Source: a virus
Taxonomy: Duplodnaviria; Heunggongvirae; Uroviricota; Caudoviricetes
Length of the DNA: 64,000 nt
Reading direction: 5' to 3' (one strand)
Virus record (IMG/VR): IMGVR_UViG_3300028534_000514
Span: 64,001 to 128,000 of that record
In this document: piece by piece, positions 1 through 64,000 of the stretch
Layout of the letters: every line of letters begins with the position of its first letter
Numbering within the stretch: the first letter of the stretch is position 1
The notes under the pieces: generated by a model
The model's database searches: none
Seen by the model: the letters and a program-made list of their open reading frames with translations, nothing else
What the model was told of the DNA's origin: nothing
Translations under genes and position numbers: made by a program

Positions 1-39
1 AAATCATTAGAAGCTCAAGCTTCATTGTGGTTTAATTAA
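1..39 (+). CDS. 3' end of an upstream gene (partial, ...KSLEAQASLWFN*)
   Basis: Open frame from base 1 to TAA at 37-39, followed directly by AGGAG and the next ATG. Confidence 0.6.
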   Translation, partial: KSLEAQASLWFN

Positions 40-50
40 GGAGATAAAAT

Positions 51-3000
51 ATGGGAAGAATAATTTTAAAGAATTCAAATGGGGTGGATAAAGAGCCTCA
101 GCTGGCGGATTTAGAGCTTGGTGAAATAGCTGTAAACACAGTAGCCGGCACAATTTATACAAAAATGGCAACAACAAGCGGTGACCTGGTTGGAAGTACT
201 GAGTTCCAAAATGTTTATAATGTTACGCCACAGCCGGTTTTTACAGTTCCTACATCGGCTGTCGAAGGACAAATAGTAGATGTAAATATTACTAATTATA
301 ATGCCAGCAATATTTATGGCGTTAGTATTACAGGTGGAAGTTTGGATACATCAAGCAATCCATTTAAATGGACATTGCCAGCTGTAACACAGACTACATC
401 TTATGGAATAAGCATCAGTGCTCAAGAGCCTGGAAAATTAGAGAGTAAACCAACGCCTTACCAATGGTGTTCAGTCTCTAATGTTGTCGGTACAGCAGAT
501 GATAGTATTATTTTGAATAGTACTAATATTGATACGACAACTGTTCCTACATTGACTAATGCTAGTATTGTTAATGGAACTATTATTGCAGATGCTGATA
601 ATATTACAGCAGAAACACAAGAGTTCGAACAAGAAGCAACAGATAACGATTGGGCAACCTATAAACAATCGGTCCAAGTACTTCATAATGATATTATTTC
701 GGATCATAGTCAAGAACTGAGTTCACTTGCAGAAATAAAAGTAGCGGCTGATACACCAATTAGCACAAATGATATTGTATATACTAAACAAGAAGGTGTT
801 ATTAAGACTGTTCAAGTTGGAAATGTGTCAGAGCCAGAAATTCTTTTCCCTGCCGAGGAAATTGCCGCTGGAGATGATCATTCACTTATTCTAGTTGATG
901 GCAAAATCAAAAAGAATGGTGTTTTTAATTATAATGTTGAAAGTATTTCTGATGTTAAAAGTATAACTTGTACTAACTATTCCCAAACAGCATTATGTAT
1001 TAAAAAGGATGGCAGCGTATGGGGAATTGGAAAAAATAGGCAGGGTCAACTTGGATTAGGAGATACGGATGAAAGAATCGATTGGACATATTTAGGATTC
1101 TCTGCGAAAAAAATATCAGGGGGAAGAGATTTCTTTGTAGTTATTAAGGAGGATGATACTGTTTGGTCGTGTGGACGCAATTATTATAGTCAACTTGGTT
1201 TAGGGGATAGTACTGATAGAAATGTATTTACTGATACAGGCCTTACTGCAAAGGATGTATCTTGCGGGTATGAACATACGATTATTATAGATATGAATGA
1301 TAATATATTAGCATGTGGTAACAATGATTCTGGAAGATTGGGAGTTGGTGATTCTAATGGTAGAACTACTTTTACAAGTACTGGCGTAACCGGCAAAAAA
1401 GTTGTTGCAGGATATAGCATGTCCATTCTTATAAAATTAGATGGCACCCTTTGGGCCACAGGATACAATTATTATGGAGAACTTGGTTTAGGGGATACTG
1501 ATAGTAGAAATTCTTTTACTGATATTGGTTTAGAAAATGTCGAAGATATTGGACTAAGCTCATATTCTTCCTATTGTATTATAAATTCTATTATATATTC
1601 ATGCGGAAGAAATAATTATGGACAACTCGGTTTAGGGGATACCACTGATAGAAATGTATTTACTGATACCAGTGTAGTTTCTCAAAAATTAGCCAGTGTA
1701 AATAATGCTATGTATATAATGAGCATAAATTCAAATGGTGAAGTATACGGCGCCGGACGAAATAATTATGATCAACTCGGGATCGGTGATACTAATAACA
1801 GAAGTTCTTTTACAAAAGCAGTAATGTCTGAACACCAAGCAAAAACTCTTTCGAACTTTACTCCGTCATTAACAGATGGAATTGATTTCGTTGAATACAG
1901 TATTCCCCAAAGAACAGATTCTATAGCTGTTGGCGACCATTCTTTAAGAATAGATGACAACGGAAAATTATGGGCTAGGGGTCATAATAATTATGGTCAA
2001 CTTGGGTTAAATGATACTACTGATAGAACTGATTGGACCGATACAGGGATAACTGATGTTAAAAGCGTTGCTATCGGCGGCAGTCATTCAGTAATTTTAA
2101 AAAATGACGGTAGTGTTTGGGTTTGTGGAGATAATTATAGCGGGCAATTGGGAACAGGTAATACAACTGATAGTTATGTTTTTATTGATACAGGTCTAAC
2201 AGGTAAAAAAATAGCGGTAGGAGGAAATAATTCCTTTATTATTAAAGATGATAATTCCCTTTGGGGGTGTGGTGAAAATTCATACGGACAGCTGGGTATT
2301 GGATCAACTTCGGATGTCCTGAGTTTCGTTAAATTAAAGGAGAACGTTGTTGAAGTTAATGCCAGTTATGATCATACTGTAATTATTCTCGAAGATGGCT
2401 ATGTTTATACTACGGGAAGTAATGCCGACGGAAAACTTGGTCTTGGGGACACATCCGCAAGAAATGTATTCACCCGGACAAATAAAAAAGCTAAGAAAAT
2501 TGCTTCGGGGAGCAGACAAACTTTAATAATTGATCAAAATGATGAAGTTTGGAGTTGTGGGGATAACGCCTATGGTCAACTTGGATTAGGGGATAATGAC
2601 GATAGATATACCTTTACTCCGGTTCCGGGACCATTATATGCTTCCGATATCCAATGTGGAGATTCATTTAGTTTTATTATAGAGAAGGATACCAATAAAG
2701 TTTATTCGTGTGGTTATAATGCCTATGGTCAACTTGGATTGGGGGACACCACCGATAGAAATGTATTTACAGATACAGGAGAAATTGCTTCATATATCGC
2801 TTTTTTAGGTTCTACTCAAAACTCTGTTGCAATACAATATGCAGATAATACTTATAAGGTATGTGGTTCTAACGCTTATTACCAACTAAATAATACGAGC
2901 ACCTCAAGTATATCGTCTTTCGTTGATCCTGATTCAACAACATATACCAATCAAACACCAATAAGTAACGAACTAGTTACACAGCCAAGTTACTTTCAGT

Positions 3001-3242
3001 TTCCAGAATGGATGTATGTTCAATCATTAAAATCATATGTTTCATTGGAAGCAAGTTCAGGTGCTCCGAACTATATTGAAAGTACTATTGAAGGCACACC
3101 AGTAGAAATAGCGGGCGGCCTAAAATATAGTTATAATATTGTAACGCCAGCTTCTTCAGGTAGATATCTTCAAATGAAGGTAGAAGGACTTAAAGAAGAT
3201 GAAAAAGTTATTGAAATCAGAGCAGATTTAGAAACTACTTAA
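51..3242 (+). CDS. RCC1/BLIP-II repeat beta-propeller virion fibre or receptor-binding protein
   Basis: Many GxNxYGQLGLGDT repeats; N-terminal LELGEIAVNT resembles the Mtd-N/fibre anchor motif. Confidence 0.85.
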   Translation: MGRIILKNSNGVDKEPQLADLELGEIAVNTVAGTIYTKMATTSGDLVGSTEFQNVYNVTPQPVFTVPTSAVEGQIVDVNITNYNASNIYGVSITGGSLDTSSNPFKWTLPAVTQTTSYGISISAQEPGKLESKPTPYQWCSVSNVVGTADDSIILNSTNIDTTTVPTLTNASIVNGTIIADADNITAETQEFEQEATDNDWATYKQSVQVLHNDIISDHSQELSSLAEIKVAADTPISTNDIVYTKQEGVIKTVQVGNVSEPEILFPAEEIAAGDDHSLILVDGKIKKNGVFNYNVESISDVKSITCTNYSQTALCIKKDGSVWGIGKNRQGQLGLGDTDERIDWTYLGFSAKKISGGRDFFVVIKEDDTVWSCGRNYYSQLGLGDSTDRNVFTDTGLTAKDVSCGYEHTIIIDMNDNILACGNNDSGRLGVGDSNGRTTFTSTGVTGKKVVAGYSMSILIKLDGTLWATGYNYYGELGLGDTDSRNSFTDIGLENVEDIGLSSYSSYCIINSIIYSCGRNNYGQLGLGDTTDRNVFTDTSVVSQKLASVNNAMYIMSINSNGEVYGAGRNNYDQLGIGDTNNRSSFTKAVMSEHQAKTLSNFTPSLTDGIDFVEYSIPQRTDSIAVGDHSLRIDDNGKLWARGHNNYGQLGLNDTTDRTDWTDTGITDVKSVAIGGSHSVILKNDGSVWVCGDNYSGQLGTGNTTDSYVFIDTGLTGKKIAVGGNNSFIIKDDNSLWGCGENSYGQLGIGSTSDVLSFVKLKENVVEVNASYDHTVIILEDGYVYTTGSNADGKLGLGDTSARNVFTRTNKKAKKIASGSRQTLIIDQNDEVWSCGDNAYGQLGLGDNDDRYTFTPVPGPLYASDIQCGDSFSFIIEKDTNKVYSCGYNAYGQLGLGDTTDRNVFTDTGEIASYIAFLGSTQNSVAIQYADNTYKVCGSNAYYQLNNTSTSSISSFVDPDSTTYTNQTPISNELVTQPSYFQFPEWMYVQSLKSYVSLEASSGAPNYIESTIEGTPVEIAGGLKYSYNIVTPASSGRYLQMKVEGLKEDEKVIEIRADLETT

Positions 3243-3245
3243 TTT

Positions 3246-3279
3246 AAAATACGAGGAGAATCTCCTCGTATTTTCATGT
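3246..3279 (+). terminator. Hairpin terminator
   Basis: AAAATACGAGGAGA-A-TCTCCTCGTATTTT then CATGT, immediately after the stop codon. Confidence 0.8.
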
Positions 3280-3301
3280 TCTTAAAAAATTATTAAGGTT
3301 T

Positions 3302-3313
3302 AACAAAGAAGTA
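3302..3313 (+). promoter_or_regulatory. Putative late promoter AACA-N6-TA
   Basis: AACAaagaagTA; the same motif recurs upstream of many + strand genes. Confidence 0.55.
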
Positions 3314-3341
3314 TAATAATTAACTAATTGAAGGATAAAAA

Positions 3342-4358
3342 ATGAGTGAAATAAAAGATTTTAAACTTGATGAAAATAAAAATGATTTTATCATCGGAGT
3401 TCTGCCAGATAAACCGGATGAAAGAGATTATGTATTTGTGCCAAAAGCTTCTAGGGAATTGGTGGAATTACCAACTTCTGTTGATTTGAGAAAATATGAT
3501 ACCGAAATTGAAGACCAAAAAACTACAGGTAGTTGTGTTGCGAATGCAGCATGTTCTGCTCTTGAGTTGATGACGGCTGAAAAAGGGACAATCTCAGATT
3601 TATCAAGATTGTTTGTTTATTGGAATGTGCGTGAACATTACTCTTATCTTCGTGGAAAAGATAATGGCTCTTATTTGAGAGATGCATTTAAATCCATAAA
3701 TAAACAAGGAGTCCCTGAAGAAAAAGATTGGGAATTTGATGTTTCGAAAGTAAATGTTAAGCCGCCTCAAGAAGTTTATGAAAAAGCGAAGAATAATAAA
3801 GTTATTGAATATCGCCGTATTAATAAAAGAGATATAGAGAAGATTAAAGCTGCTCTTTACGAAGGACATCCAGTTATCTTTAGTACCGCTCTAGGATCTA
3901 AATTCTTTGGTTTGTCGAAACCACTAATTTCCCAGAAATATGAGAGAGTAAATCGTACTGATAATAAACTTGTTGGATACCACGCAATGAATATAGTAGG
4001 GTATGATGATACAAAACAAGCCTTTATTGTCGAAAATTCATGGGGGACCTCCTGGGGTGATAATGGATTCTGTCTTTTTCCATATGATGTCCTAACCAAA
4101 GATGGTTTAGATTTATGGGTCTGTACAAAATTCCAATTCAAAGGTGATGTTATTGAACCAGAGCCTAAACCAGAGCCTAAACCAGAGCCTAAACCAGAGC
4201 CTAAGCCAGAGCCTAAGCCAGATACAGTAACAGAAATTTTCACGGAAGCTGAAATAAAAATTATAAAAAATGCTATGAGCTTCCTTAAGCTTCTTGATAA
4301 AGAAACAACTCGAATCTTTAAACAAGTAATAGAGTTCTTTAAATCTTTTAAGGGGTAA
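3342..4358 (+). CDS. Papain-like (C1) cysteine peptidase with a PEPK linker
   Basis: QKTTGSCVANA (Gln/Cys), YHAMNIVGY (His), ENSWG (Asn). Confidence 0.9.
   Translation: MSEIKDFKLDENKNDFIIGVLPDKPDERDYVFVPKASRELVELPTSVDLRKYDTEIEDQKTTGSCVANAACSALELMTAEKGTISDLSRLFVYWNVREHYSYLRGKDNGSYLRDAFKSINKQGVPEEKDWEFDVSKVNVKPPQEVYEKAKNNKVIEYRRINKRDIEKIKAALYEGHPVIFSTALGSKFFGLSKPLISQKYERVNRTDNKLVGYHAMNIVGYDDTKQAFIVENSWGTSWGDNGFCLFPYDVLTKDGLDLWVCTKFQFKGDVIEPEPKPEPKPEPKPEPKPEPKPDTVTEIFTEAEIKIIKNAMSFLKLLDKETTRIFKQVIEFFKSFKG
4155..4221 (+). repeat. 12-bp tandem repeat encoding (PEPK)n
   Basis: ccagagcctaaa / ccagagcctaag, about 5 copies. Confidence 0.9.
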
Positions 4359-4361
4359 AAA

Positions 4362-4700
4362 ATGCCTTCTGAAAATGATAGATTAGATGATGATATTAGA
4401 GAGCTCCGTCGTAAACAGACGGAGCAGCACAATGAGATTATGCATATCAAAGAACTTATTAGCAATCTCGCTAATGTTCAAAAAAATACTACAGAAAATA
4501 TTAATGTTTTAACATCTGACATAAAAGAAATTTTAAAACATTCTTTGACATACGAGATAGTTGAAAAAGAAATGGTTATGCTCAATAGACGAATTGAGAA
4601 TTTAGAAGAAAGTCGCAGCTGGACATTAAAGTTAATTGTCGGAGCTGTAATAATGGGATTAATAGGGTTGGTGTTAGACTATAAAGCTATTTCAAAATAA
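4362..4700 (+). CDS. Coiled-coil protein with a C-terminal TM helix (XhlA/holin-like)
   Basis: Heptad-like region, then WTLKLIVGAVIMGLIGLVL; lies in the lysis cluster. Confidence 0.55.
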   Translation: MPSENDRLDDDIRELRRKQTEQHNEIMHIKELISNLANVQKNTTENINVLTSDIKEILKHSLTYEIVEKEMVMLNRRIENLEESRSWTLKLIVGAVIMGLIGLVLDYKAISK

Positions 4701-4710
4701 GGGATGGAAT

Positions 4711-5289
4711 ATGACAAGATTATATAAAGGATTACCGTTTATTTCATGGAACCCTAAAGAGAACAATAAAATAAAAATTGAAAAGATTTTTTTTCCTTTT
4801 GGTCAATTTTTTCCATTATATTTAAAAACGTATTTATTTGAAGAGCAAAAAACTTCTTTAGATAAATACAATAAAAGTGTAATAGAGGAACTCAAAAACC
4901 ATGGTGAACTTGAGGTTAAAGATGATTTAGTTTTTATTAGACATACCGGAAGATATCTTGGTAAGATACGAGAAGTAGCTCGCTTTATTTTAGACAATAA
5001 TCTAATTTCAATTGATGTTGTTTCAACCGGGTGTCATCTGACTCAAACTAAATTAACTCCTTGTGAAAAAGCAATTATAGGATTCAATCATTTGACAAGA
5101 ACATGGCTAGCAATGATTGATGGAGAAGTAATTCGTGCATCTATTGGCGACGAAATTTTCCTAGTCCGAGAAAATCTAACTATTAAACTATCGACATCTT
5201 TAGATGCCAGAAAAATTATAGAGATTTTTGCAATTGGGAAAATAAATTCGATTAAAATTAATGGAAAGGTAGGACGTGTGCATGATTAA
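4711..5289 (+). CDS. Hypothetical protein
   Basis: 192-aa ORF with RBS, operonic spacing. Confidence 0.6.
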   Translation: MTRLYKGLPFISWNPKENNKIKIEKIFFPFGQFFPLYLKTYLFEEQKTSLDKYNKSVIEELKNHGELEVKDDLVFIRHTGRYLGKIREVARFILDNNLISIDVVSTGCHLTQTKLTPCEKAIIGFNHLTRTWLAMIDGEVIRASIGDEIFLVRENLTIKLSTSLDARKIIEIFAIGKINSIKINGKVGRVHD

Positions 5290-6004
5290 ATTAATTGATA
5301 AATTAAAAAATCCAGCGACAAGATTAATAATAATCCTTATTGATCAATTTCAAGGTAAAGAAGGACTTAAAAATATCCAAATAGCTTTGAATACAATGGG
5401 AAAATATTTAAAGGTTGACGGCATTATTGGTCCAATTACTATCGAGGCACTGAAAAGTGTTAATAATAAAGAACTACATGCAGTTCTTGAAGATATTTAT
5501 CGTGGACGATTTAATAAAAAAGCTAAGACAGAACCACACTGGTTAAAATATGCTTTTGAAGAATTGGGAGTTAAAGAAATTCATGGTTCTAAACATAACC
5601 CACGTATTCTTGAATATCATTCAGTAAGTGGTGGTTTCAGTACAGATGAGGTGCCTTGGTGTGCATCCTTTGTGAATTTTATTATGCTTAAAGCTGGTTA
5701 TAAAAGTCCTAAATGGCCTGCGGCTGCAAAAAGTTGGCTGAATTTTGGAAAATCTTCCGGCGGTCCGGTTTATGGGGCAATTGCTGTTAAATCACGCAAA
5801 GGTGGTGGGCATGTTTGTTTCGTTGTTGGTCAAACACCAGATGGTAAATATCTATTTTGTCTCGGTGGAAATCAGGGTGATGAAGTTAATATCAGAAAAT
5901 ATCCAAAAGATGTTTTTATTGATTTTCGTATTCCAACAGATTATATTCCGCAAAAGGTTCCAGTATATAAAGGAAAAGCAGATATTGCTGGGAAAGAATC
6001 ATGA
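5282..6004 (+). CDS. Endolysin: peptidoglycan-binding N-domain plus NlpC/P60-like (TIGR02594-type) amidase
   Basis: VDGIIGPIT PG-binding motif; PWCASFV and GHVCFV catalytic Cys/His; LGGNQGDEV. Confidence 0.85.
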   Translation: MIKLIDKLKNPATRLIIILIDQFQGKEGLKNIQIALNTMGKYLKVDGIIGPITIEALKSVNNKELHAVLEDIYRGRFNKKAKTEPHWLKYAFEELGVKEIHGSKHNPRILEYHSVSGGFSTDEVPWCASFVNFIMLKAGYKSPKWPAAAKSWLNFGKSSGGPVYGAIAVKSRKGGGHVCFVVGQTPDGKYLFCLGGNQGDEVNIRKYPKDVFIDFRIPTDYIPQKVPVYKGKADIAGKES

Positions 6005-6465
6005 AAATAGCATTTTACAAAGCCTTTCAAAAAAAGGCTACAATGCTTGATAATTTAATAGCTGTTTTTACCTTCGGACGATACAGCCACGTTGAATTAT
6101 ATTTCAGCAATGGTGAGAGTTTTTCGATATCTCCTCGTGAGGGTGAAAGTAGATTTAAGGTCATAGACTATACCCCGGAGGCTTGGGATATATTGGACCT
6201 TAAGTTAACTGAGGACGAAGAAAAGAAATTATATGCTATTGCAAAAAATGAATATCTTGGATTTAAATATGATTATATTGGAGCAGTATTTTCCGCTTCA
6301 CCTGTTTGTATCCAAAAAGATGAGCGTTTATTCTGTTCGGAAGTTGCAACAAACATAATAAGAAGAAATAGAAGATATTATTTTTTAAGAGATGGTTGTA
6401 GATATAGTCCAAATGAATTATACAAAAAAATTAAAAGCTATTGTCGAAAAATAGAATTAAGTTAA
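6001..6465 (+). CDS. Permuted papain-like (YiiX/YebB-type) amidase
   Basis: YSHVEL (His) precedes LFCSE (Cys); YDYIG and SPNEL motifs. Confidence 0.75.
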   Translation: MKIAFYKAFQKKATMLDNLIAVFTFGRYSHVELYFSNGESFSISPREGESRFKVIDYTPEAWDILDLKLTEDEEKKLYAIAKNEYLGFKYDYIGAVFSASPVCIQKDERLFCSEVATNIIRRNRRYYFLRDGCRYSPNELYKKIKSYCRKIELS

Positions 6466-6498
6466 AAATAGAGGACATTGTCCTCTATTTTTTCCTGT
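6464..6498 (+). terminator. Hairpin terminator with TCCTGT tail
   Basis: AAAAATAGAGGACA-T-TGTCCTCTATTTTT-TCCTGT. Confidence 0.8.
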
Positions 6499-6542
6499 CT
6501 GTAATTTTTAACAAATGTTCAGTAAATATAATAAGGAATTAC

Positions 6543-6884
6543 ATGTATGAATATAAAGTTAAAGAAATTTTAAAGATTTACGATGGTGATACTATGACTG
6601 TTGTTATTGATTTAGGATTCGGAGTATATAAAACTGAAAAAATTAGATTATCATATATTGATGCTCCTGAAATAAGAGGGGAAGAACGAACTCTTGGTTT
6701 GATATCAAGGGATTATCTCAGAAATAAAATACAGACAGCTATTGATAATAATCAAGAAATAACAATTAAGACAATTAAAGATAGAAAAGGAAAATACGGA
6801 AGATATCTGGGTGAATTTTTTATCGACGGAGTATCAGTTAATCAGGATATGATAACCGAAGGTTACGCTGAGGAATATAAATAA
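6543..6884 (+). CDS. Thermonuclease (SNase) family nuclease
   Basis: IYDGDT, IRLSYIDAPE, KGKYGRYLGE; ATG at 6543 follows AAGGA. Confidence 0.9.
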   Translation: MYEYKVKEILKIYDGDTMTVVIDLGFGVYKTEKIRLSYIDAPEIRGEERTLGLISRDYLRNKIQTAIDNNQEITIKTIKDRKGKYGRYLGEFFIDGVSVNQDMITEGYAEEYK

Positions 6885-6897
6885 AAGGAGAATAATT

Positions 6898-7239
6898 ATG
6901 GATGAGAATATAGTGAATATAGAAAACATACAAGAAACTAATTGTAAAAAATGTGTGTCTTGTTGCGAACCGGCTTGGAAAGGGGTAACCAGACATCTAA
7001 GTTTTGGTATTACTCTTTTAGTATTTTTTGCATTTATGGCTCTTGATGGAAATCTTGAGGGGTTCGTTATAAAAAATGCATGGATATCTATTATGGAAAC
7101 TGTACTTGTAACAATGATAATCGCTTTATTTACTTCACGAGGGGTGGAGAAGAGTATCAAAATATGGAAGGAACATAAGTTAAATAAAAATAACGATAAT
7201 ATAGATAGTCCTCCTGACATATATAATATGTATAAATAA
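6898..7239 (+). CDS. Two-TM membrane protein, holin candidate
   Basis: Two hydrophobic segments, charged C-terminus, upstream of the spanin pair; N-terminal CKKCVSCC. Confidence 0.55.
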   Translation: MDENIVNIENIQETNCKKCVSCCEPAWKGVTRHLSFGITLLVFFAFMALDGNLEGFVIKNAWISIMETVLVTMIIALFTSRGVEKSIKIWKEHKLNKNNDNIDSPPDIYNMYK

Positions 7240-7249
7240 AGGAAATAAA

Positions 7250-7582
7250 ATGGATTTTTTATTAAAATTTTTACCGTCTAGTTCATTATTAAAATTAGGC
7301 GGGGTTCTGTTAATAATAAGCTCTTTGGGGTATTTTTTATGGGACTGGCATTACTCAGTTATAAATGATTTAAATCGAGCAATTGCTCAAAAGGAGCAAT
7401 TGCTCGAAAAGAGCAAAGCCAATTTAAAAGAGGTACTAAAAGAAAATAAATTATTAGAGAGCAACCTCAAAACCGTTGGTTCCGAACTCAACATATGCAA
7501 ATTAGAAATGGATGCATATGATGAAACGGATATTAATTTTAACCCGAAGGATACAGAAGATGAAAACTATTTTGTATATTAG
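7250..7582 (+). CDS. i-spanin (Rz-like)
   Basis: N-terminal TM helix then coiled coil; overlaps the downstream lipoprotein gene. Confidence 0.65.
   Translation: MDFLLKFLPSSSLLKLGGVLLIISSLGYFLWDWHYSVINDLNRAIAQKEQLLEKSKANLKEVLKENKLLESNLKTVGSELNICKLEMDAYDETDINFNPKDTEDENYFVY
7377..7417. repeat. 17-bp-period GAGCAATTGCTC palindrome array, site A (inside a CDS)
   Basis: Units start at 7377, 7394 and 7411, separated by 5-bp A-rich spacers. Confidence 0.9.
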
Positions 7583-7907
7583 TATTCTAAGTCTATTTTT
7601 TATGGGTTGTGGACAAATAACAGAACCGCAACCAAATAATGATTATATTTATATTAAAAATAAATGTCCGGATTTAACAATTCTTCGACCAATCCCAAAG
7701 AAATATAGAAATATAAAAAAGATCAAGGTTACTTTCGAAAAAACGGATGATCCAAAAAAAGTTATTGTATTAAAAGATGTTCTTAAACAAGGTTCAATTA
7801 ACTCTTATAGAAAAGATCTTCTTATTCAAAAACAAGATAAATATATACGTTTTTACGAAAAAGAAATACGAGAATATTTAAGATTTAAAAAAGAGCTGGA
7901 ACAATAA
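7560..7907 (+). CDS. o-spanin (Rz1-like) lipoprotein
   Basis: MKTILYISILSLFFMGC lipobox, Pro-containing linker, overlap with the i-spanin candidate. Confidence 0.7.
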   Translation: MKTILYISILSLFFMGCGQITEPQPNNDYIYIKNKCPDLTILRPIPKKYRNIKKIKVTFEKTDDPKKVIVLKDVLKQGSINSYRKDLLIQKQDKYIRFYEKEIREYLRFKKELEQ

Positions 7908-7940
7908 TTGGAAGCATTTAAGCTTCCAATTATTCCTGTG
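7903..7940 (+). terminator. Hairpin terminator with CCTGTG tail
   Basis: AATAATTGGAAGC-ATTTAA-GCTTCCAATTATT-CCTGTG. Confidence 0.8.
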
Positions 7941-7977
7941 CTTCAACAAAGATACATTAGTAATTTTAGGAGAAAAT

Positions 7978-10900
7978 ATGAAACGAAATCCTTTATATGT
8001 CTTTAAGAACGAGGATACTATTGGTGTCTTTGATGTACCATTACATTCTGTAATACAGATTCTTGAAACAAGAAATAATAGAGTACTTGTTGTAGAAATA
8101 ATTAATAAAACTGGTCTTACTCCTGCCTCAACCATCAGAGATTTACTAGATAATCAAAGTCTTTATACTGTTCTTTCTGATGGAACCGGGGGTGGTGAAT
8201 TAGCAAAATATGTTGAAAACAATAAAACTGGTTATAAATTATGGGATGCAAATCTTGATTATTATGGCCCACTTGGACAAAATTCGGTTGATTTTAGTTT
8301 CCAACCCCCAATCCCTAATGGAATAGGCGGGACTACCGGGGATAATTCTTTTGCTGTCGGATATGGGACCATTTCAGAAGGTCTTTCTTCTTTTTCTTCA
8401 GGGAGAGAAACTATCGCGAGTGGAAGACAATCGTCATCTTTTGGTTTAAAAACAAAAGCTTCAGGTGAACAATCTTTCGCAGCGGGTTATGCCTCGGAAG
8501 CAACTGGCAAAAATGCTGTAGTTTTCGGTAATCTTAATAAGGCTCTTGGTGAAAATTCTTTTGTCGAAGGTCATGAAAATATGGCTGGTGGGTTCGCAGC
8601 TCATGCTGAGGGTGGTCGTAATAATGCGGGAGGAAACTTCTCGCACGTTGAGGGTAGTCTTACTAAGACAACCGATATTAATGCACACGCCGAAGGTTAT
8701 AAAACAGAAGCCGGTAAAAATGCCCACTCGGAGGGGGCTGAAACAATGGCGTTGGGTCTTTCCTCACATTCAGAAGGATTAATTACTCAAGCCCTTGGTG
8801 TCGGTTCCCACTCTGAAGGGTATATGACAATCGCTGAAGGGGATTACTCTCATGCTGGCGGTGATACCACCAAAGCCTCTGGTGAAGCTAGTTTTGCAGT
8901 AGGTATGGGTTCCGAAACAAACGGTGATTATTCTTTTGCCGGAGGCCATAGTTGTATTTCGAACGGTAAGAGTTCGCTAGCGTTTGGTTTGGAGTGTGTA
9001 TCCAATGGTGAAAATGCAATCTCGTTAGGTTATGGAACCTCAGCAACAACCGATGAAGCATTTGCTATTGGGTATAAAACATTGGCTTCCGGTTTATCAA
9101 GTTTTGCTGGAGGGTATAAAACCCAGGCTATTGGTGTCCAATCTTTCGCGTTCGGTCAAAGTAATATAGCTGCCGGAAACTATTCAATTGCTATGGGTAA
9201 TAAAACTCAAGCATCTGCGGATGGATCGACAGCCTTTGGTTTAGAATCAGAAGCAACAGGCGAATATTCCTCAGTAGAAGGTGGGTATACAAAAACAACA
9301 TCGAATTATTCAAAAGCTATTGGTTTTTGGACAATAGCCCAAAATGATTCAATGCTGGCAGCTGGACGATACAATCTTCCAAAAACAGGAACCCTACTTG
9401 AAATAGGTTCTGGACTAGATTTAAATAACAGAAAAAATGCTTTTGAAATTGAAACATCTGGATTAGTATCTGCTCCTGATATGGTGTACATTGATTTTGA
9501 TAACCTTGTCGATGAAAATATTATTGTTAAAAAATCTCTATTAGAGCATACCGATATTTTAGCGAGTGAGCTCCGATCACAATTAGAAAAAATTATTGAA
9601 AATGGTAATGTTGGATATAGAATTTATGGTCGGGATCCAAATAAATTTGGGGATATTGGTCAGGATGCAATCGACTTAAGTTATACTACTGTTAATAATA
9701 ATGAGCTTGGTGCAACCGGCGATTATTCATTTACAACTAACGTTAATAATAAAGCGTCTGGCTTGCAATCATCCGCTTTTGGATTTGGAACGTCCGCTGA
9801 AAATGAAAATGCATTAGCGACAGGAACTCAAACTTCTGCAACTGGTGTAAATTCCGCTTCTTTTGGACAAGGAACAGAAGCTTCGAATGAAAACTCCACA
9901 ACCTTTGGTTTTTATACAAAATCTTCTGGAATAAATTCAATAGCTGCCGGTTACCAAACAGAGGTCTCCAGTGAAAATTCGTTTGCAACCGGTAATCTTA
10001 ATAAAATACTTGGAAATAATTCATTCGCCAGTGGTTCATCGAATACTATTGGTCTTGGAGGAACATCTGGCGCTATCGGATCAAATAATACAGTTAATGG
10101 TTCGGCGTCATTTACAAGTGGTCTTTCAAACATATTAAACGGAGACTATAATTTTGCTATCGGATTAAATAACAATCTTAATGATAATAACAATTTTATT
10201 ATCGGAACAGATAGTAATATAAATATAGATAATGCATTTGCTATTGGTAAAAATCTTGAAAATAATACAAGATATGCACTTGTAGTAGGGCGCTATAACC
10301 AAAATAACTCCGATAATATTTTTGAAATAGGAAATGGTTATTTAGATCAGACCGGACCTGTTCTTCAGAATGCACTTGAAGTTAATTTTGATGGGATGAT
10401 TTTTGCACCGACCATGGATAAGATGGAAATTGAAAATTCTACCAATGGCTCTATATTAATTACTCGAGAATTTTTTGATGAGCATCAGGGATATCTTGAG
10501 AGAATCACGGAGGGACCTGCTGGTTCGGAACGAACTGGCTATAGAATTAGATTTAGAGATCCTCAGTGGTATGGAAGAATAGGTGAAGAAGCTGTTGATT
10601 TAAGTTACAGTGAAGGCGAAGCTCTTGATTTTGGAGCAACTGGTGATTATTCTTTTGCTGTTGGTTATAAAACATCAGCTACCTCGGAATATTCAACTGC
10701 GTTAAACTTCAGTACAAAAGCTACTGATAAATTTACATTGGCAGTTAATCAGTGTTCAGAGGCAAGAGGTATGGGTGCAATGGCGAGCGGTTTTTGGACG
10801 CTAGCCAGTGGCTCTTTTTCACATGCAGAAGGTGTAAGTAAAAGAGATGAAACTAATGATACTACGGAATATACTGAAGCGCGAGGAAAAGGTTCGCATG

Positions 10901-12156
10901 CTGAAGGTTATATTACCCTAGCAAGTGGTGACTATAGTCATACTGAAGGATTATATACAACGGCTTCTGGACTAGGCTCAAAAGCATCTGGTTATAAAAC
11001 AGAAGCAAATGGTGATTATAGTACCGCAGCCGGAATAAAAACAATAGCTGATGGTATGGCTTCAACAGCGCTAGGTAACGAGGCAGAAGCTCCAGGTGAT
11101 TATTCTTTTGCTTCTGGAAATGCTGTTATTACCACCGGCAATAATTCTGCTTCTTTTGGGTATCAAAATCTTTCATCAGGCGAAAATTCTTTTACAGCTG
11201 GTATGGATAACATAACAAGTGGTAGAAACTCAATGGCTTTCGGGCGTTCGGCTAAAGCAACTAATTATCAAGCATTTGCTTGCGGCTATAATGTTGAAGC
11301 ATCCGGGGTAAACTCAGCCGCTTTTGGTTACGCAACCAAATCTTCAGCAAATGATAGCTTCGCTTCTGGACTTATGACAGAAGCGACTGGTAGATATTCA
11401 ATGGCTGTTAATTATAGCAATAAAGCCAGTGGGGTTAGCTCATTCGCTGGTGGTTCTTATACTGAGGCTTCCGGTAATGATTCGACTGCTTTTGGTAGAT
11501 GGACTGTCGCCCCAAATACATATATGTTTGCCTTGGGTAAATACAATATTGGCGAAACAGATACCATTATGGAAATAGGTATCGGGGATGATATGTATCA
11601 CCAAAAGAATGCTTTTGAAGCATATACTGATGGTAGGTTGGTTGCCCCGGAACTGTCTAAATCTTTAATAAGCAGTGATACAACCCAAGATCGCGTTCTA
11701 GTTACAAGGGAATGGGTTCAATCCATGATTGGACTTGGGTTCACTCCTTATAATTTTAATGCTACAGATGGTCAAACTGATTTCATATTAAATGATACGA
11801 TTACTTCAAATGTAAGAGTTTTCTGTGATGGTATTCGAACAAGGGATACAGAATATACAGTGGATATTGATCTTACAAATGAAACAACTACTGTTACTTT
11901 TAATGATGGGCGTTCAGAAAATGAAGAAGTAGTTATAGAAGCCGTTAGTAATAATTCTGGTGATGCGGATTTTACGGCAACGGATGGTCAAACCGACTTT
12001 ACCGTAACTAATGCCGTATTTACAGCAGCAGAAGTTTATATCAGCGGGGTACTAATTTCACAGTACGATTATTATATCACAAATAATGGAACAGATACAA
12101 CGATTCATTTTAATAATGGATTATCAAATAATGACTGGGTTCATATATCATACTAA
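7978..12156 (+). CDS. Long tail fibre with YadA/Hep-Hag head repeats in three tandem modules
   Basis: 14-aa SFAxGxxTxASGxx repeats; three copies of the GxYN...EIGxG...NAFE...G...AP neck motif. Confidence 0.85.
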   Translation: MKRNPLYVFKNEDTIGVFDVPLHSVIQILETRNNRVLVVEIINKTGLTPASTIRDLLDNQSLYTVLSDGTGGGELAKYVENNKTGYKLWDANLDYYGPLGQNSVDFSFQPPIPNGIGGTTGDNSFAVGYGTISEGLSSFSSGRETIASGRQSSSFGLKTKASGEQSFAAGYASEATGKNAVVFGNLNKALGENSFVEGHENMAGGFAAHAEGGRNNAGGNFSHVEGSLTKTTDINAHAEGYKTEAGKNAHSEGAETMALGLSSHSEGLITQALGVGSHSEGYMTIAEGDYSHAGGDTTKASGEASFAVGMGSETNGDYSFAGGHSCISNGKSSLAFGLECVSNGENAISLGYGTSATTDEAFAIGYKTLASGLSSFAGGYKTQAIGVQSFAFGQSNIAAGNYSIAMGNKTQASADGSTAFGLESEATGEYSSVEGGYTKTTSNYSKAIGFWTIAQNDSMLAAGRYNLPKTGTLLEIGSGLDLNNRKNAFEIETSGLVSAPDMVYIDFDNLVDENIIVKKSLLEHTDILASELRSQLEKIIENGNVGYRIYGRDPNKFGDIGQDAIDLSYTTVNNNELGATGDYSFTTNVNNKASGLQSSAFGFGTSAENENALATGTQTSATGVNSASFGQGTEASNENSTTFGFYTKSSGINSIAAGYQTEVSSENSFATGNLNKILGNNSFASGSSNTIGLGGTSGAIGSNNTVNGSASFTSGLSNILNGDYNFAIGLNNNLNDNNNFIIGTDSNINIDNAFAIGKNLENNTRYALVVGRYNQNNSDNIFEIGNGYLDQTGPVLQNALEVNFDGMIFAPTMDKMEIENSTNGSILITREFFDEHQGYLERITEGPAGSERTGYRIRFRDPQWYGRIGEEAVDLSYSEGEALDFGATGDYSFAVGYKTSATSEYSTALNFSTKATDKFTLAVNQCSEARGMGAMASGFWTLASGSFSHAEGVSKRDETNDTTEYTEARGKGSHAEGYITLASGDYSHTEGLYTTASGLGSKASGYKTEANGDYSTAAGIKTIADGMASTALGNEAEAPGDYSFASGNAVITTGNNSASFGYQNLSSGENSFTAGMDNITSGRNSMAFGRSAKATNYQAFACGYNVEASGVNSAAFGYATKSSANDSFASGLMTEATGRYSMAVNYSNKASGVSSFAGGSYTEASGNDSTAFGRWTVAPNTYMFALGKYNIGETDTIMEIGIGDDMYHQKNAFEAYTDGRLVAPELSKSLISSDTTQDRVLVTREWVQSMIGLGFTPYNFNATDGQTDFILNDTITSNVRVFCDGIRTRDTEYTVDIDLTNETTTVTFNDGRSENEEVVIEAVSNNSGDADFTATDGQTDFTVTNAVFTAAEVYISGVLISQYDYYITNNGTDTTIHFNNGLSNNDWVHISY

Positions 12157-12165
12157 AGGAAAATT

Positions 12166-13047
12166 ATGGCATTTAGACGAAAAACATTATATACATTTGA
12201 TACGCTCAGTGATACTGGATTACATAGATTACCCAAAGATGCCCTAGTAATGGTCGTTGAAACCAACGACCTTTTTTCATTAGGTGATTTAACAGGTATA
12301 GATGAAAATACAACAATTGAGGAAGCCCTAAACAATAATTTACTTTCAGAAACATTTGCAGAAAACACAGACTGGAAACAGCATACAAATATAATTACTT
12401 TGGACCCGTTCGAAAATGAGCCATTTATGGAATTATATTATTCGGATGAAGAAAAAATATTTGATTTTTTTATAATAATTGTGAGCGCCTCTAATATAAT
12501 AAAAGGAGGTTCTTCCATTATTATACCGGCGAATATGAGTATTACAGGTAACTCCTTTATAAATTTTGCACATGAATTTGACGCTATAGATATATACGGA
12601 AAACCAGAAAAAATTATTGTATATTTGGTATGGGATGCTAATTCAAATTCTATTAAGGTTTACTTTGGCGGAAATAGAGAGTGCGAGAATTGTGTAGCCT
12701 CAATAAATTATGATATAAACGATTCCCTGACAAATTCAACATATCAAGAATTGAATTGGATTGAAAATTTAGATTTTTTAAGTCCAATTCAAATTAAGGA
12801 TTTAACAGCTAGTGATAATGATGGGGAAAATTGCTCGATTACGATTGATTGGTCGGATGCTAGAAGTAATCCTAGACCAATATTTGATCTTTATAGAGAT
12901 GGAGGGTTACTGGCATCAAATGTCAATCCACCATTTAAAGATACCAATGTTAGTGACGGGCAAACATACGAATACTATATTATATCAAAAAGTATTCTTG
13001 GTAAAAGATATTCTAATAAAGATACTGGAATAACTTCTTGTTCATAG
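12166..13047 (+). CDS. Fibre-associated virion protein with an FN3-like C-terminus
   Basis: N-terminus MAFRRKTLYTF paralogous to 13081; DLTASD...ITIDWSD...YEYYI. Confidence 0.6.
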   Translation: MAFRRKTLYTFDTLSDTGLHRLPKDALVMVVETNDLFSLGDLTGIDENTTIEEALNNNLLSETFAENTDWKQHTNIITLDPFENEPFMELYYSDEEKIFDFFIIIVSASNIIKGGSSIIIPANMSITGNSFINFAHEFDAIDIYGKPEKIIVYLVWDANSNSIKVYFGGNRECENCVASINYDINDSLTNSTYQELNWIENLDFLSPIQIKDLTASDNDGENCSITIDWSDARSNPRPIFDLYRDGGLLASNVNPPFKDTNVSDGQTYEYYIISKSILGKRYSNKDTGITSCS

Positions 13048-13080
13048 AACAAACAGAAAATTAAAATAAAGGAAAAAACA

Positions 13081-16000
13081 ATGGCTTTTAGAAGACGAGC
13101 TTTGTATACCTTTAAAGATGAGAATGAAACTGGTATTAATAATATACCAATAAATTCTACTATCTTTGTAGCGAGTACAAAAGAAATTTATATTTTAAAT
13201 GATATTGCAGGTATGGATGATACAACTACAATCGGAGACGCTATCTCCTCTTCAAATATGGAGCTAGCAAAAACCTATGGAATTCAATGGTTTTCTTCAT
13301 CAAATGATTTCAATACCTCAACCACATTATTTGAAGTACCATATGAAAATAATGAATTAAAAATACAATTTAATATTGCAGCCAATGCCGTTAATGACGG
13401 AAAAATTATTAACTTTAGCATTGAAGATAGTGTTATAGTCCCTGCTGGATTAAACGACATATCTCATAATATTATGACGTATGTTACTGTCGCCGCTGGG
13501 GATAAAGATGATGGAACTATATTCAACTATCCTGTTTATATTGATCATGATTCAACAACTCCTGATGTAATTAAAGTTCGGTTAAAAGAAGCGAATATTT
13601 CCAATGGTTATGCAATCGCTTCTGCCAATTATATGGTTAATGAATCAAGTACTAATAAAACTTACTCTGAATTAAATTGGTATATTGATCCAACCTTTGA
13701 AGCTCCTGGTCCAATAACAGATTTTACTGCAAGTGATACCCTTGGCGAAAGAATTCGTGTAAGTTGGACACACTCGGATACAGGACTGCCTCAATGTTTT
13801 TATAACTTAATTGATGCAAACACTGGAGCCGTTCTTAAAGAAGGAGTTAAACCTGGATTCGAGCTACCATATTTAGGTTCAATAGACTTGCAAATTGAAG
13901 CAATTAATTCCGAAGGTAAAATATTATCAAATATAGATAATGGTAATTCAATGCCATTTACAGTAATCGAAATGCCACAATTCGATCAAAAAACCTGTAT
14001 AGAAGATTGGCTTATTAATGAGGGATATGCACCTGGTGCATATAAAATTATTAATAACTTAATTCAACCGACAATTTGCTCAGGCGATTTATCAAACTAT
14101 GATATTTATCTATTAAATAATGGTGAAATTATTGGTCAGGGGACTAATGGCTTAGAATTGACAGATCGTTTAGTACTTGAAAATCTTGGTTGGATTCGAA
14201 CGCTTGGGGCTCCTGCTGGTAGTATTACTTTTGATGTTGCTGGTGCACAATCATGGACAGTTCCTGATTATCTATCTCAAATGGAAGTTTGTATGATCGG
14301 TGGTGGAGGTTCTGGTGGAATTAGTTCAGATGTTTACTCGGAAACATATTCTGGTGGTGGTGCAGCTGGTGAAATTATTACAGATACGTTGTTCGTTGCA
14401 CCAGGGGAATCAATAGATTTCTACATTGGTGCTGGTGGTGCATCGCCTGATGGTTCAGGTGGGGCGATAAACAGTGGTAATCCTGGTGAAGAAACTACTA
14501 TTCTTGGATTGACCGCGGCTGGTGGAGTCGGTGGGACCAACCGAGAAACAGAAGCAAATACCGTCTATAAAGGAGATGAAGCAGAAACCACAAATTGTTT
14601 CGGAACATTTACTGATGGTAATTTAGCTGCTGATGGTTCAAGATTATCGTATGGTGGACAAGCAGGTTTTGCTGATGGTACCGATGGTGTCCGTAATGGG
14701 GCTACTCTAGATGCTCAGTATGGAGCAGGTTCTGGAGGATTAGTAAAAGGTGATAATGATCTAACTACCGGTAAAGGCGGTGATGGGGTTATTCATCTTT
14801 CATGGCCTGAAACTGATGCACAATATTCTATTTATGGAATTGAGTGGCTTTGTTTAGAAGCCTCTACACTTGGGAATCTTGATGGTCCAACATTTGATAC
14901 TGGCGCTACTACACCTGAGTGTAGTAGCGTCGACGGTATTGTCTGGAAATTTTGTATGGAAATCGAATCAACTAGTATTCCTGTCGTTGAAGCAGATGGA
15001 AATATTAATGTTATTTCGGCTGGTTCATATTATTTAGCGACAAGCACAGACGATATAACTAATGTAAAATTTTCAGATGACGCTGCCAATACCGATGTTA
15101 CACGAGTCTATGTTAAAAAGATGGATACTATTACATCGATTGAATCAATGTTTTTCCCGAGCTGGACAAATACGATGGACAATCTAACAACTATCGAATT
15201 CGGTTATGTTAATTTTGAAAATGTTACTAATATGGAATATGCTTTTATGGCTACCGGGATCCAAAATCTATCAATAAATCATTTGGATACTTCCAATGTT
15301 ACGAGTATTAGATCATTTCTATATAAATCAAAAATAGAAAAATTATCATTAAGAGGCATGAACTTCGAAAATGTTGATGATATGTTTAATGCCTTTTCAG
15401 AAAGCCGTTTAAAAACCATAGATTTTAGAAATATAAAATTTCCAAATAGTTGTGATATGTCAAAATTTTTCAAAGGGTGCTATTATCTTGAATGTATTAC
15501 TAATTTGGATACAACTGGTTCTAATACTGATTCTATGTTCGATAATTGCTATGCTTTAGTCCATCCGGATTCAGATGAGCAAGAATGGCTAAAAAATGGA
15601 AATGTGTGGATAAATGATGCTGTATGTGAGCAGGTATGGTATGATAATTCTGACAACTATATTACTATCGACGATCTCGGCTCAGGTAATTATCAAATTA
15701 CAGGAAAATTTAAAGGAGTAGATATAATAGATGTTACGTATGATTATATTGATAGTTATTGGACCGGTTCTATTTTTAGAGGGAATGATGAATATATGTA
15801 TATCATCGGTGAACCATCTGAAAATTTTGGAGCTCCTCCCCCTTCAATAGGAACATTTAAAATTGCTAGATATAGTTCAAGACCTTATCATAATTTTGAA
15901 GCTTATATTTATTCATCTACAGAACCATATTTCAAAATGAGATATAGAGAAAATCAAGCTTTCCCTGATCCAATTAAACAAGATATGGGAGATGGTAGAT

Positions 16001-17472
16001 GGTATCTGTATGCGGATAATTGTTACGGTTTTTATATTGATTCGGATGAAGAGAGCAATAATAGCAATATTAAATCTATAAAATTATTGGCCACAAATGA
16101 TATGACTGATCTTGAAAGTGCTTTTGATAATAGCACCGGCTCTGGAACCATGCTAGATAATCTAATTAACATTACATTTGAAAAAACAGTTGATACACGA
16201 AGAGTTACTACTATGGGTAGTTTAGTCAGAGATTGTAGAAATATAGTTAAATTTGATGCTAGCAACTTGCATTTTGAGAATGTTATAGATCTTAGTCACA
16301 TGTTGGATGGATGTAATAATATTAATGATATTAAATGGAGCACAACGCCAACATGGAAAACAACAGATATGTCATATATGCTTAGTCAAATATTTTCATT
16401 AGAAATTATGGATATTTCAGTACTTAATATAGCTAATGTCACAGATATGTCAAGAATGTTTAAAAATTCAGGTTTTAAATTTATTAAGATGCCTGCCGAT
16501 ATCTCTAATGGCCCTGCGTGTAATATGAATGAACTTTTCTATGGATGTAGTGAACTTGAATGTATAGATGTCATCAATACTGAAAATGCTACGGGCACAT
16601 CATACATGTTCGTCAATTGTGATTTATTAGTTGCTCCGGGCTCAGCAGATCAAGACGATATCGAGAATCAAATAAATCAGCCTTGGGTCAATCCTAGTGA
16701 ATGTGTGCCTCTTTTTGAATTATTTATTTTTTCTACCGATGAAGTGGATTCAGATATGTTCGAAACGGATGCCAATTTGGCACTTACTGAGGTGACTGGT
16801 TATCCAGATTATAAATATAGGGTAGCAGATCGTAAAAATGATGTGGCTCCTCTTGAATTTAAATTTGCGGATGCTCCTGGAGTCAGTGAAATAACAAAAG
16901 TAGTTGTAAAAAGAACAGGTACTCTGACGAATATGGATTATTTCTTTTCACCATCTGAAAATGGCAGACATATGGACTCATTGACAGAAATTATCTTCGA
17001 AGATACAGTTAATACTTCCAATGTAACCAGTATGAGAGGGTTATTTAAGATATTACCTGCTATGGATAACTCGACAATCGTCGGTTTATCTAATGTCGAT
17101 ACTCGAAACGTGGAGGATATGCACGCTTGGTTTGAAAGAAATGATAACTCAAACTTCACCCAAATTAACCTAGAAACGATAAGTACACAATCAGTAACTG
17201 ATTTATCTGATTTTTTCCTCAATTGTAATAATCTTGAATATATTACAATGCCTTCTGATATTATTACGGTTCAACCTAATGCAGATATGTATCATTTATT
17301 TTATAATTGTGAACATCTAAAATGTATCGATAAAATAGACACGACGAATGCAACCGATACCACTGGTATGTTCTATGATTGTGTAGATTTAACTGCACCT
17401 GATTCAGCGGCACAGAGCGATATCGAAAATCAAATAAATCAACCTTGGATTAATCCAAATAGCTGTCCATGA
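13081..17472 (+). CDS. Large virion fibre or adhesin with a glycine-rich domain and BspA/DUF285-type repeats
   Basis: CMIGGGGSGG Gly-rich domain; many DTSNVTxMxxMF repeats; internal duplication DIENQINQPWxNP. Confidence 0.8.
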   Translation: MAFRRRALYTFKDENETGINNIPINSTIFVASTKEIYILNDIAGMDDTTTIGDAISSSNMELAKTYGIQWFSSSNDFNTSTTLFEVPYENNELKIQFNIAANAVNDGKIINFSIEDSVIVPAGLNDISHNIMTYVTVAAGDKDDGTIFNYPVYIDHDSTTPDVIKVRLKEANISNGYAIASANYMVNESSTNKTYSELNWYIDPTFEAPGPITDFTASDTLGERIRVSWTHSDTGLPQCFYNLIDANTGAVLKEGVKPGFELPYLGSIDLQIEAINSEGKILSNIDNGNSMPFTVIEMPQFDQKTCIEDWLINEGYAPGAYKIINNLIQPTICSGDLSNYDIYLLNNGEIIGQGTNGLELTDRLVLENLGWIRTLGAPAGSITFDVAGAQSWTVPDYLSQMEVCMIGGGGSGGISSDVYSETYSGGGAAGEIITDTLFVAPGESIDFYIGAGGASPDGSGGAINSGNPGEETTILGLTAAGGVGGTNRETEANTVYKGDEAETTNCFGTFTDGNLAADGSRLSYGGQAGFADGTDGVRNGATLDAQYGAGSGGLVKGDNDLTTGKGGDGVIHLSWPETDAQYSIYGIEWLCLEASTLGNLDGPTFDTGATTPECSSVDGIVWKFCMEIESTSIPVVEADGNINVISAGSYYLATSTDDITNVKFSDDAANTDVTRVYVKKMDTITSIESMFFPSWTNTMDNLTTIEFGYVNFENVTNMEYAFMATGIQNLSINHLDTSNVTSIRSFLYKSKIEKLSLRGMNFENVDDMFNAFSESRLKTIDFRNIKFPNSCDMSKFFKGCYYLECITNLDTTGSNTDSMFDNCYALVHPDSDEQEWLKNGNVWINDAVCEQVWYDNSDNYITIDDLGSGNYQITGKFKGVDIIDVTYDYIDSYWTGSIFRGNDEYMYIIGEPSENFGAPPPSIGTFKIARYSSRPYHNFEAYIYSSTEPYFKMRYRENQAFPDPIKQDMGDGRWYLYADNCYGFYIDSDEESNNSNIKSIKLLATNDMTDLESAFDNSTGSGTMLDNLINITFEKTVDTRRVTTMGSLVRDCRNIVKFDASNLHFENVIDLSHMLDGCNNINDIKWSTTPTWKTTDMSYMLSQIFSLEIMDISVLNIANVTDMSRMFKNSGFKFIKMPADISNGPACNMNELFYGCSELECIDVINTENATGTSYMFVNCDLLVAPGSADQDDIENQINQPWVNPSECVPLFELFIFSTDEVDSDMFETDANLALTEVTGYPDYKYRVADRKNDVAPLEFKFADAPGVSEITKVVVKRTGTLTNMDYFFSPSENGRHMDSLTEIIFEDTVNTSNVTSMRGLFKILPAMDNSTIVGLSNVDTRNVEDMHAWFERNDNSNFTQINLETISTQSVTDLSDFFLNCNNLEYITMPSDIITVQPNADMYHLFYNCEHLKCIDKIDTTNATDTTGMFYDCVDLTAPDSAAQSDIENQINQPWINPNSCP

Positions 17473-17536
17473 TTTAAGGATGCCCTTAAATAATCACTAT
17501 TTAAATATATAATTATAACTAAGATTATGCTGCGAT

Positions 17537-17572
17537 AAAATACGATTCCGCGCGGAATCGTATTTTCATTGT
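17537..17572 (+). terminator. Perfect-palindrome terminator
   Basis: AAAATACGATTCCGCGCGGAATCGTATTTT-CATTGT. Confidence 0.75.
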
Positions 17573-17624
17573 CCAGGATGTATTAATCATTGATTAATCT
17601 TTATATGAGAATAAAGGAAAACCG

Positions 17625-17879
17625 TTGAAATTATTTAAAATAAGATATGATCACTGGCTACATTTATTTGCTGGTTATATCATAATGATAACTGCCCTTC
17701 TTTTTACTGATCCCTTAATCGCTTTTATAACAACTGCTTATATAGCATGGATAAAAGAATGGTATGATGAATATATTAGAAATTCTAGTTTTGATGTTTT
17801 TGATACAATCTGGACTGGAATTGGTGGTATATTGGCTTGGCTAATATTCTTACTAACGATGTCTTTTGGAGTCCTTTAA
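17625..17879 (+). CDS. Small multi-TM membrane protein
   Basis: TTG start after AAGGA; three hydrophobic segments. Confidence 0.6.
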   Translation: MKLFKIRYDHWLHLFAGYIIMITALLFTDPLIAFITTAYIAWIKEWYDEYIRNSSFDVFDTIWTGIGGILAWLIFLLTMSFGVL

Positions 17880-17944
17880 TGAGGATTCTGAAACGCATCG
17901 CGTTAGTCCAAGGACTTAAAAAATTTTATTCTAAAGGAAAATTC

Positions 17945-18529
17945 ATGAAAAGAATTTTACTAGCAACAATTGTTGCACTAACAACTGCTTTCGCAGGTGG
18001 GGATATTGCTCCTGCACAGACACCGGTAGAGATCGTTCCAACTAAAAATTTCTATGTTGGGGGTGGTATTTCAGCACACACAACATATAAAGATGGAGAA
18101 AAAGATTTTTTCAATGATACTGATGAGAGCGAAATCTCTGGAGGAATCGAAGCCAAACTTGGGTATATTTTTTATAGAACTGGCGACGCAAGTATGGCTA
18201 TTGAAGGACAGATCGAAAGAACTATCTGGGGTATGGATATTGAAGACGTAGACTATATCTATAGTTATGGACTTTATATTAAACCAGCTTATGATATTAC
18301 AACAGATATCACCGGTTATATTCTTCTTGGATATGGGCGTACTGAGGTAGAATTTAATGTAGATGATAGTTATGGTGAAAGCGGATTTACATATGGGATT
18401 GGAGCAGAATACTCTCTTAATGATGAATGGGGTCTTTATGGAGAATATGTAATGTTGCCTTCATTTAACGATCTTGATATCGATATCAATAATGATAAAC
18501 TTTCACTCGGTGTAGTTTATAAATTTTAA
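17945..18529 (+). CDS. Outer-membrane beta-barrel (porin-family/OmpA-TM-like) protein
   Basis: Signal peptide MKRILLATIVALTTAFAGGDIAP; amphipathic strands; C-terminal SLGVVYKF BAM signal. Confidence 0.85.
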   Translation: MKRILLATIVALTTAFAGGDIAPAQTPVEIVPTKNFYVGGGISAHTTYKDGEKDFFNDTDESEISGGIEAKLGYIFYRTGDASMAIEGQIERTIWGMDIEDVDYIYSYGLYIKPAYDITTDITGYILLGYGRTEVEFNVDDSYGESGFTYGIGAEYSLNDEWGLYGEYVMLPSFNDLDIDINNDKLSLGVVYKF

Positions 18530-18540
18530 ATAAAATTTTA

Positions 18541-18576
18541 AGGAATATTGCTGGCATATGCCAGCAATATTCCTGT
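18541..18576 (+). terminator. 34-bp perfect palindrome terminator ending TTCCTGT
   Basis: AGGAATATTGCTGGCATATGCCAGCAATATTCCT-GT. Confidence 0.8.
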
Positions 18577-18577
18577 T

Positions 18578-18610
18578 GATTATTTTCGAGCAATTGCTCA
18601 AAGGTAGCTA
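18578..18610. repeat. GAGCAATTGCTC array, site B (intergenic)
   Basis: GATTATTTTC-GAGCAATTGCTC-AAAGG-TAGCTA; degenerate second unit 17 bp downstream. Confidence 0.8.
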
Positions 18611-18674
18611 ATATACAAATCTATTAATAAGCATGTAAGGTTAACATGCATATCTTAATTTTATAGGAAAGTAT

Positions 18675-18764
18675 ATGGGTAAAAATTTAAATCCGCGTGG
18701 CAAATACTCCCACGGAAAACAAAAAACAACCGATGAAAAAAGAAAACATTGGAAACATGGTTAA
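18675..18764 (+). CDS. 29-aa basic peptide MGKNLNPRGKYSHGKQKTTDEKRKHWKHG
   Basis: AGGAAA RBS 4 nt upstream of ATG; below the ORF-track size cutoff. Confidence 0.5.
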   Translation: MGKNLNPRGKYSHGKQKTTDEKRKHWKHG

Positions 18765-18835
18765 TTAGTGCTAATTAACCTATTTTTTAACAATATTTAA
18801 TTACACTCAATTACATTTAACAAAAGGATTTTAAA

Positions 18836-19105
18836 ATGGAAAAAAAAGGAACACCAGTCGTAGTAATCGGCGGAGTACAATACGATGCATCTAATGCTGT
18901 ACCAGAAGTAGCATCACTTATTAGAGATTTGGCTACTGTGCAAACAGAGTTGAATAGACTCAAAACATCATACGATATTACTACAATCGCAAGAAATACT
19001 CTTCTTTTGGAAATTTCCAAATCAATTGAAGCAGGCGAAAGTGGACTAGAAAAAATTGAACAAGAAACAATGACAGAGCAAGAAACTAACGAAGAAGGAA
19101 AATAA
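18836..19105 (+). CDS. Hypothetical protein (short beta-hairpin plus coiled coil)
   Basis: RBS AAAGGA; stop overlaps the start of ssb. Confidence 0.7.
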   Translation: MEKKGTPVVVIGGVQYDASNAVPEVASLIRDLATVQTELNRLKTSYDITTIARNTLLLEISKSIEAGESGLEKIEQETMTEQETNEEGK

Positions 19106-19563
19106 TGAATAAAGTAAATGAAGTAATTTTAACAGGAATCTATAGAACAGTACAAGCTACACCAACCTTTGAAAAACAGGTTTTGGTATTTGCCTCAAAA
19201 GATAGAGATGGCCAATGGAAAGATGGTGAATTGGAGATGTATCTAAAACCAGATCTTATTCAACAATTTGGAGTTACTGTAGGTGACCAAATAAAAATTA
19301 AAGGCTTTATGGTATTTAACTTCTTTACTAAACAGGATGGTACCCAGATGTCCTTTCCAAAAATTATTGCTACAGAAATTCAAGAAATTGAAAAGGCTGG
19401 AGCAGGTTCTCAGCCAGCTGCACAGCCAGCTCCAGTACAACCTACTCAACCTGCTGGTTATGCTCAAGGTGTTCCCCCAGTACCTGGTTCCGCGCCAGCA
19501 GCTCCGGCAGCACCGGTCGCTCCACAACAAGGAATGCCTGTACCACCAGTACCGGGACAATAA
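19105..19563 (+). CDS. ssb: Single-stranded DNA-binding protein (OB fold, P/Q/A-rich tail)
   Basis: NKVNEVILTG; GDQIKIKGFM...FTKQDG; low-complexity C-terminal tail. Confidence 0.7.
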   Translation: MNKVNEVILTGIYRTVQATPTFEKQVLVFASKDRDGQWKDGELEMYLKPDLIQQFGVTVGDQIKIKGFMVFNFFTKQDGTQMSFPKIIATEIQEIEKAGAGSQPAAQPAPVQPTQPAGYAQGVPPVPGSAPAAPAAPVAPQQGMPVPPVPGQ

Positions 19564-19567
19564 TTTT

Positions 19568-19604
19568 AAAATGATAGTCGCATTGCGACTATCATTTTCC
19601 TGCG
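19568..19604 (+). terminator. Hairpin terminator with TTCCTGC tail
   Basis: AAAATGATAGTCGCA-T-TGCGACTATCATTTT-CCTGCG. Confidence 0.8.
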
Positions 19605-19651
19605 CTTAAAAAATTTAAACAAAGATCAAATATACAATAAAAAGGAATAAC

Positions 19652-20227
19652 ATGTTAGGAATGCACCCGTATGCCCAAGGGCTTCATGATAAAATTTATA
19701 GGAATGAAACAATCAAATTGCTTAAGGCTGCCTTAGCTGACGAATTAATAGCTGGTCACCAATATTGGATACAAGCCAAGCTTATAGAAGGATTCAATAA
19801 AGAAGAAGCAGTTAAAGAATTATTACAACACCGTGATGAAGAGTGGGGACACGCAGACCTTCTTATGAATAGAATTATTGAACTAGGAGGTAATCCGGAA
19901 ATTCGCCCTCTAGATTGGGATAGGTTTACTAAATGTAGATATGCACCAACTATCGATAGAGATCAAGTGGCTATTTTGGACGACGCTATCGCTGGGGAAA
20001 AATGTGCGATAGAGCATTATAATCATATTCTTGAATTCACAAAAGAAAAAGATATAACTACAAATCAATTAATTCACCGTATTATAAATGATGAATTTGA
20101 GCATATCCGTGATTTAAACAAGGTTAAAAAAGCTGTTGAGGATCATTTACCTTCCCCGGATATTGGTGAGACGGATGAAACTAATGGTGAGAACGGAGCC
20201 GAAAATAAAGGAGAACCAAATGAATAG
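19652..20227 (+). CDS. Ferritin-like (bacterioferritin/DpsL-type) di-iron protein
   Basis: ADELIAGHQYW, DEEWGHADLL..RIIELGGNP, GEKCAIEHY, DEFEHIRDL. Confidence 0.85.
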   Translation: MLGMHPYAQGLHDKIYRNETIKLLKAALADELIAGHQYWIQAKLIEGFNKEEAVKELLQHRDEEWGHADLLMNRIIELGGNPEIRPLDWDRFTKCRYAPTIDRDQVAILDDAIAGEKCAIEHYNHILEFTKEKDITTNQLIHRIINDEFEHIRDLNKVKKAVEDHLPSPDIGETDETNGENGAENKGEPNE

Positions 20228-20456
20228 TATAGAAATAGGAGAATTTTTCTTAGAAGAAGGTAAATTATTTCTTCGTATTGATAAAAAAGCAATCCTTGAA
20301 GAGTTTGCTGGAACTCCAGCAACGGGTGTCACATCAACAGGCACAGGCCCAATAGCAACCTATGGTTCCAAACCAAGTAAAAATATTATGCAAAGAAATA
20401 AATATGCTAAACCAACGTTAAGTTCCCAGGATACTAAATTAAGTAAAGCTCAATAA
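20220..20456 (+). CDS. Hypothetical (possible head-associated) protein
   Basis: ATG at 20220 after AAAGGAG; ILEE then a G/T-rich segment. Confidence 0.6.
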   Translation: MNSIEIGEFFLEEGKLFLRIDKKAILEEFAGTPATGVTSTGTGPIATYGSKPSKNIMQRNKYAKPTLSSQDTKLSKAQ

Positions 20457-20469
20457 GCAAAGGAAATAT

Positions 20470-21207
20470 ATGTCAAAAATAAAAATAAAGAAATATTTAG
20501 AGGTTGAAAAACATAAAGTATTTACAAAAATCCCGGCGCGTATTGTATTAAATTTAGAAGACTATAAAGAGATAAACGAAAGTTATGGTGAGGAAATTGG
20601 TATAGCTGAGATAGATAACGTTTTTGAAATACCTGGATTTTTTACACTCGAATTTCCGGATGAAAGCGATTCAATAGATTTCTTTTTCCCGTATACAATT
20701 TATCTTCATAAAACAGATAAAATTGAAAAAAACAAAGATAGATTGGTTATAGATTTTAAACCTGGCGATATGGTTTGGTATGCTAATTTTAAGGAAGAAG
20801 AAACTAATATTTATGTTCTTAAATCCTTATTTGAGAATGGAGTTAAATATCTCGGCGATAAACCAGATAAATTAATTACTGCTATTTGGGATCAATTAAT
20901 GCCGACGAATACCCCATGGCATCATTTAGAATTAATAGTTAGCCAACTATATGGAACATATGATCCAAAAACAAAAGAAATACTACCTTTAAGATTGACC
21001 AACCATAAATATAGTAAAAAATATATTATGAATCTTAAAGAATCCGCCCACAATTTAAATCAAACACTACCAATTATGTATGGTTATAGTAAGGATGCTC
21101 TCCGATCAATGGTATCAAAGAAAAAACGAGGAACCAATTCCTTTTTCGAAAATATTATTAGCGGCGACTATGATGAATTGACAAAAGAATATAAAACTAA
21201 AAAATAA
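20470..21207 (+). CDS. Putative split multisubunit RNA polymerase beta-prime C-terminal subunit
   Basis: PWHHLELIVSQLY resembles beta-prime KHIEVIVRQM; the following PLRL and C-terminal helices fit that position. Confidence 0.5.
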   Translation: MSKIKIKKYLEVEKHKVFTKIPARIVLNLEDYKEINESYGEEIGIAEIDNVFEIPGFFTLEFPDESDSIDFFFPYTIYLHKTDKIEKNKDRLVIDFKPGDMVWYANFKEEETNIYVLKSLFENGVKYLGDKPDKLITAIWDQLMPTNTPWHHLELIVSQLYGTYDPKTKEILPLRLTNHKYSKKYIMNLKESAHNLNQTLPIMYGYSKDALRSMVSKKKRGTNSFFENIISGDYDELTKEYKTKK

Positions 21208-21213
21208 AACAAA

Positions 21214-21253
21214 AAAAATAGGAGGGTCTAGGAGCCCTCCTATTTTTCTGTGC
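21214..21253. terminator. Terminator between convergent blocks
   Basis: AAAAATAGGAGGG...CCCTCCTATTTTT-CTGTGC. Confidence 0.8.
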
Positions 21254-21629
21254 TTTGATCACTAATGGATCTATTTAAAAGATTAACTTCGATATCAGTG
21301 ATTAGTATTTGATTATAATCGATTTCGATATTTTTTCCATTTTTTGGTAGATTTTTGGAAAAAACTTTAAGAATATATCCTCCTTTTTTTTTACTTAATG
21401 TATAATTTAAATTAACGCCATCCCAGACAAGATGATCTGGTATTTTAGATAAGTTTTGGATAATTGGGGTCTTAGCCTGGGTTTTAAACATTGAGTTATC
21501 AAAATATATTACCAATTTATTATCAATGCTGCAAAAACAAAGTTCCCCTGAATTTATAACTAACCGACCAATATATTTAACTTTTTTTTTATGTCGGAGC
21601 CCCCATCTATTTTCAAGTACGAATTTCAT
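21240..21629 (-). CDS. Hypothetical protein, member of the C-terminal LTxxExxLL family
   Basis: ILITDIEVNLL near the C-terminus. Confidence 0.6.
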   Translation of the reverse strand: MKFVLENRWGLRHKKKVKYIGRLVINSGELCFCSIDNKLVIYFDNSMFKTQAKTPIIQNLSKIPDHLVWDGVNLNYTLSKKKGGYILKVFSKNLPKNGKNIEIDYNQILITDIEVNLLNRSISDQSTEK

Positions 21630-22041
21630 ACAATTCCTTTTTTAACAATTTCGCCATTTTTTTCTTAGAATGATATATCATATTTAAATCAAAGGTAGTC
21701 ATAATAAGTATATCTTCTGTGCCCATACTATCTTTTAGGTATATACCTCTTCCATCTTTCGTATAGAGAGTATATTCATTCCCAAATAGATATATTTTAA
21801 AAGAAAATTTTTCTTTTAAATCTAACGGAGGATTAAAATAACCAAAAGAAGTGGCGAGTGTACGCGAACGTATTTCTAATGAACATGGTATTACCTCTTT
21901 ATTATTATAGCAGATTAGGGTGGATGTTATATAATACAAAGTGTCTTCAATATTGATTTGAGCTAGAATAATATTATATCTTTCATCTGGCCGGATTACC
22001 AAATCATCAAATTTTTTCATCAGCTTAAATTTGGTTTTCAT
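21613..22041 (-). CDS. Hypothetical protein, same family
   Basis: ILIMTTFDLNMI. Confidence 0.6.
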   Translation of the reverse strand: MKTKFKLMKKFDDLVIRPDERYNIILAQINIEDTLYYITSTLICYNNKEVIPCSLEIRSRTLATSFGYFNPPLDLKEKFSFKIYLFGNEYTLYTKDGRGIYLKDSMGTEDILIMTTFDLNMIYHSKKKMAKLLKKELYEIRT

Positions 22042-22062
22042 TTTACCATCTTTATCGGTATT

Positions 22063-22455
22063 TTAGGTATTTTTAAGTAGCTGTTTTATTGATTCTGATT
22101 TATAAGCCATGCGATCGATGGTATGATCAACTATATCAATCCCAGGTAAATCCAATACACGAAATTTTTCTAGAACTTCTAGTTCCTCATCAGTAATCTG
22201 CTTGGCCTCTCTAACATAACGGATAATTTCATTTTTTAAAAAACTGAAAAATTCATTTGTCCCAAAATAAATCTCATCAAAATCATCATTACTAAGTAGA
22301 TTATTATGTAGAAGAATTATATTTCTTTCTTTGGCCGTAAAAACGCTAATAATTGGGTAGTTAAATTCGTCCGCGTAATCTTCGGAGGTCATAATAATAT
22401 ATTTGGTCTGTTCGTCTGTAGTGTCTATATCAATATCTATTTGATTTTCATTCAT
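22063..22455 (-). CDS. Hypothetical acidic protein
   Basis: ORF with RBS in a tightly packed operon. Confidence 0.65.
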   Translation of the reverse strand: MNENQIDIDIDTTDEQTKYIIMTSEDYADEFNYPIISVFTAKERNIILLHNNLLSNDDFDEIYFGTNEFFSFLKNEIIRYVREAKQITDEELEVLEKFRVLDLPGIDIVDHTIDRMAYKSESIKQLLKNT

Positions 22456-22837
22456 TATCGTTTTCCTTTTTTATGTTTTTATTATTTTTGGAGAGGATCC
22501 AAATACGATCATATCCATCATTAAGATTGGGTATTGCAGCAAGACCCAAATGATATCCAGTTTTTTCAAAAATATCGGCTGCTAGTTGATAACGCAATTG
22601 TACAAATTTGACCATTTCTCGAGAATTCATATTATTATTATTATTATTTAAAATTTTTTTTGGCGAATGAAATGCATTCGATAATGCAAAATTATCGACT
22701 CCATGTAATGAGGCAAATAATAATAGTGGAGTTAGATATTTAGTTAATTCCTGTAATTTATCCTCAAATATTATCTCGAATGGTATGTCATTATCAATAC
22801 AATCCGTTAAATTAGCAACTTCATTTATCTTTTCCAT
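22448..22837 (-). CDS. Hypothetical protein
   Basis: Operonic ORF with a short Asn run. Confidence 0.55.
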   Translation of the reverse strand: MEKINEVANLTDCIDNDIPFEIIFEDKLQELTKYLTPLLLFASLHGVDNFALSNAFHSPKKILNNNNNNMNSREMVKFVQLRYQLAADIFEKTGYHLGLAAIPNLNDGYDRIWILSKNNKNIKKENDNE

Positions 22838-22850
22838 TAAGTATTTTTCC

Positions 22851-23252
22851 TTATATTTTTAGACTTTTAACTTTTGATTTCAAAAGATTTAATTCAAATT
22901 CTGTAAAAATAAATATCGGTTCAAATACTGTATCCTGTTTACGCCCATTTAAAAAAATATAATTATTACCAGTAGGTTGAAATATAATATATCTTTTAAG
23001 AATTTTATCTTGTTCCGGTGAAAAGGTTTCGCCGAGACCAATATTTAAAGGTTCATCAAGATCTATTTTTATTTTATCTCTTAAGGTATATAACGGCGTT
23101 CCGTCCGATTTTGTAAAGAAGAATATATTAAGATGACAATAAAGACTACCATTATATACAAAATCTAATTTAATCTTTTCACCCCCAACAATCGTTTCTA
23201 CTTCTGCTATTAGAATCCCATTAAGAGTATCTTCCATTATAAATTTTAACAT
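22851..23252 (-). CDS. Hypothetical protein, same C-terminal motif family
   Basis: IFIFTEFELNLLKSK. Confidence 0.6.
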   Translation of the reverse strand: MLKFIMEDTLNGILIAEVETIVGGEKIKLDFVYNGSLYCHLNIFFFTKSDGTPLYTLRDKIKIDLDEPLNIGLGETFSPEQDKILKRYIIFQPTGNNYIFLNGRKQDTVFEPIFIFTEFELNLLKSKVKSLKI

Positions 23253-23272
23253 TATTCCCTTTCAAATAGACC

Positions 23273-23310
23273 TTTTGCTCAAACATAGCAATTGCTCGAA
23301 AATAATCTTC
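23273..23310. repeat. GAGCAATTGCTC array, site C (intergenic)
   Basis: TTTTGCTC-AAACA-TAGCAATTGCTC-GAAAATAATC. Confidence 0.85.
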
Positions 23311-23314
23311 TCGA

Positions 23315-23608
23315 TTATTTCTCTTTTTTTTCTTCTTTTAATTTAAGTTTAAATAAAAAAGCTTTTAAAATACTGTCTGTAATTCGAGGAGTAGTAACCG
23401 ATAGCGGAAAAAAACCATATTTTGATGACCATCCAGTCCATGTATTATCACTGTCTAAATAAAGAATTAAATCTACCCCATGCTTAGATGCTAGATATTC
23501 AATATTGTTAGTTATTGTTGGCCTGGTTAGATCATTTCCTTGATAAGCAATAAAAACTCTTTTTTCGAACCGATATCTTATGAATCCTGTATAATCTGGT
23601 GAAGTCAT
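23315..23608 (-). CDS. Hypothetical protein
   Basis: ORF whose start overlaps the upstream stop. Confidence 0.6.
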   Translation of the reverse strand: MTSPDYTGFIRYRFEKRVFIAYQGNDLTRPTITNNIEYLASKHGVDLILYLDSDNTWTGWSSKYGFFPLSVTTPRITDSILKAFLFKLKLKEEKKEK

Positions 23609-23904
23609 GTATCATCCTTTAAAAAAAATATTATATTTTGATTTTCTGTATTTGGTCTAGAAAATAATGCGGCAACTACTTCCTTTTTTGAAATAGCTAT
23701 TCTTCCTTTGAACTTACCGAGTATAAAAGCACCCTCGCTTATTTCTTTTGGTGTCAGACGATTAGGAAATATAAGATTATTTACAAAATATAATATTTCT
23801 TCCGAAGTAAAAAAATGTTTTTTAAGAAATCCAATCAGGGCCATATACTCCTTTTCGCAGTGGCCCTGGATCTCTTTTGATAGAAGAGTATATTTTGAAG
23901 ACAT
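23605..23904 (-). CDS. Hypothetical protein
   Basis: Start/stop coupled ORF. Confidence 0.6.
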   Translation of the reverse strand: MSSKYTLLSKEIQGHCEKEYMALIGFLKKHFFTSEEILYFVNNLIFPNRLTPKEISEGAFILGKFKGRIAISKKEVVAALFSRPNTENQNIIFFLKDDT

Positions 23905-24179
23905 TAGATTACTTCATATGTTACGCCGTCAGCTTTGATCGATTTCAAGGTACCAATGTTCAGTGTTCGGTACCCATTTTTCATATCATATACTGTCATA
24001 TATGTTCTATCCAATCGTTCTACATTATTTTTACCACCGACTAGATTTTTTTTTACCCCAACACGCAGGGTCATTTTTCTTTCGCTACCATCTTTTTTTG
24101 TAAAGACACAACTCACAATTTTTCTTCTTGCTTCTTTTTCTAAGAATGTTCTCACATTTTCTCTTGCTATTTTTTTCAT
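23904..24179 (-). CDS. SH3/Sm-like beta-barrel phage protein (DUF2693/WYL-like)
   Basis: VSCVFTKKDGSERKM...TVYDMKNGYRTL pattern. Confidence 0.6.
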   Translation of the reverse strand: MKKIARENVRTFLEKEARRKIVSCVFTKKDGSERKMTLRVGVKKNLVGGKNNVERLDRTYMTVYDMKNGYRTLNIGTLKSIKADGVTYEVI

Positions 24180-24198
24180 TTTTTATCCTTTTATGTAT

Positions 24199-24378
24199 TT
24201 AATTATGATTTTTATTTTGGGCGATATAATCTCGAACATCTGCTTTTATAATTCTTTTAAGATCTCTTGTAAAAATCTCTGCATTTGCACCGAGATCCGT
24301 CACCTCCTCTTCGGTTGGATGCCGACCACTTACTTTAATAAATTCTGTGATCATTATTTTTAAAATAATGTTTTTCAT
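24199..24378 (-). CDS. 59-aa hypothetical protein (MKNIILKIMITEFIKVSGRHPTEEEV...)
   Basis: ATGA overlap with the upstream stop; fills the gap exactly; below the track cutoff. Confidence 0.65.
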   Translation of the reverse strand: MKNIILKIMITEFIKVSGRHPTEEEVTDLGANAEIFTRDLKRIIKADVRDYIAQNKNHN

Positions 24379-24884
24379 ACCATACTAGCCTCCTTAATAT
24401 TATTTACTCTTTCCTGAATTACCCAAGAAAGTGCCTCAATAAGATCAACTTTTCCTTCCGCTAATTCTTCCATCGCATCCATAAGAAGCTCGGCCTTATG
24501 CTGATCACCTAAAGAGGTATTTCTCAATTGATCGAATAATTCGAAGAATTTAATAGTATTTTCATCAACCTCGGTTACCTGAGCCGTTGAGCAATTTCTT
24601 AACAACTCTTTCTTTTCTTTGGCTGATCTAATTTTCCAATCATCGTCCCCAGCGGATTTTCTTGATTGAACCGCAGCAATAGTATCCCCTCTAGGATATA
24701 AATCATACTCCGGTAAATCCTCAAGCGCTATAATATACGGAAGATTCCCTTTAACCATAGTGAGAGAAATTCCATCAGCATCTGCTCCTTCAATAATAGC
24801 TTCAAATGAACCGTCATCTGAAACAACTTTAATTCTATCACCTATCTCTAATAGAGAGATATCTACTGGGCTTGGTCCTAACAT
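24375..24884 (-). CDS. Hypothetical protein with an SH3/KOW-like N-terminus
   Basis: LEIGDRIKVVSDDGSFEAII. Confidence 0.55.
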   Translation of the reverse strand: MLGPSPVDISLLEIGDRIKVVSDDGSFEAIIEGADADGISLTMVKGNLPYIIALEDLPEYDLYPRGDTIAAVQSRKSAGDDDWKIRSAKEKKELLRNCSTAQVTEVDENTIKFFELFDQLRNTSLGDQHKAELLMDAMEELAEGKVDLIEALSWVIQERVNNIKEASMV

Positions 24885-25619
24885 TTATTTTTTCCTTTTT
24901 TCATATATTTTGAATCTATCGTATATTCCATAAAAAGATTGATATTCCTCGATCTCATCTATGCACCTGAATTCGTTGTCAAGCCATTCTCGAAATTTGG
25001 CGCTATCTGTACAACCACCATCTTCCCCTATAACAGCAAAATAGGATGGGGTTTTATTATTTTTAAAAAATTGAATAACCTCTTCCCCGCCATCAGGAGG
25101 TATCCATGAAACTAAAACTAATTCTGGAATATTCATTTTCTGCTTTGTAATATCTCCTAAAATTAGCAAATTCTTTTCAAGACAATACTCGTAAATTGGA
25201 CTAGGCTTAAGCCCCCAATGGTGTTTATCTTTTGGAATTTCTAAACTTAGACCAACACCTTTAAATCCAGAATCATTTAACACCTTAGTAAGAAACCCAG
25301 TTCCAGCCTCTAGCTCAAGAAATTCTTGAATACCCAATTTTTTAAATTTAATTTGGATTTCCTTTATCATTTCCTCAGTGATTGCGATATATCCGAAAGT
25401 TGAAATATATGTTTGTCTTAATGTAAATGATCCGATCAATTGTAAAAAAGATGCTTCTTTTTTTGAGGGGAGAATCTCAAGTATGTCTCCATACATATTA
25501 TGAATATAATTCTCCCGAGATCTTTTGTCCTCCCCAATTTTTATTTCAAATTCAAGATTAAACACGTATTTCCATCTCTTGAATTTTTTTGAATAGCTCA
25601 GGCGTAGCCTGAAAAACAT
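24885..25619 (-). CDS. Class I SAM-dependent methyltransferase-like protein (start possibly GTG at 25565)
   Basis: FLELEAGTGFL motif I; LILGDI; LVSWIPP; VIGEDGGCTDS. Confidence 0.7.
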   Translation of the reverse strand: MFFRLRLSYSKKFKRWKYVFNLEFEIKIGEDKRSRENYIHNMYGDILEILPSKKEASFLQLIGSFTLRQTYISTFGYIAITEEMIKEIQIKFKKLGIQEFLELEAGTGFLTKVLNDSGFKGVGLSLEIPKDKHHWGLKPSPIYEYCLEKNLLILGDITKQKMNIPELVLVSWIPPDGGEEVIQFFKNNKTPSYFAVIGEDGGCTDSAKFREWLDNEFRCIDEIEEYQSFYGIYDRFKIYEKRKK

Positions 25620-27051
25620 TTAGATTAGCAGCACTCTTTTCTACTATATCAATCGGTTTATCCAAATCATAGCTCGATTTGTATGCTTTTAATTCAACTG
25701 CATCTATATACATGCTAAATTTTCCTTCTTTAGTTGTATATAATTTACGATCAATACCACTCTTATCTAGATATTTTTGATAATCCTCTGCGAATTTTGT
25801 ATCTACCCCAACAGGAGTAGATGACAGTCTTTTGATAATATCAATTATCTCGGGGCGAGGTTCCCGTACTTTATTTTCCGCACGACCTATAGTTTTAAAC
25901 CCTAATAGAGTTATATGAATTAATTGGGTAAATGCTGCCGTTTCGTTGTGATTTTCAACCGCTTCGAGTATAGTTCGAAAATTTTCGTCATCCATAATTT
26001 CTGGAATTAGATGAATATAAAATTTAACAGCTGGTTTATCCTGACGAATTTCATATAATTGAAGATTATTAATTTCCGCTTGATGAGCTGTATAATATTT
26101 AAAAACATCTTCCATGCTATCTGGAGAATAGGCTACCCCTGTAACGTATTTTTGAACTGCCAATCTAATTTCTTGCGACCATTGGTCTGCCGGAACTTTA
26201 GTTGTAAAATTTAAAATTGATATTAGATTTTGCTCCCGACCATAAAGCATTTCAAGTATGTCAGCAAATTGTGGATGTTTAGTCGGCTCACCTCCACCTA
26301 TCGCAAATTCGGTAGTTATTCCATAATGGGTTATCTTATTTTTTAATTGCTTAAAAATATCAAGTGAAACGTGGCGACCATTTGGGGTAGAACCTTGATA
26401 ACAAAATTCACACCCAAAATCACAATAATCTGTAATTTTAAGATCTATTAGCTCCGGGTAACTTGGCTGTAATTCCTCCTCCTCGAATTGTACTCGCAAT
26501 TTTCTTTCTGGAGAAAGAACCACCCAATAGTTACCGTTTTTATACACAACATCCCTCGCGGAAAAAAGATCAGTTAATGGTTTCTTTTTCCCATCATCTT
26601 CGTAAGCTAGAATATGATCATTATCGCTATTATCATTTCCTCCTAAAATGATAAAATCATTTTCCACTATATACCGTTTTAACTCTTTAAAAAATTGATA
26701 ATTTGGATATTGATCAGTTACATTTCTTGGTAGATTAAATGTACTTTGATGATCAACATAACTGTCTAGAAGATTTATTACTTGAGATGGCTGTTCCTCC
26801 TCAGCTAGAATATCAGTTATCATTTGCATATACTGATATGGTATTCTGCATAAAAGCTGTGCATTCATGTATCTAGCTTTCATTTCCTTAGTGGTCAACG
26901 TAAAAAAATCCCAACCAAAATCGTTTTCATCTTCATACTCTTCAGTAGTTAAAGATATTAATTCTGAATTATGAATAATACTATGAGTCGATGATGAATT
27001 GGTCGCAACTCCAAAACGGATATTTTTAATAAAAGGAAGGGAGCTATGCAT
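25558..27051 (-). CDS. Radical SAM enzyme with an N-terminal TNSSS-motif domain
   Basis: DLKITDYCDFGCEFCY (CxxxCxxC), AIGGGEPT; IRFGVATNSSSTHS. Confidence 0.85.
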   Translation of the reverse strand: MHSSLPFIKNIRFGVATNSSSTHSIIHNSELISLTTEEYEDENDFGWDFFTLTTKEMKARYMNAQLLCRIPYQYMQMITDILAEEEQPSQVINLLDSYVDHQSTFNLPRNVTDQYPNYQFFKELKRYIVENDFIILGGNDNSDNDHILAYEDDGKKKPLTDLFSARDVVYKNGNYWVVLSPERKLRVQFEEEELQPSYPELIDLKITDYCDFGCEFCYQGSTPNGRHVSLDIFKQLKNKITHYGITTEFAIGGGEPTKHPQFADILEMLYGREQNLISILNFTTKVPADQWSQEIRLAVQKYVTGVAYSPDSMEDVFKYYTAHQAEINNLQLYEIRQDKPAVKFYIHLIPEIMDDENFRTILEAVENHNETAAFTQLIHITLLGFKTIGRAENKVREPRPEIIDIIKRLSSTPVGVDTKFAEDYQKYLDKSGIDRKLYTTKEGKFSMYIDAVELKAYKSSYDLDKPIDIVEKSAANLNVFQATPELFKKIQEMEIRV

Positions 27052-27316
27052 ACTCCACCTCCCTTTCATTTAATTCAGCCATGAAAATTTCATTGGCTAC
27101 CTGCTCTCTCCAGGCAGCCAACGCCTGTTTATCACCGACATTAGCTCTTGTCTCGATGACCGAACTGATGTCGAGATTTTCATTTAATTCTTGGAGCTCG
27201 ATATAAAACTCCAAAAAATTCTTTCGAAAATCCTCGAAAGAATTGCAATGACACTCTTTCGTTCTCACCTCTTTTGGGGTGGGGACATATGCCCACCCTA
27301 TCATTTCTATATACAT
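27044..27316 (-). CDS. Hypothetical protein
   Basis: RBS AAGGGAG, operonic. Confidence 0.6.
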   Translation of the reverse strand: MYIEMIGWAYVPTPKEVRTKECHCNSFEDFRKNFLEFYIELQELNENLDISSVIETRANVGDKQALAAWREQVANEIFMAELNEREVEYA

Positions 27317-27327
27317 ACTATCTCCCT

Positions 27328-28137
27328 TTAATTTTTAATTTGGATTAATCCATCACACGCTATTACCTCACCGGCTTTATTTCGGATACGCGGACCTGGC
27401 GACCAAAGATCATTTCGTCCAACATATCTTCTCAGATTTAAAAGATATTCTCGTTGTTGATCTGCCGGTATATGCTTATCAAACCATTCTTTCAGGGCAG
27501 GCCATCGTGTTGCCATATTCTCAATGGTGATAAATCTTATTTTTGGCCTGATCTTTAGATCATTGTTGAATAACCACTCTTCCATACTTTCCCCTCGCCA
27601 CTTCTTTTTAAGAAGACGGTTTTCGATCTCTCGAATTGCCCGAAGTGCTTCCCTGGAAATTACAAGATTAAGGTTTCGCATTGGTACCGGAAGGTTTTTA
27701 ATTTCCATTGCGATCGCTATTTTTCCAAATTCTTTGAACTTCGGGTGTTCAACATATGCATATTCGACACGCGGAGTTTTTTTATATGCTGGTAATTTTA
27801 CCAGTTTTCCTTGAATAAGAACAACAGTTAAATGGTTATTCAGATTCAAAAAATTTTTGAGTGGATGTCTATATGAATCTACATTCGTTGTTTGATTCAA
27901 TGTTTCGTCTCCATTCTTAATCTCCTCATATCTTTTTAGCAGGCTGTCAAGAGATTCGGTAGGCTTTTGGAGATCTTGTTCTGTACAAAGGATCTGTGCT
28001 TCCTCAGATACCTTATTATAACCAAGAGCCATTAGTTTATACTCTATAATCCAAAGCTCTTTTTGGGCAGGTAGATGCCCTTTTTTAGATCGACGCAAAG
28101 CGTCAATCTCTTCAAGGTATTCCGTAATTTTATACAT
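27328..28137 (-). CDS. Hypothetical protein
   Basis: 269-aa ORF with RBS AAGGAG. Confidence 0.7.
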   Translation of the reverse strand: MYKITEYLEEIDALRRSKKGHLPAQKELWIIEYKLMALGYNKVSEEAQILCTEQDLQKPTESLDSLLKRYEEIKNGDETLNQTTNVDSYRHPLKNFLNLNNHLTVVLIQGKLVKLPAYKKTPRVEYAYVEHPKFKEFGKIAIAMEIKNLPVPMRNLNLVISREALRAIREIENRLLKKKWRGESMEEWLFNNDLKIRPKIRFITIENMATRWPALKEWFDKHIPADQQREYLLNLRRYVGRNDLWSPGPRIRNKAGEVIACDGLIQIKN

Positions 28138-28146
28138 TGTATCTCC

Positions 28147-28803
28147 TTACACTAGCTTTGCTGCTTGAGCAGCAAAGCTAGGTTTGATATCATGCCAAAT
28201 AATGTTTGATCTTCTTTCGACATCTTTGTCTTTTTCTCTTGGCTGAGTTGTAATTGAATTTTTAATTGAGCCAAGAAACTGGTATCCTTTATTCAACCAG
28301 TCATTAAGAATATCAGCATGATAGCTAAAAATTGCTACCCTTAGCACTGGGTGCCAAAATATCATTGCTGAATTTTCATGCCATCCGACAGCAACCTCCG
28401 GATGTTCATTAAGGGCTGTGGCAATTTTTACCACATCATTCCCCTTTTTAATAATGAAGCACTCATCCTCTTTTACAAGGAGATGTTCCTGTTGCTCCTT
28501 TGGGGCAACACTCTCTGAGGAGGCAGGTTTTTTCACCGGTTTTTTCACCGGCTTTTTCGCAGGTTTTGGGTGAAGACCTCTGAGGCCTTTCAACCAATTA
28601 ACCAAAGCCTTTTCATACTGACTGTTAAACGGCTTGAATGTTTTATCCGTTTTTTTGTCAATAATTTTTCGAAGAGGTCCTTCAACCTCTTCGATGCCCT
28701 TGATAATTTTTGCCAATTGAATTACAGATCTATGATCTGTAAGTTCGCAGCTAATTTTTTTTCTTGAATCCTTAAATTCAAGAAAATATGTATAATTTTT
28801 CAT
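28147..28803 (-). CDS. Hypothetical protein with a KKP repeat linker, first gene of the block
   Basis: PKPAKKPVKKPVKKP. Confidence 0.7.
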   Translation of the reverse strand: MKNYTYFLEFKDSRKKISCELTDHRSVIQLAKIIKGIEEVEGPLRKIIDKKTDKTFKPFNSQYEKALVNWLKGLRGLHPKPAKKPVKKPVKKPASSESVAPKEQQEHLLVKEDECFIIKKGNDVVKIATALNEHPEVAVGWHENSAMIFWHPVLRVAIFSYHADILNDWLNKGYQFLGSIKNSITTQPREKDKDVERRSNIIWHDIKPSFAAQAAKLV

Positions 28804-28804
28804 T

Positions 28805-28912
28805 TTATATCCTTTAATAGATAGATTAAAGGCTGTGACCAGCCTACTGAGTATTATAACTCAAAGCATTACGAGGCGCTTAAGCGCCGGAAACAAAACT
28901 GTTGTTTCCTAC
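28805..28912 (-). ncRNA. Five-hairpin structured 5' leader
   Basis: Stems at 28902-09/28889-96, 28884-88/28875-79, 28859-63/28848-52, 28840-45/28830-35 and 28825-32/28811-18; the last covers the SD. Confidence 0.6.
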
Positions 28913-28917
28913 TAATG

Positions 28918-28952
28918 TTAATATATTTATAGTTTTATGCTTTATTCTAAAG
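28918..28952 (-). promoter_or_regulatory. Putative early promoter CTTTAGAATA-N11-TATAAATATATTA
   Basis: Near-identical copies at 38540, 47704 and 54137, each heading a minus-strand unit. Confidence 0.75.
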
Positions 28953-28969
28953 TAGAAATTACGGAGTTT

Positions 28970-28981
28970 AACAAAAGGATA
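28970..28981 (+). promoter_or_regulatory. Putative late promoter AACA-N6-TA
   Basis: AACAaaaggaTA. Confidence 0.5.
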
Positions 28982-29004
28982 AAACACAATTTAAATAAAG
29001 AAAG

Positions 29005-29535
29005 TTGGGGGCAATAATGGAAAGATTAACGCCGGAAGAAATTTATACTATTTTTCCAAATGAATACGGGGGAAATGCTCAGATTTCAGATTTGAGATTG
29101 CTCCTTTCAAAATTAGTAAAGGGTGGTGTTTTTGAAAGTGCCACCGAATTTAACAGAGTAAATACCCTATCAGATATGCAAAACTTGGAAGCCACTCAAG
29201 GAGATATATGTTTAGTTGAACACGGTACTTTAAATGAACCGGAAACATATATATACGATAATGATCAATGGAAAATAATGGTTATTGTTAATACAGGAGG
29301 TGGCTCTTCATATCAAAAATTAACTGAACAATTTTTGGTAAGCCAGTTAGATGAAGATTATCAGGAATTGACTCTTCAGCAATCTCCAGTTTTAAGTGAA
29401 CATATATTTGTATTTTTAAATGGAATACTTTTAAAGGAAGGTTCTTCTGAGGAATTTACAATAACCGGAAATACCATTTATTTTAATAATGTTATTTTAA
29501 ATGGAGATGAAGTTACTGTGAAATATTCCTACTAA
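29005..29535 (+). CDS. Virion structural protein
   Basis: C-terminal VFLNGILL..G...EFTITGNTIYF domain shared with 29609 and similar to the C-terminus of 7978. Confidence 0.65.
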   Translation: MGAIMERLTPEEIYTIFPNEYGGNAQISDLRLLLSKLVKGGVFESATEFNRVNTLSDMQNLEATQGDICLVEHGTLNEPETYIYDNDQWKIMVIVNTGGGSSYQKLTEQFLVSQLDEDYQELTLQQSPVLSEHIFVFLNGILLKEGSSEEFTITGNTIYFNNVILNGDEVTVKYSY

Positions 29536-29542
29536 TTTTATA

Positions 29543-29554
29543 AACAAAGATATA
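29543..29554 (+). promoter_or_regulatory. Putative late promoter AACA-N6-TA
   Basis: AACAaagataTA. Confidence 0.5.
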
Positions 29555-29608
29555 ATTGCTTGGTATACAAGTATTCCAAAAATATATTCTAAATCTTAGG
29601 AGAATAAA

Positions 29609-30757
29609 ATGGCTAGAACACAGATAAGGGGTAATTCCCAAATCATGGATTCGACTATCAATGTCAAAAAATTACAAAATGAATTTCTTGCGGGCACCAC
29701 TTGGGTTGTTTCAACTGCAAATGATGCTACTATTACTGGACTACAAAATCCAGTAAATGCAAATGACGCTACAAATAAAGCTTATGTTGATGCACTCGTT
29801 TCAACTACAGCAAAGGGACCAGATGGGTTTGCACCAGATTCAACCGAACAATATCCTCAAACATATAAAGGGGATGCGATTGTTGAAGGGGATCCTTTTT
29901 ACATTACAGATATCTCTGGTGGTAATGTTGTCGGTACACGAACTGTTAATGTTGGCGATATGCTTATTGCGCTCGTTGATAATCCTGGAGCAACAGCTGA
30001 TAGCGATTGGATAATCGCAGAAAGCAACAGAGACACAGCTACAGAATCTATCGAAGGAGTTATTCGTATAGCGACCCAAGCAGAGGCCGATAATGGCTCA
30101 ATCGATAATGCAGCAATTACACCACTTAAACTAGCTGGTTATATTACAGACAACGATCTTGATATTCAAGCAGGTAATGGTTTAACTCAAAATGGTAAAA
30201 ACTTTGATGTAAGAAATAGTGATGGTTCTATCACAGTAGGAACAGACGACATCGGTGTTAGAATCGGGAATAATAATGGAGATTCACTCGAAATTACTAC
30301 CTCGGGTGTTGAGTTAGCAGCCACCATCTCTGGCGATAGAACATTTTCAAATAATATTACTGTAAGCGGATCTGCTATTGTATCAGGTAGTGCCTCTATT
30401 AATGGCGGGTTAGTAGCCGCTGGTTCTGTAACTCTTGGTACAAATCCAAATGATGCTCAACTAAATGCTGATCCAGACGGAAATGTTGACTTAGCGATCG
30501 CTACTGTTAAATATGTTAAGGATGAAATTGGTGTATTGAATGGCACCCCGATATATAATGAGTTACCTACGGTTACCGATGGAAGTACCGATGTAGTTCT
30601 TGATAATACACCTCGCGCAGATACTCAACGAGTTTATCTTAATGGGGTAAGACAGGTTCCGGGTGCAAGTAATGATTATACAATAAGCGGGGATACTATC
30701 ACATTCACAGATGCTTTAGCCGCTGATGATATTGTAGTTGTTGATTATATTTACTAA
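29609..30757 (+). CDS. Head or tail fibre protein
   Basis: DATNKAYVD fibre motif, GVIRIATQAEA, AGNGLT; C-terminal VYLNGVRQ..DYTISG. Confidence 0.75.
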   Translation: MARTQIRGNSQIMDSTINVKKLQNEFLAGTTWVVSTANDATITGLQNPVNANDATNKAYVDALVSTTAKGPDGFAPDSTEQYPQTYKGDAIVEGDPFYITDISGGNVVGTRTVNVGDMLIALVDNPGATADSDWIIAESNRDTATESIEGVIRIATQAEADNGSIDNAAITPLKLAGYITDNDLDIQAGNGLTQNGKNFDVRNSDGSITVGTDDIGVRIGNNNGDSLEITTSGVELAATISGDRTFSNNITVSGSAIVSGSASINGGLVAAGSVTLGTNPNDAQLNADPDGNVDLAIATVKYVKDEIGVLNGTPIYNELPTVTDGSTDVVLDNTPRADTQRVYLNGVRQVPGASNDYTISGDTITFTDALAADDIVVVDYIY

Positions 30758-30774
30758 AAAATGAAAGATTAAAC

Positions 30775-31290
30775 ATGGCGGATAAATTAGTAGCCGGATG
30801 GTTTAAAAGACCAACCAGCTACGGCTTAATAAAAAATGGAAAATTTAGAACAGGAGTACAAGATTGGGAAATAAGGGATTCTGATTATTTAACTTGGGTA
30901 AATAAAAGACTCGCTTCAAATCATTATGTTGCCGCATATCTTACCGTTGATTTTATACCCGCAGGTACAGAAGTTGTCGTAGAATGGGTGGTAGATACTC
31001 TCGGCGATTCTGCAGGCTATAGCGATCTATATGAAATTGATTCAAGTAATAGTTCAAATAACTGGCAAAAGTATTATTTTAGTGACGGCCTTGAAATTTC
31101 AACTGGAGTTTATCAGATGAGTAGAAATATGACTCTTCAGAAAGACACTTATAAATTTAATTTAATTTTAATCATGATAAGGCCGCTGAAGTTCTTTGGG
31201 TTAAAGCGTCTATCATACCATAATTTTAATTTTCCTTGGGATATACCCAAGGAAAATTTCCTGTGTCTTAAATATATCAACAAAGAATAA
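30775..31290 (+). CDS. Carbohydrate-binding-module-like protein, possibly frameshifted near 31160 (alternative stop 31221-31223)
   Basis: LIKNGKF...DW CBM-like start; the annotated tail runs through a terminator hairpin. Confidence 0.5.
   Translation: MADKLVAGWFKRPTSYGLIKNGKFRTGVQDWEIRDSDYLTWVNKRLASNHYVAAYLTVDFIPAGTEVVVEWVVDTLGDSAGYSDLYEIDSSNSSNNWQKYYFSDGLEISTGVYQMSRNMTLQKDTYKFNLILIMIRPLKFFGLKRLSYHNFNFPWDIPKENFLCLKYINKE
31228..31265 (+). terminator. Hairpin terminator with TCCTGTG tail
   Basis: AATTTTCCTTGGG-ATATA-CCCAAGGAAAATT-TCCTGTG. Confidence 0.8.
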
Positions 31291-31296
31291 ACTAAA

Positions 31297-31338
31297 AAAG
31301 CTTTGCTCAAAAGTAGCAATTGCTCAAAAAGAGCAAAT
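31297..31338. repeat. GAGCAATTGCTC array, site D
   Basis: AAAGCTTTGCTC-AAAAG-TAGCAATTGCTC-AAAAA-GAGCAAAT, 17-bp period. Confidence 0.9.
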
Positions 31339-31358
31339 CAAATATTAAGGAGTGTATA

Positions 31359-32753
31359 ATGGCACGTACCAGAATTAAAGCTAAAGATATTCTCGATCGG
31401 ACGTTAACCGGAGCCAGTTTCGATGAATCTCTTAGTTTTTATGATGAAACCAAAGATTATTCTATTGGAGATAGAACACAATGGCATGGTGTTTGGTGGG
31501 AGGCAATTAATAATATTACTGGAACATCAGAAGGTGATTTATCTAATGCTCCGGATATATCTAGTGATTGGAAAATGGTAAAAAATTTACTATGGTCCGC
31601 CTACCCATCAGCAGCTCAGACCTTTAATGATGTTGCCGTAACTTTAGAGTTTGATAGTGAGAGAGAATCGAATCCTGGAATTACACTAAATACTGGTGAA
31701 ATAACTTTTAATTCCGGAGGGGATTTTTTAATTGCTTTAGAATATACAGCAGTTAATACAAGCACAACCAGAATGACCTCAAAAGCTTATTTTGAATTTT
31801 CAACTGATGGGACCAATTGGGAGGTGTTAAATAATACCGAAGCTTGGTCATATAATAGAGAATCAAATCAAGGAAGAAACACCGCTTCAATTTCTTTACC
31901 AATTACAGTAAACTCCGGAGATATGATTCGGGTTAAAATGCAAAGTAACGGCTCTACCAATATTACAAATGTTATTGAGGGGTGTAATATCTCAATATAT
32001 GCTCAGACTGGAAGTCAGGGAATACCAGGCGAACAAGGACCTCAAGGATTAACAGGAGCTCCTGGAGATATAATTTGGACAGGACCGTGGGATTCAACTA
32101 GAACCTATAATGAAAATGAAGCTGTCGAATATCTAGGATCTTCGTATGTTTCAACGTCTAACTCAAATACAGAGACTCCTTCAGACACAGCGTCAAATTG
32201 GGATTTAGTCGCTTCTAAAGGTAATGATGGTTCAGGTACTACTATTAATATAGCAGATGAAGGCTCGACTATACCTAATACCCCACACGGAACTCTAAAT
32301 TTTAAAGGAGAATATGTTGAGGCGACTGATGCCGGAAGTGGAACAGCTGATATTACGATCTTGCCGACAAAACAATCATATTCCATTGCTATTTGGGCTG
32401 AAGAAAATGCTTCATTAGGAAATGATACTTTTGAATGGGCTTTTGGTAACGGGGCTAACACCTCAGCAAATAATGGTATTTCGATTTTTGTACCGTCTGG
32501 ATATTCATGCGAAGTAGTCGGGATGTCTTTAAATCTAAATGCAGGTCAGGCTGAGGTTGAATTATATATAAATGGAGCATCCGTTTCTAGATCAGTAAGT
32601 GGTGATGTAAATGCTGGAAATAAATCACCAGCAGTGGATGTAAATTCTCTACCTTTAAATAATGGGGATAGACTAAATTTTAAAACTGTCACTGCTTCAA
32701 ATACCTCAGCGCCAAATACAGTGTGCGCTTGGTTAAAATATACGGAATTATAA
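31359..32753 (+). CDS. Fibre protein with C1q/BclA-like, short collagen and CBM5/12-like segments
   Basis: GIPGEQGPQGLTGAPG; WTGPWDSTRTYNENEAVEYLGSSY; ATG at 31359 after AAGGAG. Confidence 0.75.
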   Translation: MARTRIKAKDILDRTLTGASFDESLSFYDETKDYSIGDRTQWHGVWWEAINNITGTSEGDLSNAPDISSDWKMVKNLLWSAYPSAAQTFNDVAVTLEFDSERESNPGITLNTGEITFNSGGDFLIALEYTAVNTSTTRMTSKAYFEFSTDGTNWEVLNNTEAWSYNRESNQGRNTASISLPITVNSGDMIRVKMQSNGSTNITNVIEGCNISIYAQTGSQGIPGEQGPQGLTGAPGDIIWTGPWDSTRTYNENEAVEYLGSSYVSTSNSNTETPSDTASNWDLVASKGNDGSGTTINIADEGSTIPNTPHGTLNFKGEYVEATDAGSGTADITILPTKQSYSIAIWAEENASLGNDTFEWAFGNGANTSANNGISIFVPSGYSCEVVGMSLNLNAGQAEVELYINGASVSRSVSGDVNAGNKSPAVDVNSLPLNNGDRLNFKTVTASNTSAPNTVCAWLKYTEL

Positions 32754-32763
32754 AGGAAAATAA

Positions 32764-33810
32764 ATGGCAACAAACGATTTTGTAACATATAATTTAAATC
32801 TCCCAGATAAAACAGGAGATTGTTGGGATATATTTCTAAATAGTCTTAAAATAAATTTTAGTAATTTTGTACAATATAAAGAAGGAATTTTATATTTTCT
32901 ACCTGGTGATACGCAAGAAGATATTCAATCGTGGATTGATTCCTTTGAATGCAACATAGCAGAAGATGAAATATATAATAGTGTTCAAAATATTGATATA
33001 AACACTGTTGTAAGAACGGTTGATCCGACTATATATGAAAATCTATCAAAAGACATTATTTGGGTCAATAAAAGAACAGGGGAAATATTTACGTGTATCG
33101 ATGATACTATCGATGCAAATATATGGAGAGGAACCTCTCCTGGTAAATTGATTCGACCAATTCCTCCAGCTGATAAACTCGATTTCTATGATGATGGTTC
33201 ATGTGTTGGATTTTATAAACTTTGTGATAATGCTCGTGATAGTACAGGAAAATATCATGGAAAAGATTATTTAATAAATTATGTACAAGCATACGATGGA
33301 TTAGTTGCGGATAGCGTAAAATATAACGGTACGATTAAAATTAACTTGCCTTTTAGTAATACCACAGATATTGTTGTTGTCGCTGGGTGGATTAAATGGA
33401 AGGGTCAAAATGCAACAATGCCTTTCGGTTGGGCTTCTTATGATCTCTATTGTTATGGTGGTAATCTAGGATTTAATACCGCCAGAGGAGATCTCTATGG
33501 AATAGATTTTAGAGATTATAAAAATAAATGGATTTATGTTGTAGTCGAATTTAAAAAAGGTGAAGTAGGTAATTTATTTATTAATGGTATAAAACAATCT
33601 TTATCACAAAGATTAGGTAGTTTTAATTCCGGATCAGCACTAATAGATGATACTTTTTCAATATTCGGTTGGAAAAGTGGAAGAAGCTATCGTAAATTTG
33701 GTGAAGTTGGACGTGTACGTATTTTTAATAGAGCTTTATCTGATTTAGAAGTAGAAGAAATAACAGAAGCAGAATTTCAATTAGTTCGAAGTTTAGGAGG
33801 AAAAGTATGA
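32764..33810 (+). CDS. LamG/concanavalin-A-like lectin-domain fibre protein
   Basis: VVAGWIKW, WIYVVVEF, LFINGIK, GEVGRVRIFNRALS. Confidence 0.8.
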   Translation: MATNDFVTYNLNLPDKTGDCWDIFLNSLKINFSNFVQYKEGILYFLPGDTQEDIQSWIDSFECNIAEDEIYNSVQNIDINTVVRTVDPTIYENLSKDIIWVNKRTGEIFTCIDDTIDANIWRGTSPGKLIRPIPPADKLDFYDDGSCVGFYKLCDNARDSTGKYHGKDYLINYVQAYDGLVADSVKYNGTIKINLPFSNTTDIVVVAGWIKWKGQNATMPFGWASYDLYCYGGNLGFNTARGDLYGIDFRDYKNKWIYVVVEFKKGEVGNLFINGIKQSLSQRLGSFNSGSALIDDTFSIFGWKSGRSYRKFGEVGRVRIFNRALSDLEVEEITEAEFQLVRSLGGKV

Positions 33811-34340
33811 TTCTTTTAGAAGAAAATGATAACTTAATTTTATTAGATGATGTTTCCGACGAAGAAGCTTTTATTGAAATCAATTCAAAAGCAATTCGTG
33901 TAGATAATTTACCTTATTCGATTTCAGGTATTTATAAATGGAATCCTGATTATCCTGGTGATCCTGATTATATCGAGACAGATATTGATGCAGATATTGC
34001 AGAATTAAAAAAACAAAAGCTTGAAGAAGTTTATGATAAATTTAATGACTTAATGGAAAATGGTACATTTACCTCTAGTTTAGGTTTCGAAGTCGATAAC
34101 AGAAGAGGAAATGGAAAAGATGATAAAGATAATGTTAATTCATTAATAGATCTTGGCCAAGAACCAATCTATTTTCGGGACTCACCTGGAGATTTTCATT
34201 CTCTTGATTTAGCGGATTTGCAAACTTTAAAACAGGAAATGATTCAAGATGGTCTTAGTAAATATCAGTGGAAATGGGAGAAAGAAACAGAAATAATGTC
34301 TTGTACTACACTTGACGAACTTCTAAATATTATTATATAA
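33807..34340 (+). CDS. Tail-fibre assembly-like protein (DUF4376-like)
   Basis: LAELKKQKLEEV...YQWKWEKETEIMSCTTLDEL. Confidence 0.65.
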   Translation: MILLEENDNLILLDDVSDEEAFIEINSKAIRVDNLPYSISGIYKWNPDYPGDPDYIETDIDADIAELKKQKLEEVYDKFNDLMENGTFTSSLGFEVDNRRGNGKDDKDNVNSLIDLGQEPIYFRDSPGDFHSLDLADLQTLKQEMIQDGLSKYQWKWEKETEIMSCTTLDELLNIII

Positions 34341-34349
34341 GGGAAAAGA

Positions 34350-34973
34350 ATGAATTTAACGCAAGAAGAAATAGACTTCGTAAATAACAATTTAAATGAT
34401 ATGTCATTTTTAAAAATGGCTGAAATACTAAATGAAAATAGACCTGAGATTGAACACTTACTAAAAAATGATATAATTGAATTTTTTATATATACATTTA
34501 ATAGGGATATATACTATGAAAAATTTGGAAAACCGTGGGTAGATAATAAAATTCTTTCCCTTAATCAAGAAGACTCCATTTTTTATGAGATAAAAGATGG
34601 GGTTAAAATTGAGAAATCTATTGATGATATAAAGATTTCTTTAAAACAGCAATTGAAAAATAGATTTTTAGCTGTAAAAAATTCGCTAGTGGCAACCACA
34701 TCCAGTGGTATTCGAATTGGTTCGACTACTGAAGATTTAATTCTTTTTACTACTGGTGAAAAGATTAATGCTCCATATATTAAAGATGCTGATAATAAAT
34801 TACATGAGGCAACCCCCGAATTATATGATGAGATTATTTCCGCAATCGAATTGAGAGGATTAGAAATTCTAGAAATAAAATGGAGCCAAGAAAATATTAT
34901 TGATTCATTATCAACATTTGATGAATTAATTGAATACTATAGAAATATCGATAATATTCCATGGAATAATTAA
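34350..34973 (+). CDS. Tail-fibre assembly-like protein, paralogous C-terminus
   Basis: IKDADNKLH...KWSQENIIDSLSTFDEL. Confidence 0.55.
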   Translation: MNLTQEEIDFVNNNLNDMSFLKMAEILNENRPEIEHLLKNDIIEFFIYTFNRDIYYEKFGKPWVDNKILSLNQEDSIFYEIKDGVKIEKSIDDIKISLKQQLKNRFLAVKNSLVATTSSGIRIGSTTEDLILFTTGEKINAPYIKDADNKLHEATPELYDEIISAIELRGLEILEIKWSQENIIDSLSTFDELIEYYRNIDNIPWNN

Positions 34974-34985
34974 AAAGGAAATATA

Positions 34986-36458
34986 ATGAAAGTTATTACA
35001 AAACAACACTGGGCAGAATTATTCCCCCCTGGAAGATCTGGCGGTCCAGCTCAAGTAACCGATATATGGCAGGTTATTTATGAGCTTGATGAATTAGGTT
35101 ATTTTCAACGTGATGATCAAGTTGGAAATTTACGATCAGATGGGTCCATAGAAATGGATCCCGGATATCTACCAACTTCTGCCCAAAAAATATCTACAAA
35201 AAAATATGTAGATGATGCAATTTCATTAATCCCTCTTGGTCAACTAGTAAAAGATGGAGATGGTTATAAAATTAACGATTATACGTTTGAAAATCCAACA
35301 GGGGAAAACTCTTTAAATCTTGGCCCAATTGAAATTAAAAGTGATGGAAGTCATGGGTGGCAAGGTGAAGGAGCGACCGGCAAAGGTTCAGTTGCTTTTT
35401 CTGGTTGGGTAAGCCCCGGTTATTATACCACATCAAGTGGTTGGGTAGGAACTACAGCCTCAGGCAGGTGCTCTTTAGCCTTAGGAGGTACTAATGGTTA
35501 TTACAGTTCTGGTCCAACAACAGCAAGTGGAGATAATTCTGTTTCTATAGGTTATGGAACGGTTGCCTCTGGTAATAATTCTCAGGCTTTTGGTTATATG
35601 TCAGAAGCCTCCGGCTCTCATAGTCATGCTGAAGGTGATTTTACTAGAGCTCCAGGTCGCGGTGCCCACTCCGAAGGTTTAAATACTTATGCCTTTGGGG
35701 ACGGTGCTCATGCGGAGGGTAGAAGTTGCCGTGCTTTTGGTGAAAAAGCACACGCCGAGGGAGGTTATACCTTCTGTGCAACAACTATCAACTATACATT
35801 AACAGATGTTGATTATAGTAATAATACTATAACATTAGATAGAAATCCTGACACTTGGATGAAAGCAGGTGAATATATATTCTGTCAAGTGGGAGAAGGT
35901 ATTATACAATCTACGGTTATTGCTGAAGACGCCGATCCGGATTCGCCTGTCATAAAAGTTGTTTATAATCTTAGCGCGATGGCTCCTGGTGTACCTGTAT
36001 ATCATGGACAGACAGCTGTTGGTGGAAGTGGCGTTGGTGGTTCGCATTCCGAAGGATTATCAACAGCTGCGTTTAACAATGCTGCACACGCTGAAGGAAA
36101 ATATGCTTTATGTACGGGACTTGCGTCGCATGCTGAAGGTTTATCAACTATTATGCATAATGACGCTGGACATGCAGCTGGCAAATATAATGTAGGGACT
36201 GATAAGAATACGATACACGAAACAGGTATTGGTATTGATGGAGATAATCGAAAAAATGCTTTTGAAATTTATCTCGATGGTACTCTAACCGCTCCGGAGG
36301 CAACCCCTGATCTTGTGGAAGCTCGCGGAAAGCAGACATTGGTTCCTTTAAGTTATTTATTTAGCTCAGAATTCGGGAATGCATTACCAACTACTGATCC
36401 AGCGATAGCTGGGCAATTATGGAATGATTCCGGTGTAATGAAAATATCTCAAGGTTAA
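34986..36458 (+). CDS. YadA-like repeat tail fibre
   Basis: SHAEG repeats; GKYNVG...HETGIG...KNAFEIYLDG..AP neck; LPTTDPAIAGQLWND end. Confidence 0.8.
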   Translation: MKVITKQHWAELFPPGRSGGPAQVTDIWQVIYELDELGYFQRDDQVGNLRSDGSIEMDPGYLPTSAQKISTKKYVDDAISLIPLGQLVKDGDGYKINDYTFENPTGENSLNLGPIEIKSDGSHGWQGEGATGKGSVAFSGWVSPGYYTTSSGWVGTTASGRCSLALGGTNGYYSSGPTTASGDNSVSIGYGTVASGNNSQAFGYMSEASGSHSHAEGDFTRAPGRGAHSEGLNTYAFGDGAHAEGRSCRAFGEKAHAEGGYTFCATTINYTLTDVDYSNNTITLDRNPDTWMKAGEYIFCQVGEGIIQSTVIAEDADPDSPVIKVVYNLSAMAPGVPVYHGQTAVGGSGVGGSHSEGLSTAAFNNAAHAEGKYALCTGLASHAEGLSTIMHNDAGHAAGKYNVGTDKNTIHETGIGIDGDNRKNAFEIYLDGTLTAPEATPDLVEARGKQTLVPLSYLFSSEFGNALPTTDPAIAGQLWNDSGVMKISQG

Positions 36459-36463
36459 TAGAT

Positions 36464-37189
36464 ATGCCAGCAAAACTTGAAAGATGTGTTAAGCACGTGC
36501 TTGACCAAGGAAAAGATAAAAATTCGGCTTATGCAATATGCTCAAAATCTACAGGATGGGTAAAATCAGGTGCCCATAGTTGGAGAAAGAAAGCAAAAAC
36601 CAAATCAAAGAAATTAGAAGAGGTTTGCTCAAAAGGAGCAATTGCTCAAATAGAGCAATTGCTCGAGGAAACTGATTTTTTATCTAGATATAGGAATGGT
36701 GTTTATTCTAGTGTAAAGCTCGATCCAACAGCTTTAAAAAAACTTCAAAAATATTTTGAAACAGTTGGTATCAAAATGATGCCATTAAATAAAATTCATA
36801 TTACCGTAATCTATAGTCGCACCCGGCCAAATAAAGAACCAAACGCATTTGAAATTAATGGAAGTGTAACCCCAGTATCTTTTGGTATTTTTGGAAAGGG
36901 AACTAAAGATCAACCATATGCGTTGGTCCTGCAGGTGGATAGCCCGCAGTTAACTACCGCCCATATGAAAATGCGAAAGGAATATGGTTTAAAGCCGACA
37001 TATCCGGAATATAAACCACATATATCATTAACCTATGATATTCATCGAATTTTACCAGGAATTTCTAAACTTTCACAAAAACAAAAGGATACTATTATTA
37101 ATGTATTTAATAAGATGATTCCTGAATTGCCTAAAAACATTAGAATATTGAACCATACAGTTGAACCAATTAATTTAAATTGGAAGTAG
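36464..37189 (+). CDS. acb1: Acb1-like (T4 gp57B) 2H phosphoesterase, candidate anti-CBASS, with an N-terminal MPAKLERCV extension
   Basis: GVYSSVKL...KIHITVIYSR and YKPHISLTY 2H motifs in the Acb1 arrangement. Confidence 0.7.
   Translation: MPAKLERCVKHVLDQGKDKNSAYAICSKSTGWVKSGAHSWRKKAKTKSKKLEEVCSKGAIAQIEQLLEETDFLSRYRNGVYSSVKLDPTALKKLQKYFETVGIKMMPLNKIHITVIYSRTRPNKEPNAFEINGSVTPVSFGIFGKGTKDQPYALVLQVDSPQLTTAHMKMRKEYGLKPTYPEYKPHISLTYDIHRILPGISKLSQKQKDTIINVFNKMIPELPKNIRILNHTVEPINLNWK
36619..36669. repeat. GAGCAATTGCTC array, site E (inside the acb1-like CDS)
   Basis: GGTTTGCTC-AAAAG-GAGCAATTGCTC-AAATA-GAGCAATTGCTC-GAGGA. Confidence 0.9.
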
Positions 37190-37197
37190 GAAATAAA

Positions 37198-38163
37198 ATG
37201 ATATTTAAAATTTCAAAATGTACTTCCAGGATGGGAGACGGTCAAAAAGATAATGGATGGGCTTATAAAAAATGTATAGAAAAATATAAACCAATTGAGC
37301 CAATAGAAAAGGTAATACATGGGGCAAATCCAAATAAAGGATTACCCGAAATAAAACAAGATCTAATAAAAGGAAATAAAATGAACTTTAAACAGCGTTT
37401 AGTTGAAGAGGCATTTGAAGATTTTGGACAGAAATTGAAGTCCGGAATAGGAAGTGTTTATGCAAAAACGAAAGAATTCGCTGGAAATAATCCAGGGGTT
37501 GCCGCTGGTATAAGCGGTGCTGCCGCAGGAGCCCTCTATAATTATTTAAATGGTGGAGCCGAAGACTTACAACAGGAAAGAGTACAAGAACTTAATAATT
37601 ATATCGAAAAAGATTCGAATTCCGATTTATTTAACGCGAAGCATCTTTCAAAAGACGATTTTACAGATTTACGGGATAATTTTATACACTCAGCAGATTA
37701 TGACTCCTCTATTGGACCAATCCCAACACCTGTAAGTTGGATGTCTGGACAAACAGAAGATTTATATCCATTTACATCAAGAGGAGGACATCAAGAAAAT
37801 ATCCAGGAATGGATAAAAAAACATCCAGATATTAATATTGAAACTATTAAACAACCAGGCTTTGTTAGAAATGAGATGACTGTTGATGATTTTAAAATTA
37901 AACCTTATGGAAATAGCGATGACCAATATGCCGCTTACAGTGAAGAAAAGCTTAATAACATTAAAAATATGTCTCAGCCAGAAAAAGCAGCAGAGATAGA
38001 AAAAATTCCAGAACTTAAAACGAAAGTCGATGAGATGCGGAATGATATTGGTAATTCCACTAGAGATTCTTATTTACATTCTACTCTGGGCGGAGCAGCT
38101 CTTGGAGCAGGTGGAGTATTTGCTAAACGAAAATTAGATGAAAGAAAAGCTCAAGGGTATTAA
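37198..38163 (+). CDS. Hypothetical probable internal-virion protein; second strong in-frame start at 37381
   Basis: RBS before both 37198 and 37381; two Gly/Ala-rich hydrophobic segments. Confidence 0.6.
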   Translation: MIFKISKCTSRMGDGQKDNGWAYKKCIEKYKPIEPIEKVIHGANPNKGLPEIKQDLIKGNKMNFKQRLVEEAFEDFGQKLKSGIGSVYAKTKEFAGNNPGVAAGISGAAAGALYNYLNGGAEDLQQERVQELNNYIEKDSNSDLFNAKHLSKDDFTDLRDNFIHSADYDSSIGPIPTPVSWMSGQTEDLYPFTSRGGHQENIQEWIKKHPDINIETIKQPGFVRNEMTVDDFKIKPYGNSDDQYAAYSEEKLNNIKNMSQPEKAAEIEKIPELKTKVDEMRNDIGNSTRDSYLHSTLGGAALGAGGVFAKRKLDERKAQGY

Positions 38164-38208
38164 ACGGACTACTTTGGGTTTAATAAACATAAATGCAAAT
38201 AAAATTTT

Positions 38209-38240
38209 AATATATCCCCACGTGGGGATATATTCCTGTC
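38209..38240. terminator. Perfect-palindrome terminator with CCTGTC tail, between convergent units
   Basis: AATATATCCCCACGTGGGGATATATT-CCTGTC. Confidence 0.8.
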
Positions 38241-38257
38241 TTTAAAATTAAAGAGAT

Positions 38258-38534
38258 AAATAGGAACGCTGATCACTTCTCTCTCGGATCAGTAGAGCGG
38301 CTAATCATCTTAACTAGCTGTCACCCGATCTATCTCGGGGGTCATAGGGAATCGAACCCATGGTTGCACGAGCCATTCCTCGTGGTTCACGATATACACC
38401 AGTATATCCCGTCGGCCTTGCGACCCGGTTTGCCTTAACTCGGTTTCCTCGGTGCGGTACTCTCCCTGCTGTCCTGGGGAATCGAACCCCTTCGGTCTGG
38501 CGACCGGCATCTACCAGATGCACATTTCCTATTT
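38258..38534 (-). ncRNA. ~275-nt GC-rich structured RNA with two T-arm (GGGUUCGAUUCCC) modules
   Basis: 9-bp end-to-end stem AAAUAGGAA/UUCCUAUUU; T-arms at 38476-90 and 38347-59; promoter upstream, terminator downstream. Confidence 0.8.
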
Positions 38535-38539
38535 CATTA

Positions 38540-38574
38540 TTAATATATTTATAGTTTTAATTGCTATTCTAAAG
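38540..38574 (-). promoter_or_regulatory. Putative early promoter
   Basis: CTTTAGAATAGCAATTAAAACTATAAATATATTAA. Confidence 0.75.
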
Positions 38575-38583
38575 CAAAGAATT

Positions 38584-38595
38584 AACAAAGAATTA
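38584..38595 (+). promoter_or_regulatory. Putative late promoter of the terminase gene
   Basis: AACAaagaatTA. Confidence 0.55.
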
Positions 38596-38613
38596 ACAAT
38601 AAAGGACTAATAA

Positions 38614-40452
38614 ATGGAAATAAATTTAAAAGATAATAATATTATTGGCCCGGACGGCAAGCCAATAGATAAAGCTAAGGAATATTTGAAATGTAAATTA
38701 TCCCCTTTGTATTTTATCGAGAATTATTGTGCAGTACCTGTTTCCGGAGGTATGATACCAATCAAAGAATCTGAATTATGGAAATCAACCCCAAAATATA
38801 GACAGTTTATCAAAGCAATTCATGAGTGCGATGCCGTTGAAATGATGGCATCGCGCCAGCATGGTAAAACAACGACAGCTTTATTATATTACTTATGGGC
38901 GCTATTGTTTTACCCGAAACTTACTATCGAATACGTTACTCTCGATAGTAAAAGGGCAAACGATGCTGTTAAAAGAATGAAGGAAATGCTTGCTTATTTG
39001 CCAGCATGGCTTCAAATACCATTTAAAGGTAAATCTGAAAAAGTTACTTATTTGGAGCTGGAGAACGGATCTCGTATGAACTCTAACTATGTTAGTGGTA
39101 GTATTGACCCAGATAGGCTGGGAAGGGGTATGTCTGCACCATTGATCTATATTGATGAAACTGCTTTTATTCCGAAGATGGATATTGTATGGACAGCCAT
39201 GCAACCTGCTATTTCTGCAGCGAGAGTATTCGCAAAGCAAAATGGTTATCCAAATGGTATTCTATTTACAACAACACCAAATGGAGCTGGTACCAATTTT
39301 TTTTATAATGTATGGTCCCGAGGTTGGGATTCAAGTGAGGTATTTATTAATGATAGTATAAAATTTCAAGAAAATTGGGATGAACTTATTAATAGCGATG
39401 ATAACCGAAATAACTTTGTAAGATTTAAAATACATTGGTCAGAGACTAATAAAGACGAGGCTTGGTATAAACAGCAAATTAAAGAATTGAACTTTAATAT
39501 GAGAAAAGTTTCTCAGGAGCTTGACCTTGTATTTTTGGGTTCATCAAACGCCGTTTTCCCAGATGAAGTTCTAGAACTATTCGAACCAAAAGAAACTAAA
39601 AGTACAATAACTATGGCTTATGGCGAACAATTCAAGGTTGTAGATGATTTGGATCCAACACGATTATATCTGCTTGGTGTTGATACAGCCGCAAGTACAG
39701 GAGCCAAAGCTGACTTTAGTGCTATGGTACTTGTCGACGCTCAAACTGGAGAAGAGGTTGGTTCATGGCATGGTAAATTTTCGGTCGTAAAGAGATTTGC
39801 AGTCGTTGTTAAATCTCTAATACAGGGCCTTACAGAATTACACTCATTAACAGAGGATACCCTTCAGGTAATTATAGAGAGGAACTCCTTTGGTCTTGGA
39901 ACCATTGAAGAATTAATGTTCGATGATGGAGGATTTGATTATACTAGTTATTTATATCAAGAAGAATTGAAAAATAACGAAAGACGTCCAGGATTGCTAA
40001 CTAATGCCAAATCAAGAGATATGATGTTTAATTTATTATTAAGTGCTATAAATGAAATGCCTGAAAGAGCAAAAACTGCTCTTTTACAAGAGGAATTGCG
40101 AAATCTTGAACAAAAAAATAATGGACGATTCGAAGCAGTTCAGGGAGCCCATGACGATTCAATTATGGCCTACAATTTTTGTCTTTTTGTACGTCATGAA
40201 TTTATCGGCAAAGGTCTTATTGAAACTGATGGGCGGGTATCTATGTACGATCCACAGAAAGCAAATTATTTTCTGGATGTTACAATGTCGACCTCTGATC
40301 CGGGAATTTTCAAAGACCAAAAAGAATCAATTATACGAGTTATTAATAATGACGAAAAAGAGGATCGCAAACGTATCCTAACAGAAATGGGTTATGATTC
40401 AAAAACATATGAAGCTCTCCCTTCCCTCGATAATTATGTAATAGGGCTGTAA
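38614..40452 (+). CDS. terL: Terminase large subunit
   Basis: Walker A ASRQHGKTT, Walker B LIYIDETAF, TTTPNG, nuclease LGVDTA and HDDSIMA. Confidence 0.95.
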   Translation: MEINLKDNNIIGPDGKPIDKAKEYLKCKLSPLYFIENYCAVPVSGGMIPIKESELWKSTPKYRQFIKAIHECDAVEMMASRQHGKTTTALLYYLWALLFYPKLTIEYVTLDSKRANDAVKRMKEMLAYLPAWLQIPFKGKSEKVTYLELENGSRMNSNYVSGSIDPDRLGRGMSAPLIYIDETAFIPKMDIVWTAMQPAISAARVFAKQNGYPNGILFTTTPNGAGTNFFYNVWSRGWDSSEVFINDSIKFQENWDELINSDDNRNNFVRFKIHWSETNKDEAWYKQQIKELNFNMRKVSQELDLVFLGSSNAVFPDEVLELFEPKETKSTITMAYGEQFKVVDDLDPTRLYLLGVDTAASTGAKADFSAMVLVDAQTGEEVGSWHGKFSVVKRFAVVVKSLIQGLTELHSLTEDTLQVIIERNSFGLGTIEELMFDDGGFDYTSYLYQEELKNNERRPGLLTNAKSRDMMFNLLLSAINEMPERAKTALLQEELRNLEQKNNGRFEAVQGAHDDSIMAYNFCLFVRHEFIGKGLIETDGRVSMYDPQKANYFLDVTMSTSDPGIFKDQKESIIRVINNDEKEDRKRILTEMGYDSKTYEALPSLDNYVIGL

Positions 40453-40494
40453 TATAATTTAAATAAAAAAGATAAAAAGGATAAAAGGATAAAC

Positions 40495-40791
40495 ATGGAT
40501 AAACTATTAACAAAGATTGAATTTTTAATTGAATCTGCTTTGACCGAGATTCAGGAATCAGATAAAGATCCGGGACTTACCCCTAAAGAAAGAATAAATG
40601 TAGCTGAACGAGCAAAAGATTCCGAAAACAGAAAATTAACAGATAATGAAATAGCATCGGCTGTAAAAAATAAGGAAAATAATATACCTGAAATGGGGGA
40701 TAATCCGGATTTGGATGGAATAACGCCGAATCCTCATATCCCAGGAGGTTTATTAAAAATGGCAGCTCAACATATAGAGGATAACTCCTAA
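40495..40791 (+). CDS. Hypothetical probable head protein
   Basis: Glu-rich N-terminus LIESALTEIQES. Confidence 0.6.
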   Translation: MDKLLTKIEFLIESALTEIQESDKDPGLTPKERINVAERAKDSENRKLTDNEIASAVKNKENNIPEMGDNPDLDGITPNPHIPGGLLKMAAQHIEDNS

Positions 40792-40819
40792 AATAAAATT
40801 AACAAAAAATATTACAAAA

Positions 40820-40855
40820 AAAACAATCCGAGCTAGCTCGGATTGTTTTCCTGTG
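40820..40855. terminator. Perfect-palindrome terminator with CCTGTG tail
   Basis: AAAACAATCCGAGCTAGCTCGGATTGTTTT-CCTGTG. Confidence 0.8.
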
Positions 40856-41336
40856 CCAGATAATATCGCCGAAACCGCTTTTTAGCTTCTGTAGCAGACT
40901 TCTCGGCTTCCAAGTATGTTTTTAAACCACTAATAATTTTAGAACGTTTTATAAATAACGACTGCTTTTGAAAATCACTTATATCATCCGGAACTCGTAC
41001 GTTAATCGTAGAAAGCATATTGTCAAGTTCGTTTAAATAATTTAAAAGATATTCATATGATTTTAATTCTTCATCAGTATGCTTTAATAAATCTATAGTT
41101 TTTTCTATATATTTCTTGTCGAGAGGAGTACTTACCACTAAGGCATTCTCGAATTCTATGGAATTTAATAATGTTTCTCTGACTACACAACTATATTTTC
41201 CTGCTCGTTCTTGTTCTTCTTTTTCAGCTGCTGCATAAGCGCTCTCGAAATCTTCAAAAATACCTACAACATAATTATGTTTATTTCGGTTGCCATATTT
41301 ATACGCCGTTGTCACGTAAAGCTTTTTCTCGCTCAT
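40833..41336 (-). CDS. Hypothetical protein
   Basis: ATG after AGGAGG; YVVGIFEDFESAYAAAE. Confidence 0.65.
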   Translation of the reverse strand: MSEKKLYVTTAYKYGNRNKHNYVVGIFEDFESAYAAAEKEEQERAGKYSCVVRETLLNSIEFENALVVSTPLDKKYIEKTIDLLKHTDEELKSYEYLLNYLNELDNMLSTINVRVPDDISDFQKQSLFIKRSKIISGLKTYLEAEKSATEAKKRFRRYYLAQENNPS

Positions 41337-41841
41337 TGTTTGCCTCCTCAATATATTTTTGAAGTTCTTTAAAATAAAAATCTAATTCACGTTCTTCGTC
41401 TGTTATTTTAAAATACTTCATCTCAATAAAATCAATAGCTTTATTATTTTCAGCGAGCTCAACCCCATCAATTATATAGCTATACGTAATATCATATGGA
41501 TAAACCTCTAATCTATGTATAACCGCAGGACCATCCTTGCGATGGGGAACACCATGTTTAAAGAAAGCAATTTTATTTAATTTATTTCGAAGTGCCCTGG
41601 CACTAATTACAGCCGGACCATCATCTCGATGGGCCTTTCCTTCATAATACCAAGTAGCAATCTTATCGGAAGTATCAACTAACGCGGGTCCATCTTCCCG
41701 GTGCAATTTTCCAAATTTATAGTATGCAACCAAACCATTAGCCATTATAACGGCAGGACCATCCTCCCGATGAAGAACTCTACTGGAATTATCTTTAAAA
41801 AATCTTATGGTACCATTGGTCTGACGAAATCGGACACTCAT
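41299..41841 (-). CDS. Protein with HRxDGPA repeats
   Basis: Four repeats: LHREDGPAV, LHREDGPAL, AHRDDGPAV, PHRKDGPAV. Confidence 0.8.
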   Translation of the reverse strand: MSVRFRQTNGTIRFFKDNSSRVLHREDGPAVIMANGLVAYYKFGKLHREDGPALVDTSDKIATWYYEGKAHRDDGPAVISARALRNKLNKIAFFKHGVPHRKDGPAVIHRLEVYPYDITYSYIIDGVELAENNKAIDFIEMKYFKITDEERELDFYFKELQKYIEEANNEREKALRDNGV

Positions 41842-42110
41842 TGTTCCCACTCAAAAATAACATTTTCGATTTCACTTCCGTATAGCTTAACAATAATTGT
41901 TGTTCTTTTTCTGGAAAAGAGATCATGAATTCTTGCCATTTCATCTGACGTTTCTCCTCGAACATATGCCTCTCTCACCTCTCTAGCTGTAGTTTCGATA
42001 ATTACAGTTGTTCTTTTTTTCTTTTCTATTCTTTCAATTGGAATAGAATTGATGATTTCCTCAGAAATGTGCGCAATCTCACCAATTGATAAAACTTTTC
42101 TTTTTACCAT
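41838..42110 (-). CDS. Hypothetical protein
   Basis: Internal repeat KRTTVII / KRTTIIV. Confidence 0.6.
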   Translation of the reverse strand: MVKRKVLSIGEIAHISEEIINSIPIERIEKKKRTTVIIETTAREVREAYVRGETSDEMARIHDLFSRKRTTIIVKLYGSEIENVIFEWEQ

Positions 42111-42138
42111 TTTTTATCCTTTTCTGTTTTTGATTTTA

Positions 42139-42561
42139 CTAAATTGAATCCAATTCAAATTTTTGAAATCCTAATTGTTCGATAATATTTTCGTTTGGTT
42201 CAAATAATAATATTTTTTTAAGTCTTCTACCATATTTTTCCATCGCCTCTTCGGTTAGCTCTTTTGGATCTAAAATAAGATAGACTTTATATTCGAGTGG
42301 AAAAAGGTCTTCATTTACTAAAAGATTATTTCGAAGAATAGAAAAATTAACAACCGAATCATCTTGTGGGGTAGGACAAATTCTATGAATAACATCTGCC
42401 TTTTTATCATAGACATAAATATTTGATAAATTTCCAGGTTGGAACCCTATTTTTAAATTTGCACCCTCCTTTAAATGGTTAAGCCACTCATCACACCTGT
42501 CAAAAACAAGGACATTTTTATTTTCCCTTTTGCCTTTGATTCTTTTAAATATATCTCCCAT
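42139..42561 (-). CDS. Hypothetical protein, paralogue of 42905
   Basis: EW...KIGFQPGNLSNIYVYD. Confidence 0.65.
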   Translation of the reverse strand: MGDIFKRIKGKRENKNVLVFDRCDEWLNHLKEGANLKIGFQPGNLSNIYVYDKKADVIHRICPTPQDDSVVNFSILRNNLLVNEDLFPLEYKVYLILDPKELTEEAMEKYGRRLKKILLFEPNENIIEQLGFQKFELDSI

Positions 42562-42572
42562 TTATTTCTCCT

Positions 42573-42887
42573 TTATTCATGTGAAGAAGTTTCATCTGGT
42601 AAGTTCTGATAAATTTCTTTTGTTACATCACTAATATTTTTTAGAAATGGATCAATTTCTTCTAAAGGCAATCCACTATCAACCATTATACGAAGAAGCC
42701 CAACCATAAACATAGACGCATCTGCTGAGGACATTTCCTCCTGGTTGTTAAATGAATCGAATCCAACTTCCAATCCTTCTTCTGATGATTTAATTGAAAA
42801 AATATATCTTTTAATATTTTTCTCGTGAATATCACCCGTGTTTTGGTTGGTTTCTAAATTTTCTGATTTTTTTAATTCTTTTGACAT
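42573..42887 (-). CDS. Hypothetical acidic protein
   Basis: RBS AGGAG. Confidence 0.6.
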   Translation of the reverse strand: MSKELKKSENLETNQNTGDIHEKNIKRYIFSIKSSEEGLEVGFDSFNNQEEMSSADASMFMVGLLRIMVDSGLPLEEIDPFLKNISDVTKEIYQNLPDETSSHE

Positions 42888-42904
42888 TTTTTCTCCTATA
42901 TGTT

Positions 42905-43291
42905 TTAAAGATCTTCCATTGTTGGTTGATCGAAAAAGTTTTTGATCAGATTTTCATTTAACGGTATTCTTCTTCTATATTTTAATATTCTCTCTTTGTA
43001 TTTTTCGAGTATATTCGGATACAATTCTAAATAATCAATGGTCCAAAAATTAATATTAGTTGACAGACCAATGGAAGCCGTTAATTCCTTTTCTCTAACA
43101 TCGCTATCTTGTCTCGGATTTTGTTTTAATCTCTGGAATTTCTGCCGGTTATGATTATAGACATATAAATTATAGAAATTCCCTGTCTGTAGTCCGATGC
43201 TTCCACCTTTAATTCTTGATATCCATTCATTAAAATTATCACATTTAGTCATATTATTCATATCAGCATAATCAGTAATACTTGATATCAT
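42905..43291 (-). CDS. Hypothetical protein, paralogue of 42139
   Basis: EW...SIGLQTGNFYNLYVYN. Confidence 0.65.
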   Translation of the reverse strand: MISSITDYADMNNMTKCDNFNEWISRIKGGSIGLQTGNFYNLYVYNHNRQKFQRLKQNPRQDSDVREKELTASIGLSTNINFWTIDYLELYPNILEKYKERILKYRRRIPLNENLIKNFFDQPTMEDL

Positions 43292-43728
43292 TTTTTCTCC
43301 TTTAGTGCTCGAAGATAATCATATATTCTTTTTCGCATTCTTTTAATTAAAAGCATTTCAAACTTTGTAAGAAATAATTCCGGCTTAGTTATATTTCCCT
43401 GGTCTGATATTTCTGATATTAATATATCCCCTCTATGGTTTCTATCTAATTTAAAAAAAGCTTTTCGCCCACGTCGTTTGCGATATTTTTTTCCTCCACC
43501 TTTAAAGGTAAACCCAGCAATAGATTCAGTCCCAACATAAAACCGTTGTTTATTAAGATATTCTGATAGTCCTGAATAAAGAGCCAAATTTCCATCAGAT
43601 GTTAAAATTATATATTGATTTTCTTGAAGAAAGGAAATACGATTATTTAAAGGTAATAAAATACGACGACCGAGATAATCATCTTGGGGGATATCCCAGA
43701 CCTTAGAAGGAGTCTGGTTCATTATCAA
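43288..43728 (-). CDS. Hypothetical protein, C-terminal LTxFExxL family
   Basis: ELFLTKFEMLLIKRMRK. Confidence 0.6.
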   Translation of the reverse strand: MIMNQTPSKVWDIPQDDYLGRRILLPLNNRISFLQENQYIILTSDGNLALYSGLSEYLNKQRFYVGTESIAGFTFKGGGKKYRKRRGRKAFFKLDRNHRGDILISEISDQGNITKPELFLTKFEMLLIKRMRKRIYDYLRALKEKK

Positions 43729-43960
43729 TATCTTCCATAAATGGATTTGATCCTAATGGAGATTCCCTTCGTGTAAAAGAGGTTCCTCTTGATTTTTTTA
43801 AAAAAGTATTGTACAATTCATTTAGTTCTTGATTTGTAATAACATTTGGGGAAATCCCCAAATGTGGAAAATGTTTTTTAGTAGCCTCCGGTGTTAAATC
43901 TGGTTGCATTAACCAAAGGCCAATTAGATTTCTTTTATTTTCTTCAGTTATACCCATCAC
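43703..43960 (-). CDS. Hypothetical protein
   Basis: Operonic ORF. Confidence 0.55.
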   Translation of the reverse strand: MMGITEENKRNLIGLWLMQPDLTPEATKKHFPHLGISPNVITNQELNELYNTFLKKSRGTSFTRRESPLGSNPFMEDIDNEPDSF

Positions 43961-43977
43961 ATATCCTTTATAGGTCC

Positions 43978-44442
43978 TTAACCTTTTTTATTTTTCTTAT
44001 TTTTCTTTTTCTTTTTTTTGCCGGCGTTTGAAATGGCTGAAATATCTTTTTGATCCAAATTTGCTCGGGGATCAAGATAAACATCATCAATTGCACTTCT
44101 TATAATTTTTTTTGCAGCATCTTTATCTGGACGAGTTGTATCGAAGTCCAAAAAAGATTTTAATCCCTTTTCGGAGGCTTCCTCTCGTAATTGTTTTAAT
44201 TCCCTCAAAAAGTGTTTTTCAGCATCAACAGGAAAGGATGATGGTCCATCGATATCATATTTTTTTAGATTTGTGAGTTCTTCCAAAATTTGCTCGACAA
44301 CTTCATCATAACTTGGACCGCCCTCGTTTTTAAATTTCTCAGAGGCAGCTTTCGATACTGAGTGTATTGCGCTCGCTGCATCCTTAATTAGCTGCCCAAA
44401 ACTACCTTCCATGGCTACTTCGAATCCATCTATTTTAATCAT
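43978..44442 (-). CDS. Hypothetical protein with a poly-Lys tail
   Basis: Ends GKKKKKKNKKNKKG. Confidence 0.65.
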   Translation of the reverse strand: MIKIDGFEVAMEGSFGQLIKDAASAIHSVSKAASEKFKNEGGPSYDEVVEQILEELTNLKKYDIDGPSSFPVDAEKHFLRELKQLREEASEKGLKSFLDFDTTRPDKDAAKKIIRSAIDDVYLDPRANLDQKDISAISNAGKKKKKKNKKNKKG

Positions 44443-44918
44443 TCAGTATCCTTTTTAGCCTTTTTAGTCTTTTTAGTCTTTTTAACCTTTTTATCTTTTT
44501 TGGTTTTTTTGGATTTTTTATTCGGCGTACTATCCACAGATTCTTTTTTGATTTTTTGAAGACGAGCCATTGCTTCCTCTAAAAGTTTGCTCGCTTCCGT
44601 CGAATCACTTCCTGGATTTGATCTATCACCCAGTCGCTTTTCCGCATTAAAAATATTATAAAAATCCTCCGGAAAAAGATCCTTATAATCCCCATTCTCC
44701 AATATCTCCTGAGGAGATATATCCGATCGATTACCACGTATTTTTTTAATAGTGAGTACCGTTTTAAAAAATCGATCAAGGAGCTCTTCGTAAGAAAGAT
44801 CAATTTGAGATTTTCCTTCTAATTCGAGCAGTAGTCTATCTAAAATAGCCCCCAACTCCGCTACAACTGCAAGCGCTTCTCCAGCTATAATTGTTTTATT
44901 TTTATCTATCAATATCAT
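44439..44918 (-). CDS. Hypothetical protein with a Lys-rich tail, probable paralogue of 43978
   Basis: KKSKKTKKDKKVKKTKKTKKAKK. Confidence 0.65.
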   Translation of the reverse strand: MILIDKNKTIIAGEALAVVAELGAILDRLLLELEGKSQIDLSYEELLDRFFKTVLTIKKIRGNRSDISPQEILENGDYKDLFPEDFYNIFNAEKRLGDRSNPGSDSTEASKLLEEAMARLQKIKKESVDSTPNKKSKKTKKDKKVKKTKKTKKAKKDTE

Positions 44919-44949
44919 GTTTCTTCCTTATTTTTTTAATTAGTATTAG

Positions 44950-45534
44950 TTAAACTAGTGAACCATCGAAAGACGGCCGTTGATTTTCAAATGCTTCGAT
45001 TTCGTTAAGCTTTTCTTTTAGTTCCTTTTTTAACCTCCTTAGGGATGATGTAACTGCCATATCAATATATTCGATATCATGATATGCAAGATTGAAAAAA
45101 TCGTTATTTTCTGTTACCGGAAATAACTTTAAAGCTAAAGATGAAATAGTTTTATCGAAATAGATTTTACGACCTACTGGGATTGCATATTGGAAATCCT
45201 TCATTTTGATAAAGAAAAAAGATGTTGTCATATTTGATAAGGTTTCGGTTCCTCTATTGGTGTCAACGAGCTTTGTTACCTGATCTAATCTATAAATTAG
45301 ATCCTCTTCTGTTATGGGATTATTCGCGTTATATATTCGATAAATTGAATTATCTTTTACTTTAAGACTATTCGAAAGAACCCTATTAATATCAATAGCG
45401 TTATAATCATATTGATCATTTAGAATAAGCGCGGTGATGGTATTAGCCTTTATATCCGAATCTATTTCTCCTTTAATTCTTTTTTTGGGTTCGATATACC
45501 CAAGCAACGCTTCTTTATAGTGTGGTAATTGCAT
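44950..45534 (-). CDS. Hypothetical protein
   Basis: 194-aa ORF. Confidence 0.65.
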   Translation of the reverse strand: MQLPHYKEALLGYIEPKKRIKGEIDSDIKANTITALILNDQYDYNAIDINRVLSNSLKVKDNSIYRIYNANNPITEEDLIYRLDQVTKLVDTNRGTETLSNMTTSFFFIKMKDFQYAIPVGRKIYFDKTISSLALKLFPVTENNDFFNLAYHDIEYIDMAVTSSLRRLKKELKEKLNEIEAFENQRPSFDGSLV

Positions 45535-45537
45535 AAT

Positions 45538-45590
45538 TTTCCTTTATTCCTTTATTCCTTTATTTCTTTATTTCTTTATTTTTCTTTTTT
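45538..45590 (-). repeat. Stuttered 8-bp AATAAAGG/AATAAAGA repeats upstream of a start codon
   Basis: cctttattcctttattcctttatttctttatttctttatt on the + strand. Confidence 0.7.
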
Positions 45591-46154
45591 AGCTATTGCT
45601 TTTACTAAATCTATTTCGAATGAAGTTGCTAAAACCCCACTTTGGATTTTCATTGGTTTGGTGCCTCCATATTTTGTGGAAAGTACAAATTCGCCACTAT
45701 ATCTAAAAGCGTATGTATTATCGAATTTTACAAGGGTAAATTTAGCTTTTAGAACCCCTCCTGTCCAATAGACATGACGAATTTTACCATCATCGTCTAG
45801 TTTAAATGGAGTCGAAAATTCTAGTTTCCAGCGCGAGGAATCCGTCCTTTTTTCACGCTCTTCTATAATCTCTTTCGTTAATCCCATTCCTCCCTTTTTA
45901 GAAGTAAATGGATACAAATTGGCTAAGGTATAATAGTCTTTATATCGAATCCCTATCATAATCTGACCAGAATATGATCCAAAATTTTTAATAAATAAAA
46001 TAATTTCTCTTTTTCTGTCCTTTTGAAAAGTTGATCCAACTCCTGAATGAGCATCGGCCGGACTAATGGCGGTATCTAGAGGATGGGACGCTAAAATAGT
46101 ATATCCTCTTTTTTTTCTTTTATTTAATGGTACATATTCTTTTAATATTTTCAT
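45576..46154 (-). CDS. Hypothetical protein
   Basis: 192-aa ORF. Confidence 0.6.
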   Translation of the reverse strand: MKILKEYVPLNKRKKRGYTILASHPLDTAISPADAHSGVGSTFQKDRKREIILFIKNFGSYSGQIMIGIRYKDYYTLANLYPFTSKKGGMGLTKEIIEEREKRTDSSRWKLEFSTPFKLDDDGKIRHVYWTGGVLKAKFTLVKFDNTYAFRYSGEFVLSTKYGGTKPMKIQSGVLATSFEIDLVKAIAKKEK

Positions 46155-46174
46155 AGTAAATATAAAACAAGAGA

Positions 46175-46210
46175 GACCAAATCCTTGGGCCTAGGCCCAA
46201 GGATTTGGTC
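46175..46210 (-). terminator. 36-bp perfect palindrome over a stop codon
   Basis: GACCAAATCCTTGGGCCTAGGCCCAAGGATTTGGTC. Confidence 0.7.
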
Positions 46211-46652
46211 GTTCTCTAGCCTCTGCCTCCTTTCTTTTTTTTTCACGGAAGGCCTCCTCCCCAAATATTTGGATATAGGAGTAATCCTCCTTTGTCAAAA
46301 TATCCTTTTTCTTGGGCTCCATGAAATGTTCCCCATCCCATTGATATCCCAAAAATTCGAGATGATCCAGAATGGCATTTCCAACTGCCCACATTAAGGA
46401 AGTTTCTCTTTTTAATTCACTCATGAATTGAAAGAGACGAGGATATAAATTGCTCGCAGCGTACTCATGCTCGGCTCGGCCGGCTTCGTGAGTACGCTTA
46501 TCCTCAGAGTAGGTTAACCCTCGGGCAACTAACACGGTCATAATTGCATTGACCGCGTTTTTTATCTTATTTAGGTCACCATCTGTCATCTGTTCTATGA
46601 CAGGGTGACCTTTAATTATCGCTGCCAAATTCTCTCGAGTGAAATTAGACAT
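46191..46652 (-). CDS. Hypothetical protein
   Basis: RBS GAGGTG, coupled to the MYG1 gene. Confidence 0.7.
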   Translation of the reverse strand: MSNFTRENLAAIIKGHPVIEQMTDGDLNKIKNAVNAIMTVLVARGLTYSEDKRTHEAGRAEHEYAASNLYPRLFQFMSELKRETSLMWAVGNAILDHLEFLGYQWDGEHFMEPKKKDILTKEDYSYIQIFGEEAFREKKRKEAEARERPNPWA

Positions 46653-47520
46653 ATTTCACCTCCTCGAGAACAAGATCCTGAATGATTCCGTTCCACTTAG
46701 CCTCGTCCCAAACAGCGAAGAAGCCGTTCTTATGAACGAACTTCGCCCCGTGGCTTTCAGGCGAGATCTTAAGGTAATCGGTGTTAACCGTCACCTTGAT
46801 CTCGTTGGTCTGGTGATCATGAAAGATGGATCCCCAGACATCGTCCCCGTGGACAGCTGTCAGGTTGTTTAACCCAACATACTTATCCACCGCGGCGAAC
46901 TTCGCCTGAAGACGACCACCATCAACGTCAACACCGATGATCTCTGCCTTCTCGGAGCGCGCCTTGAGAATCTCTTCTTTAGTCTCGCGGGCTTCGGCAG
47001 CCGCTTCAGCAAGACGATCGAAGATTTCGCCCTTCGGGCCATGAATATTGTAGTCCCGGATACCCTCAAGGATATCTCGAGCAAAGTGTAGCGATCTATA
47101 GAACGCTCGCGATTGCTCAATTCCCTGAATATCCAAATCATTAAGATCAGAGATCCATCCAAGGATTTCATCCCACGGGCTCTTGGGATTGTATCCCACT
47201 CTCGTATCCCGTGCATCAACTGCACGGACCAACTCCCAAATAAGGGAGGGGACTTCATCCTCCTCCCAGAGCCAGTGGGCGATCAACCCGAAAGCCGATC
47301 GCCCATGGACGTCTGGACCATCTTGATGATGGTCGAACCTCATCCTGTCGGGGTCGTACTCCATCCCGACATCGACGACGATATCGCAGTCGTCGATGAT
47401 GTCTTGACATCGCGTTCGAACGATATCAAGACCGAAACCAGCGAGCTCAAGTCCCGCTAGTGCGAAGAGCTCATCCGGATGAAAAATCCCCGGATGAGTT
47501 GCTGTTGTAACTGTTTTCAT
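46645..47520 (-). CDS. MYG1 (UPF0160) family DHH exonuclease
   Basis: THPGIFHPDELFA, DIVRTR, IVVDVGMEYDP..RFDHHQ, FVHKNGFFA. Confidence 0.9.
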   Translation of the reverse strand: MKTVTTATHPGIFHPDELFALAGLELAGFGLDIVRTRCQDIIDDCDIVVDVGMEYDPDRMRFDHHQDGPDVHGRSAFGLIAHWLWEEDEVPSLIWELVRAVDARDTRVGYNPKSPWDEILGWISDLNDLDIQGIEQSRAFYRSLHFARDILEGIRDYNIHGPKGEIFDRLAEAAAEARETKEEILKARSEKAEIIGVDVDGGRLQAKFAAVDKYVGLNNLTAVHGDDVWGSIFHDHQTNEIKVTVNTDYLKISPESHGAKFVHKNGFFAVWDEAKWNGIIQDLVLEEVKYV

Positions 47521-47700
47521 AATATCTCCTTTTGAATTATGGGGACTTTAACCCTGTTCCAGCCGGCTTTTCAACCAGCGCTTTATAGCCGAGCCCGACC
47601 GCGGTTCGGGACTAGTTTTGGCGGGGAATAGAATTTACTATTCCCAGCTTGGGTCTTCACCCTACTCAAAGAGATCAAAAGAATATTTTGATTCCCTTCA
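47521..47700 (-). ncRNA. ~180-nt GC-rich multi-hairpin leader of the MYG1 gene
   Basis: Stems GGGAAUAG/CUAUUCCC, GGGU-GAAG-ACCC, CCCGA/UCGGG and GCUGGUU-GAAA-AGCCGGC. Confidence 0.6.
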
Positions 47701-47703
47701 ATG

Positions 47704-47738
47704 TTAATATATTTATAGTTTTTTACTTTATTCTAAAG
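47704..47738 (-). promoter_or_regulatory. Putative early promoter
   Basis: CTTTAGAATAAAGTAAAAAACTATAAATATATTAA. Confidence 0.75.
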
Positions 47739-47805
47739 TAAAACAATAGTATAAATATCCCCAAAAAAAATCTTTAAAGAAATTCTAGCTAGGTAAAATT
47801 TAAAT

Positions 47806-47841
47806 GACAGGAAAATGGAAGGTCAATCGACCTTCCATTTT
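47806..47841 (-). terminator. Hairpin terminator with CCTGTC tail on the minus strand
   Basis: AAAATGGAAGGTC-GATT-GACCTTCCATTTT-CCTGTC read on the minus strand. Confidence 0.8.
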
Positions 47842-48200
47842 TACCAACTTGTAAAATCCATAGCAGGAGTTGATTCGGTTGGTGTCTCTTCCTTTTCTTC
47901 TGGCTTGCTCTTTTCGAGCAATTGCTCCTTTTGAGCAAAGCTTTTAAATTCATCCTTTACAAAATAATCCCAAAAATCTTCAGATTCTGCAAATTTTTTG
48001 ATAGCGATATTAATCATTGCAGATGCCATTTCCGGATGAACCATCTGGATGTACTCAAGAACTTTAATATCCGCAGTAAATGTCGCGGAATTAGACGGTG
48101 CAGGGGACTGTTGCGCCTGTTGTTGAGGCGGCATTGGTTGTCCCATAGGTTGTTGTTGTTGTTGTTGTGGAACGTATCCACCCCCATCATGAAATTGCAT
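47841..48200 (-). CDS. Small protein with a Gln/Pro-rich N-terminus and a possible ribbon-helix-helix (ParR-like) domain
   Basis: ATFTADIKVLEYIQMVHPEMASAMINIAIKKF beta-alpha-alpha pattern; same operon as parM. Confidence 0.45.
   Translation of the reverse strand: MQFHDGGGYVPQQQQQQPMGQPMPPQQQAQQSPAPSNSATFTADIKVLEYIQMVHPEMASAMINIAIKKFAESEDFWDYFVKDEFKSFAQKEQLLEKSKPEEKEETPTESTPAMDFTSW
47905..47943. repeat. GAGCAATTGCTC array, site F (inside a CDS)
   Basis: 47905-47938 is the exact reverse complement of 7383-7416. Confidence 0.9.
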
Positions 48201-48753
48201 GTATTTCCTCCAGTTTATTTTTTATTTCTTCAGTATTAAACGCTTCGATTAAAAAATCTTCTTTAATATTATCTATTTGGGTTTCACTGACATGAACGTC
48301 ATTATTTTTTGGAAGATTCTTATTTACCATTTTAATAATAAATAATTCATATCCATAGTCTTCTGCAAATTTGCGTAAAGCAGCCTCTTCATTGGTATAT
48401 CTTAAATCTGTTACTAAAACATAGTCTGGCTTTAAATTTTCTATAAAGTCTTGGGTTCTTGTTAGAGTTAAATTAACCCATATATTTTCCCCAATATAAG
48501 TTTTAATTGCTTCCCCCAATTGCTGATACACTTCCCGGAGGGTTAATCCATTAAAAGGTTTTATATCCATCCGTTTAATTAAATCCGCTTGGGAATTTTT
48601 TATACCAAAACTATCATGAATTATATTTTTAAGAATATCAGCGAAGGATACCTCGATAATTAAAGCATTTTTTCTTTCAAGTTTATCACGTAGATATTCC
48701 GCGGCAGTATTTTTACCCGAACCTTTAGCACCGGTAAAAGCTATAATTTTCAT
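48187..48753 (-). CDS. Deoxynucleoside monophosphate kinase
   Basis: IIAFTGAKGSGKNT P-loop, FADILK, REVYQQLGE, VTDLRYTNE. Confidence 0.9.
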   Translation of the reverse strand: MKIIAFTGAKGSGKNTAAEYLRDKLERKNALIIEVSFADILKNIIHDSFGIKNSQADLIKRMDIKPFNGLTLREVYQQLGEAIKTYIGENIWVNLTLTRTQDFIENLKPDYVLVTDLRYTNEEAALRKFAEDYGYELFIIKMVNKNLPKNNDVHVSETQIDNIKEDFLIEAFNTEEIKNKLEEIHAIS

Positions 48754-49658
48754 TATATGACCCCACTAATATTTCCAAATTCATATGGTTTATCGGTAAA
48801 AATAACATTTGGAGGAAAAGCAATGCCTTCTAAGAGATAGCAACCCCCACCAGCTAAAATTACTTTTTCAGAAGTAGCCAATATCTTTTTTTCTCCTGTT
48901 AAAACAGAAGAAAATAATTTTTTTACGAATTGGGATTTAAGCTCTGTAATTTTTTCGGTAACCTGGGGTTGTTCTGCTCCATTAAAAATAAATTTATTAT
49001 TCATAAAAATTTTAAGGGCTTCTGCTTCTCCAAAAGGCATATTAAATGTTGATTCAAGATATGTTGCGAACGGGCGAAGAATACTCGATACCCCATGTCC
49101 ACTATAACCTTTTGAATGAGCTTTTTTTGGTTGGCCATTTTCATAAACCAGGAAATTAATGGTATTAAATCCAATATCGATGATTGCTGCTGAACTCGGG
49201 TGCACTCCATTTTTTCCTACAAATTGCATATATGCCCCAGCACCCTGCGGAAGTAGGGTAATATTATCAAATTTCAATTGATTACCATTTACTTCAAAAG
49301 AAGAAAGCACTTTTAAATATTCGTCTTTATGTTTCCAGTCGGCTAAAGCTAATGTTAAAAATAATTCAACATTACCCGATACAGCATCCTCCACTAAATT
49401 TAATTTTTTAAGTACATGATAAATAATTACAGGATCAAATTGTTGTTTAAATCCGAAATCTGTTGTTGTAAAAGTCTCTAATCCGACTGCAGCTTCACCA
49501 ACGTAATAGGTTTCTCCTTTATATTTAACTACATCATCCTCCCCATAATCAATTCCCAAATCGGTGGCAAAAGCAATAGCCGAAGGGAAACGATAAAGCT
49601 TTCCTTCGTATTTAACCTTAGTAGAACTATACCCTATATCGGCAGCTAATTTTTTCAT
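48753..49658 (-). CDS. parM: ParM/StbA-family actin-like ATPase
   Basis: AADIGYSSTK (phosphate 1), PQGAGA (connect 1), IIDIGFNTIN (phosphate 2), ILAGGG (adenosine). Confidence 0.85.
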   Translation of the reverse strand: MKKLAADIGYSSTKVKYEGKLYRFPSAIAFATDLGIDYGEDDVVKYKGETYYVGEAAVGLETFTTTDFGFKQQFDPVIIYHVLKKLNLVEDAVSGNVELFLTLALADWKHKDEYLKVLSSFEVNGNQLKFDNITLLPQGAGAYMQFVGKNGVHPSSAAIIDIGFNTINFLVYENGQPKKAHSKGYSGHGVSSILRPFATYLESTFNMPFGEAEALKIFMNNKFIFNGAEQPQVTEKITELKSQFVKKLFSSVLTGEKKILATSEKVILAGGGCYLLEGIAFPPNVIFTDKPYEFGNISGVI

Positions 49659-49691
49659 ATATTATCCTTATTCCTTATTTCTTATTCATTA

Positions 49692-50075
49692 TTATTTTAT
49701 TTCTTTTATTTCTAAACTAAAAAGTTCACCGGAGGTTCGTAACCACTTTCGTATTATATTAAGTGCCTCTTCATATTGATCACAAAGTGATTCTTCAATA
49801 ACCAAAGATTTACTTCTATATAGATTATTAAACCACTCCTGAATATTTTCAATTTCCTCAATAAATTCAATAAATTCGGTTATCTTTTCCTTTTCAAGAG
49901 TTTGAAGAATTTTAGCTGAACCGCTGGCAGATATTATAAAATCTAAATCCAAGCTTTTTAACTCATCATTCTCAGTAAGAATAATCTGCGCTAAAAATTC
50001 TTTATTTTTTTCAATATCAAATATCAATGAACCTCCTTTAAACGATGAAATCTTTTTCGAAATTCTTTTGGCCAT
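49692..50075 (-). CDS. Hypothetical protein
   Basis: Operonic ORF. Confidence 0.6.
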   Translation of the reverse strand: MAKRISKKISSFKGGSLIFDIEKNKEFLAQIILTENDELKSLDLDFIISASGSAKILQTLEKEKITEFIEFIEEIENIQEWFNNLYRSKSLVIEESLCDQYEEALNIIRKWLRTSGELFSLEIKEIK

Positions 50076-50560
50076 TTATCTACAGCAGCATATAAATCCA
50101 CTTTATTTTCAGTAAATTGTTTTCTTAAGAAATTCATATTATTAAAAAATTCTTTTTCGGAGGCGTAGCCATAATAATGAGGATTTATTGACCAATTATA
50201 TAATAAATCAATAACCTGCTTCATTTTTTCATAATGCCAATTATTATTTAACATTATAAAGGTGAACGGACCAATATATTGCCAATCAAGAATTATATTG
50301 CATTGTTTATAAATTATCTTTTGCATCTCTGGATTGGGCTCAGAGCAATTGCACCAGTAACTTAAATTAACAAGTTTAATATAATTTGTATAAAGTTGTT
50401 TTTTGAATTCTTTTGACATTTCCTGTTTAGTTAGGTACATATAAAGCTCTTTTAGAAAAATATATTCCAATTCATTCATTGGACTATATTTTCCAGTTCT
50501 CTCTATATATTTAGACATACGTGTTTCTAATTTCCATTTTGTCCATTTCGTCGTACTCAT
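50024..50560 (-). CDS. Hypothetical protein
   Basis: Start coupled to the helicase stop. Confidence 0.6.
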   Translation of the reverse strand: MSTTKWTKWKLETRMSKYIERTGKYSPMNELEYIFLKELYMYLTKQEMSKEFKKQLYTNYIKLVNLSYWCNCSEPNPEMQKIIYKQCNIILDWQYIGPFTFIMLNNNWHYEKMKQVIDLLYNWSINPHYYGYASEKEFFNNMNFLRKQFTENKVDLYAAVDKWPKEFRKRFHRLKEVH

Positions 50561-52293
50561 GATTGAAATCCTATATATTTAAATTTGGCTTCCGGATATT
50601 GGACCTTTATATTGTTCGTTAGTATAATACCAGTACTCTTTTTAAAATCAATAAAAGGACTAGGGATAAAATATTGAACCAGTGGTTTCTGTTTCCCTTC
50701 ATGTATTCTAGTTATTCTTCCAATTGATTGTATTACCGAAATTTTTCCAATACGGGGTGCTCCACCAAATATAATATTACTTAACTGGCTTTTATCGAAT
50801 CCGGCGCTAAGTAAATTATAGTTTGAAATAATAATATCGGATTCACGAACCTTTTGTTTATATAGATCCAAAGCATGCTCTTTTAAATATTCGATATGTT
50901 CGTCTATCTCTTTTCGCCGCGCTTTAATCTTTTGATTGGCTTCTTTACGTTTAAGTTCCTTACTTTTAACCAGAGCATCGAGTTCTTCTTTGTACTCTTT
51001 GTAAGAACCCATAATCTCCTTTCTAGCTTCTTTGACAAGATCCATTGCATCCTGCTTTGTCTTACCTTTAAGGAGTAGGACTTTATCGGCAATTGAAGGA
51101 TGCCGTTTATGAATTTCATTTTGTAATTTCTCCATAAGTGCTATTGTAGAAAACAATACAACTATATTATGCCCTTGAGTATAATTCCAATTAACAATAT
51201 CAGCAAGGTATTCAAAATACTGATGTTTTGATTTCATCATTGAATTAAACATACCTAAAAACATGGTATAATCCGCTCCTAATGAAACCAGTCTCTTGGT
51301 TTCAGCTTCTGTGAATGGCACGAATACACTATGTATTTCAATGTCAGGAACTAGATTCTGATGTTCGACTACATATATAGTTTCCCCAATCGAGGTTTTT
51401 AATAAATAGTCATTTAAACCAACTCTATAAGGGGTCGCACTTAACCCAAGAATAAAAGGAGTTAAAAATATACTAGAGGTCTTAGCGTATGATGTTGCAG
51501 CACCACTGTTATGGCATTCATCATAAACAATCAATTCCTTAAATTTATAGAAAGAAAGAAGTTCGTGGAATTTATTTCTTTTTATTTGACTAAAAAGAGA
51601 TTGTATTTTAATAATTGAAATTGGTTTTTCAATTGCATCTTGATTCGCTTTAAGATTAGAACCTTGAATTATTCCTATATCATCTTCGGTTAAATTAGTA
51701 AATTGTAATATCGCTTCAACCCATTGATCTTGAAGAACCTCATTTGGAACAATAATGAGACCTTGAGCTCGTAATCTCGATATCAATGTGATCGACATAG
51801 CAGTCTTGCCCACACCGGGTGCAGCTTGTAATACTCCGTGTAGTCGAGTTTTTTCATTAAGTTCAGCAATAAAAAAATCAAGTACTGGTTCTTGCTCAGG
51901 TCTCAGTTCAAATCCATCAATTAATTTGACCGGATGTTGATCTGATAAACGTCTGCTTTCAAACATAAATTTATAGTCCCTCGAGGTATTTAAGTCTTTT
52001 AATCTATTTTCGAGATTAATAGTCGGACTAAATTGATCTGGAATTGTATCTTTGTGCGTCTCCCAAAAGAATCTGGGAAGTAGCACAAAACTCGGAGTTA
52101 TATTTTCAATTTCTTTTCTTTCAAGATAATCAAGATAATCTTTTTTTTCATCAAAAAAAACAACTATCTCATCTAGCTCTTCCTCCGAGAATTGGGTATA
52201 GCCTTTGGTTAAATTACAAAACTGTTTTAAAAATTGCCATTCATTATATGTTACTATATTTGGAATATCATATTCCGAAGTAGTATTAGTCAT
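50557..52293 (-). CDS. Superfamily II DNA helicase (UvsW/ResIII-like)
   Basis: AAPGVGKT, VYDECH, GLSATPYR, LSAGFD, IQSIGRITR. Confidence 0.9.
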   Translation of the reverse strand: MTNTTSEYDIPNIVTYNEWQFLKQFCNLTKGYTQFSEEELDEIVVFFDEKKDYLDYLERKEIENITPSFVLLPRFFWETHKDTIPDQFSPTINLENRLKDLNTSRDYKFMFESRRLSDQHPVKLIDGFELRPEQEPVLDFFIAELNEKTRLHGVLQAAPGVGKTAMSITLISRLRAQGLIIVPNEVLQDQWVEAILQFTNLTEDDIGIIQGSNLKANQDAIEKPISIIKIQSLFSQIKRNKFHELLSFYKFKELIVYDECHNSGAATSYAKTSSIFLTPFILGLSATPYRVGLNDYLLKTSIGETIYVVEHQNLVPDIEIHSVFVPFTEAETKRLVSLGADYTMFLGMFNSMMKSKHQYFEYLADIVNWNYTQGHNIVVLFSTIALMEKLQNEIHKRHPSIADKVLLLKGKTKQDAMDLVKEARKEIMGSYKEYKEELDALVKSKELKRKEANQKIKARRKEIDEHIEYLKEHALDLYKQKVRESDIIISNYNLLSAGFDKSQLSNIIFGGAPRIGKISVIQSIGRITRIHEGKQKPLVQYFIPSPFIDFKKSTGIILTNNIKVQYPEAKFKYIGFQS

Positions 52294-52340
52294 AGATATT
52301 CCTCCGTATTAAAATTGTATTGTTAATAATTTATATTATG

Positions 52341-52364
52341 ATTTTATTGGAGCTCCAATAAAAT
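52341..52364 (-). terminator. 24-bp perfect palindrome, probable terminator
   Basis: ATTTTATTGGAGCTCCAATAAAAT. Confidence 0.55.
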
Positions 52365-52401
52365 TACCAACTGGAGTGATAATAAAAATCTGAGGATCTA
52401 A

Positions 52402-52848
52402 TTAATTTGTCCTGTTCATCATATGGTTTTTTCTTTCGTCAATAATTGGCTTGATATTTTCAAGAGTTCTTTTTAATTCTCTCCAGTAGTATTCATCCGC
52501 TTCCGCTCCTCCAAAAAAGAAACCCTCTGTGGGAGGGATAATAGTGGCATCTTGGGATAGGATAGCTTTTGTAAGATCTCTGTATAATTTTTCCAACATC
52601 TCTTCATCAATAAGATAATTACCACAATCATCCACACCGTTTTGAACATTATCGACGAACCATTTATGAATAGCATTTGCTTTTCTCCAATACATAAAAT
52701 CTAGCTCGACTGCTTCAATTTTGGCCATAGGTATTTTGTATATATCCTCACCAAATGGAGCTTTGATCTCAAGTTCTCCAGGACGCTCTTCTGCTTTATA
52801 AGCCGCACCTATATAAACTTTCTGTGTCATGTACATATCTAATCCCAT
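52402..52848 (-). CDS. Conserved phage hypothetical protein
   Basis: MGLDMY...YWRKANAIHKWFV...PPTEGFFFG pattern common in phage proteins. Confidence 0.75.
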   Translation of the reverse strand: MGLDMYMTQKVYIGAAYKAEERPGELEIKAPFGEDIYKIPMAKIEAVELDFMYWRKANAIHKWFVDNVQNGVDDCGNYLIDEEMLEKLYRDLTKAILSQDATIIPPTEGFFFGGAEADEYYWRELKRTLENIKPIIDERKNHMMNRTN

Positions 52849-53246
52849 TGTATATCCCTTTCATTTCTAAAATATTGTTCCTGAAGTTTGCAATGTATTT
52901 CAAATTCAGGAGCAGTCAAAAGAAGAACTCCTTCATTAATTATGCGTTCATACATTATATCTGGGTTTTCATGCAGGTCCGAAGATTCTATTATCACCTT
53001 TAAACCAATTTTCGGCTCAAATGCGAACCAATAACTAAATTTAAAATAAAGATGTTCAACCTTATCTACCGCTTTTTCTGTTTTAAACTGCTCCAGCCAA
53101 AAATCTTTTACATATTTTTGATCTAACACAGAACTTACTTTATATGGTGTACACCCATAATTTTCGAGATACAAATACAAATAAAAGGTTGCTTGTATTC
53201 CTGGATAAATCAAAGGAACACATTTTATTAATCTATGTTTAACCAC
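52839..53246 (-). CDS. Hypothetical protein
   Basis: C-terminal VLLLTAPEFEI. Confidence 0.55.
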   Translation of the reverse strand: MVKHRLIKCVPLIYPGIQATFYLYLYLENYGCTPYKVSSVLDQKYVKDFWLEQFKTEKAVDKVEHLYFKFSYWFAFEPKIGLKVIIESSDLHENPDIMYERIINEGVLLLTAPEFEIHCKLQEQYFRNERDIQWD

Positions 53247-53695
53247 TCTAAAAAAGCCTTTCTATCTTTTTTTAATTCATTATTTAAAAATTTCATTTCC
53301 ACCGGGGTTAATAAAAGATATTTATCTGAAATTTCTCTATCCTCTTTATCAAAATTTATAGGGATATCTGAGCCAAAATACCCCCACAAATTTTTATTTT
53401 CATCGATTTCAGTATATAAAATAATTGTATCAGAATAGATAGCATTTAATGGATATAGTGTATACCATAGCATGTCACCATAATTAAAGCGAATCATCGC
53501 TCCTCTCTCATACTGGAAATGGGTGCCCATAACTACCTCATTTTTATAACCAGCTATCCCAAAATATAAAGTCATATTAAAACTTTTTGGTATTCTATGA
53601 TGTCTTATATTAATACGAAATTCCTTTTTTAAAATTAGATTTATATTAGTATCAACCGATTGTTCAACTGAAATCCTATGGTTTGGCTTCATCAA
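53228..53695 (-). CDS. Hypothetical protein, C-terminal LTxxExxxL family
   Basis: YLLLTPVEMKFLNNELKK. Confidence 0.6.
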   Translation of the reverse strand: MMKPNHRISVEQSVDTNINLILKKEFRINIRHHRIPKSFNMTLYFGIAGYKNEVVMGTHFQYERGAMIRFNYGDMLWYTLYPLNAIYSDTIILYTEIDENKNLWGYFGSDIPINFDKEDREISDKYLLLTPVEMKFLNNELKKDRKAFLEWLNID

Positions 53696-53739
53696 TATCC
53701 TTTAGAATTTTTTAATATTTAATAAAATAAAAATAAAAT

Positions 53740-54060
53740 TTGGTTCTAGGGCACTGTCGCCCAGACTTTTTAACGTGTTCAGTCACGCCCTCTTTCGAAT
53801 AAGGTGGGTCTTACACCTTATTACCAGTGGTTTCAAGCCACCACGCGGGTTTCCACAACTATCACCTATGAACTCTTTGAGCTTTCGGCGCTGGCGCTAT
53901 ACGATAGTTGGGACGCTTTGGGGATTTTTGACGTCCGCCCGCCCGTTATTAAAGACAATACGAAGTTAGTTGCCGATGAGACCATCTCATCGATACTTTT
54001 CTCCGTTTCTCTAACTTATCGGAGGTCTAAGGACCTTTGCCCGATTTTCGGAAAGAGAAT
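53740..54060 (-). ncRNA. ~320-nt GC-rich highly structured RNA
   Basis: Stems CGAUGAGA/UCUCAUCG, CAACUAUC/GAUAGUUG, AAUAAGGUG/CACCUUAUU, GUGGU/ACCAC, AGGUC/GACCU, GGGC/GCCC; AT-rich flanks. Confidence 0.7.
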
Positions 54061-54136
54061 TAATGTCACATATTTATATAATATTAATTATGTAAATACC
54101 TCATATCATTATATAATAAAGACTCCTTGTCTTCAT

Positions 54137-54173
54137 TAATAATATTTATATACTTTTTTGCTTTATTCTAAAG
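54137..54173 (-). promoter_or_regulatory. Putative early promoter (variant)
   Basis: CTTTAGAATAAAGCAAAAAAGTATATAAATATTATT; a second TATAAATA at 54071-54078. Confidence 0.65.
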
Positions 54174-54191
54174 CAGAAAAATAAAGAATTT

Positions 54192-54203
54192 AACAAAGAC
54201 CTA
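54192..54203 (+). promoter_or_regulatory. Putative late promoter AACA-N6-TA
   Basis: AACAaagaccTA. Confidence 0.55.
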
Positions 54204-54222
54204 TATAAAAAAAGGAGAAAAA

Positions 54223-54816
54223 ATGCCATTTGGACGTAGAAGAAATAAAGATTCTTTTTTTTGCTATAAAAGGTATCCTCCACGAGCACCTGTTGATGGC
54301 TGGTATCGAGTAAGTCTACTAAGGGATGATTATAATGCATATGATAGAACAAGCTTTAAAAAAGATGACAGTTATTTTGGTTTATATAAACATTATTTCG
54401 AAATGAGTAATGGTATAATGTTATTAAAAACTACTGGTGATTTTGGGTCCCCGAATTTATATAGGTCGAAAGTCCAAAATACTGATACATTACACGCGGA
54501 TAAATACCGGACCAATCCAGGAAGCTACCGATGCCAGTTAAAATTCGATTATACTACTCGTACCTGGGAACGTCTCGATGATAATGGATATATGCTTTAT
54601 CCCGTGGAAATAAATGCTCCAAGTCCGTCTTTAGCCTCAGACATTGAACCAAATATGAATTCTTGCAGTTTAGGTGTATGTTTAAATGATCCAAGATTTC
54701 TGGTAACAATAACATCGAAAAGACATTATACATTTAATCATTCTGGACAATATTCAGAATTTCCAAAATATGGTTATATATGGCTATTTGCGGGTGAGAC
54801 AATAGACAGCATATAA
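54223..54816 (+). CDS. Hypothetical (probable virion) protein
   Basis: RBS AAGGAG; first gene of the + block. Confidence 0.65.
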   Translation: MPFGRRRNKDSFFCYKRYPPRAPVDGWYRVSLLRDDYNAYDRTSFKKDDSYFGLYKHYFEMSNGIMLLKTTGDFGSPNLYRSKVQNTDTLHADKYRTNPGSYRCQLKFDYTTRTWERLDDNGYMLYPVEINAPSPSLASDIEPNMNSCSLGVCLNDPRFLVTITSKRHYTFNHSGQYSEFPKYGYIWLFAGETIDSI

Positions 54817-54858
54817 AATCGGAACAAAAATATACATAAATTAATTAAAGGATAAAAC

Positions 54859-55446
54859 ATGTTAATGGATGAATTTAAAGCTATTTTTGCTGAAAAAACA
54901 TATCAAAATGGGACCTCAAGTATTTCTGACCTTGAATTGGTACTTAAAGAAATGGGGGCAGATATAACCGCTATTAAAGAATGGCCATCAGCTGAATATT
55001 TTTATGAAACTCTTACTGGCGCAATGGAAACTGTAGATAGAAAAAAACTACTTAGCACTTCTGACTTTAGAAATATTATGAAGATGATGGGCGCTACTCA
55101 AGATGAAATCAATAAATTAATTGATCCAACTTTCTATGGAACAATGACTGTTACAGACCTTCGCCAGGCATTAATTAAAATGTCAAGCGATTATGTCGAG
55201 CCAGATCTTAATGGTCCTACTATTACCATTCTTGGTAATAATCCAGAGTATGTTCTCAAAGGAGATACATATGTCGATGCTGGGGCGACTGCTGAAGACG
55301 AGAAAGACGGGGATCTTACTGGAGATATTATTACCGATAATCAAGTTGATACTACCTATTCCGGTGAATATGCTGTTTATTACACAGTAAAAGATTCCGA
55401 TGGTAATGTGGCAGAGGATAAAAGAACAGTAATTGTTCACACATAA
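54859..55446 (+). CDS. Protein with a C-terminal Ig-like DUF5011-type domain
   Basis: GPTITILGNNPEYVLKGDTYVDAGATAEDEKDGDLT...YTVKDSDGN. Confidence 0.85.
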   Translation: MLMDEFKAIFAEKTYQNGTSSISDLELVLKEMGADITAIKEWPSAEYFYETLTGAMETVDRKKLLSTSDFRNIMKMMGATQDEINKLIDPTFYGTMTVTDLRQALIKMSSDYVEPDLNGPTITILGNNPEYVLKGDTYVDAGATAEDEKDGDLTGDIITDNQVDTTYSGEYAVYYTVKDSDGNVAEDKRTVIVHT

Positions 55447-55459
55447 TTATATTATACAA

Positions 55460-55494
55460 AAATATATCTCGCTAAAGCGAGATATATTTCCTGT
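55460..55494 (+). terminator. Hairpin terminator with CCTGT tail
   Basis: AAATATATCTCGCT-AA-AGCGAGATATATTT-CCTGT. Confidence 0.8.
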
Positions 55495-55541
55495 TGCTTT
55501 TTTAAAGAAACAAATAGATAAGAAAAATAAAAGGATAAATA

Positions 55542-56237
55542 ATGAAACGAAATCCCTTATACGCTTTTAAAGATGGAAACTCAATTGGAGTATTTAATAT
55601 ACCTTTGAATTCTACAATTCATATTTTGGATGATAGTACGGATGGTACAGGTAATACTAGATTTGTAGAAATTATTTCTAAAACTGGATTAAATCCTGGA
55701 TCGACGATTGCACAATTTCTGGCTAATCCAGATTTATATATTGATCTTTCAAATGAGAATATATCTCCATCTCAGCTTCAAAAGATTGAGGTCGATGGTA
55801 AAACAGGGTGGAGGATATTAGGAAGAGACCCAAATAACTATGGCGAAATTGGGGATCAAGCTATTGATTTAAGTCTTAGTTTAGATTCGGGTAGTGTAAA
55901 TGGAGCAACGGGTTATAACTCCTTCGCTGTCGGTTTAAATGTGGAAGCAAGTGAAGATAATAGTGTTGTATTTGGCAATAATACAAAATCAAATTATTAT
56001 GGTGAAACAGTATTTGGTTCTTACAATGTAGACCCACAATCAAGTGTTAATGGTCCAACAAAATTCGTGGTTGGTATTGGAACTAATTGGGAAAACTATC
56101 AGAATGGTTTTGAAGTATATACAAATGGAGTTGTTAGAGCACCAAGTTGTTCAATAGCTGAAATTGCCGCGAGTGATGAAAAAACTCTTGTGACAAAAGA
56201 GTACGCCGATGATATCGATGGCGGGGATTTAACATAA
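55542..56237 (+). CDS. Short YadA-like fibre, single-module paralogue of 7978
   Basis: MKRNPLY.FK N-terminus, GWRILGRDP..YG.IG..AIDLS, NGFEVYTNG..RAP. Confidence 0.8.
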   Translation: MKRNPLYAFKDGNSIGVFNIPLNSTIHILDDSTDGTGNTRFVEIISKTGLNPGSTIAQFLANPDLYIDLSNENISPSQLQKIEVDGKTGWRILGRDPNNYGEIGDQAIDLSLSLDSGSVNGATGYNSFAVGLNVEASEDNSVVFGNNTKSNYYGETVFGSYNVDPQSSVNGPTKFVVGIGTNWENYQNGFEVYTNGVVRAPSCSIAEIAASDEKTLVTKEYADDIDGGDLT

Positions 56238-56254
56238 GAAGTAAAGGATGATTT

Positions 56255-57043
56255 ATGTCAAAAATGATAAGAATTAAAAGAGGAACAGATGCCGCTCGCT
56301 CCAATCACCTATTGGCTTTAGGAGAATTATTATGGACTACTGATACAAATGTTCTTTGGATTGGTGATGGAATAACCCTCGGTGGAATCAAGGTTACTGC
56401 CTCCTCAGAAGTGGATTTTATTAGAAACTCAGAACGAGCAGTTGCAAATGGGGTAGCAACATTAAATGAAAATGGAAAAATTCCAGATGATCAATTGCCT
56501 CCTCTCTCATTAACAGAAACTTTCGTAGTTAATAGCGAGCTTGAGATGGTAAATTTAGATGCTCAGATGGGTGATGTTGCAATTAGAACGGATATTGACA
56601 AAACGTATATTAAAGGGAGTGGCACCACAGGTACCTCCTCTGATTGGATAGAACTATTAACAGCTGACGGTGTATCAAGCGTTAATGGCCAAACAGGTAA
56701 TGTTATTCTTGAACTAAATGATTTGGATAACGTTGATGATTCAGTTCCTAGCGATGGATTTTTGCTTCAATTCGATACTGGGCTTGGCAAATGGACAGTT
56801 GTATCTCCTGACAATATTGGACGCACAGAATTCGTTGCACTTGATGATACTCCGGCTGACTACACCAATTCAGACGGCTACCTTTTGCAGGTCGACGAGA
56901 CAAATAATCAAGTTATTTTTACGGACGTTATTGATGGTGGCACCTACCAAGGGACAACCTCTGCTATTAATAGAACCACTACAGTTTCAGCTAGTCGACG
57001 AGTGGCTACACCAAGACCAGTAAGAAGACCAAGACCCAGATAA
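56255..57043 (+). CDS. Tail fibre protein with an Mtd-N/hyaluronidase-N-type anchor
   Basis: IRIKRGT...LGELLWTTDT..LWIGDG; VANGVATL...GKIP..QLP; VSSVNGQTGNV. Confidence 0.8.
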   Translation: MSKMIRIKRGTDAARSNHLLALGELLWTTDTNVLWIGDGITLGGIKVTASSEVDFIRNSERAVANGVATLNENGKIPDDQLPPLSLTETFVVNSELEMVNLDAQMGDVAIRTDIDKTYIKGSGTTGTSSDWIELLTADGVSSVNGQTGNVILELNDLDNVDDSVPSDGFLLQFDTGLGKWTVVSPDNIGRTEFVALDDTPADYTNSDGYLLQVDETNNQVIFTDVIDGGTYQGTTSAINRTTTVSASRRVATPRPVRRPRPR

Positions 57044-57052
57044 AAAAAGAAA

Positions 57053-57105
57053 GATTATTTTCGAGCAATTGCTACTTTTGAGCAAAAGCTCGAAAATTTC
57101 CTGTG
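57053..57105. repeat. GAGCAATTGCT array, site G, folded into a TTCCTGTG-type hairpin
   Basis: GATTATTTTC-GAGCAATTGCTA-CTTTT-GAGCAAAAGCTC-GAAAATTTCCTGTG. Confidence 0.85.
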
Positions 57106-57119
57106 CCTTAATTTTTTTC

Positions 57120-57131
57120 AACAAAGAGTTA
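57120..57131 (+). promoter_or_regulatory. Putative late promoter AACA-N6-TA
   Basis: AACAaagagtTA. Confidence 0.55.
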
Positions 57132-57150
57132 CTTATATAAAGGAGAATTA

Positions 57151-60100
57151 ATGAGCAATACCAATAGTATACGGGCCTTGCAAGCTGTAAGTAAAATTAC
57201 AGGAGAAGAACAAGATTACCGTAATAAAATACTTGAAAATAAATTTCTCAAGACTCTAAATACAAATATGAAAGCTAAAGTTAGTATTCCACTCGGGATG
57301 AGTGCCGCTCGAGCTTTCTCCATGGCTAGTACCCATGCTGATAAAAATGGTGTATTATCTGCTGCTTCTCCATATGTTGGTAGTCTAATGGCCGGTTTGA
57401 TGCCTTTACAGGCAATGTCCGGTCTTATGCAAAATAAACAACGTCTATCCGAATTGGAAAAACAGAAAGCCGTTTTGAAAAATGCCCCTGATAAAGTTGG
57501 GATTGCGGATGCATTACATACAAGTGTTACCGGAGGAAAAGGATTTACCTCAGGTATGTCCAATTTATATATGGCCATGATGGCTGCGAGTGCTTTCTTG
57601 CCTGATAATGGATTAATAAGTGGTGCAGCTATGAGGAATGCCGCCTATATGCCGTATCTTGCTGGAGGTCTAACTAAATTTTCTAACCCATATGGTTTAT
57701 TATCTGCTGTACAAGGAGCTAAAGCATATTTTACTACAGGAGCGAACCCAATTACAGCCGGTATGGCCGGAGCAGCAAAAGTAACTGGTGGTTTAGCTGC
57801 TAGTGGTTTAACTGGTTTGGGAAATTTAACTGGTATTGGTGCACTCGGTAAAGCCGGCGCGGGATTAAATTCATTAATAGCAGGAGCCTCCCCTGGAGCA
57901 TTAATGGCTGCTGGTATCCCATTAGCAATGCTAGCACCAATGCTTACAAATAAGGTTGCGAATTATGTAAAGGAAAAAACAACTCCCAATAAGTTATTAA
58001 AAAGCGGCGCATCAATGAGACCGGTTATAACTCCATCAAGAGATGTCCAAAAACAATATGCACTTACACTTGGATTAGATAAGCAGATTGATTCTCAAGC
58101 ACAGCAAGGACATCTTGATTTTAAATGGTGGTCTCTTTTAAAAGGAGTGTTTGCCATCGAAAGACAAACCTCTCAATTAGGATTTCTTGTTGAATTCTTT
58201 CAAAAACATAAAGAAGGCAACCGTATATCTGCAAATATGGCACAGAATCATATTCAGGCGATGTTCGGACAAACAGGTTACCAAGAAAAAGATTTACCAC
58301 GCGGGTTTATTTCAGAAGAGGATAAATTTAAGGAAGAACTCCAGAACCATATGAAACCAATCCAATGGTTAAAACAAGCAAAATATGGTTTAAATAAAGG
58401 GGCTGCGAAATTTACAGATATTCTTGAAATAACTGGAAGTTTTTTAAATCCTATGGATTACATAGCTGGCGGTGAAAATAATCCATTTAGAAAATTAAAA
58501 AAGATGCAGGAAACTGATAAATTACGGGAATCTTTGCAAGCTATCTCGAAATTTACAGGAATATCAATGACTTTTATGGAAGTTCTTAATCAGCCGGTAA
58601 CTGCTCTTTTAAATAAAGGAAAAACGGCAGCTGATAAAACAATAACCGTTTTATCAGGAATCTATGAATTAACTCGTTTTAGTGCTTTTCAGCTAAAGGA
58701 TATAGCTTCTGCTCTCGGTGTTGATAGCAAAAAATCGTTTATGAATGTTGTAGCTACACTTATGGATAAAGCTGATGAAAAAACAGGGGAGTCAGAATAT
58801 CGTAAAACCTTTGCAGGAAAGACTTCCTCAATTATACAAGGTATTGGTGGTAGCCGTTTAGGGGCGCTCGGAACAAGCGCCCTTGGAGCAGCGGCATTTG
58901 GTCCATTAGGATTATTCGCCGGTATGTTTCCTGCTCTTTTAGCTGGGGAAATACACGAAAGAGAATCAGGAGAAGGGTTCTTCAAAAAATTTCAAGGTAA
59001 ATATAAAGGATTTAAAGAAAGTATTAATTCCTTGAATTTGCGGGAGATAATGAGTGTTGATACTACCCAGAAAAAGTTGGGTAAAGAACGAGAACTCGAA
59101 GAAGAAAATAATTATAAAATAAGAATGTATAATGATATACATCTTTTAGCAAAAAATTCAAAGCGCGTAGATGACGGCCTTTATATTAATTTTTCGACAC
59201 CATCCAAAATATTCATGAAGGATTTATTTAGCCCAAAAAATAAATTTTTCAAGGATGTCCTGGGATTACTTGATGGAATTGAAGAAAATACTGATTGGTT
59301 GGAAGAGGAGCTTATTCTTTTAAATAGATGTTGTTCATTCGGTACTGGATTTAGTGGTCGCCGACGTAAAGGAGCAGGGTATAAAAATAGGGGCAGACGA
59401 AGAACTTCAAGGGGAACCGATGTTGGATATATAAGTACTTCATCTAGTTCTGGAGTTAGACGAAGTACTGGAACAACATTGGGTAATGCACCGAAAGCAT
59501 CAATGGCTAAAAAAGCAAAATATTTTGCTACTAAAGGTGCTGGGCGTTTTGCGCTACCGGCGGGATTATCATATCTTGCCCTTCAAAATATTGATCTTAA
59601 TAGCAATGCCGTTGGTAATACTATAGATTCTGCTTTGACCGGAGCTATGACTGGAGCAATGATTGGCTCTATGATTCCTATTGTTGGTACCGCGGCTGGA
59701 GCAATTCTTGGGGCATTGGTTGCAGGAGGAGCTACCGGTTACACTAGTATGTATAATCCAAAAACATTGACTAATTCTGAAAAATTAAATAAAGTTTCAG
59801 AGCGTAATCGTAAAAATCGTCAAGCTCGTTATAAATCTAAATTTGAGCTAGATCACACGGATTTATTCCATGCATATGGTGACGAAGGAGATTATAAAAT
59901 TGATCCAACTACTGGAAGAGTTCTATTCTTCAAACGCAGTGGCGATATGGAAGTATACGATGTTAAAAGCGGTCGCGTTATTACCAATATTAGAAAAGAT
60001 GCGAAATCCTGGATGGCAAATAAAAAAACAAAAGCTAATGAATATATACAAGAAAAAGCGAAATATATATCCGGAGCTGGGGGAGACCCAACAAAAATCG

Positions 60101-60327
60101 ATACAAAAGAAGAAATCGAAATGTTATTGGCCAGCATTTCCAAAGACCAGGGACAAATAGCTCAAATGTCATTAGAACAACAAAACGCTATAATAGAAAT
60201 ATTAACCGGACTTATAAAAACTCACGCTGCAGGAGCTGACAAGTTAATACAATCCGTTGATAGATTACATATGACGGTTGCGTCTGGTAACAAACTTGGA
60301 TCAGAGGTAAAACCTGGTGGTAATTAG
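57151..60327 (+). CDS. Tape-measure-like or ejection protein
   Basis: 1058 aa, helical, several Gly/Ala-rich hydrophobic segments (GAMIGSMIPIVGTAAGAILG). Confidence 0.55.
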   Translation: MSNTNSIRALQAVSKITGEEQDYRNKILENKFLKTLNTNMKAKVSIPLGMSAARAFSMASTHADKNGVLSAASPYVGSLMAGLMPLQAMSGLMQNKQRLSELEKQKAVLKNAPDKVGIADALHTSVTGGKGFTSGMSNLYMAMMAASAFLPDNGLISGAAMRNAAYMPYLAGGLTKFSNPYGLLSAVQGAKAYFTTGANPITAGMAGAAKVTGGLAASGLTGLGNLTGIGALGKAGAGLNSLIAGASPGALMAAGIPLAMLAPMLTNKVANYVKEKTTPNKLLKSGASMRPVITPSRDVQKQYALTLGLDKQIDSQAQQGHLDFKWWSLLKGVFAIERQTSQLGFLVEFFQKHKEGNRISANMAQNHIQAMFGQTGYQEKDLPRGFISEEDKFKEELQNHMKPIQWLKQAKYGLNKGAAKFTDILEITGSFLNPMDYIAGGENNPFRKLKKMQETDKLRESLQAISKFTGISMTFMEVLNQPVTALLNKGKTAADKTITVLSGIYELTRFSAFQLKDIASALGVDSKKSFMNVVATLMDKADEKTGESEYRKTFAGKTSSIIQGIGGSRLGALGTSALGAAAFGPLGLFAGMFPALLAGEIHERESGEGFFKKFQGKYKGFKESINSLNLREIMSVDTTQKKLGKERELEEENNYKIRMYNDIHLLAKNSKRVDDGLYINFSTPSKIFMKDLFSPKNKFFKDVLGLLDGIEENTDWLEEELILLNRCCSFGTGFSGRRRKGAGYKNRGRRRTSRGTDVGYISTSSSSGVRRSTGTTLGNAPKASMAKKAKYFATKGAGRFALPAGLSYLALQNIDLNSNAVGNTIDSALTGAMTGAMIGSMIPIVGTAAGAILGALVAGGATGYTSMYNPKTLTNSEKLNKVSERNRKNRQARYKSKFELDHTDLFHAYGDEGDYKIDPTTGRVLFFKRSGDMEVYDVKSGRVITNIRKDAKSWMANKKTKANEYIQEKAKYISGAGGDPTKIDTKEEIEMLLASISKDQGQIAQMSLEQQNAIIEILTGLIKTHAAGADKLIQSVDRLHMTVASGNKLGSEVKPGGN

Positions 60328-60352
60328 ATAATAAATTTTAAAGGAAATATTC

Positions 60353-61441
60353 ATGATTGTTCCAAGTAGAACAGCTATAATCGGGAGAATACCCGGTTAT
60401 AATAAAAATATTGATGCTAGTGGAAATTTTGCAAAAGAGTTATTAAAAGGACTTACGGTTATTGATTTAAGACCGATGACTTATACATTTGGTGACGATC
60501 TAAAAAATGAATCAATATCCAGTTTTTTTTCGAGTCTGCCTGATATGTTAAATAATACAGGATTATTTAAACAAGATGATAAAATATCGAAAAAAATATT
60601 TCACCAGATATTAAGACGCATGAGGGATGGATTCGGTTTAAATAACCAGTTTGCTGAAGTTGATATGATTAGAATTCTAGCTGCTAATGATAGTACTTTT
60701 ACCGAAACTTTTTCAAATTCATATGGCGAAGAAAATGCGATAACATCAATTGCGGATTCCATTGCCTCAAAAGCAGGTAAAGTTTCTGCTTCTGTTAAAA
60801 TGATGCAGAAAGGTTTGAAGAGTTATAGCCACGCTGAAATGATTAATCTTGCAGGTAATATGGCCGCCGGTATTGGAGGTGCAACTGGAAAAGCTGCCAT
60901 TGGGGATATAATGGCTGGAGCTGCTTTTGGTATGGATATGGCGGTCCCATCAATGTGGAACGGTTCTAGTTATTCATCAAATTTAACAATTTTTATTAAA
61001 TTGGTTGCTCCAGTCGGTACCCCAGAATGTATTCAAAAGAACATATTAGAGCCGATTATGTATTTATTAGCAGCTAGCAGCCCATTAACCTATAATGGTA
61101 TTATGTATGGATTCCCGCTTTTATGGGACATTCAAGCACAAGGTATAACCAATTTTAGAATAGGCGGAATTCAAAATATGTCTTTGATAAGAGGTTCTTT
61201 CGAAACAACCTTTAACCATTTGCTTCAACCAACCGTTGTTGATGTAAGACTAACTTTGGTACCTTTGCTTAATGATTTTGCTGTACAGACAAATAGTTCG
61301 GCGAAGAGTATTTATGATAAAACCGAAAGAAAATATTTAGGCGTTCAGAATCCAGCGGATATTAATCAAGGTCTTATGAATGTCCATGATTATGGTGTAA
61401 AAATTAAAACAAACGATGATGTAAGAACTATAAAATTATAA
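60353..61441 (+). CDS. Probable tail or baseplate structural protein
   Basis: Follows the tape-measure-like gene; beta-rich C-terminal half. Confidence 0.45.
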   Translation: MIVPSRTAIIGRIPGYNKNIDASGNFAKELLKGLTVIDLRPMTYTFGDDLKNESISSFFSSLPDMLNNTGLFKQDDKISKKIFHQILRRMRDGFGLNNQFAEVDMIRILAANDSTFTETFSNSYGEENAITSIADSIASKAGKVSASVKMMQKGLKSYSHAEMINLAGNMAAGIGGATGKAAIGDIMAGAAFGMDMAVPSMWNGSSYSSNLTIFIKLVAPVGTPECIQKNILEPIMYLLAASSPLTYNGIMYGFPLLWDIQAQGITNFRIGGIQNMSLIRGSFETTFNHLLQPTVVDVRLTLVPLLNDFAVQTNSSAKSIYDKTERKYLGVQNPADINQGLMNVHDYGVKIKTNDDVRTIKL

Positions 61442-61460
61442 AATTTTAAAAGGAAATTAA

Positions 61461-61814
61461 ATGCAGCCTGAACTCTTCAAGGAGAAAGAAGAAACAGAGA
61501 TTGTCCAGAAGTCTTTGGACCCAGAAAATGGTTTAATTATAGAGGACGATAGTATTGATCTCAGTGTTCTTTATAAAGCGAAAGGAAAAACGCTTAAATT
61601 GAAAGCGTATAAAGAAGCTCATCAAAATAAAGAAAAACAATCAGATTTAAAAGAGATGGATGAAAATTTTAAACATGCCTCTGATAATTCATTAGACTCT
61701 TTAGAGATTAATGAAATTCCAGAGGTTATGGATGATTTTGCGGATATGATTGTTTCGATCGATGAGCTTATAGATCATCTTGATAATAGCGAGGAATATA
61801 TTGATGAACTTTGA
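61461..61814 (+). CDS. Hypothetical acidic protein
   Basis: RBS AAGGA. Confidence 0.6.
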   Translation: MQPELFKEKEETEIVQKSLDPENGLIIEDDSIDLSVLYKAKGKTLKLKAYKEAHQNKEKQSDLKEMDENFKHASDNSLDSLEINEIPEVMDDFADMIVSIDELIDHLDNSEEYIDEL

Positions 61815-62286
61815 GTTATTAATAATTATTTTATCTTCTATTTTATTTACATATTCAATATATATAACTATTGAAAATAGAATTTTAAAAAAAAGAATAA
61901 AAAAGATATTTATTGAACAGAAAGAAGATCAAAAAATAGATTTTCAATATTCCGCACAAGCAATGACTTTTCTTGATAAAATTATTAATGAGAAATTTAA
62001 ATTTCATTTATATACAAAGCTAATGCCGATTTATCTCGATAATCAAATACCTGAAAAAAAGACTATAAATGAAATTAAAGAAAAAATCTACGTTTCTGTA
62101 GTTGGAGGATTAACAACTGAAACAAAGAGGTCAATATTAAGTTTCTTTACTGAAAAAGGAATTGAAATTTATATACATGAAAAGATAATGATTTTAATGA
62201 ATGAGACCGATTTCCGTTCAACCGGTAAACTCAATGAAGCCTTTAAAAATATTAAAAGTAAAAATGTTGAACAACTAATACCATAG
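61780..62286 (+). CDS. Membrane-anchored hypothetical protein (start probably near 61804)
   Basis: N-terminal TM segment LLIIILSSILFTYSIYI. Confidence 0.6.
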   Translation: MIIARNILMNFELLIIILSSILFTYSIYITIENRILKKRIKKIFIEQKEDQKIDFQYSAQAMTFLDKIINEKFKFHLYTKLMPIYLDNQIPEKKTINEIKEKIYVSVVGGLTTETKRSILSFFTEKGIEIYIHEKIMILMNETDFRSTGKLNEAFKNIKSKNVEQLIP

Positions 62287-62325
62287 GGTAATAAAATATA
62301 CCAATCACAAAATAAGGAAATTATA

Positions 62326-64000
62326 ATGGCAAAAAAATTAATTAATGAAATGAGTTGGGGTGAAGAACCCGAGGTAGAGCAGACGGAGACTAATCCAGGG
62401 GAAATAGCAGCAAATGCTTTCGAAAATGTAGACTTTTTAAATAAATTGGATAAGCAGTTTGAAACGGTATATAAAAATGTTACACAATCAAACGCGGAAG
62501 ATCTGCAATTATTTAGTTCAAAAATGCAAAAGATGGAATTATCTAATTTTGCAAAGAGTATTACAAAAAAACTGAGTCCAGAAACAGACGAAACCCAAGA
62601 AAAAATTAATGAATTAATGAATTCAGGTCAAGATGATATTCTTAAAATTTTTGATGATATAGCGGCGCATGCCAATCGTAAAAAAATGTATGACACATAT
62701 CAAGAAATATCTAATATTAACTCAATTGCGTACAGAATGCTTCAAGTATATATTAATAATATTCTTGTAAAAAATGGTCAAACAAAAAACTTTTTAAATG
62801 TTAATGATAATGAGTATAATCCTTATGTTGCTGGTCTTGATGACGAGATTAAAGAAAATTTTAAAAAATTTATTAAGACCTTATTATTGTATTTTGATCT
62901 ACAGCAAAAAATGAAAAATAAAATCGTACCGGAAACTTTAAAACTTGGTGATTATTACATAGAGATTGTTGATTTGGCTCCAGTAGACGATATTTTGGAC
63001 AGCAAAATTAGTATTCTTCAAGAAAATGTTCAGTTTGATGATAAATTACATAGGGACGCAAGACTTGCCTATTTTGAAGATTGCACCAATCTTGGGAAAC
63101 ATATAGAGGAATCCTCATTTAAGCCTTCTGAATTTAATGATAAAATGGCAAAACTGTTACTGGGTAAAACCAACAATAGTTTTATTTTAGAAGAAGGAGA
63201 CGTCAATTTTTGGACAGATGTTATGAATGCTGATAAAAGTGGGGAAGGTTATGAAAGTTATAGAGAATTTGATATTGAAGATTTTCAATCACTAGATTTC
63301 AATGGAGTCGAGGATATATATCTTCGTCTTTTACCACCTACTAATGTCCTTAAAATTGAAAAAGATGGGAATCACTATGGTTATTTAATTATTGAAGATA
63401 TAGATGAAGCCATCGATCCAAATAATGAAATTGATATGTATCAACGATTTCTTCGCGATGATAATGATGGTTCAAGTTCAAGTCGAGGTGATAAAAAGAA
63501 ATATAGAGCCCAGGAAGAACAATTGGCGGATGCCTTAGTGACTAGTATAGCTAATAAATTAGCTGAAATTGTCTCTGCCGATAGCGGATTCCTTTCTGAG
63601 ATGCCAGATGAATTACAAACATCACTTCGTGTAATTGCCTATGAGAAAATTCGTAAAAAACAAAAACTAAAATTTAGATTTTTGCAGTCCGATAAACTTA
63701 TTAATTTTCATACAACTATAGATAAATATAGACCATATGGAACTTCAATCTTTGATCCAATAGTTCTTCCGGTTAAAATGTATACGATAGCAATGATGTC
63801 TTCTGTTATATCAAGATTATCAAGAGCATCAGTAATACGTAAATGGAATATTGAGGTAGGTACCAAAAGAAATTACCCAGAGATTGTTGAAAAAGTAAAA
63901 AAGGATTTACGTTCTAAATCAATAAGTTATGAAAATCTGAATTCGATTAGAAATATTTCTCAGGTTATGACAGATTTCAGAGACATAGCGATAGTATCTC
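62326..64000 (+). CDS. Portal protein (T4 gp20-like), truncated by the window end
   Basis: Open frame from ATG 62326 to the end; RKKMYDTY..I, PYGTSIFDP, SRLSRASVIRKWNIEVG parallels gp20 YR..RAPERR.F.IDVG. Confidence 0.7.
   Translation, partial: MAKKLINEMSWGEEPEVEQTETNPGEIAANAFENVDFLNKLDKQFETVYKNVTQSNAEDLQLFSSKMQKMELSNFAKSITKKLSPETDETQEKINELMNSGQDDILKIFDDIAAHANRKKMYDTYQEISNINSIAYRMLQVYINNILVKNGQTKNFLNVNDNEYNPYVAGLDDEIKENFKKFIKTLLLYFDLQQKMKNKIVPETLKLGDYYIEIVDLAPVDDILDSKISILQENVQFDDKLHRDARLAYFEDCTNLGKHIEESSFKPSEFNDKMAKLLLGKTNNSFILEEGDVNFWTDVMNADKSGEGYESYREFDIEDFQSLDFNGVEDIYLRLLPPTNVLKIEKDGNHYGYLIIEDIDEAIDPNNEIDMYQRFLRDDNDGSSSSRGDKKKYRAQEEQLADALVTSIANKLAEIVSADSGFLSEMPDELQTSLRVIAYEKIRKKQKLKFRFLQSDKLINFHTTIDKYRPYGTSIFDPIVLPVKMYTIAMMSSVISRLSRASVIRKWNIEVGTKRNYPEIVEKVKKDLRSKSISYENLNSIRNISQVMTDFRDIAIVS

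Follow-up and report, generated by a model that had tools for sequence, protein, structure and literature searches.

What does a short palindrome do when it recurs in clusters along a phage chromosome, between genes and within them? The window analyzed here (64,000 nt; positions 64,001–128,000 of IMG/VR record IMGVR_UViG_3300028534_000514) is part of an uncultivated jumbo phage genome of 281,455 bp. A preliminary description of the window had listed seven palindrome arrays, and all seven are present (Table 1). The core GAGCAATTGCTC occurs 10 times in the window at one mismatch or less, versus 0.08 expected, and none of 100 shuffles reached 10. Across the whole genome, there are 42 core matches (0.6 expected) and 56 spaced dyads (0.45 expected), and the 281-kb chromosome carries ∼37 arrays, about one per 7 kb. 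No other hexamer in the genome was found to form inverted repeats on a comparable scale. An eighth match in the window, at 50343 (GAGCAATTGCAC), has no arms beside it and seems to be a chance occurrence.

The core, a perfect 12-bp palindrome, consists of two (G/T)AGCAA half-sites facing each other. Arms are of two kinds, a further half-site after a 5-bp A/T-rich spacer (N5-GAGCAA) or ATAATC after a 4-bp gap (N4-ATAATC), with both sides occupied in 36 of 40 cores. Half-site centres alternate 6 and 11 bp apart, giving the 17-bp period (12-bp core plus 5-bp A/T-rich spacer) described earlier. Arrays are 23–40 bp long and differ in composition (XX, XY or YY). The long inverted identity noted before is exact, with 7383–7416 being the reverse complement of 47905–47938 at 34/34 bases, and the flank GATTATTTTC said to be common to arrays B, C and G is present in all three, with C carrying its reverse complement. 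Fully palindromic arrays of 32 bp are found at genome positions 16689, 234724 and 256019; all three are intergenic, and two are followed by T-rich runs.

Table 1. Arrays and neighbouring genes of interest in the window
Feature	Position	Strand	Description
Array A	7377-7416	none	Core, N5, core, N5, half-site GAGCAA; inside ORF 7250-7582(+); reads RAIAQKEQLLEKSK
Array B	18578-18599	+	Arm GATTATTTTC and core, then degenerate half-site; intergenic
Array C	23275-23318	-	TTGCTC, N5, core, N4, ATAATC, N5, GATTAT; intergenic
Array D	31303-31336	none	Half-site, N5, core, N5, half-site
Array E	36625-36664	none	Half-site, N5, core, N5, core; inside Acb1-like gene 36464-37189(+)
Array F	47905-47938	none	Half-site, N5, core, N5, half-site; inside gene 47841-48200(-); reads FAQKEQLLEKSK
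Candidate reader (P0121), 119 aa	47841-48200	-	Q/P-rich N-terminus; ribbon-helix-helix-like core (residues 37-71); linker carrying array F; conserved C-terminal tail PAMDFTSW
dNMP-kinase-like gene	48187-48753	-	Between actin-like gene and candidate reader
ParM/Alp-type actin-like ATPase	48753-49658	-	Two genes upstream of candidate reader, same operon
Array G	57053-57085	+	Arm GATTATTTTC, core (1 mismatch), N5, half-site; 19 nt past stop codon

As described before, three window arrays lie inside genes (A, E and F). The ORF holding array A, earlier labelled a spanin, matched no family; it has a hydrophobic N-terminus, then coiled-coil-like sequence, and nothing more. The ORF holding array E matches Pfam Acb1 (E = 1.1e-18). 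As for the others, array B is directly 3' of a strong hairpin with a CCTGT tail, array C precedes the start of gene 22851–23252(-) by 22 nt, and array D is flanked by a late-promoter-like word (AACAAAG) on one side and the ribosome-binding site of gene 31359–32753(+) on the other. The outer bases of array G pair with 57088–57096 to form a hairpin (-18.7 kcal/mol); next come a CCTGT tail and a late-promoter-like word.

Codon shuffles (100, with every protein and each gene's codon usage kept) served as a control for chance occurrence in genes. Coding DNA holds 22 cores versus 3.2 in the shuffles (maximum 9), and 36 spaced dyads versus 5.5 (maximum 9), placing the motif well above the level of its controls. 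Comparisons of orthologues gave the same picture. Among codons for invariant amino acids in the 47841 gene, 8/9 were identical within the array versus 8/36 outside it (P = 4e-4); for the Acb1-like gene, the figures were 4/5 and 12/56 (P = 0.015). Thirteen bases of array E (GAGCAATTGCTCG) are invariant across four phages. In relatives, half-sites are kept and spacers vary, and G/T variants of the half-sites were compensated in 0/17 cores and 2/25 dyads. None of the in-gene arrays uses the Ser-Asn-Cys reading frame of the core. Codon shuffles, synonymous-site tests, orthologues and uncompensated half-sites thus support the earlier proposal of conservation at the DNA level, regardless of strand or gene context. 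The arrays are real, selected cis-acting DNA elements, and those lacking intergenic room are written into tolerant coding segments. Most probably, a small DNA-binding protein of the phage docks on them.

Placement of the arrays is far from random. Nineteen of 37 are intergenic, although non-coding DNA makes up 6.3% of the genome (∼10-fold enrichment, P about 1e-13), and these fall at transcription-unit boundaries, of both the terminator and the promoter kind. The remaining 18 are inside genes; seven array copies lie within homing-endonuclease paralogues. Spacing is more even than random (CV of 0.64 versus 0.95, P = 0.007). The asymmetric arm GATTAT is co-oriented with transcription, arm upstream, in 13 of 14 arrays (P = 0.002), whereas the symmetric class has no orientation. 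An array at genome position 160124 sits, like array D, between a late-promoter-like word and a ribosome-binding site, and in two arrays the spacer GGAG doubles as a Shine–Dalgarno element. Genes downstream of arrays include early-type functions (ribonucleotide reductase) mixed with late-type ones (fibres, virion proteins), and position with respect to promoters varies (upstream, downstream or far off). No break in composition or skew was seen at array positions. The orientation of GATTAT and the boundary positions suggest a tie to transcription rather than positioning. By position, a transcription role is at least as well supported as the centromere, genome-organization or origin roles put forward in the preliminary description.

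Which protein reads the arrays? The best candidate is the 119-aa product of 47841–48200(-), a choice subject to selection bias, because this protein was tested first on account of having been named earlier. One array lies inside its gene; none was found upstream of the actin-like gene of the same operon. The actin-like product matches Pfam ALP_N (E = 2.1e-13) and MreB-like_C (E = 1.7e-8); in some databases its homologues go by the name ParM. Five lineages (this phage and four more) have the actin-like gene, the kinase gene and the gene of the small protein in this order. The candidate has no Pfam RHH match. In a structure search with its model (pLDDT 78), ribbon-helix-helix proteins account for ∼25 of the best 30 matches, with Z of 3.8 or less, low in absolute terms. 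These include omega, ParR of pB171, Arc and 2q2k_B (Z 3.8, rmsd 1.9 Å, 40 aligned); the last is titled merely ‘nucleic-acid binding protein’ in the structure search, and we take it to be the pSK41 ParR–centromere complex. Modeled as a homodimer, the protein scored 0.69 versus 0.00 for the best control, a mark attained by 20/30 proteins solved as same-chain pairs and 1/23 solved as single chains. Runs shared at least 95% of contacts, with partner pLDDT of at least 77, and contacts 39–41, 40–40 and 39–43 make an antiparallel ribbon. Because ribbon-helix-helix dimers are common among solved structures, this pass may mirror likeness alone. The dimeric, stacking reader proposed earlier is plausible, and the protein named there does model as a ribbon-helix-helix dimer that would bind the arrays.

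The arrays are kept in close relatives at orthologous places, their positions being shared among phages with only 62–86% protein identity. Within the candidate's family, variation is greatest in the ribbon, and helix B and a C-terminal DFxxW are conserved. The predicted DNA-reading strand appears to track the arrays, conserved with them and altered without them, in a correlation drawn from few related lineages with common ancestry. A phage whose actin-like protein is 62% identical keeps 34/35 ribbon-helix-helix residues and keeps the arrays. Another, with 79% actin identity, has an altered ribbon (TFIID); its 43.4-kb stretch retains the gene trio and has one core versus 5.7 expected (P = 0.02), arrays being nearly absent. 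A divergent homologue (L148) deviates, its ribbon changed yet the half-sites intact. In two lineages, orthologues of the 47841 gene are without the array. Distant relatives have palindromes of their own: TAGTTAACTA arrays with a 14-bp period in one (10 versus 0.04 expected) and GATCTTTNAAAGATC in a second (17 versus 0.44 expected). Yersinia phage YerA41 has the same gene order, with no repeated palindromes within 40 kb. These lineage-specific palindromes amount to a natural experiment in the co-evolution of protein and DNA site.

Our leading proposal, offered tentatively and with somewhat less than even confidence, is that the dispersed arrays are read by a ribbon-helix-helix protein that anchors the chromosome to an actin-like filament. 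Several adjacent dimers of one phage protein would occupy each array, in the way that the ribbon-helix-helix proteins Arc, omega and ParR occupy their repeat operators. The reader would be the 47841–48200(-) protein, encoded with the ParM-like actin and apparently ParR-like in layout, with a DNA-binding ribbon, flexible linker and conserved C-terminal tail. Because a ParR-like candidate is encoded with an actin, the arrays are taken as anchors linking chromosome to filament; they would be dispersed points tying one to the other, and bound arrays at gene boundaries could also hinder or pause transcription. A more elaborate version seems quite improbable: a ‘holocentric’ chromosome, in which ∼37 evenly spread ribbon-helix-helix sites kept by selection couple the 281-kb genome to actin via the ParR-like adaptor, with sites and ribbon co-evolving so that sister lineages differ in palindrome and period. 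If a ParR-like protein does read the arrays, this would be the first phage known with centromere- or operator-like sites chromosome-wide, constraining protein sequences, and there would be a concrete DNA target for the actin-like proteins of large phages (YerA41, Cobetia phage Carin-5, Campylobacter phages). The question can be reduced to one small protein and one 34-bp duplex.

A somewhat unlikely but substantial alternative is that the arrays are dispersed operators or roadblocks of a global transcription regulator, the same reader or another, comparable to the stoperators of Cluster A mycobacteriophages or to the C1 operators dispersed over the P1 genome. The bound protein would block or pause the RNA polymerases of the phage where genes meet and within 5' leaders. 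The 19 intergenic arrays at unit boundaries argue for it, as do arrays D and 160124, lying between late-promoter-like word and ribosome-binding site, the upstream arm in 13/14 arrays, and the two spacers that serve as Shine–Dalgarno elements. ParR-type ribbon-helix-helix proteins are also autorepressors, which would fit too. Stoperators are likewise dispersed, with orientation following transcription (PMC9283540). Yet the downstream genes mix early-type and late-type functions, about half of the arrays lie deep in genes under the same selection, no fixed position relative to promoters is held, and promoter control does not predict even spacing. If the arrays were transcription punctuation, they would add a third signal class beside the early and late promoters of polymerase-encoding AR9-like phages. 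Action as RNA hairpins, whether as transcription terminators, as protective or processing elements at mRNA ends, or as structures that hide ribosome-binding sites, we regard as improbable. For two-core arrays the folding energy is indeed near -24 kcal/mol (z near -7), array G reaches -18.7 kcal/mol with its CCTGT tail, the 32-bp palindromic arrays are intergenic in 3/3 cases with T-rich runs after 2/3, a distant relative's palindrome plus T-run resembles an intrinsic terminator, and arm orientation matches transcription. But what is kept is sequence rather than pairing: half-sites stay constant, loops and spacers differ, and a single G/T change is left without a compensating one. Folds of single-core arrays are weak (-10 to -16 kcal/mol, z near -2), TAGTTAACTA of the distant lineage would give very weak A/U hairpins, and there were zero Rfam family matches. 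Terminator features are uneven, with some intergenic arrays folding well and bearing T-rich or CCTGT tails; in-gene and single-core arrays do not, and tails are absent from those in genes.

Mobility, in the form of an in-frame palindrome like Rickettsia RPE, was the alternative raised in the preliminary description. More broadly, a small palindromic element (RPE, REP or MITE type) would have spread in frame into genes and between them. A 34-bp stretch identical in two unrelated genes would fit, as would in-gene arrays in variable linkers with indels among orthologues, two lineages whose 47841-gene orthologues are without the array, and seven copies in homing-endonuclease paralogues. We nevertheless consider mobility very unlikely. 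Array positions are orthologous in phages 62–86% identical in protein, and half-sites alone are shared, spacers and flanks differing, so there is no common element body. Moreover, composition is variable (XX, XY, YY), target-site duplications were not observed, linkers that carry an array are about as long as those that do not, and synonymous-site conservation signifies current function. Pfam Y1_Tnp (Y1/RAYT), which does match the control genomes, found nothing in this one at E up to 1, though a divergent enzyme is possible. It is equally hard to credit that the arrays are replication origins, recombination hot spots or packaging marks like baculovirus hr regions. They are dispersed, fairly even palindrome clusters, and palindromes can extrude cruciforms; however, the arrays are just 23–40 bp, without adjacent AT-rich unwinding regions or iterons, and composition and skew show no break at them. 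To our knowledge, 37 origins or pac sites would be unprecedented in a tailed phage.

The anchoring proposal has its closest parallel in type II partition (R1, pB171, pSK41). Shared features are an actin-like ATPase whose operon also encodes a small protein with a predicted ribbon-helix-helix-like fold, a flexible linker and conserved C-terminal tail in the candidate adaptor, and cis repeats that could hold several dimers side by side. But known ParMRC systems have a single centromere beside the operon, not dozens genome-wide; parC consists of some ten direct repeats in a single block adjoining the operon, unlike ∼37 short inverted half-site arrays over 281 kb, many in genes. This phage also has a kinase gene between its two par-like genes. 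In Arc, MetJ, omega and CopG, dimers bind adjacent repeats cooperatively, with half-site centres 11 bp apart in the Arc operator, omega heptads at 7 bp and met boxes at 8 bp. The 11-bp centres here match the Arc operator, and the 6-bp centres are close to omega and met spacing, although operators of these proteins serve one or few promoters, unlike the genome-wide arrays. In Corynebacterium prophage CGP3, the actin-like AlpC and a co-transcribed DNA-binding adaptor, AlpA, link phage DNA to filaments and aid replication, with AlpA oligomerizing along repeated sites (PMC4446434, PMC5539076). There, alpS comprises 24 short repeats (TTAAnnG) within one promoter region.

Other phages and bacteria also have scattered sites. 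Stoperators of Cluster A mycobacteriophages (e.g. L5) are >20 sites for one phage protein, mostly in short intergenic spaces and with orientation tied to transcription (PMC9283540, PMC6550527). Each is an asymmetric 13-mer to which the immunity repressor of a temperate phage, a helix-turn-helix protein, binds as a monomer, whereas here the cores are perfect palindromes set in arrays, half of the sites are in genes, and the genome is that of a polymerase-encoding jumbo phage. The perfect 12-bp palindrome in dyad arrays rules out asymmetric 13-bp sites of the stoperator type. Phage P1 C1 operators (consensus ATTGCTCTAATAAATTT) match the core plus arm ATTGCTCTAAAATAATC at ∼13/17 bases, which may be chance; they too are scattered over the genome, some pairing as incomplete palindromes, yet are asymmetric and bound by a monomer. 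A sequence search of the six-frame genome with the P1 C1 protein gave no match at E up to 10. New here are the grammar of the arrays, their placement, selection on them in coding regions, and their conservation or replacement in relatives. Like the arrays, highly iterated palindromes (HIP1 of cyanobacteria) are selected on DNA in coding and non-coding sequence, but they are 6–8 bp every 200–300 bp, as opposed to structured arrays of 23–40 bp every 7 kb.

Reading the sequence bore out all seven palindrome arrays of the preliminary description. Within the window, GAGCAATTGCTC occurs ten times with at most one mismatch, against 0.08 expected. The 17-bp period also held, with 5 bp of A/T-rich spacer from one core to the next, and the outer units proved to be half-sites only. 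Bases 7383–7416 are the exact reverse complement of 47905–47938, as had been claimed for these 34 bp, and the flank said to be common to sites B, C and G, GATTATTTTC, was found at all three. An eighth match, at 50343, is without flanking units and looks like chance. Across the virus record (281,455 bp, 33% G+C; the window being bases 64001–128000), 42 cores are present where 0.6 would be expected, and the spaced dyad TTGCTC-N5-GAGCAA occurs 56 times (0.45 expected). Clustering gave 44 places, or ∼37 arrays once 7 chance-like ones were removed. No other hexamer inverted repeat occurs on a comparable scale genome-wide, the only lesser one being ATAATC-N5-GATTAT. A second G+C-rich dyad, GGCGCT-N2-AGCGCC with GCGCTT/AAGCGC, has ∼5 occurrences in the genome.

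If GAGCAA is written X and TTGCTC X', and likewise GATTAT Y and ATAATC Y', all true arrays contain the core XX'. Arms lie on both sides in 36 of the 40 cores. The left arm is X'-N5 or Y-N4 and the right arm N5-X or N4-Y', giving the classes XX (19), XY (14) and YY (3), with one arm missing in 4. The YY arrays span 32 bp and are perfectly palindromic. At the outermost base of a half-site either G or T is found, and the remaining five bases are near-invariant. In L148, the relative's contig with the most divergent homologue of the candidate reader (the 119-aa protein whose gene carries array F), the array has four half-sites and an extra A at the core centre (GAGCAA-A-TTGCTC). Because of this extra A, the sequence suggests that the spaced dyad may be the basic unit.

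Intergenic arrays account for 19 of the 37, non-coding DNA making up 6.3% of the genome (binomial P about 1e-13; beyond the supplied ORF lists, genes were called with a simple codon-usage caller, and some borders may be off). They are located at transcription-unit boundaries, in no fixed order: some directly follow a CCTGT-tailed hairpin or are fused to one, and others have a late-promoter-like AACAAAG word on one side and the ribosome-binding site on the other. Genes downstream of arrays have mixed replication-type and virion-type functions. Arrays with a Y arm are nearly all intergenic, and this arm is upstream relative to transcription in 13 of 14 cases (P = 0.002). Arrays are distributed more evenly than would be expected at random (CV 0.64 versus 0.95, P = 0.007) in a test that omits seven arrays carried by paralogous homing-endonuclease genes. 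The homing-endonuclease-like family comprises 7–8 genes that encode DUF723/DUF4379 zinc fingers and a T5orf172 GIY-YIG-like domain, with the array at ∼80% of the length in each member (Table). One relative has a copy inserted immediately upstream of the actin-like gene.

Table. Coordinates of array-bearing genes and other features in the window, the genome and contigs of relatives
Feature	Sequence	Coordinates	Strand	Remark
Homing-endonuclease-like genes	genome	20437-21282, 147857-150061, 246118-247149	minus	array in each
Homing-endonuclease-like genes	genome	260426-261349, 268279-269343, 269346-270257	minus	array in each
Homing-endonuclease-like gene	L147	7031-8521		family member in a relative
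Early-promoter-like motif	window	38540-38574, 47704-47720, 54071-54173	minus	copies in window
Candidate reader gene	window	47841-48200	minus	119-aa product
Acb1-like gene	window	36464-37189	plus	carries array E
Acb1-like gene	L006	6844-7428
Array with extra A in core	L148	421-455
GATCTTTTAAAGATC palindrome	L150	16296-16310, 20754-20768		examples
RTP-like gene	genome	5730-5978	minus	below Pfam cut-off
Outer-membrane beta-barrel gene	window	17879-18529	plus	OMP_b-brl

The preliminary description had named an excess over codon-shuffled controls as a check, and such an excess is present: coding DNA holds 22 cores and 36 dyads, versus 3.2 and 5.5 after within-gene synonymous-codon shuffling. Among four orthologues of the candidate reader gene, codons for invariant residues are identical in 8/9 cases within the array versus 8/36 outside it (P = 4e-4). 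For the Acb1-like gene, the corresponding figures are 4/5 and 12/56 (P = 0.015). Here GAGCAATTGCTCG, 13 bases long, does not vary among four phages; elsewhere, the surrounding linker shows ∼62% DNA identity and several indels. In-gene cores are read only in the frames giving EQLL or AIA and never as Ser-Asn-Cys (P = 0.003), and double-core arrays use the sole frame pair that avoids Ser-Asn-Cys. Codon-level conservation, the excess over shuffling and frame use together argue that the sites are accommodated in the proteins, fitted into tolerant coiled-coil or linker segments, and not coded for by them. In three phages the Acb1-like gene encodes an extra N-terminal domain; in a fourth, an AACAAAG word resembling the late promoter lies upstream, and the gene starts just 5' of the array.

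Searches for a close relative found no match in the phage collection (megablast, 12 kb) and none among catalogued viral contigs (terminase search), and a motif scan of viral contigs returned one match, unrelated and high-GC. Most matches from scanning metagenome and genome contigs for the motif were chance ones; just 13 metagenome loci were related by tblastx. These loci were added to the related-phage contigs reached through terminase homologues; the relatives compared are metagenomic fragments. The preliminary description would have taken absence from close relatives as evidence against its reading; in these contigs, arrays are found at orthologous places, with half-sites retained and spacers variable. 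Single G/T half-site variants are compensated on the partner in 0/17 instances in cores and 2/25 in dyads, where ∼3 are expected by chance. This conservation pattern is weak evidence, because only one half-site position varies, for a protein-binding site and not a base-paired RNA. Two distant lineages are without the GAGCAATTGCTC motif, and each has its own palindrome: TAGTTAACTA in arrays of 14-bp period (10 versus 0.04 expected) for one, and GATCTTTNAAAGATC (17 versus 0.44 expected) for the other. In L150, a contig of a distant relative, the palindrome GATCTTTTAAAGATC is GC-flanked and followed by a T-run. Its intergenic copies look like intrinsic terminators, and it is also found within genes.

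Scanning the 194 predicted proteins of 50–210 aa, all of them, with Pfam detected no HTH or RHH family. The only regulator-like match, below the cut-off (23.2 bits versus 26.7), was to the replication terminator protein family (RTP), and that product might be another dimeric DNA binder, of the winged-helix type. Genome searches for the HU, RHH_1, Y1_Tnp and T5orf172 families were empty, and no P1 C1 homologue was found in the genome. The candidate reader gene lies two genes after that of a ParM/Alp-type actin. Genes for the actin-like protein, the nucleotide kinase and the small protein follow one another in this order in four further lineages and, loosely, in Yersinia phage YerA41. Actin-like homologues of 45–50% identity are present in the cultured phages MW570730.1 (YerA41), LC779065.1 and PV155638.1 (Cobetia phage Carin-5); in YerA41, the genes that come next are one of nucleotide metabolism and one for a protein of 95 aa, which starts strand-helix-helix and whose C-terminal tail is aromatic.

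For the candidate reader itself, we found no family match, nothing in a profile search of PDB sequences, no significant Foldseek match in the PDB and no tblastn match in cultured phages. A first monomer model was too poor for use (pLDDT 52.6). The model from a 65-member family alignment reached pLDDT 78 and has an extended strand followed by helices. When 48,161 chains were searched with it, the top matches were almost all ribbon-helix-helix proteins, the best being 2q2k_B (Z 3.8, rmsd 1.9 Å, 40 aligned) and the others including PrpA, CopA, omega, PutA, RelB, ParD, ParR of pB171 and Arc; these Z values, as low as a domain of 45 residues would lead one to expect, do not establish homology. Residues 36–100 modeled as a homodimer scored 0.69 versus 0.00 for the best control, a mark reached by 20/30 proteins whose solved structure is a pair of one chain and by 1/23 solved as single chains. 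Contact agreement between runs was at least 95%, and partner pLDDT at least 77. In this model, contacts 39–41, 40–40 and 39–43 make up the two-stranded antiparallel ribbon, and the two B helices pack against each other. This pass may reflect likeness only, since many such dimers have already been solved. In a language-model atlas the protein is nearest RHH clusters, a score that serves as a lead only. Several lines thus point to a ribbon-helix-helix fold. Among the ∼60 clusters into which the family falls at 50% identity, hypervariability is seen in the ribbon, and helix B (INIAIKKF) and the C-terminal DFxxW tail are kept, an arrangement analogous to the layout of ParR-type adaptors.

We also compared ribbons with arrays. 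A phage with an actin-like protein only 62% identical retains 34/35 residues of the putative DNA-binding core as well as the arrays. In another, whose actin is 79% identical, the ribbon differs, and 43.4 kb contain a single core versus 5.7 expected (P = 0.02). The ribbon of the GATCTTTNAAAGATC lineage is different again, and a copy of this lineage's own palindrome lies in the linker region of its homologue. These correlations, drawn from few lineages with common ancestry, fit a reader and its sites. The divergent homologue in L148 runs against them, its ribbon being changed and the half-sites intact.

Our favored reading is that the arrays would be multi-dimer binding sites, that the candidate reader is their most likely reader, and that their most likely role would be tethering to the actin-like filament. 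Built on sequence comparison and structural models, this whole chain is tentative, and we give it somewhat less than an even chance. Half-site centers in the arrays lie 11 bp apart, the spacing of the Arc operator, or 6 bp apart, close to omega heptads. The boundary positions, and an arm orientation that follows transcription, would also suit a transcription roadblock or operator. Such a role is compatible with tethering by the reader, though we rate it as rather unlikely.

Action at the RNA level seems more doubtful still: some arrays fold well and have terminator-like tails, but this role fits the conservation pattern poorly, and the arrays have no Rfam match. The mobile palindrome raised as an alternative in the preliminary description is disfavored, and we consider it highly improbable, given arrays conserved at orthologous places, no shared element body and a genome search that found no RAYT transposase. 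Origins or packaging marks, which are without specific support, can be given very little credence.

We rejected the arrays as early promoters; a separate AT-rich motif (…ACTATAAATATATTAAC…), found genome-wide in ∼16 strong copies on the minus strand only, is similar to the AT-rich early consensus of AR9 (PMC5312081). Given as TTTAGAATAA…AAACTATAAATATATTAACATTAG, this early-promoter-like motif has its own small dyad, GCTTTA-N3-TAAAGC, just before it. The phage also encodes a beta-barrel protein of the outer membrane (Pfam OMP_b-brl, E 1.7e-17), which points to a Gram-negative host.

Follow-up and report, generated by a model that had tools for sequence, protein, structure and literature searches.

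We conclude that the DNA upstream of the terminase gene terL in this phage very probably holds a functional noncoding RNA (ncRNA) gene, and that the two modules within its RNA are likely, if with less assurance, to be derived from tRNA and to fold as elbows. The combined statement that we favor, an ncRNA gene whose two tRNA-derived elbow modules act as a mimic of the tRNA shape, is put forward tentatively, and a mimic or decoy function, taken by itself, is possible but doubtful. Judged from its sequence, the RNA appears to be a well-defined and clearly constrained orphan, a tRNA-mimicking ncRNA that belongs to no catalogued RNA family. Transcription, the formation of the elbows, action in trans, and the identity of a partner are what we infer for it.

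Genomic setting and transcription signals

The source is an uncultivated phage represented by a 281,455-bp IMG/VR virus record (33% GC), and the window, that is, the whole 64,000-nucleotide stretch of DNA that was analyzed, comprises bases 64001 to 128000 of that record. The core of the RNA occupies window positions 38258 to 38534 on the minus strand and coincides with a GC island (0.52 to 0.57, compared with about 0.33 genome-wide). It is flanked by a plus-strand gene (37180-38163) whose product has no assigned function and by terL, also on the plus strand (38614-40452; PF03237, E = 4e-11), which encodes a T4-type terminase. The RNA gene is thus convergent with the former and divergent from the latter. 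An Acb1-like 2H phosphoesterase gene (PF23474 at 1e-18, phrog_755) lies two genes upstream, and the stretch between it and terL is variable, with a different gene content in each relative examined.

This variable stretch (window 36464-38613 and the syntenic loci L184 to L186, L198, L201, and L214 to L216) can be described as a gene-turnover hot spot before terL. It holds one to five small genes, the set differing from relative to relative, and in one case includes an endolysin-like gene. In another relative (L145, positions 2501-4970; TerL 87% identical), terL itself is interrupted: its first 78 nucleotides occur twice, some 1 kb from each other, and an open reading frame (ORF) of 359 codons begins with the terL N terminus, which suggests an inserted element or an intein-like or homing insertion.

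The RNA is preceded by a sequence that the preliminary description had called a conserved promoter, and this proves to be a true repeated motif. It has the pattern TTTAGAAT, a spacer of 10 to 13 nucleotides, and ACTATAAATATATTA, and there are about 15 full copies in the 281 kb, every one on the minus strand. Within the window, copies begin at 28952, 38574, 47738, and 54173. Copies of the motif also precede the four-gene tRNA cluster (8756-9646), each of two aberrant tRNA-like genes, and two other GC-rich untranslated stretches in the window, and the copy before the RNA is conserved in the relative L183. A scan for the sigma-70 consensus did not pick up the motif at 38541 to 38574. Transcription would start near 38537 to 38535. 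With its start at about 38537 and its end at the terminator (about 38205), the primary transcript would probably measure roughly 330 nucleotides, with a structured core of about 277 nucleotides. The terminator, which had also been noted before, has the form of a palindromic hairpin; it is called on the plus and the minus strand and serves the plus-strand gene at 37180 to 38163 as well. With its own promoter motif and terminator, and with its ORFs broken in L183 (see below), the locus bears out the earlier view of a stand-alone noncoding unit divergent from terL.

Most transcripts from the other copies of the motif would start with a local 5' hairpin; in the RNA studied here, those 5' positions pair instead with the far 3' end. 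The same leader of about 100 nucleotides (GTAGGAAACAACAG...) follows five of the motif copies. Further GC-rich untranslated islands stand behind the same or a similar motif (genome positions 270715-270966; window positions 47521-47700 and 53740-54060), and none of these three has an Rfam match. The phage seems to be rich in uncatalogued structured RNAs.

Structure of the RNA

The hairpins listed in the preliminary description, including the GCAA tetraloop and the three hairpins of the 3' domain, are all present at their minus-strand positions (Table 1). So is the closure of the GC-rich island (57% GC, compared with 33% in the genome) by a terminal helix of 9 bp. The helix is followed by AUC and, as had been noted, there is no CCA. 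Purine-rich single-stranded stretches are present in the RNA.

Table 1. Features of the RNA gene and changes in its copy in L183, in window coordinates
Feature	Position	Strand	Description
Promoter motif	38541-38574	minus	CTTTAGAAT box at 38574-38566 and ACTATAAATATATTA box at 38555-38541
Terminal helix P1, 5' strand, AAAUAGGAA	38526-38534	minus	Partner strand, 38266-38258; probabilities 0.54-1.0
Module 1 D-like hairpin, GCAUC-UGGUA-GAUGC	38507-38521	minus	Pair probability at least 0.99
Module 1 capped "anticodon-arm" stub, CGGUC-GCCA-GACCG	38493-38506	minus	4-nt loop; probability at least 0.96
Module 1 T-arm, GGGG-UUCGAUU-CCCC	38476-38490	minus	Full T-loop consensus; hairpin probability 0.12
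Central linker domain	38409-38475	minus	Contains GGGAGAG, GAGGAAA, and the GCAA hairpin; read from sequence
GCAA tetraloop hairpin (GNRA), GGUC-GCAA-GGCC	38414-38425	minus	Between the modules
Module 2 D-like hairpin, GAUAUAC-UGGU-GUAUAUC	38391-38408	minus	Probability at least 0.99
Module 2 middle hairpin, CACGAG-GAAUGG-CUCGUG	38367-38384	minus	6-nt loop; probability at least 0.94
Module 2 T-arm, GGG-UUCGAUU-CCC (38359-38347)	38343-38362 (extended)	minus	Up to 6 bp with one bulged U; hairpin probability 0.01 unconstrained
3' domain, three hairpins	38269-38339	minus	38339-38324, 38318-38300, and 38292-38269; purine-rich loop of 12 nt in the third
Terminal helix P1, 3' strand, UUCCUAUUU	38258-38266	minus	9-bp end-to-end closure; ensemble fold
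Palindromic hairpin terminator	38209-38234	both	11-bp stem, 4-nt loop; called on plus and minus
L183 change 1	38513	minus	First GG loop loses 1 nt, UGGUA to UGGA
L183 change 2	38474	minus	G to U in the linker, at a position with no partner in the two-elbow model; T1 is now followed by AUGAC, as T2 is
L183 change 3	38423	minus	U to C; a U-G pair becomes C-G in the GCAA hairpin

Both T-arm sequences of the RNA keep G53, U54, U55, C56, R57, A58, and C61 of the tRNA T-arm. The likeness goes beyond chance: the pattern GGTTCGAWTCC has five occurrences in 563 kb (both strands), of which three belong to tRNA genes and two to this RNA. In addition, the GCCA loop of module 1 is complementary to both UGGU loops (G-U, C-G, C-G, and A-U, as read from the sequence), which the preliminary description missed; the loops could kiss within one molecule or between two. 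UGGU would likewise complement the ACCA end of a tRNA.

The fold energy of the RNA is low for its composition (z = -2.34; 3 of 200 shuffled sequences were as good). In the unconstrained ensemble, pair probabilities range from 0.54 to 1.0 for P1 and for the D-like and middle hairpins of both modules, and the two T hairpins are weak in the nearest-neighbor model, for reasons considered below.

Conservation and distribution

Many metagenomic relatives of the TerL protein exist, and the DNA upstream of terL was compared in 12 of them (TerL 76 to 92% identical). The RNA is present in only one, L183 from JGI sample 3300033146, the closest (TerL 92%), as a partial copy because the contig ends inside module 2, at a point corresponding to 38369; the 3' domain (38269-38339) thus has no homologous sequence for comparison. 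In the other 11 (L145, L147, L184, L185, L186, L197, L198, L199, L214, L215, and L216; TerL 76 to 87%), the RNA is absent from the terL site, which is occupied by other protein genes or short unrelated spacers.

The two copies of the RNA differ at 3 sites over 169 shared positions (98% identity). In the same pair of genomes, the terL DNA is about 82% identical and the spacer just past the promoter 69%; at the terL rate of 17.6%, the probability of three or fewer differences is 5e-11. This pattern, from two genomes only, fits purifying selection on a structured RNA; a recent exchange of the cassette could be an alternative source of the high identity.

The collection of homologues proposed earlier thus yielded one, partial, and none among the further relatives searched. 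A covariance model (R1) built from the two near-identical copies, our own and that of L183, found no further copy in the phage's own genome, in the loci of 25 relatives, or in 26 IMG/VR records of relatives (TerL 32 to 56% identical) that were searched whole. No homologue was returned by blastn against 50,697 phage records, by nhmmer across the relatives' loci (beyond L183), by BLAST over three related virus records, or by pattern searches of viral contigs with a 31-mer, a 20-mer, two-T-loop patterns, and a stem-degenerate pattern for module 2. The matches to the two-T-loop pattern in viral contigs were tRNA arrays and were rejected as homologues. A descriptor search for modules lacking an anticodon matched mostly ordinary tRNAs, and a TerL search of genome contigs retrieved only a distant Clostridium metagenome-assembled genome. 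As all homologue searches beyond L183 came back empty, we regard the RNA as an accessory cassette, restricted to one lineage, within the variable stretch between the Acb1-like gene and terL.

Coding potential

It is unlikely, from the sequence comparison, that the region codes for protein. The 1-nucleotide deletion at 38513 and the G-to-U change at 38474 in L183 frameshift a 69-codon ORF and give a 66-codon ORF a stop codon, and both plus-strand ORFs over the RNA are likewise frameshifted. An arginine-rich frame of 53 codons is open in both copies, in L183 up to the end of the contig. By codon position, the GC content of this frame is 0.62/0.64/0.40, compared with about 0.47/0.34/0.25 in neighboring phage genes, and the 69-codon ORF that contains the frame has no protein relative among 5.8 billion plus 1.84 billion proteins, nor by exact look-up. 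We therefore reject coding, since the ORFs are broken in L183, the GC content by codon position is atypical, and protein relatives are lacking.

Proposed function and alternative explanations

Based on this inventory, we propose that an RNA of about 330 nucleotides would be transcribed independently, its core of about 277 nucleotides closed by the 9-bp helix. Each module would consist of a trimmed D-arm with a GG tetra- or pentaloop, a capped stem in the position of the anticodon arm, and a T-arm with the full consensus. The modules have no anticodon because their capped stems end in loops of 4 and 6 nucleotides. Each GG loop would dock on its own T-loop to form a tRNA-like elbow, and the RNA would act in trans as a stable mimic of the tRNA shape, neither decoding nor chargeable, with two binding sites. 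Such a mimic could work by binding, titrating, or recruiting some factor with specificity for the tRNA elbow or T-arm, for which the candidates would be a host tRNA-processing or tRNA-modifying enzyme, a tRNA-directed defense effector, or a ribosomal site.

Phage tRNAs counter tRNA-cleaving defenses, and bacterial Y RNAs illustrate that tRNA shape alone can serve as a functional signal. An unlikely extension of the tRNA-shape mimic would be a dedicated counter-defense or host-takeover RNA: a two-site decoy of the tRNA elbow, built from anticodon-less tRNA copies and driven by the promoter type of the phage tRNAs, that neutralizes a tRNA-directed immune effector or captures a tRNA-processing enzyme or the ribosomal tRNA site, as part of a wider, uncatalogued phage habit of making anticodon-less tRNA look-alikes. 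Two narrower roles that had been suggested fare less well. A decoy for anticodon nucleases is less attractive, and hard to reconcile with these modules, because such a nuclease would find no anticodon loop on them. It is also unlikely that the RNA takes part in packaging together with terL, because 11 relatives with the same terminase and the same terL neighborhood do without the RNA.

Certain features count against the tRNA-shape mimic. The RNA occurs as two near-identical copies, the second of them partial, and a recent cassette transfer could give the appearance of purifying selection. Both T stems are short (4 and 3 bp, not 5), the GG loops have 4 to 5 nucleotides (D-loops have 7 to 11), and acceptor stems are lacking: neither module has one of its own beside the T-arm, P1 stands in the acceptor position of module 1 on the 5' side only, and its 3' strand is about 210 nucleotides away from the T-arm of that module. 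The preference of the energy model for pairing between the two T-arms (T1:T2) belongs to the same account, as does the absence of Ro60/TROVE, RtcB, and CCA-adding enzyme genes from the phage genome.

An unlikely alternative, though the foremost of those we weighed, is that the RNA is a scaffold or processing cassette in which the tRNA-derived modules serve as stabilizing or processing handles and the active part lies elsewhere, for example in the purine-rich linker or in the 12-nucleotide loop at the 3'-most hairpin, and works through base pairing. The sequestering of the 5' and 3' ends in P1, comparable to the hairpins with which other transcripts driven by this motif begin, would suit such a cassette, as would the purine-rich single-stranded stretches. 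Parallels to the arrangement would be the tRNA-like termini of MALAT1/mascRNA, the tRNA-miRNA units found in murine gammaherpesvirus 68 (MHV68), and engineered tRNA scaffolds. However, RNase P and RNase Z require an acceptor-type helix, and none is stacked on either T-arm. Moreover, complementarity to the rest of the phage genome never exceeds 14 nucleotides, which is the chance level; antisense targets inside the phage genome were accordingly rejected, none standing above chance.

It is improbable, and somewhat more so, that the RNA has a different fold altogether, in which the two identical GGGUUCGAUUCCC segments pair as an imperfect long-range helix of 15 bp, the whole being a compact, multibranched, possibly self-associating ornate RNA whose tRNA likeness reflects ancestry only. 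The unconstrained minimum free energy structure does use this T1:T2 helix (-97.7 kcal/mol, compared with -94.9 kcal/mol for the two-elbow fold, a gap of 2.8 kcal/mol), and the T hairpins reach probabilities of only 0.12 (module 1) and 0.01 (module 2). Pairing between T1 and T2 needs identical stems, which separate T-arms do not, and the complementary GCCA and UGGU loops would also accord with an intricate fold. Yet the prediction is generic: pairing of this kind is open to any two identical T-arms that have UCGA at their center, and hence the energy model prefers the imperfect 15-bp helix. Because energy models leave out the tertiary contacts of T-loops and their modifications, the elbows are not refuted by this preference. 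One pair of the T1:T2 helix is lost through the L183 change at 38474, which is weak evidence against that helix. By the energy model, the duplex is a real alternative to two elbows. The preliminary description of two tRNA-elbow-like modules is thus upheld as regards the parts, which occur twice in the same order, and is left less secure as regards the formation of the T-arms, given stems of only 4 and 3 bp and a slightly more stable T1:T2 duplex.

Still less probable is a remnant of two decaying tRNA genes that no longer has a function, with the identity to L183 stemming from a recent exchange of the segment. The phage does have other aberrant tRNA-like genes, with anticodon loops of 8 and 6 nucleotides, and the RNA is missing from most relatives. 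Decay is difficult to square, however, with the retention of a complete promoter motif, of the terminator, and of a helix that closes the RNA end to end; with anticodon arms that are neatly capped and not degraded; with a GC content of 57% kept in a genome of 33%; and with a cassette that is 98% identical, compared with 69% just outside it.

Very improbable, in turn, is a role in cis, whereby the RNA is made against the plus-strand late genes and pairs or collides with read-through into terL, so as to time the expression of the terminase or insulate it. The geometry would permit this, as the RNA gene converges on the gene at 37180 to 38163, diverges from terL, and has a two-way terminator alongside, and terL directly abuts its upstream gene in relatives without the RNA. 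Such a role needs no T-loops, GG loops, or closing helix, however, and 11 relatives manage terL without the RNA. Weakest, and hardly credible, is a Y-RNA-like partner of a host Ro60/Rsr protein, whose Ro site would be the terminal helix and whose effector module would be the tRNA-like part: the terminal stem joining 5' and 3' ends and the order D, stub, T recall Deinococcus Yrn1 (PMC4201824), but the phage has no TROVE gene, the RNA matches no Y RNA or YrlA family in Rfam, and it has two modules and about 280 nucleotides, against 80 to 130.

If the tRNA-shape mimic is correct, the RNA would be a clean natural viral example of mimicry by shape only, dispensing with anticodon, acceptor end, and chargeability, and a partner, should one come to light, would lead to a host factor able to recognize the tRNA elbow. 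For now, practical value is limited, as the phage is uncultivated and the RNA is represented by two near-identical copies only.

Comparison with known RNA families

As the preliminary description had supposed, the RNA belongs to no known family by the searches made. None of the 4227 families of Rfam 15 matches anything in the window at gathering thresholds, and the rest of the genome yields five tRNAs only. When matches with E values up to 10 are admitted, module 2 aligns end to end with tRNA-Sec at a nonsignificant score (17.5 bits, E = 0.92), and the T-arm of module 1 matches 15 positions of a tmRNA model (9.4 bits). ARAGORN calls neither a tRNA nor a tmRNA at the locus, and no tmRNA in the whole genome. 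The RNA is not a tRNA, tmRNA, Y RNA, GOLLD, or ROOL.

Several other identities were considered and rejected. An attP site or integration remnant does not suit a locus with its own promoter and terminator, and there is no integrase among the surrounding genes examined; for a pac site or an origin, the T-loop content and the strand-specific signals fit an RNA better. A T-box, suggested by a GUACCGC resemblance, has no Rfam match. A packaging RNA of the phi29 type differs in that there is no match to the Rfam pRNA model here, the terminase is T4-type (PF03237), and 11 close relatives lack the RNA.

GOLLD and ROOL are large, ornate RNAs of phages and prophages, of about 580 to 800 nucleotides, with conserved folds of their own that are associated with tRNA genes, and the GOLLD linker sometimes contains tRNAs (bioRxiv 10.1101/2024.12.08.627333). 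The present RNA resembles them as a phage-borne, structured, apparently protein-free RNA without an assigned function. It differs in its length of about 280 nucleotides, in having no covariance-model match, and in lying 93 kb from the tRNA cluster. With regard to a homo-oligomeric cage, the one feature observed in its sequence is the complementarity of the GCCA and UGGU loops.

In MALAT1 mascRNA and the tRNA-miRNA units of MHV68, acceptor stems are cut by RNase P or RNase Z, in a eukaryotic or viral Pol III context. They share with the RNA the joining of non-decoding, tRNA-shaped elements to further hairpins, whereas in the RNA no acceptor stem adjoins either T-arm.

Y RNAs, a family that the preliminary description named for checking and that is unlikely here given the lack of a Ro60/TROVE gene, have 80 to 130 nucleotides and one tRNA-like domain, are encoded beside Ro60/Rsr, and carry the Ro60 site in a terminal stem; in YrlA the order is permuted (T, stem, D), and Deinococcus Yrn1 has a short "anticodon arm" with a 6-nucleotide loop (Chen et al. 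2014, PMC4201824). Our RNA is like YrlA and Yrn1 in that its 5' and 3' ends form a stem and its body mimics the D and T arms of tRNA, and it differs in its length (about 277 nucleotides), its two modules, and the lack of an Rsr gene nearby. A search of the 281-kb genome with PF05731 (TROVE) found nothing while its positive controls were detected, and the Rfam Y RNA and YrlA models gave no match even at E values up to 10.

Among genes related to tRNA metabolism, those for Ro60/TROVE, RtcB, and a CCA-adding enzyme are absent from the phage genome. There is one weak match to the RNA_ligase family (PF09414, 28 bits, just above the cutoff) in a 365-codon frame (genome positions 154656-155147, minus strand), which makes an RNA or tRNA repair function of the phage possible on sequence grounds.

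Two aberrant tRNA-like genes stand behind the same promoter motif (genome positions 216758-216831 and 277981-278052, minus strand). One has an 8-nucleotide anticodon loop (CUACAGAG) and scores 58 bits with the Rfam tRNA model; the other has a 6-nucleotide anticodon loop and a mismatched acceptor stem. Together with the RNA, they make three RNA genes of this phage whose "anticodon" loops are not 7 nucleotides long. Elsewhere, in tRNA-array loci of IMG/VR (L002 to L117), CAGCAA precedes the T-arm by at most 75 nucleotides in 31 of 261 T-arms outside ARAGORN tRNAs, compared with 3 of 500 inside them. Several "tRNAs" of 115 to 124 nucleotides there, such as those in L107 (669-792, minus strand) and L102 (5516-5634 and 5836-5952), have an insert of 40 to 50 nucleotides (a hairpin, ACAGCAA, and an AU-rich stretch) that replaces the anticodon arm. 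These sequences may represent a recurrent, uncatalogued class of phage tRNA-like genes.

Two further comparisons are with tmRNA and tRNA. tmRNA (RF00023) likewise joins a tRNA-like part to extra domains, whereas in the RNA the T-arms are internal and there is no alanine-type acceptor stem, CCA end, tag frame, or series of pseudoknots. From tRNA (RF00005), the RNA differs in its middle loops, GCCA (4 nucleotides) and GAAUGG (6 nucleotides) in place of a 7-nucleotide anticodon loop on a 5-bp stem; in lacking a 7-bp acceptor stem that runs on into the T stem, a discriminator, and a CCA; in enclosing two modules, with T stems of 3 to 4 bp, within one helix-closed RNA of 277 nucleotides; and in falling below both the RF00005 threshold (29 bits) and detection by ARAGORN. 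What it shares with tRNA is the set of T-arm invariants (G53, T54, Psi55, C56, R57, A58, and C61), the GG in the loop of the preceding hairpin, the order of D-arm, middle arm, and T-arm, and a promoter type common to the RNA and the phage's own tRNA genes.

Follow-up and report, generated by a model that had tools for sequence, protein, structure and literature searches.

A 301-aa actin-like ATPase of the ParM/Alp family and a small acidic protein of a previously undescribed family are encoded together in the replication operon of a 281-kb jumbo phage genome, and the synteny between the two is conserved throughout a whole phage clade. The two genes likely constitute an actin-plus-adaptor module, whose closest counterparts are AlpAC of prophage CGP3 and ParMR. 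We tentatively favor the reading that this is a two-component actin system of a nucleus-free, lytic-type jumbo phage and that the pair positions or moves replicating genomes. The module lies in the window, a stretch of 64,000 nucleotides (positions 64,001 to 128,000 of IMG/VR record IMGVR_UViG_3300028534_000514), to which the coordinates below refer. The locus bears on how giant phages that build no chimallin nucleus organize their replication and packaging inside the cell.

The product of the gene at 48753-49658 (minus strand) belongs to the ParM/Alp actin family. It matches Pfam ALP_N (PF17989; 2.1e-13, 51.2 bits vs. a cut-off of 26.3) and MreB-like_C (PF21522; 1.7e-08, 35.5 bits vs. a cut-off of 27.8) as well as PHROG 691 'partition protein' (5e-28). 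When a profile built from 39 ParM-like homologues was compared with the PDB, pCBH ParM was found at 2e-16, and Alp12, CBg-ParM, AlfA and Ta0583 were matched as well. Among these homologues, D7, G9, K14, Q138, G163 and G270-G272 are invariant, and P137, G139, G141, D161 and T166 are kept in at least 90%; D7, G9 and K14 correspond to the phosphate-1 motif, Q138 with P137, G139 and G141 to connect-1, G163 with D161 and T166 to phosphate-2, and G270-G272 to the adenosine motif. A ParM/StbA-family actin with all ATPase motifs, as proposed in a preliminary description of this DNA, is thus confirmed by Pfam, PHROG, the PDB profile and motif conservation. In a six-frame search of the genome, this ORF is the sole ALP gene (53.1 bits). 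Identity as another member of the actin-fold superfamily, a kinase acting on sugars or nucleotides, was rejected, as all profile and PDB matches are to filament-forming ParM, Alp, AlfA and Ta0583 proteins. That possibility had been considered because of the neighboring genes and of relatives with hypermodified T.

The actin gene is followed by a dNMP kinase gene (188 aa; 48187-48753, minus strand; PF21448 DNMK, 2.3e-11; PHROG 139, 6.8e-34), whose start overlaps the parM-like stop by 1 nt, and then by the small partner gene (119 aa; 47841-48200, minus strand), which shares 14 nt with the kinase gene. Both the position of the 119-aa gene two genes downstream of the actin gene and the dNMP kinase gene between them agree with the preliminary description. 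The small gene, a candidate adaptor gene, is the final one before a terminator-like hairpin, read from the sequence directly 3' of it (47806-47838, minus strand) and followed by TTTTCCTGTC; the three overlapping genes share this one terminator at their end. In YerA41, a palindromic hairpin also stands immediately after the small gene. A search of Rfam with 47300-48000 gave no match. Upstream, between a ResIII/DEAD helicase gene (50557-52293, minus strand; PF04851, 3.3e-27; PHROG 16) and parM, two minus-strand ORFs of 127 aa (49692-50075) and 178 aa (50024-50560) have no family matches in Pfam or PHROG; jumbo relatives have an ORF of similar size in the 178-aa slot. The gene order, with the helicase first, then parM and then the small gene, is common to four related loci (L005, L006, L008 and L009), and the genes around the module encode helicases, a topoisomerase, an exonuclease and RecJ.

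In all ten informative loci, i.e., those with enough flanking sequence (G000, L005, L006, L008, L009 of genome G001, L010, Carin-5, YerA41, L031 and L033), the small gene is located zero to two genes downstream of the ParM-like gene. The pairing persists while ParM identity falls from 100% to about 45%, and it extends to every part of the small-protein family that could be detected; contigs of matching length point to three more co-located pairs. The intervening slot is variable: it holds a dUTPase gene in Carin-5 and YerA41 and other ORFs in L010 and L031. In L033, the ParM-like and small genes overlap directly by 4 bp and the gene of the dNMP kinase slot is located after the small gene, and in L031 the pair stands in a different gene context. 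As the module lies inside a conserved replication gene block, some of the synteny could stem from a gene order that was inherited. The partner family is confined to the clade of YerA41, Carin-5 and uncultured jumbo phages; it is absent within 5 kb of the distant ParM-like genes of phages CP220, Vibrio 150E35-1 and Va1, and Rhizobium Y65. Megablast with the locus as query matched no phage, and tblastn with two of the small proteins had no hit among 50,697 phage records, so profile methods are needed to reach the relatives. When related loci were searched for in IMG/VR, ParM recovered nothing and the small-protein alignment recovered G001 only.

The small-protein family, with 130 cluster representatives, has no match in Pfam or PHROG, and its description at the family level is new here. 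In the 119-aa protein, residues 1-35 form a Q/P-rich N-terminus; a core of an extended segment and helices comes next, and an acidic linker follows on the C-terminal side. A disordered Q/P tail had been noted earlier; the Q/P-rich stretch is real, but it is N-terminal. The folded core (residues 36-72; 47985-48095, minus strand), delimited by an AF2 model and the alignment, comprises an extended segment (36-44) and two helices (45-53 and 59-71), and two more helices (74-80 and 83-97) lie beyond it. The model, a monomer predicted with a 96-sequence alignment, has pLDDT values of 92-97 across residues 41-90 and was used instead of one from a shallow 15-sequence alignment (pLDDT 53). Within the core, D44 is shared by all members, conservation extends to N64, I67 and K68, and the strand residues 38, 40 and 42 are polar in many members. 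The pI of the protein is 4.5 and that of the members measured is 4.5-5.4; in none of the latter does the core have a net positive charge, and the Carin-5 and YerA41 proteins have Glu on the presumed DNA-facing strand.

After the variable linker, an aromatic motif is kept family-wide at the C-terminus. This predicted docking motif is F-T-S-W in the present protein (47844-47855, minus strand) and has the consensus [F/W]-x-x-[W/F] in the family alignment: the last aligned position is W or F in 95 of the 96 members, position -3 is F in 65/91, and the YerA41/Carin-5 branch has a WDxF variant. Such an ending was sought on the other polar-tailed proteins of the genome and found on none; its uniqueness is unlike a general hub-binding tag of the clamp or SSB type. 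A folded N-terminal core, a disordered linker and a conserved C-terminal motif, as modeled, are the architecture expected of a ParR-like adaptor. A complex prediction for the ParM-like protein and small-protein residues 33-119 scored 0.22 vs. a mark of 0.32, which counts neither for nor against an interaction.

In the monomer model, residues 34-80 align to at least 11 ribbon-helix-helix (RHH) domains at low Z-scores (2.1-2.5), including those of the centromere-binding proteins pSK41 ParR, ParG and omega. The best rmsd, 1.8 A over 40 aa at low Z, is to pSK41 ParR (2q2k_B; PMC3074162); every structural Z-score of the protein is 3.1 or less, a range that the comparison tool calls non-diagnostic. 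Its language-model neighbors are mostly RHH-clan families, with scores of at most 0.86 that serve as leads. RHH profiles (Pfam clan Met_repress) matched none of the 96 family members at E-values up to 1, hhalign with pSK41 ParR gave a probability of 0.4% and no sequence similarity, hmmsearch of PDB sequences with the small-protein profile gave chance matches only, and Foldseek against the PDB and an Atlas shape search returned nothing meaningful. An acidic protein with Glu on the strand and a core without net positive charge is unusual for a DNA-binding RHH protein. Thus, of the beta-alpha-alpha segment for which an RHH fold had been proposed, the extended-helix-helix core stands (pLDDT above 90 over 41-90), whereas the RHH identity is weakly supported by the model, given the low Z-scores, the lack of a profile match and the acidity.

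The small gene contains, in its linker-coding part, a two-unit array of the palindrome TTGCTC-N5-GAGCAA (TTGCTCTTTTCGAGCAATTGCTCCTTTTGAGCAA; 47905-47938, unstranded), in agreement with the array reported earlier for this gene. The palindrome has 17 matches in the window vs. 2.0 expected; genome-wide, 56 units form 38 clusters vs. 0 in shuffles, and their spacing is more even than random (CV 0.68 vs. 0.98, P ~0.007). A lone palindrome with one mismatch lies among the upstream ORFs (50343-50354). The small-gene array is retained at the same place in L005, where two arrays flank parM within 2 kb, and the array-encoded AQKEQLL is invariant in 12 close homologues while the surrounding linker varies. 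Seventeen of the 38 clusters are located in the intergenic 7% of the genome, an about sixfold enrichment in gaps that is at least equally compatible with a role as operators or as regulatory sites of another kind. The distribution of the arrays does not follow that of the small-protein family: G001 (272 kb), whose small protein has a diverged strand sequence, has no TTGCTC-N5-GAGCAA site and carries instead 75 copies of another dispersed palindrome, GATCTT-N3-AAGATC; Carin-5 and YerA41 have no comparable motif and no abundant dispersed palindrome; and the L008 (21 kb) and L006 (8.7 kb) stretches contain none of the arrays. The exact array pattern matched a single 9.7-kb contig in IMG/VR. No clustered parC-like iterons were found upstream of parM or around the module at seven loci, where the sole repeat is the two-unit array in the small gene of the G000 lineage.

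Nucleus-forming phiKZ-like jumbo phages use a PhuZ tubulin spindle and a chimallin shell (PMC7950403). The preliminary description had suggested a genome search for tubulin and chimallin, and neither was found: for chimallin, phrog_4795 had no match in the genome and phmmer and tblastn with phiKZ gp054 returned nothing, with the phrog_4795 model finding phiKZ gp054 itself at 1.8e-232 as a positive control; for PhuZ/TubZ, PF00091 and phrog_4733 had no match and phmmer and tblastn with phiKZ gp039 returned nothing. An integrase was also sought in the genome, and none was detected. The closest isolates, YerA41 and Carin-5, have been propagated as plaque-forming phages (PMC7354516; PMC12686479).

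These features are compatible with the following mechanism. The ParM-like ATPase would polymerize into filaments, and the N-terminal domain of the partner, of RHH-like topology, would dimerize and bind phage DNA or other cargo. The disordered acidic linker joins this core to the C-terminal peptide, which may dock on the actin in the way that ParR binds ParM through its own C-terminal peptide. On the model of AlpC/AlpA/alpS and ParMRC, the pair would most likely move or position replicating phage genomes during infection. Of the actin-based genome positioning proposed earlier, the ParM-family actin with its conserved partner, in a genome devoid of PhuZ and chimallin, is upheld; the RHH adaptor is not established and the array centromere is not supported. 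The analysis also separates the small protein from the dispersed palindrome arrays. As the conserved pair also occurs in two cultivable phages, YerA41 of Yersinia ruckeri and Carin-5 of Cobetia marina, the positioning question is directly testable.

The distributed-centromere proposal takes the small protein as an RHH centromere-binding adaptor acting on the ~38 dispersed arrays, by which the whole 281-kb genome would be tethered to actin, and we regard it as unlikely. The arrays are real, DNA-level and evenly spaced, one of them is conserved within the adaptor gene of close relatives, L005 has its parM flanked by two, and G001, where the strand has diverged, carries a different palindrome. 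The abutting inverted 6-mers in the arrays resemble sites bound by the RHH protein omega, but their geometry fits a helix-turn-helix dimer also: 6-bp half-sites 11 bp apart from center to center are the classic arrangement for such dimers. An array would fall within a 360-bp gene by chance with a probability of ~0.05 at the genome-wide density, the intergenic bias suggests regulatory sites, the small protein is acidic, and the arrays are missing from G001, Carin-5 and YerA41, which have both ParM and the small protein. The idea of a distributed centromere is unsupported. A broader version seems quite improbable: a clade of large nucleus-free lytic phages (YerA41, Carin-5 and uncultured relatives of 235-285 kb) would segregate or position its genomes by actin, a new family of RHH-like adaptors would couple the DNA to the filament, and the adaptor of the 281-kb lineage would read its ~38 evenly spaced arrays as a distributed centromere, which is not known from any actin-based (type II) system.

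The small protein might alternatively be a dedicated actin cofactor and no DNA adaptor, nucleating, capping or destabilizing filaments or tethering protein cargo such as the replisome or nucleotide-synthesis enzymes. Its strict pairing with ParM, its acidic charge with Glu on the putative DNA-reading strand, the lack of an RHH profile signal and the frequent adjacency of dNMP kinase or dUTPase genes would suit this role, and free AlpA, which disassembles AlpC filaments (PMC5539076), illustrates that adaptors can act as regulators. We consider a pure cofactor rather unlikely, as the core is similar in topology to RHH domains that bind DNA, the conserved residues include K68 and N64, strand positions 38, 40 and 42 are polar in many members, and a nucleotide-enzyme neighbor is not universal. 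It is likewise very doubtful that the two genes are mere neighbors in a replication block, the acidic linker and aromatic end being a replisome-docking tail of the SSB, T7 gp2.5 or clamp-peptide type and the ParM-like protein being independent. The surrounding replication genes fit this idea, and the end of the small protein, P-A-M-D-F-T-S-W, recalls the C-terminal tip of SSB, M-D-F-D-D-D-I-P-F. The pairing with ParM nevertheless outlasts the reshuffling of all other neighbors, as in the direct overlap in L033 and the new context in L031, and the motif is present on no other protein of the genome, unlike typical hub-binding tags. Most improbable is a plasmid-partition cassette of the classical kind, through which the phage would persist as an extrachromosomal prophage. 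The record is labeled 'provirus' in IMG/VR and ParMR cassettes are common in phage-plasmids (PMC8026635), but integrase and parC-like iterons are lacking, the genes lie inside a replication operon, and YerA41 and Carin-5 form plaques.

That a phage actin can aid viral replication has a precedent in the CGP3 system of actin plus DNA adaptor (PMC4446434; PMC5539076). Like AlpC/AlpA/alpS of this Corynebacterium glutamicum prophage, the present module pairs a small adaptor gene with the gene of a phage-encoded actin-like ATPase, and AlpAC is a proposed mover of viral DNA that is needed for efficient viral replication, not for plasmid inheritance. The two differ in that the small protein has no detectable sequence relation to the CGP3 adaptor, its family being new, and in that CGP3, an integrated prophage, has defined alpS sites beside the genes, whereas the phage here is of 281 kb and lytic type. 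With ParMRC (R1; pSK41 ParR-DNA, 2Q2K; pCBH ParM, 6IXW), the module shares the ALP/ParM actin family, a small gene downstream, a core that superposes on pSK41 ParR (at low Z) and a disordered linker with a C-terminal peptide that could dock on the filament. Unlike ParMRC, whose iterated parC next to the operon doubles as its operator, the module shows no clustered parC on the upstream side of parM; the partner is acidic and has no RHH profile match; the replicon is not a low-copy plasmid; and one or two other genes as a rule intervene between the pair, usually including one for nucleotide metabolism.

ParM-like genes of PHROG 691 are already annotated in lytic or large phages of the Campylobacter CP220 type and of Vibrio, Rhizobium and Bacillus; the CP220, Vibrio and Rhizobium cases differ from the present module in lacking the partner family nearby. 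For the arrays, the nearest analogue of the distributed-site idea is MatP-matS. MatP is an RHH-containing protein that binds matS, a short palindrome with sites spread across an extended part of the DNA; it organizes a domain of the chromosome and has no coupling to actin. Like the PhuZ of phiKZ-type phages (PMC7950403), the ParM-like protein is a jumbo-phage cytoskeletal NTPase presumed to position replicating DNA, but it belongs to the actin rather than the tubulin superfamily, and, as PhuZ and chimallin are both missing from this genome, the DNA to be positioned would be unenclosed.

The genome containing the window encodes a single actin-like protein (ALP), a 301-aa ParM-like product at 48753-49658 on the minus strand, which scores above the cut-offs of Pfam ALP_N and MreB-like_C and is also assigned to PHROG 691 ('partition protein'). 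A profile built from 39 homologues picks out ParM-type filament proteins of solved structure: pCBH ParM at 2e-16, followed by Alp12, CBg/Cbc-ParM, AlfA, Ta0583 and CorM. Across these 39 homologues, the conserved nucleotide-binding positions are D7, G9 and K14 of phosphate 1 (invariant), Q138 of connect 1 (invariant, with P137, G139 and G141 in at least 90%), G163 of phosphate 2 (invariant, with D161 and T166 in at least 90%) and G270-G272 of the adenosine motif (invariant). The family matches and these positions bear out the preliminary description of a ParM-family actin with ATPase motifs, and the protein is predicted to polymerise. Among isolates, the closest relatives are Cobetia phage Carin-5 (50% identity; product named 'partition protein; actin-like') and Yersinia phage YerA41 (45%; product named 'DnaK-like chaperone, cd10227 ParM_like'); Campylobacter, Vibrio, Rhizobium, Acinetobacter and Ralstonia phages have remoter copies. 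Given these isolates and a large metagenomic family (267 proteins with E of at most 1e-5), it is not novel by itself for a big phage to have a ParM-like gene.

The parM-like gene, a dNMP kinase gene (48187-48753, minus strand; PF21448, PHROG 139) and a 119-aa ORF (47841-48200, minus strand) close a minus-strand gene block headed by a ResIII/DEAD helicase gene. The kinase start and the parM-like stop have one base in common, the kinase gene and the small ORF overlap by 14 nt, and a hairpin followed by TTTTCCTGTC lies directly 3' of the small gene. A MYG1/UPF0160-family gene (46645-47520, minus strand; PF03690, 1.2e-19) coincides with a local peak in G+C (44% vs ~33% for the genome). Between the promoter region and this gene is a GC-rich, strongly structured leader of ~130-160 nt (47522-47680, minus strand; MFE -57 kcal/mol, z = -3.56, with 0/200 shuffles folding equally well), for which Rfam has no match.

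The small protein falls into no Pfam or PHROG family. A word-indexed search gave 16 homologues; profile searching of 1.84 billion representatives gave 130 family members, all 59-189 aa long apart from a single protein of 1,235 aa close to the E-value cut-off. The family HMM also picks up the hypothetical proteins at the syntenic position in Carin-5 (3.6e-21) and YerA41 (4.4e-16). The Q/P-rich N-terminus is optional: the majority of the 96 aligned members have it, and the YerA41/Carin-5-type branch, including the L010 protein, lacks it. In the core, D44 is invariant and N64, I67 and K68 are conserved; the linker is variable, acidic or polar. A C-terminal aromatic residue is found in 95 of the 96 members, usually within F-x-x-W and, in the YerA41/Carin-5 branch, within W-D-x-F; this aromatic motif is absent from all other polar-tailed proteins of the genome.

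In all 10 loci that extend far enough to either side, to which the pairing count was restricted, the small gene lies downstream of a ParM-like gene. One gene intervenes in the present genome (G000), in L005, L006, L009 (from the uncultured relative G001) and L031, and in Carin-5 and YerA41; two intervene in L010 and in L008, where a homing-endonuclease gene is inserted; and none intervenes in L033, where the pair overlaps by 4 bp and is followed by the kinase gene. As L031 and L033, picked from the weakest small-protein family members (profile E ~1e-4), keep the pair in different gene contexts, the pairing outlasts all other synteny. This gene pairing is the argument that the small protein would be the partner of the actin. 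L003/L004 and L032 end at a contig edge and were left out of the count; three further parM/small-gene pairs are suggested by contigs of identical length. No member of the small-protein family was found within 5 kb of more distant phage ParM-like genes. DUF723/MUG113 homing-endonuclease-like genes are inserted around the parM module in relatives (L008 10909-11343 and 9006-9467; L003 5-1111). In L008 one of them separates parM from the kinase gene, and in L003 one adjoins the kinase or is fused to it; the L008 helicase carries a LAGLIDADG signal.

An AlphaFold2 model of the small protein using a 96-sequence alignment (mean pLDDT 81.6; 92-97 over residues 41-90) predicts an extended segment (36-44) and helices at 45-53, 59-71, 74-80 and 83-97. 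In an exhaustive structural comparison all Z values were at most 3.1. Residues 34-80 align to at least 11 ribbon-helix-helix (RHH) domains, with the best rmsd to pSK41 ParR (2q2k_B, 1.8 A over 40 aa, Z 2.5; identity checked in PMC3074162); the others are CopA_SO, ParD2, CdbA, omega, PutA, Arc, ParG, RelB, PrpA and Reg576. The language-model neighbours are the RHH-clan families RHH_1, CcdA, RHH_5, RHH_6 and MetJ, with scores of at most 0.86 that have the level of a lead only. Against an RHH reading, RHH profiles match none of the 96 members, hhalign against pSK41 ParR gives a probability of 0.4%, Foldseek and Atlas shape searches gave nothing useful, the putative DNA-contacting strand bears Glu in the Carin-5 and YerA41 proteins, and family members are acidic (pI 4.5-5.4). 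An RHH-like fold is about equally likely to be right or wrong, and DNA binding by this candidate adaptor is putative. In the RefSeq/PLSDB table the pSK41 parR gene (L050 12231-12560) bears the label 'recombinase', seemingly a mis-annotation, as its product is a centromere-binding protein that has been studied in depth.

The palindrome TTGCTC-N5-GAGCAA occurs as 56 units in 38 clusters genome-wide, vs 0 in shuffles, and abutting units create GAGCAATTGCTC. Arrays in the window lie at 7383, 23275, 28492, 31303, 36625, 47905 and 57069. The clusters are more evenly spaced than random (CV 0.68 vs 0.98, P ~0.007), and 17/38 (45%) are intergenic, with intergenic DNA making up 7% of the genome; the remaining clusters lie in coding sequence. 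The array within the small gene is kept in close relatives, the encoded AQKEQLL being invariant amid the variable linker; at genome-wide density, the chance of an array in a 360-bp gene is P ~0.05. A near-identical 34-bp array variant, TTGCTCTAATATAGCAATTGCTCTGTTTGAGCAA, occurs six times outside the window (G000:C1 148010, 149081, 246289, 260597, 268444 and 269505), several copies being inside minus-strand ORFs; these copies may mark a paralogous gene family or repeated cassette.

The earlier proposal that the arrays may serve as a distributed centromere finds no support in relatives. G001 (272.6 kb, 97% complete; ParM 50% and small protein 31% identical) has no TTGCTC-N5-GAGCAA site at up to 1 mismatch, arrays are absent from L008 (21 kb) and L006 (8.7 kb), and the complete Carin-5 and YerA41 genomes are without an abundant dispersed palindrome, their repeats being only terminator-like AGGGAGCTCCCT hairpins and an exact ~50-bp repeat. 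In seven loci the module has no parC-like iteron cluster beside it. G001 (loci L013-L026) has 75 exact copies of a different palindrome, GATCTT-N3-AAGATC, plus many 1-mismatch copies, at a median spacing of ~2.1 kb and in both genic and intergenic positions; this motif change is compatible with a co-evolving protein-site pair, in one comparison only. Since the comparative data do not tie the arrays to the small protein, the motif change is a single comparison, and half-sites with an 11-bp spacing fit helix-turn-helix dimers as well, a distributed centromere is a low-probability possibility.

Among individual repeats, a 1-mismatch GATCTT-N3-AAGATC copy lies in the linker-coding part of the G001 small partner gene (L009 11917). 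In Carin-5 (L034-L041) the exact ~50-bp element, which contains CCCAAC-N9-GTTGGG, is present 8 times, and YerA41 (L042-L049) has 9 of the AGGGAGCTCCCT hairpins, one immediately 3' of its small partner gene.

The G000 record, of which the window is bases 64001-128000, is a single sequence of 281,455 bp; its G+C content is 33%, and CheckV rates it 100% complete. Pfam Tubulin, PHROG PhuZ and PHROG chimallin have no match in this genome, and phiKZ gp039 and gp054 as queries (phmmer, tblastn) found nothing in it; as a positive control, the chimallin model recovers phiKZ gp054 at 1.8e-232. As these searches were empty, the phage is not of the chimallin/PhuZ type, as had been suspected. IMG/VR classes the record as 'provirus' (source contig 285,272 bp vs the 281,455-bp record); because no tyrosine integrase was found in the genome, this label may be a trimming artefact.

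The new elements are the small partner family with its C-terminal motif, the strict association of this family with the actin throughout a clade including two cultivable phages, and the presence of the family in jumbo phages that lack both PhuZ and chimallin. Both cultivable phages, YerA41 and Carin-5, have T-hypermodified DNA (PMC9023294, PMC12686479). In function, the closest precedent is the AlpC/AlpA/alpS system of prophage CGP3, whose actin, adaptor and DNA site promote the transport and replication of viral DNA (PMC4446434, PMC5539076), with plasmid ParMRC next.
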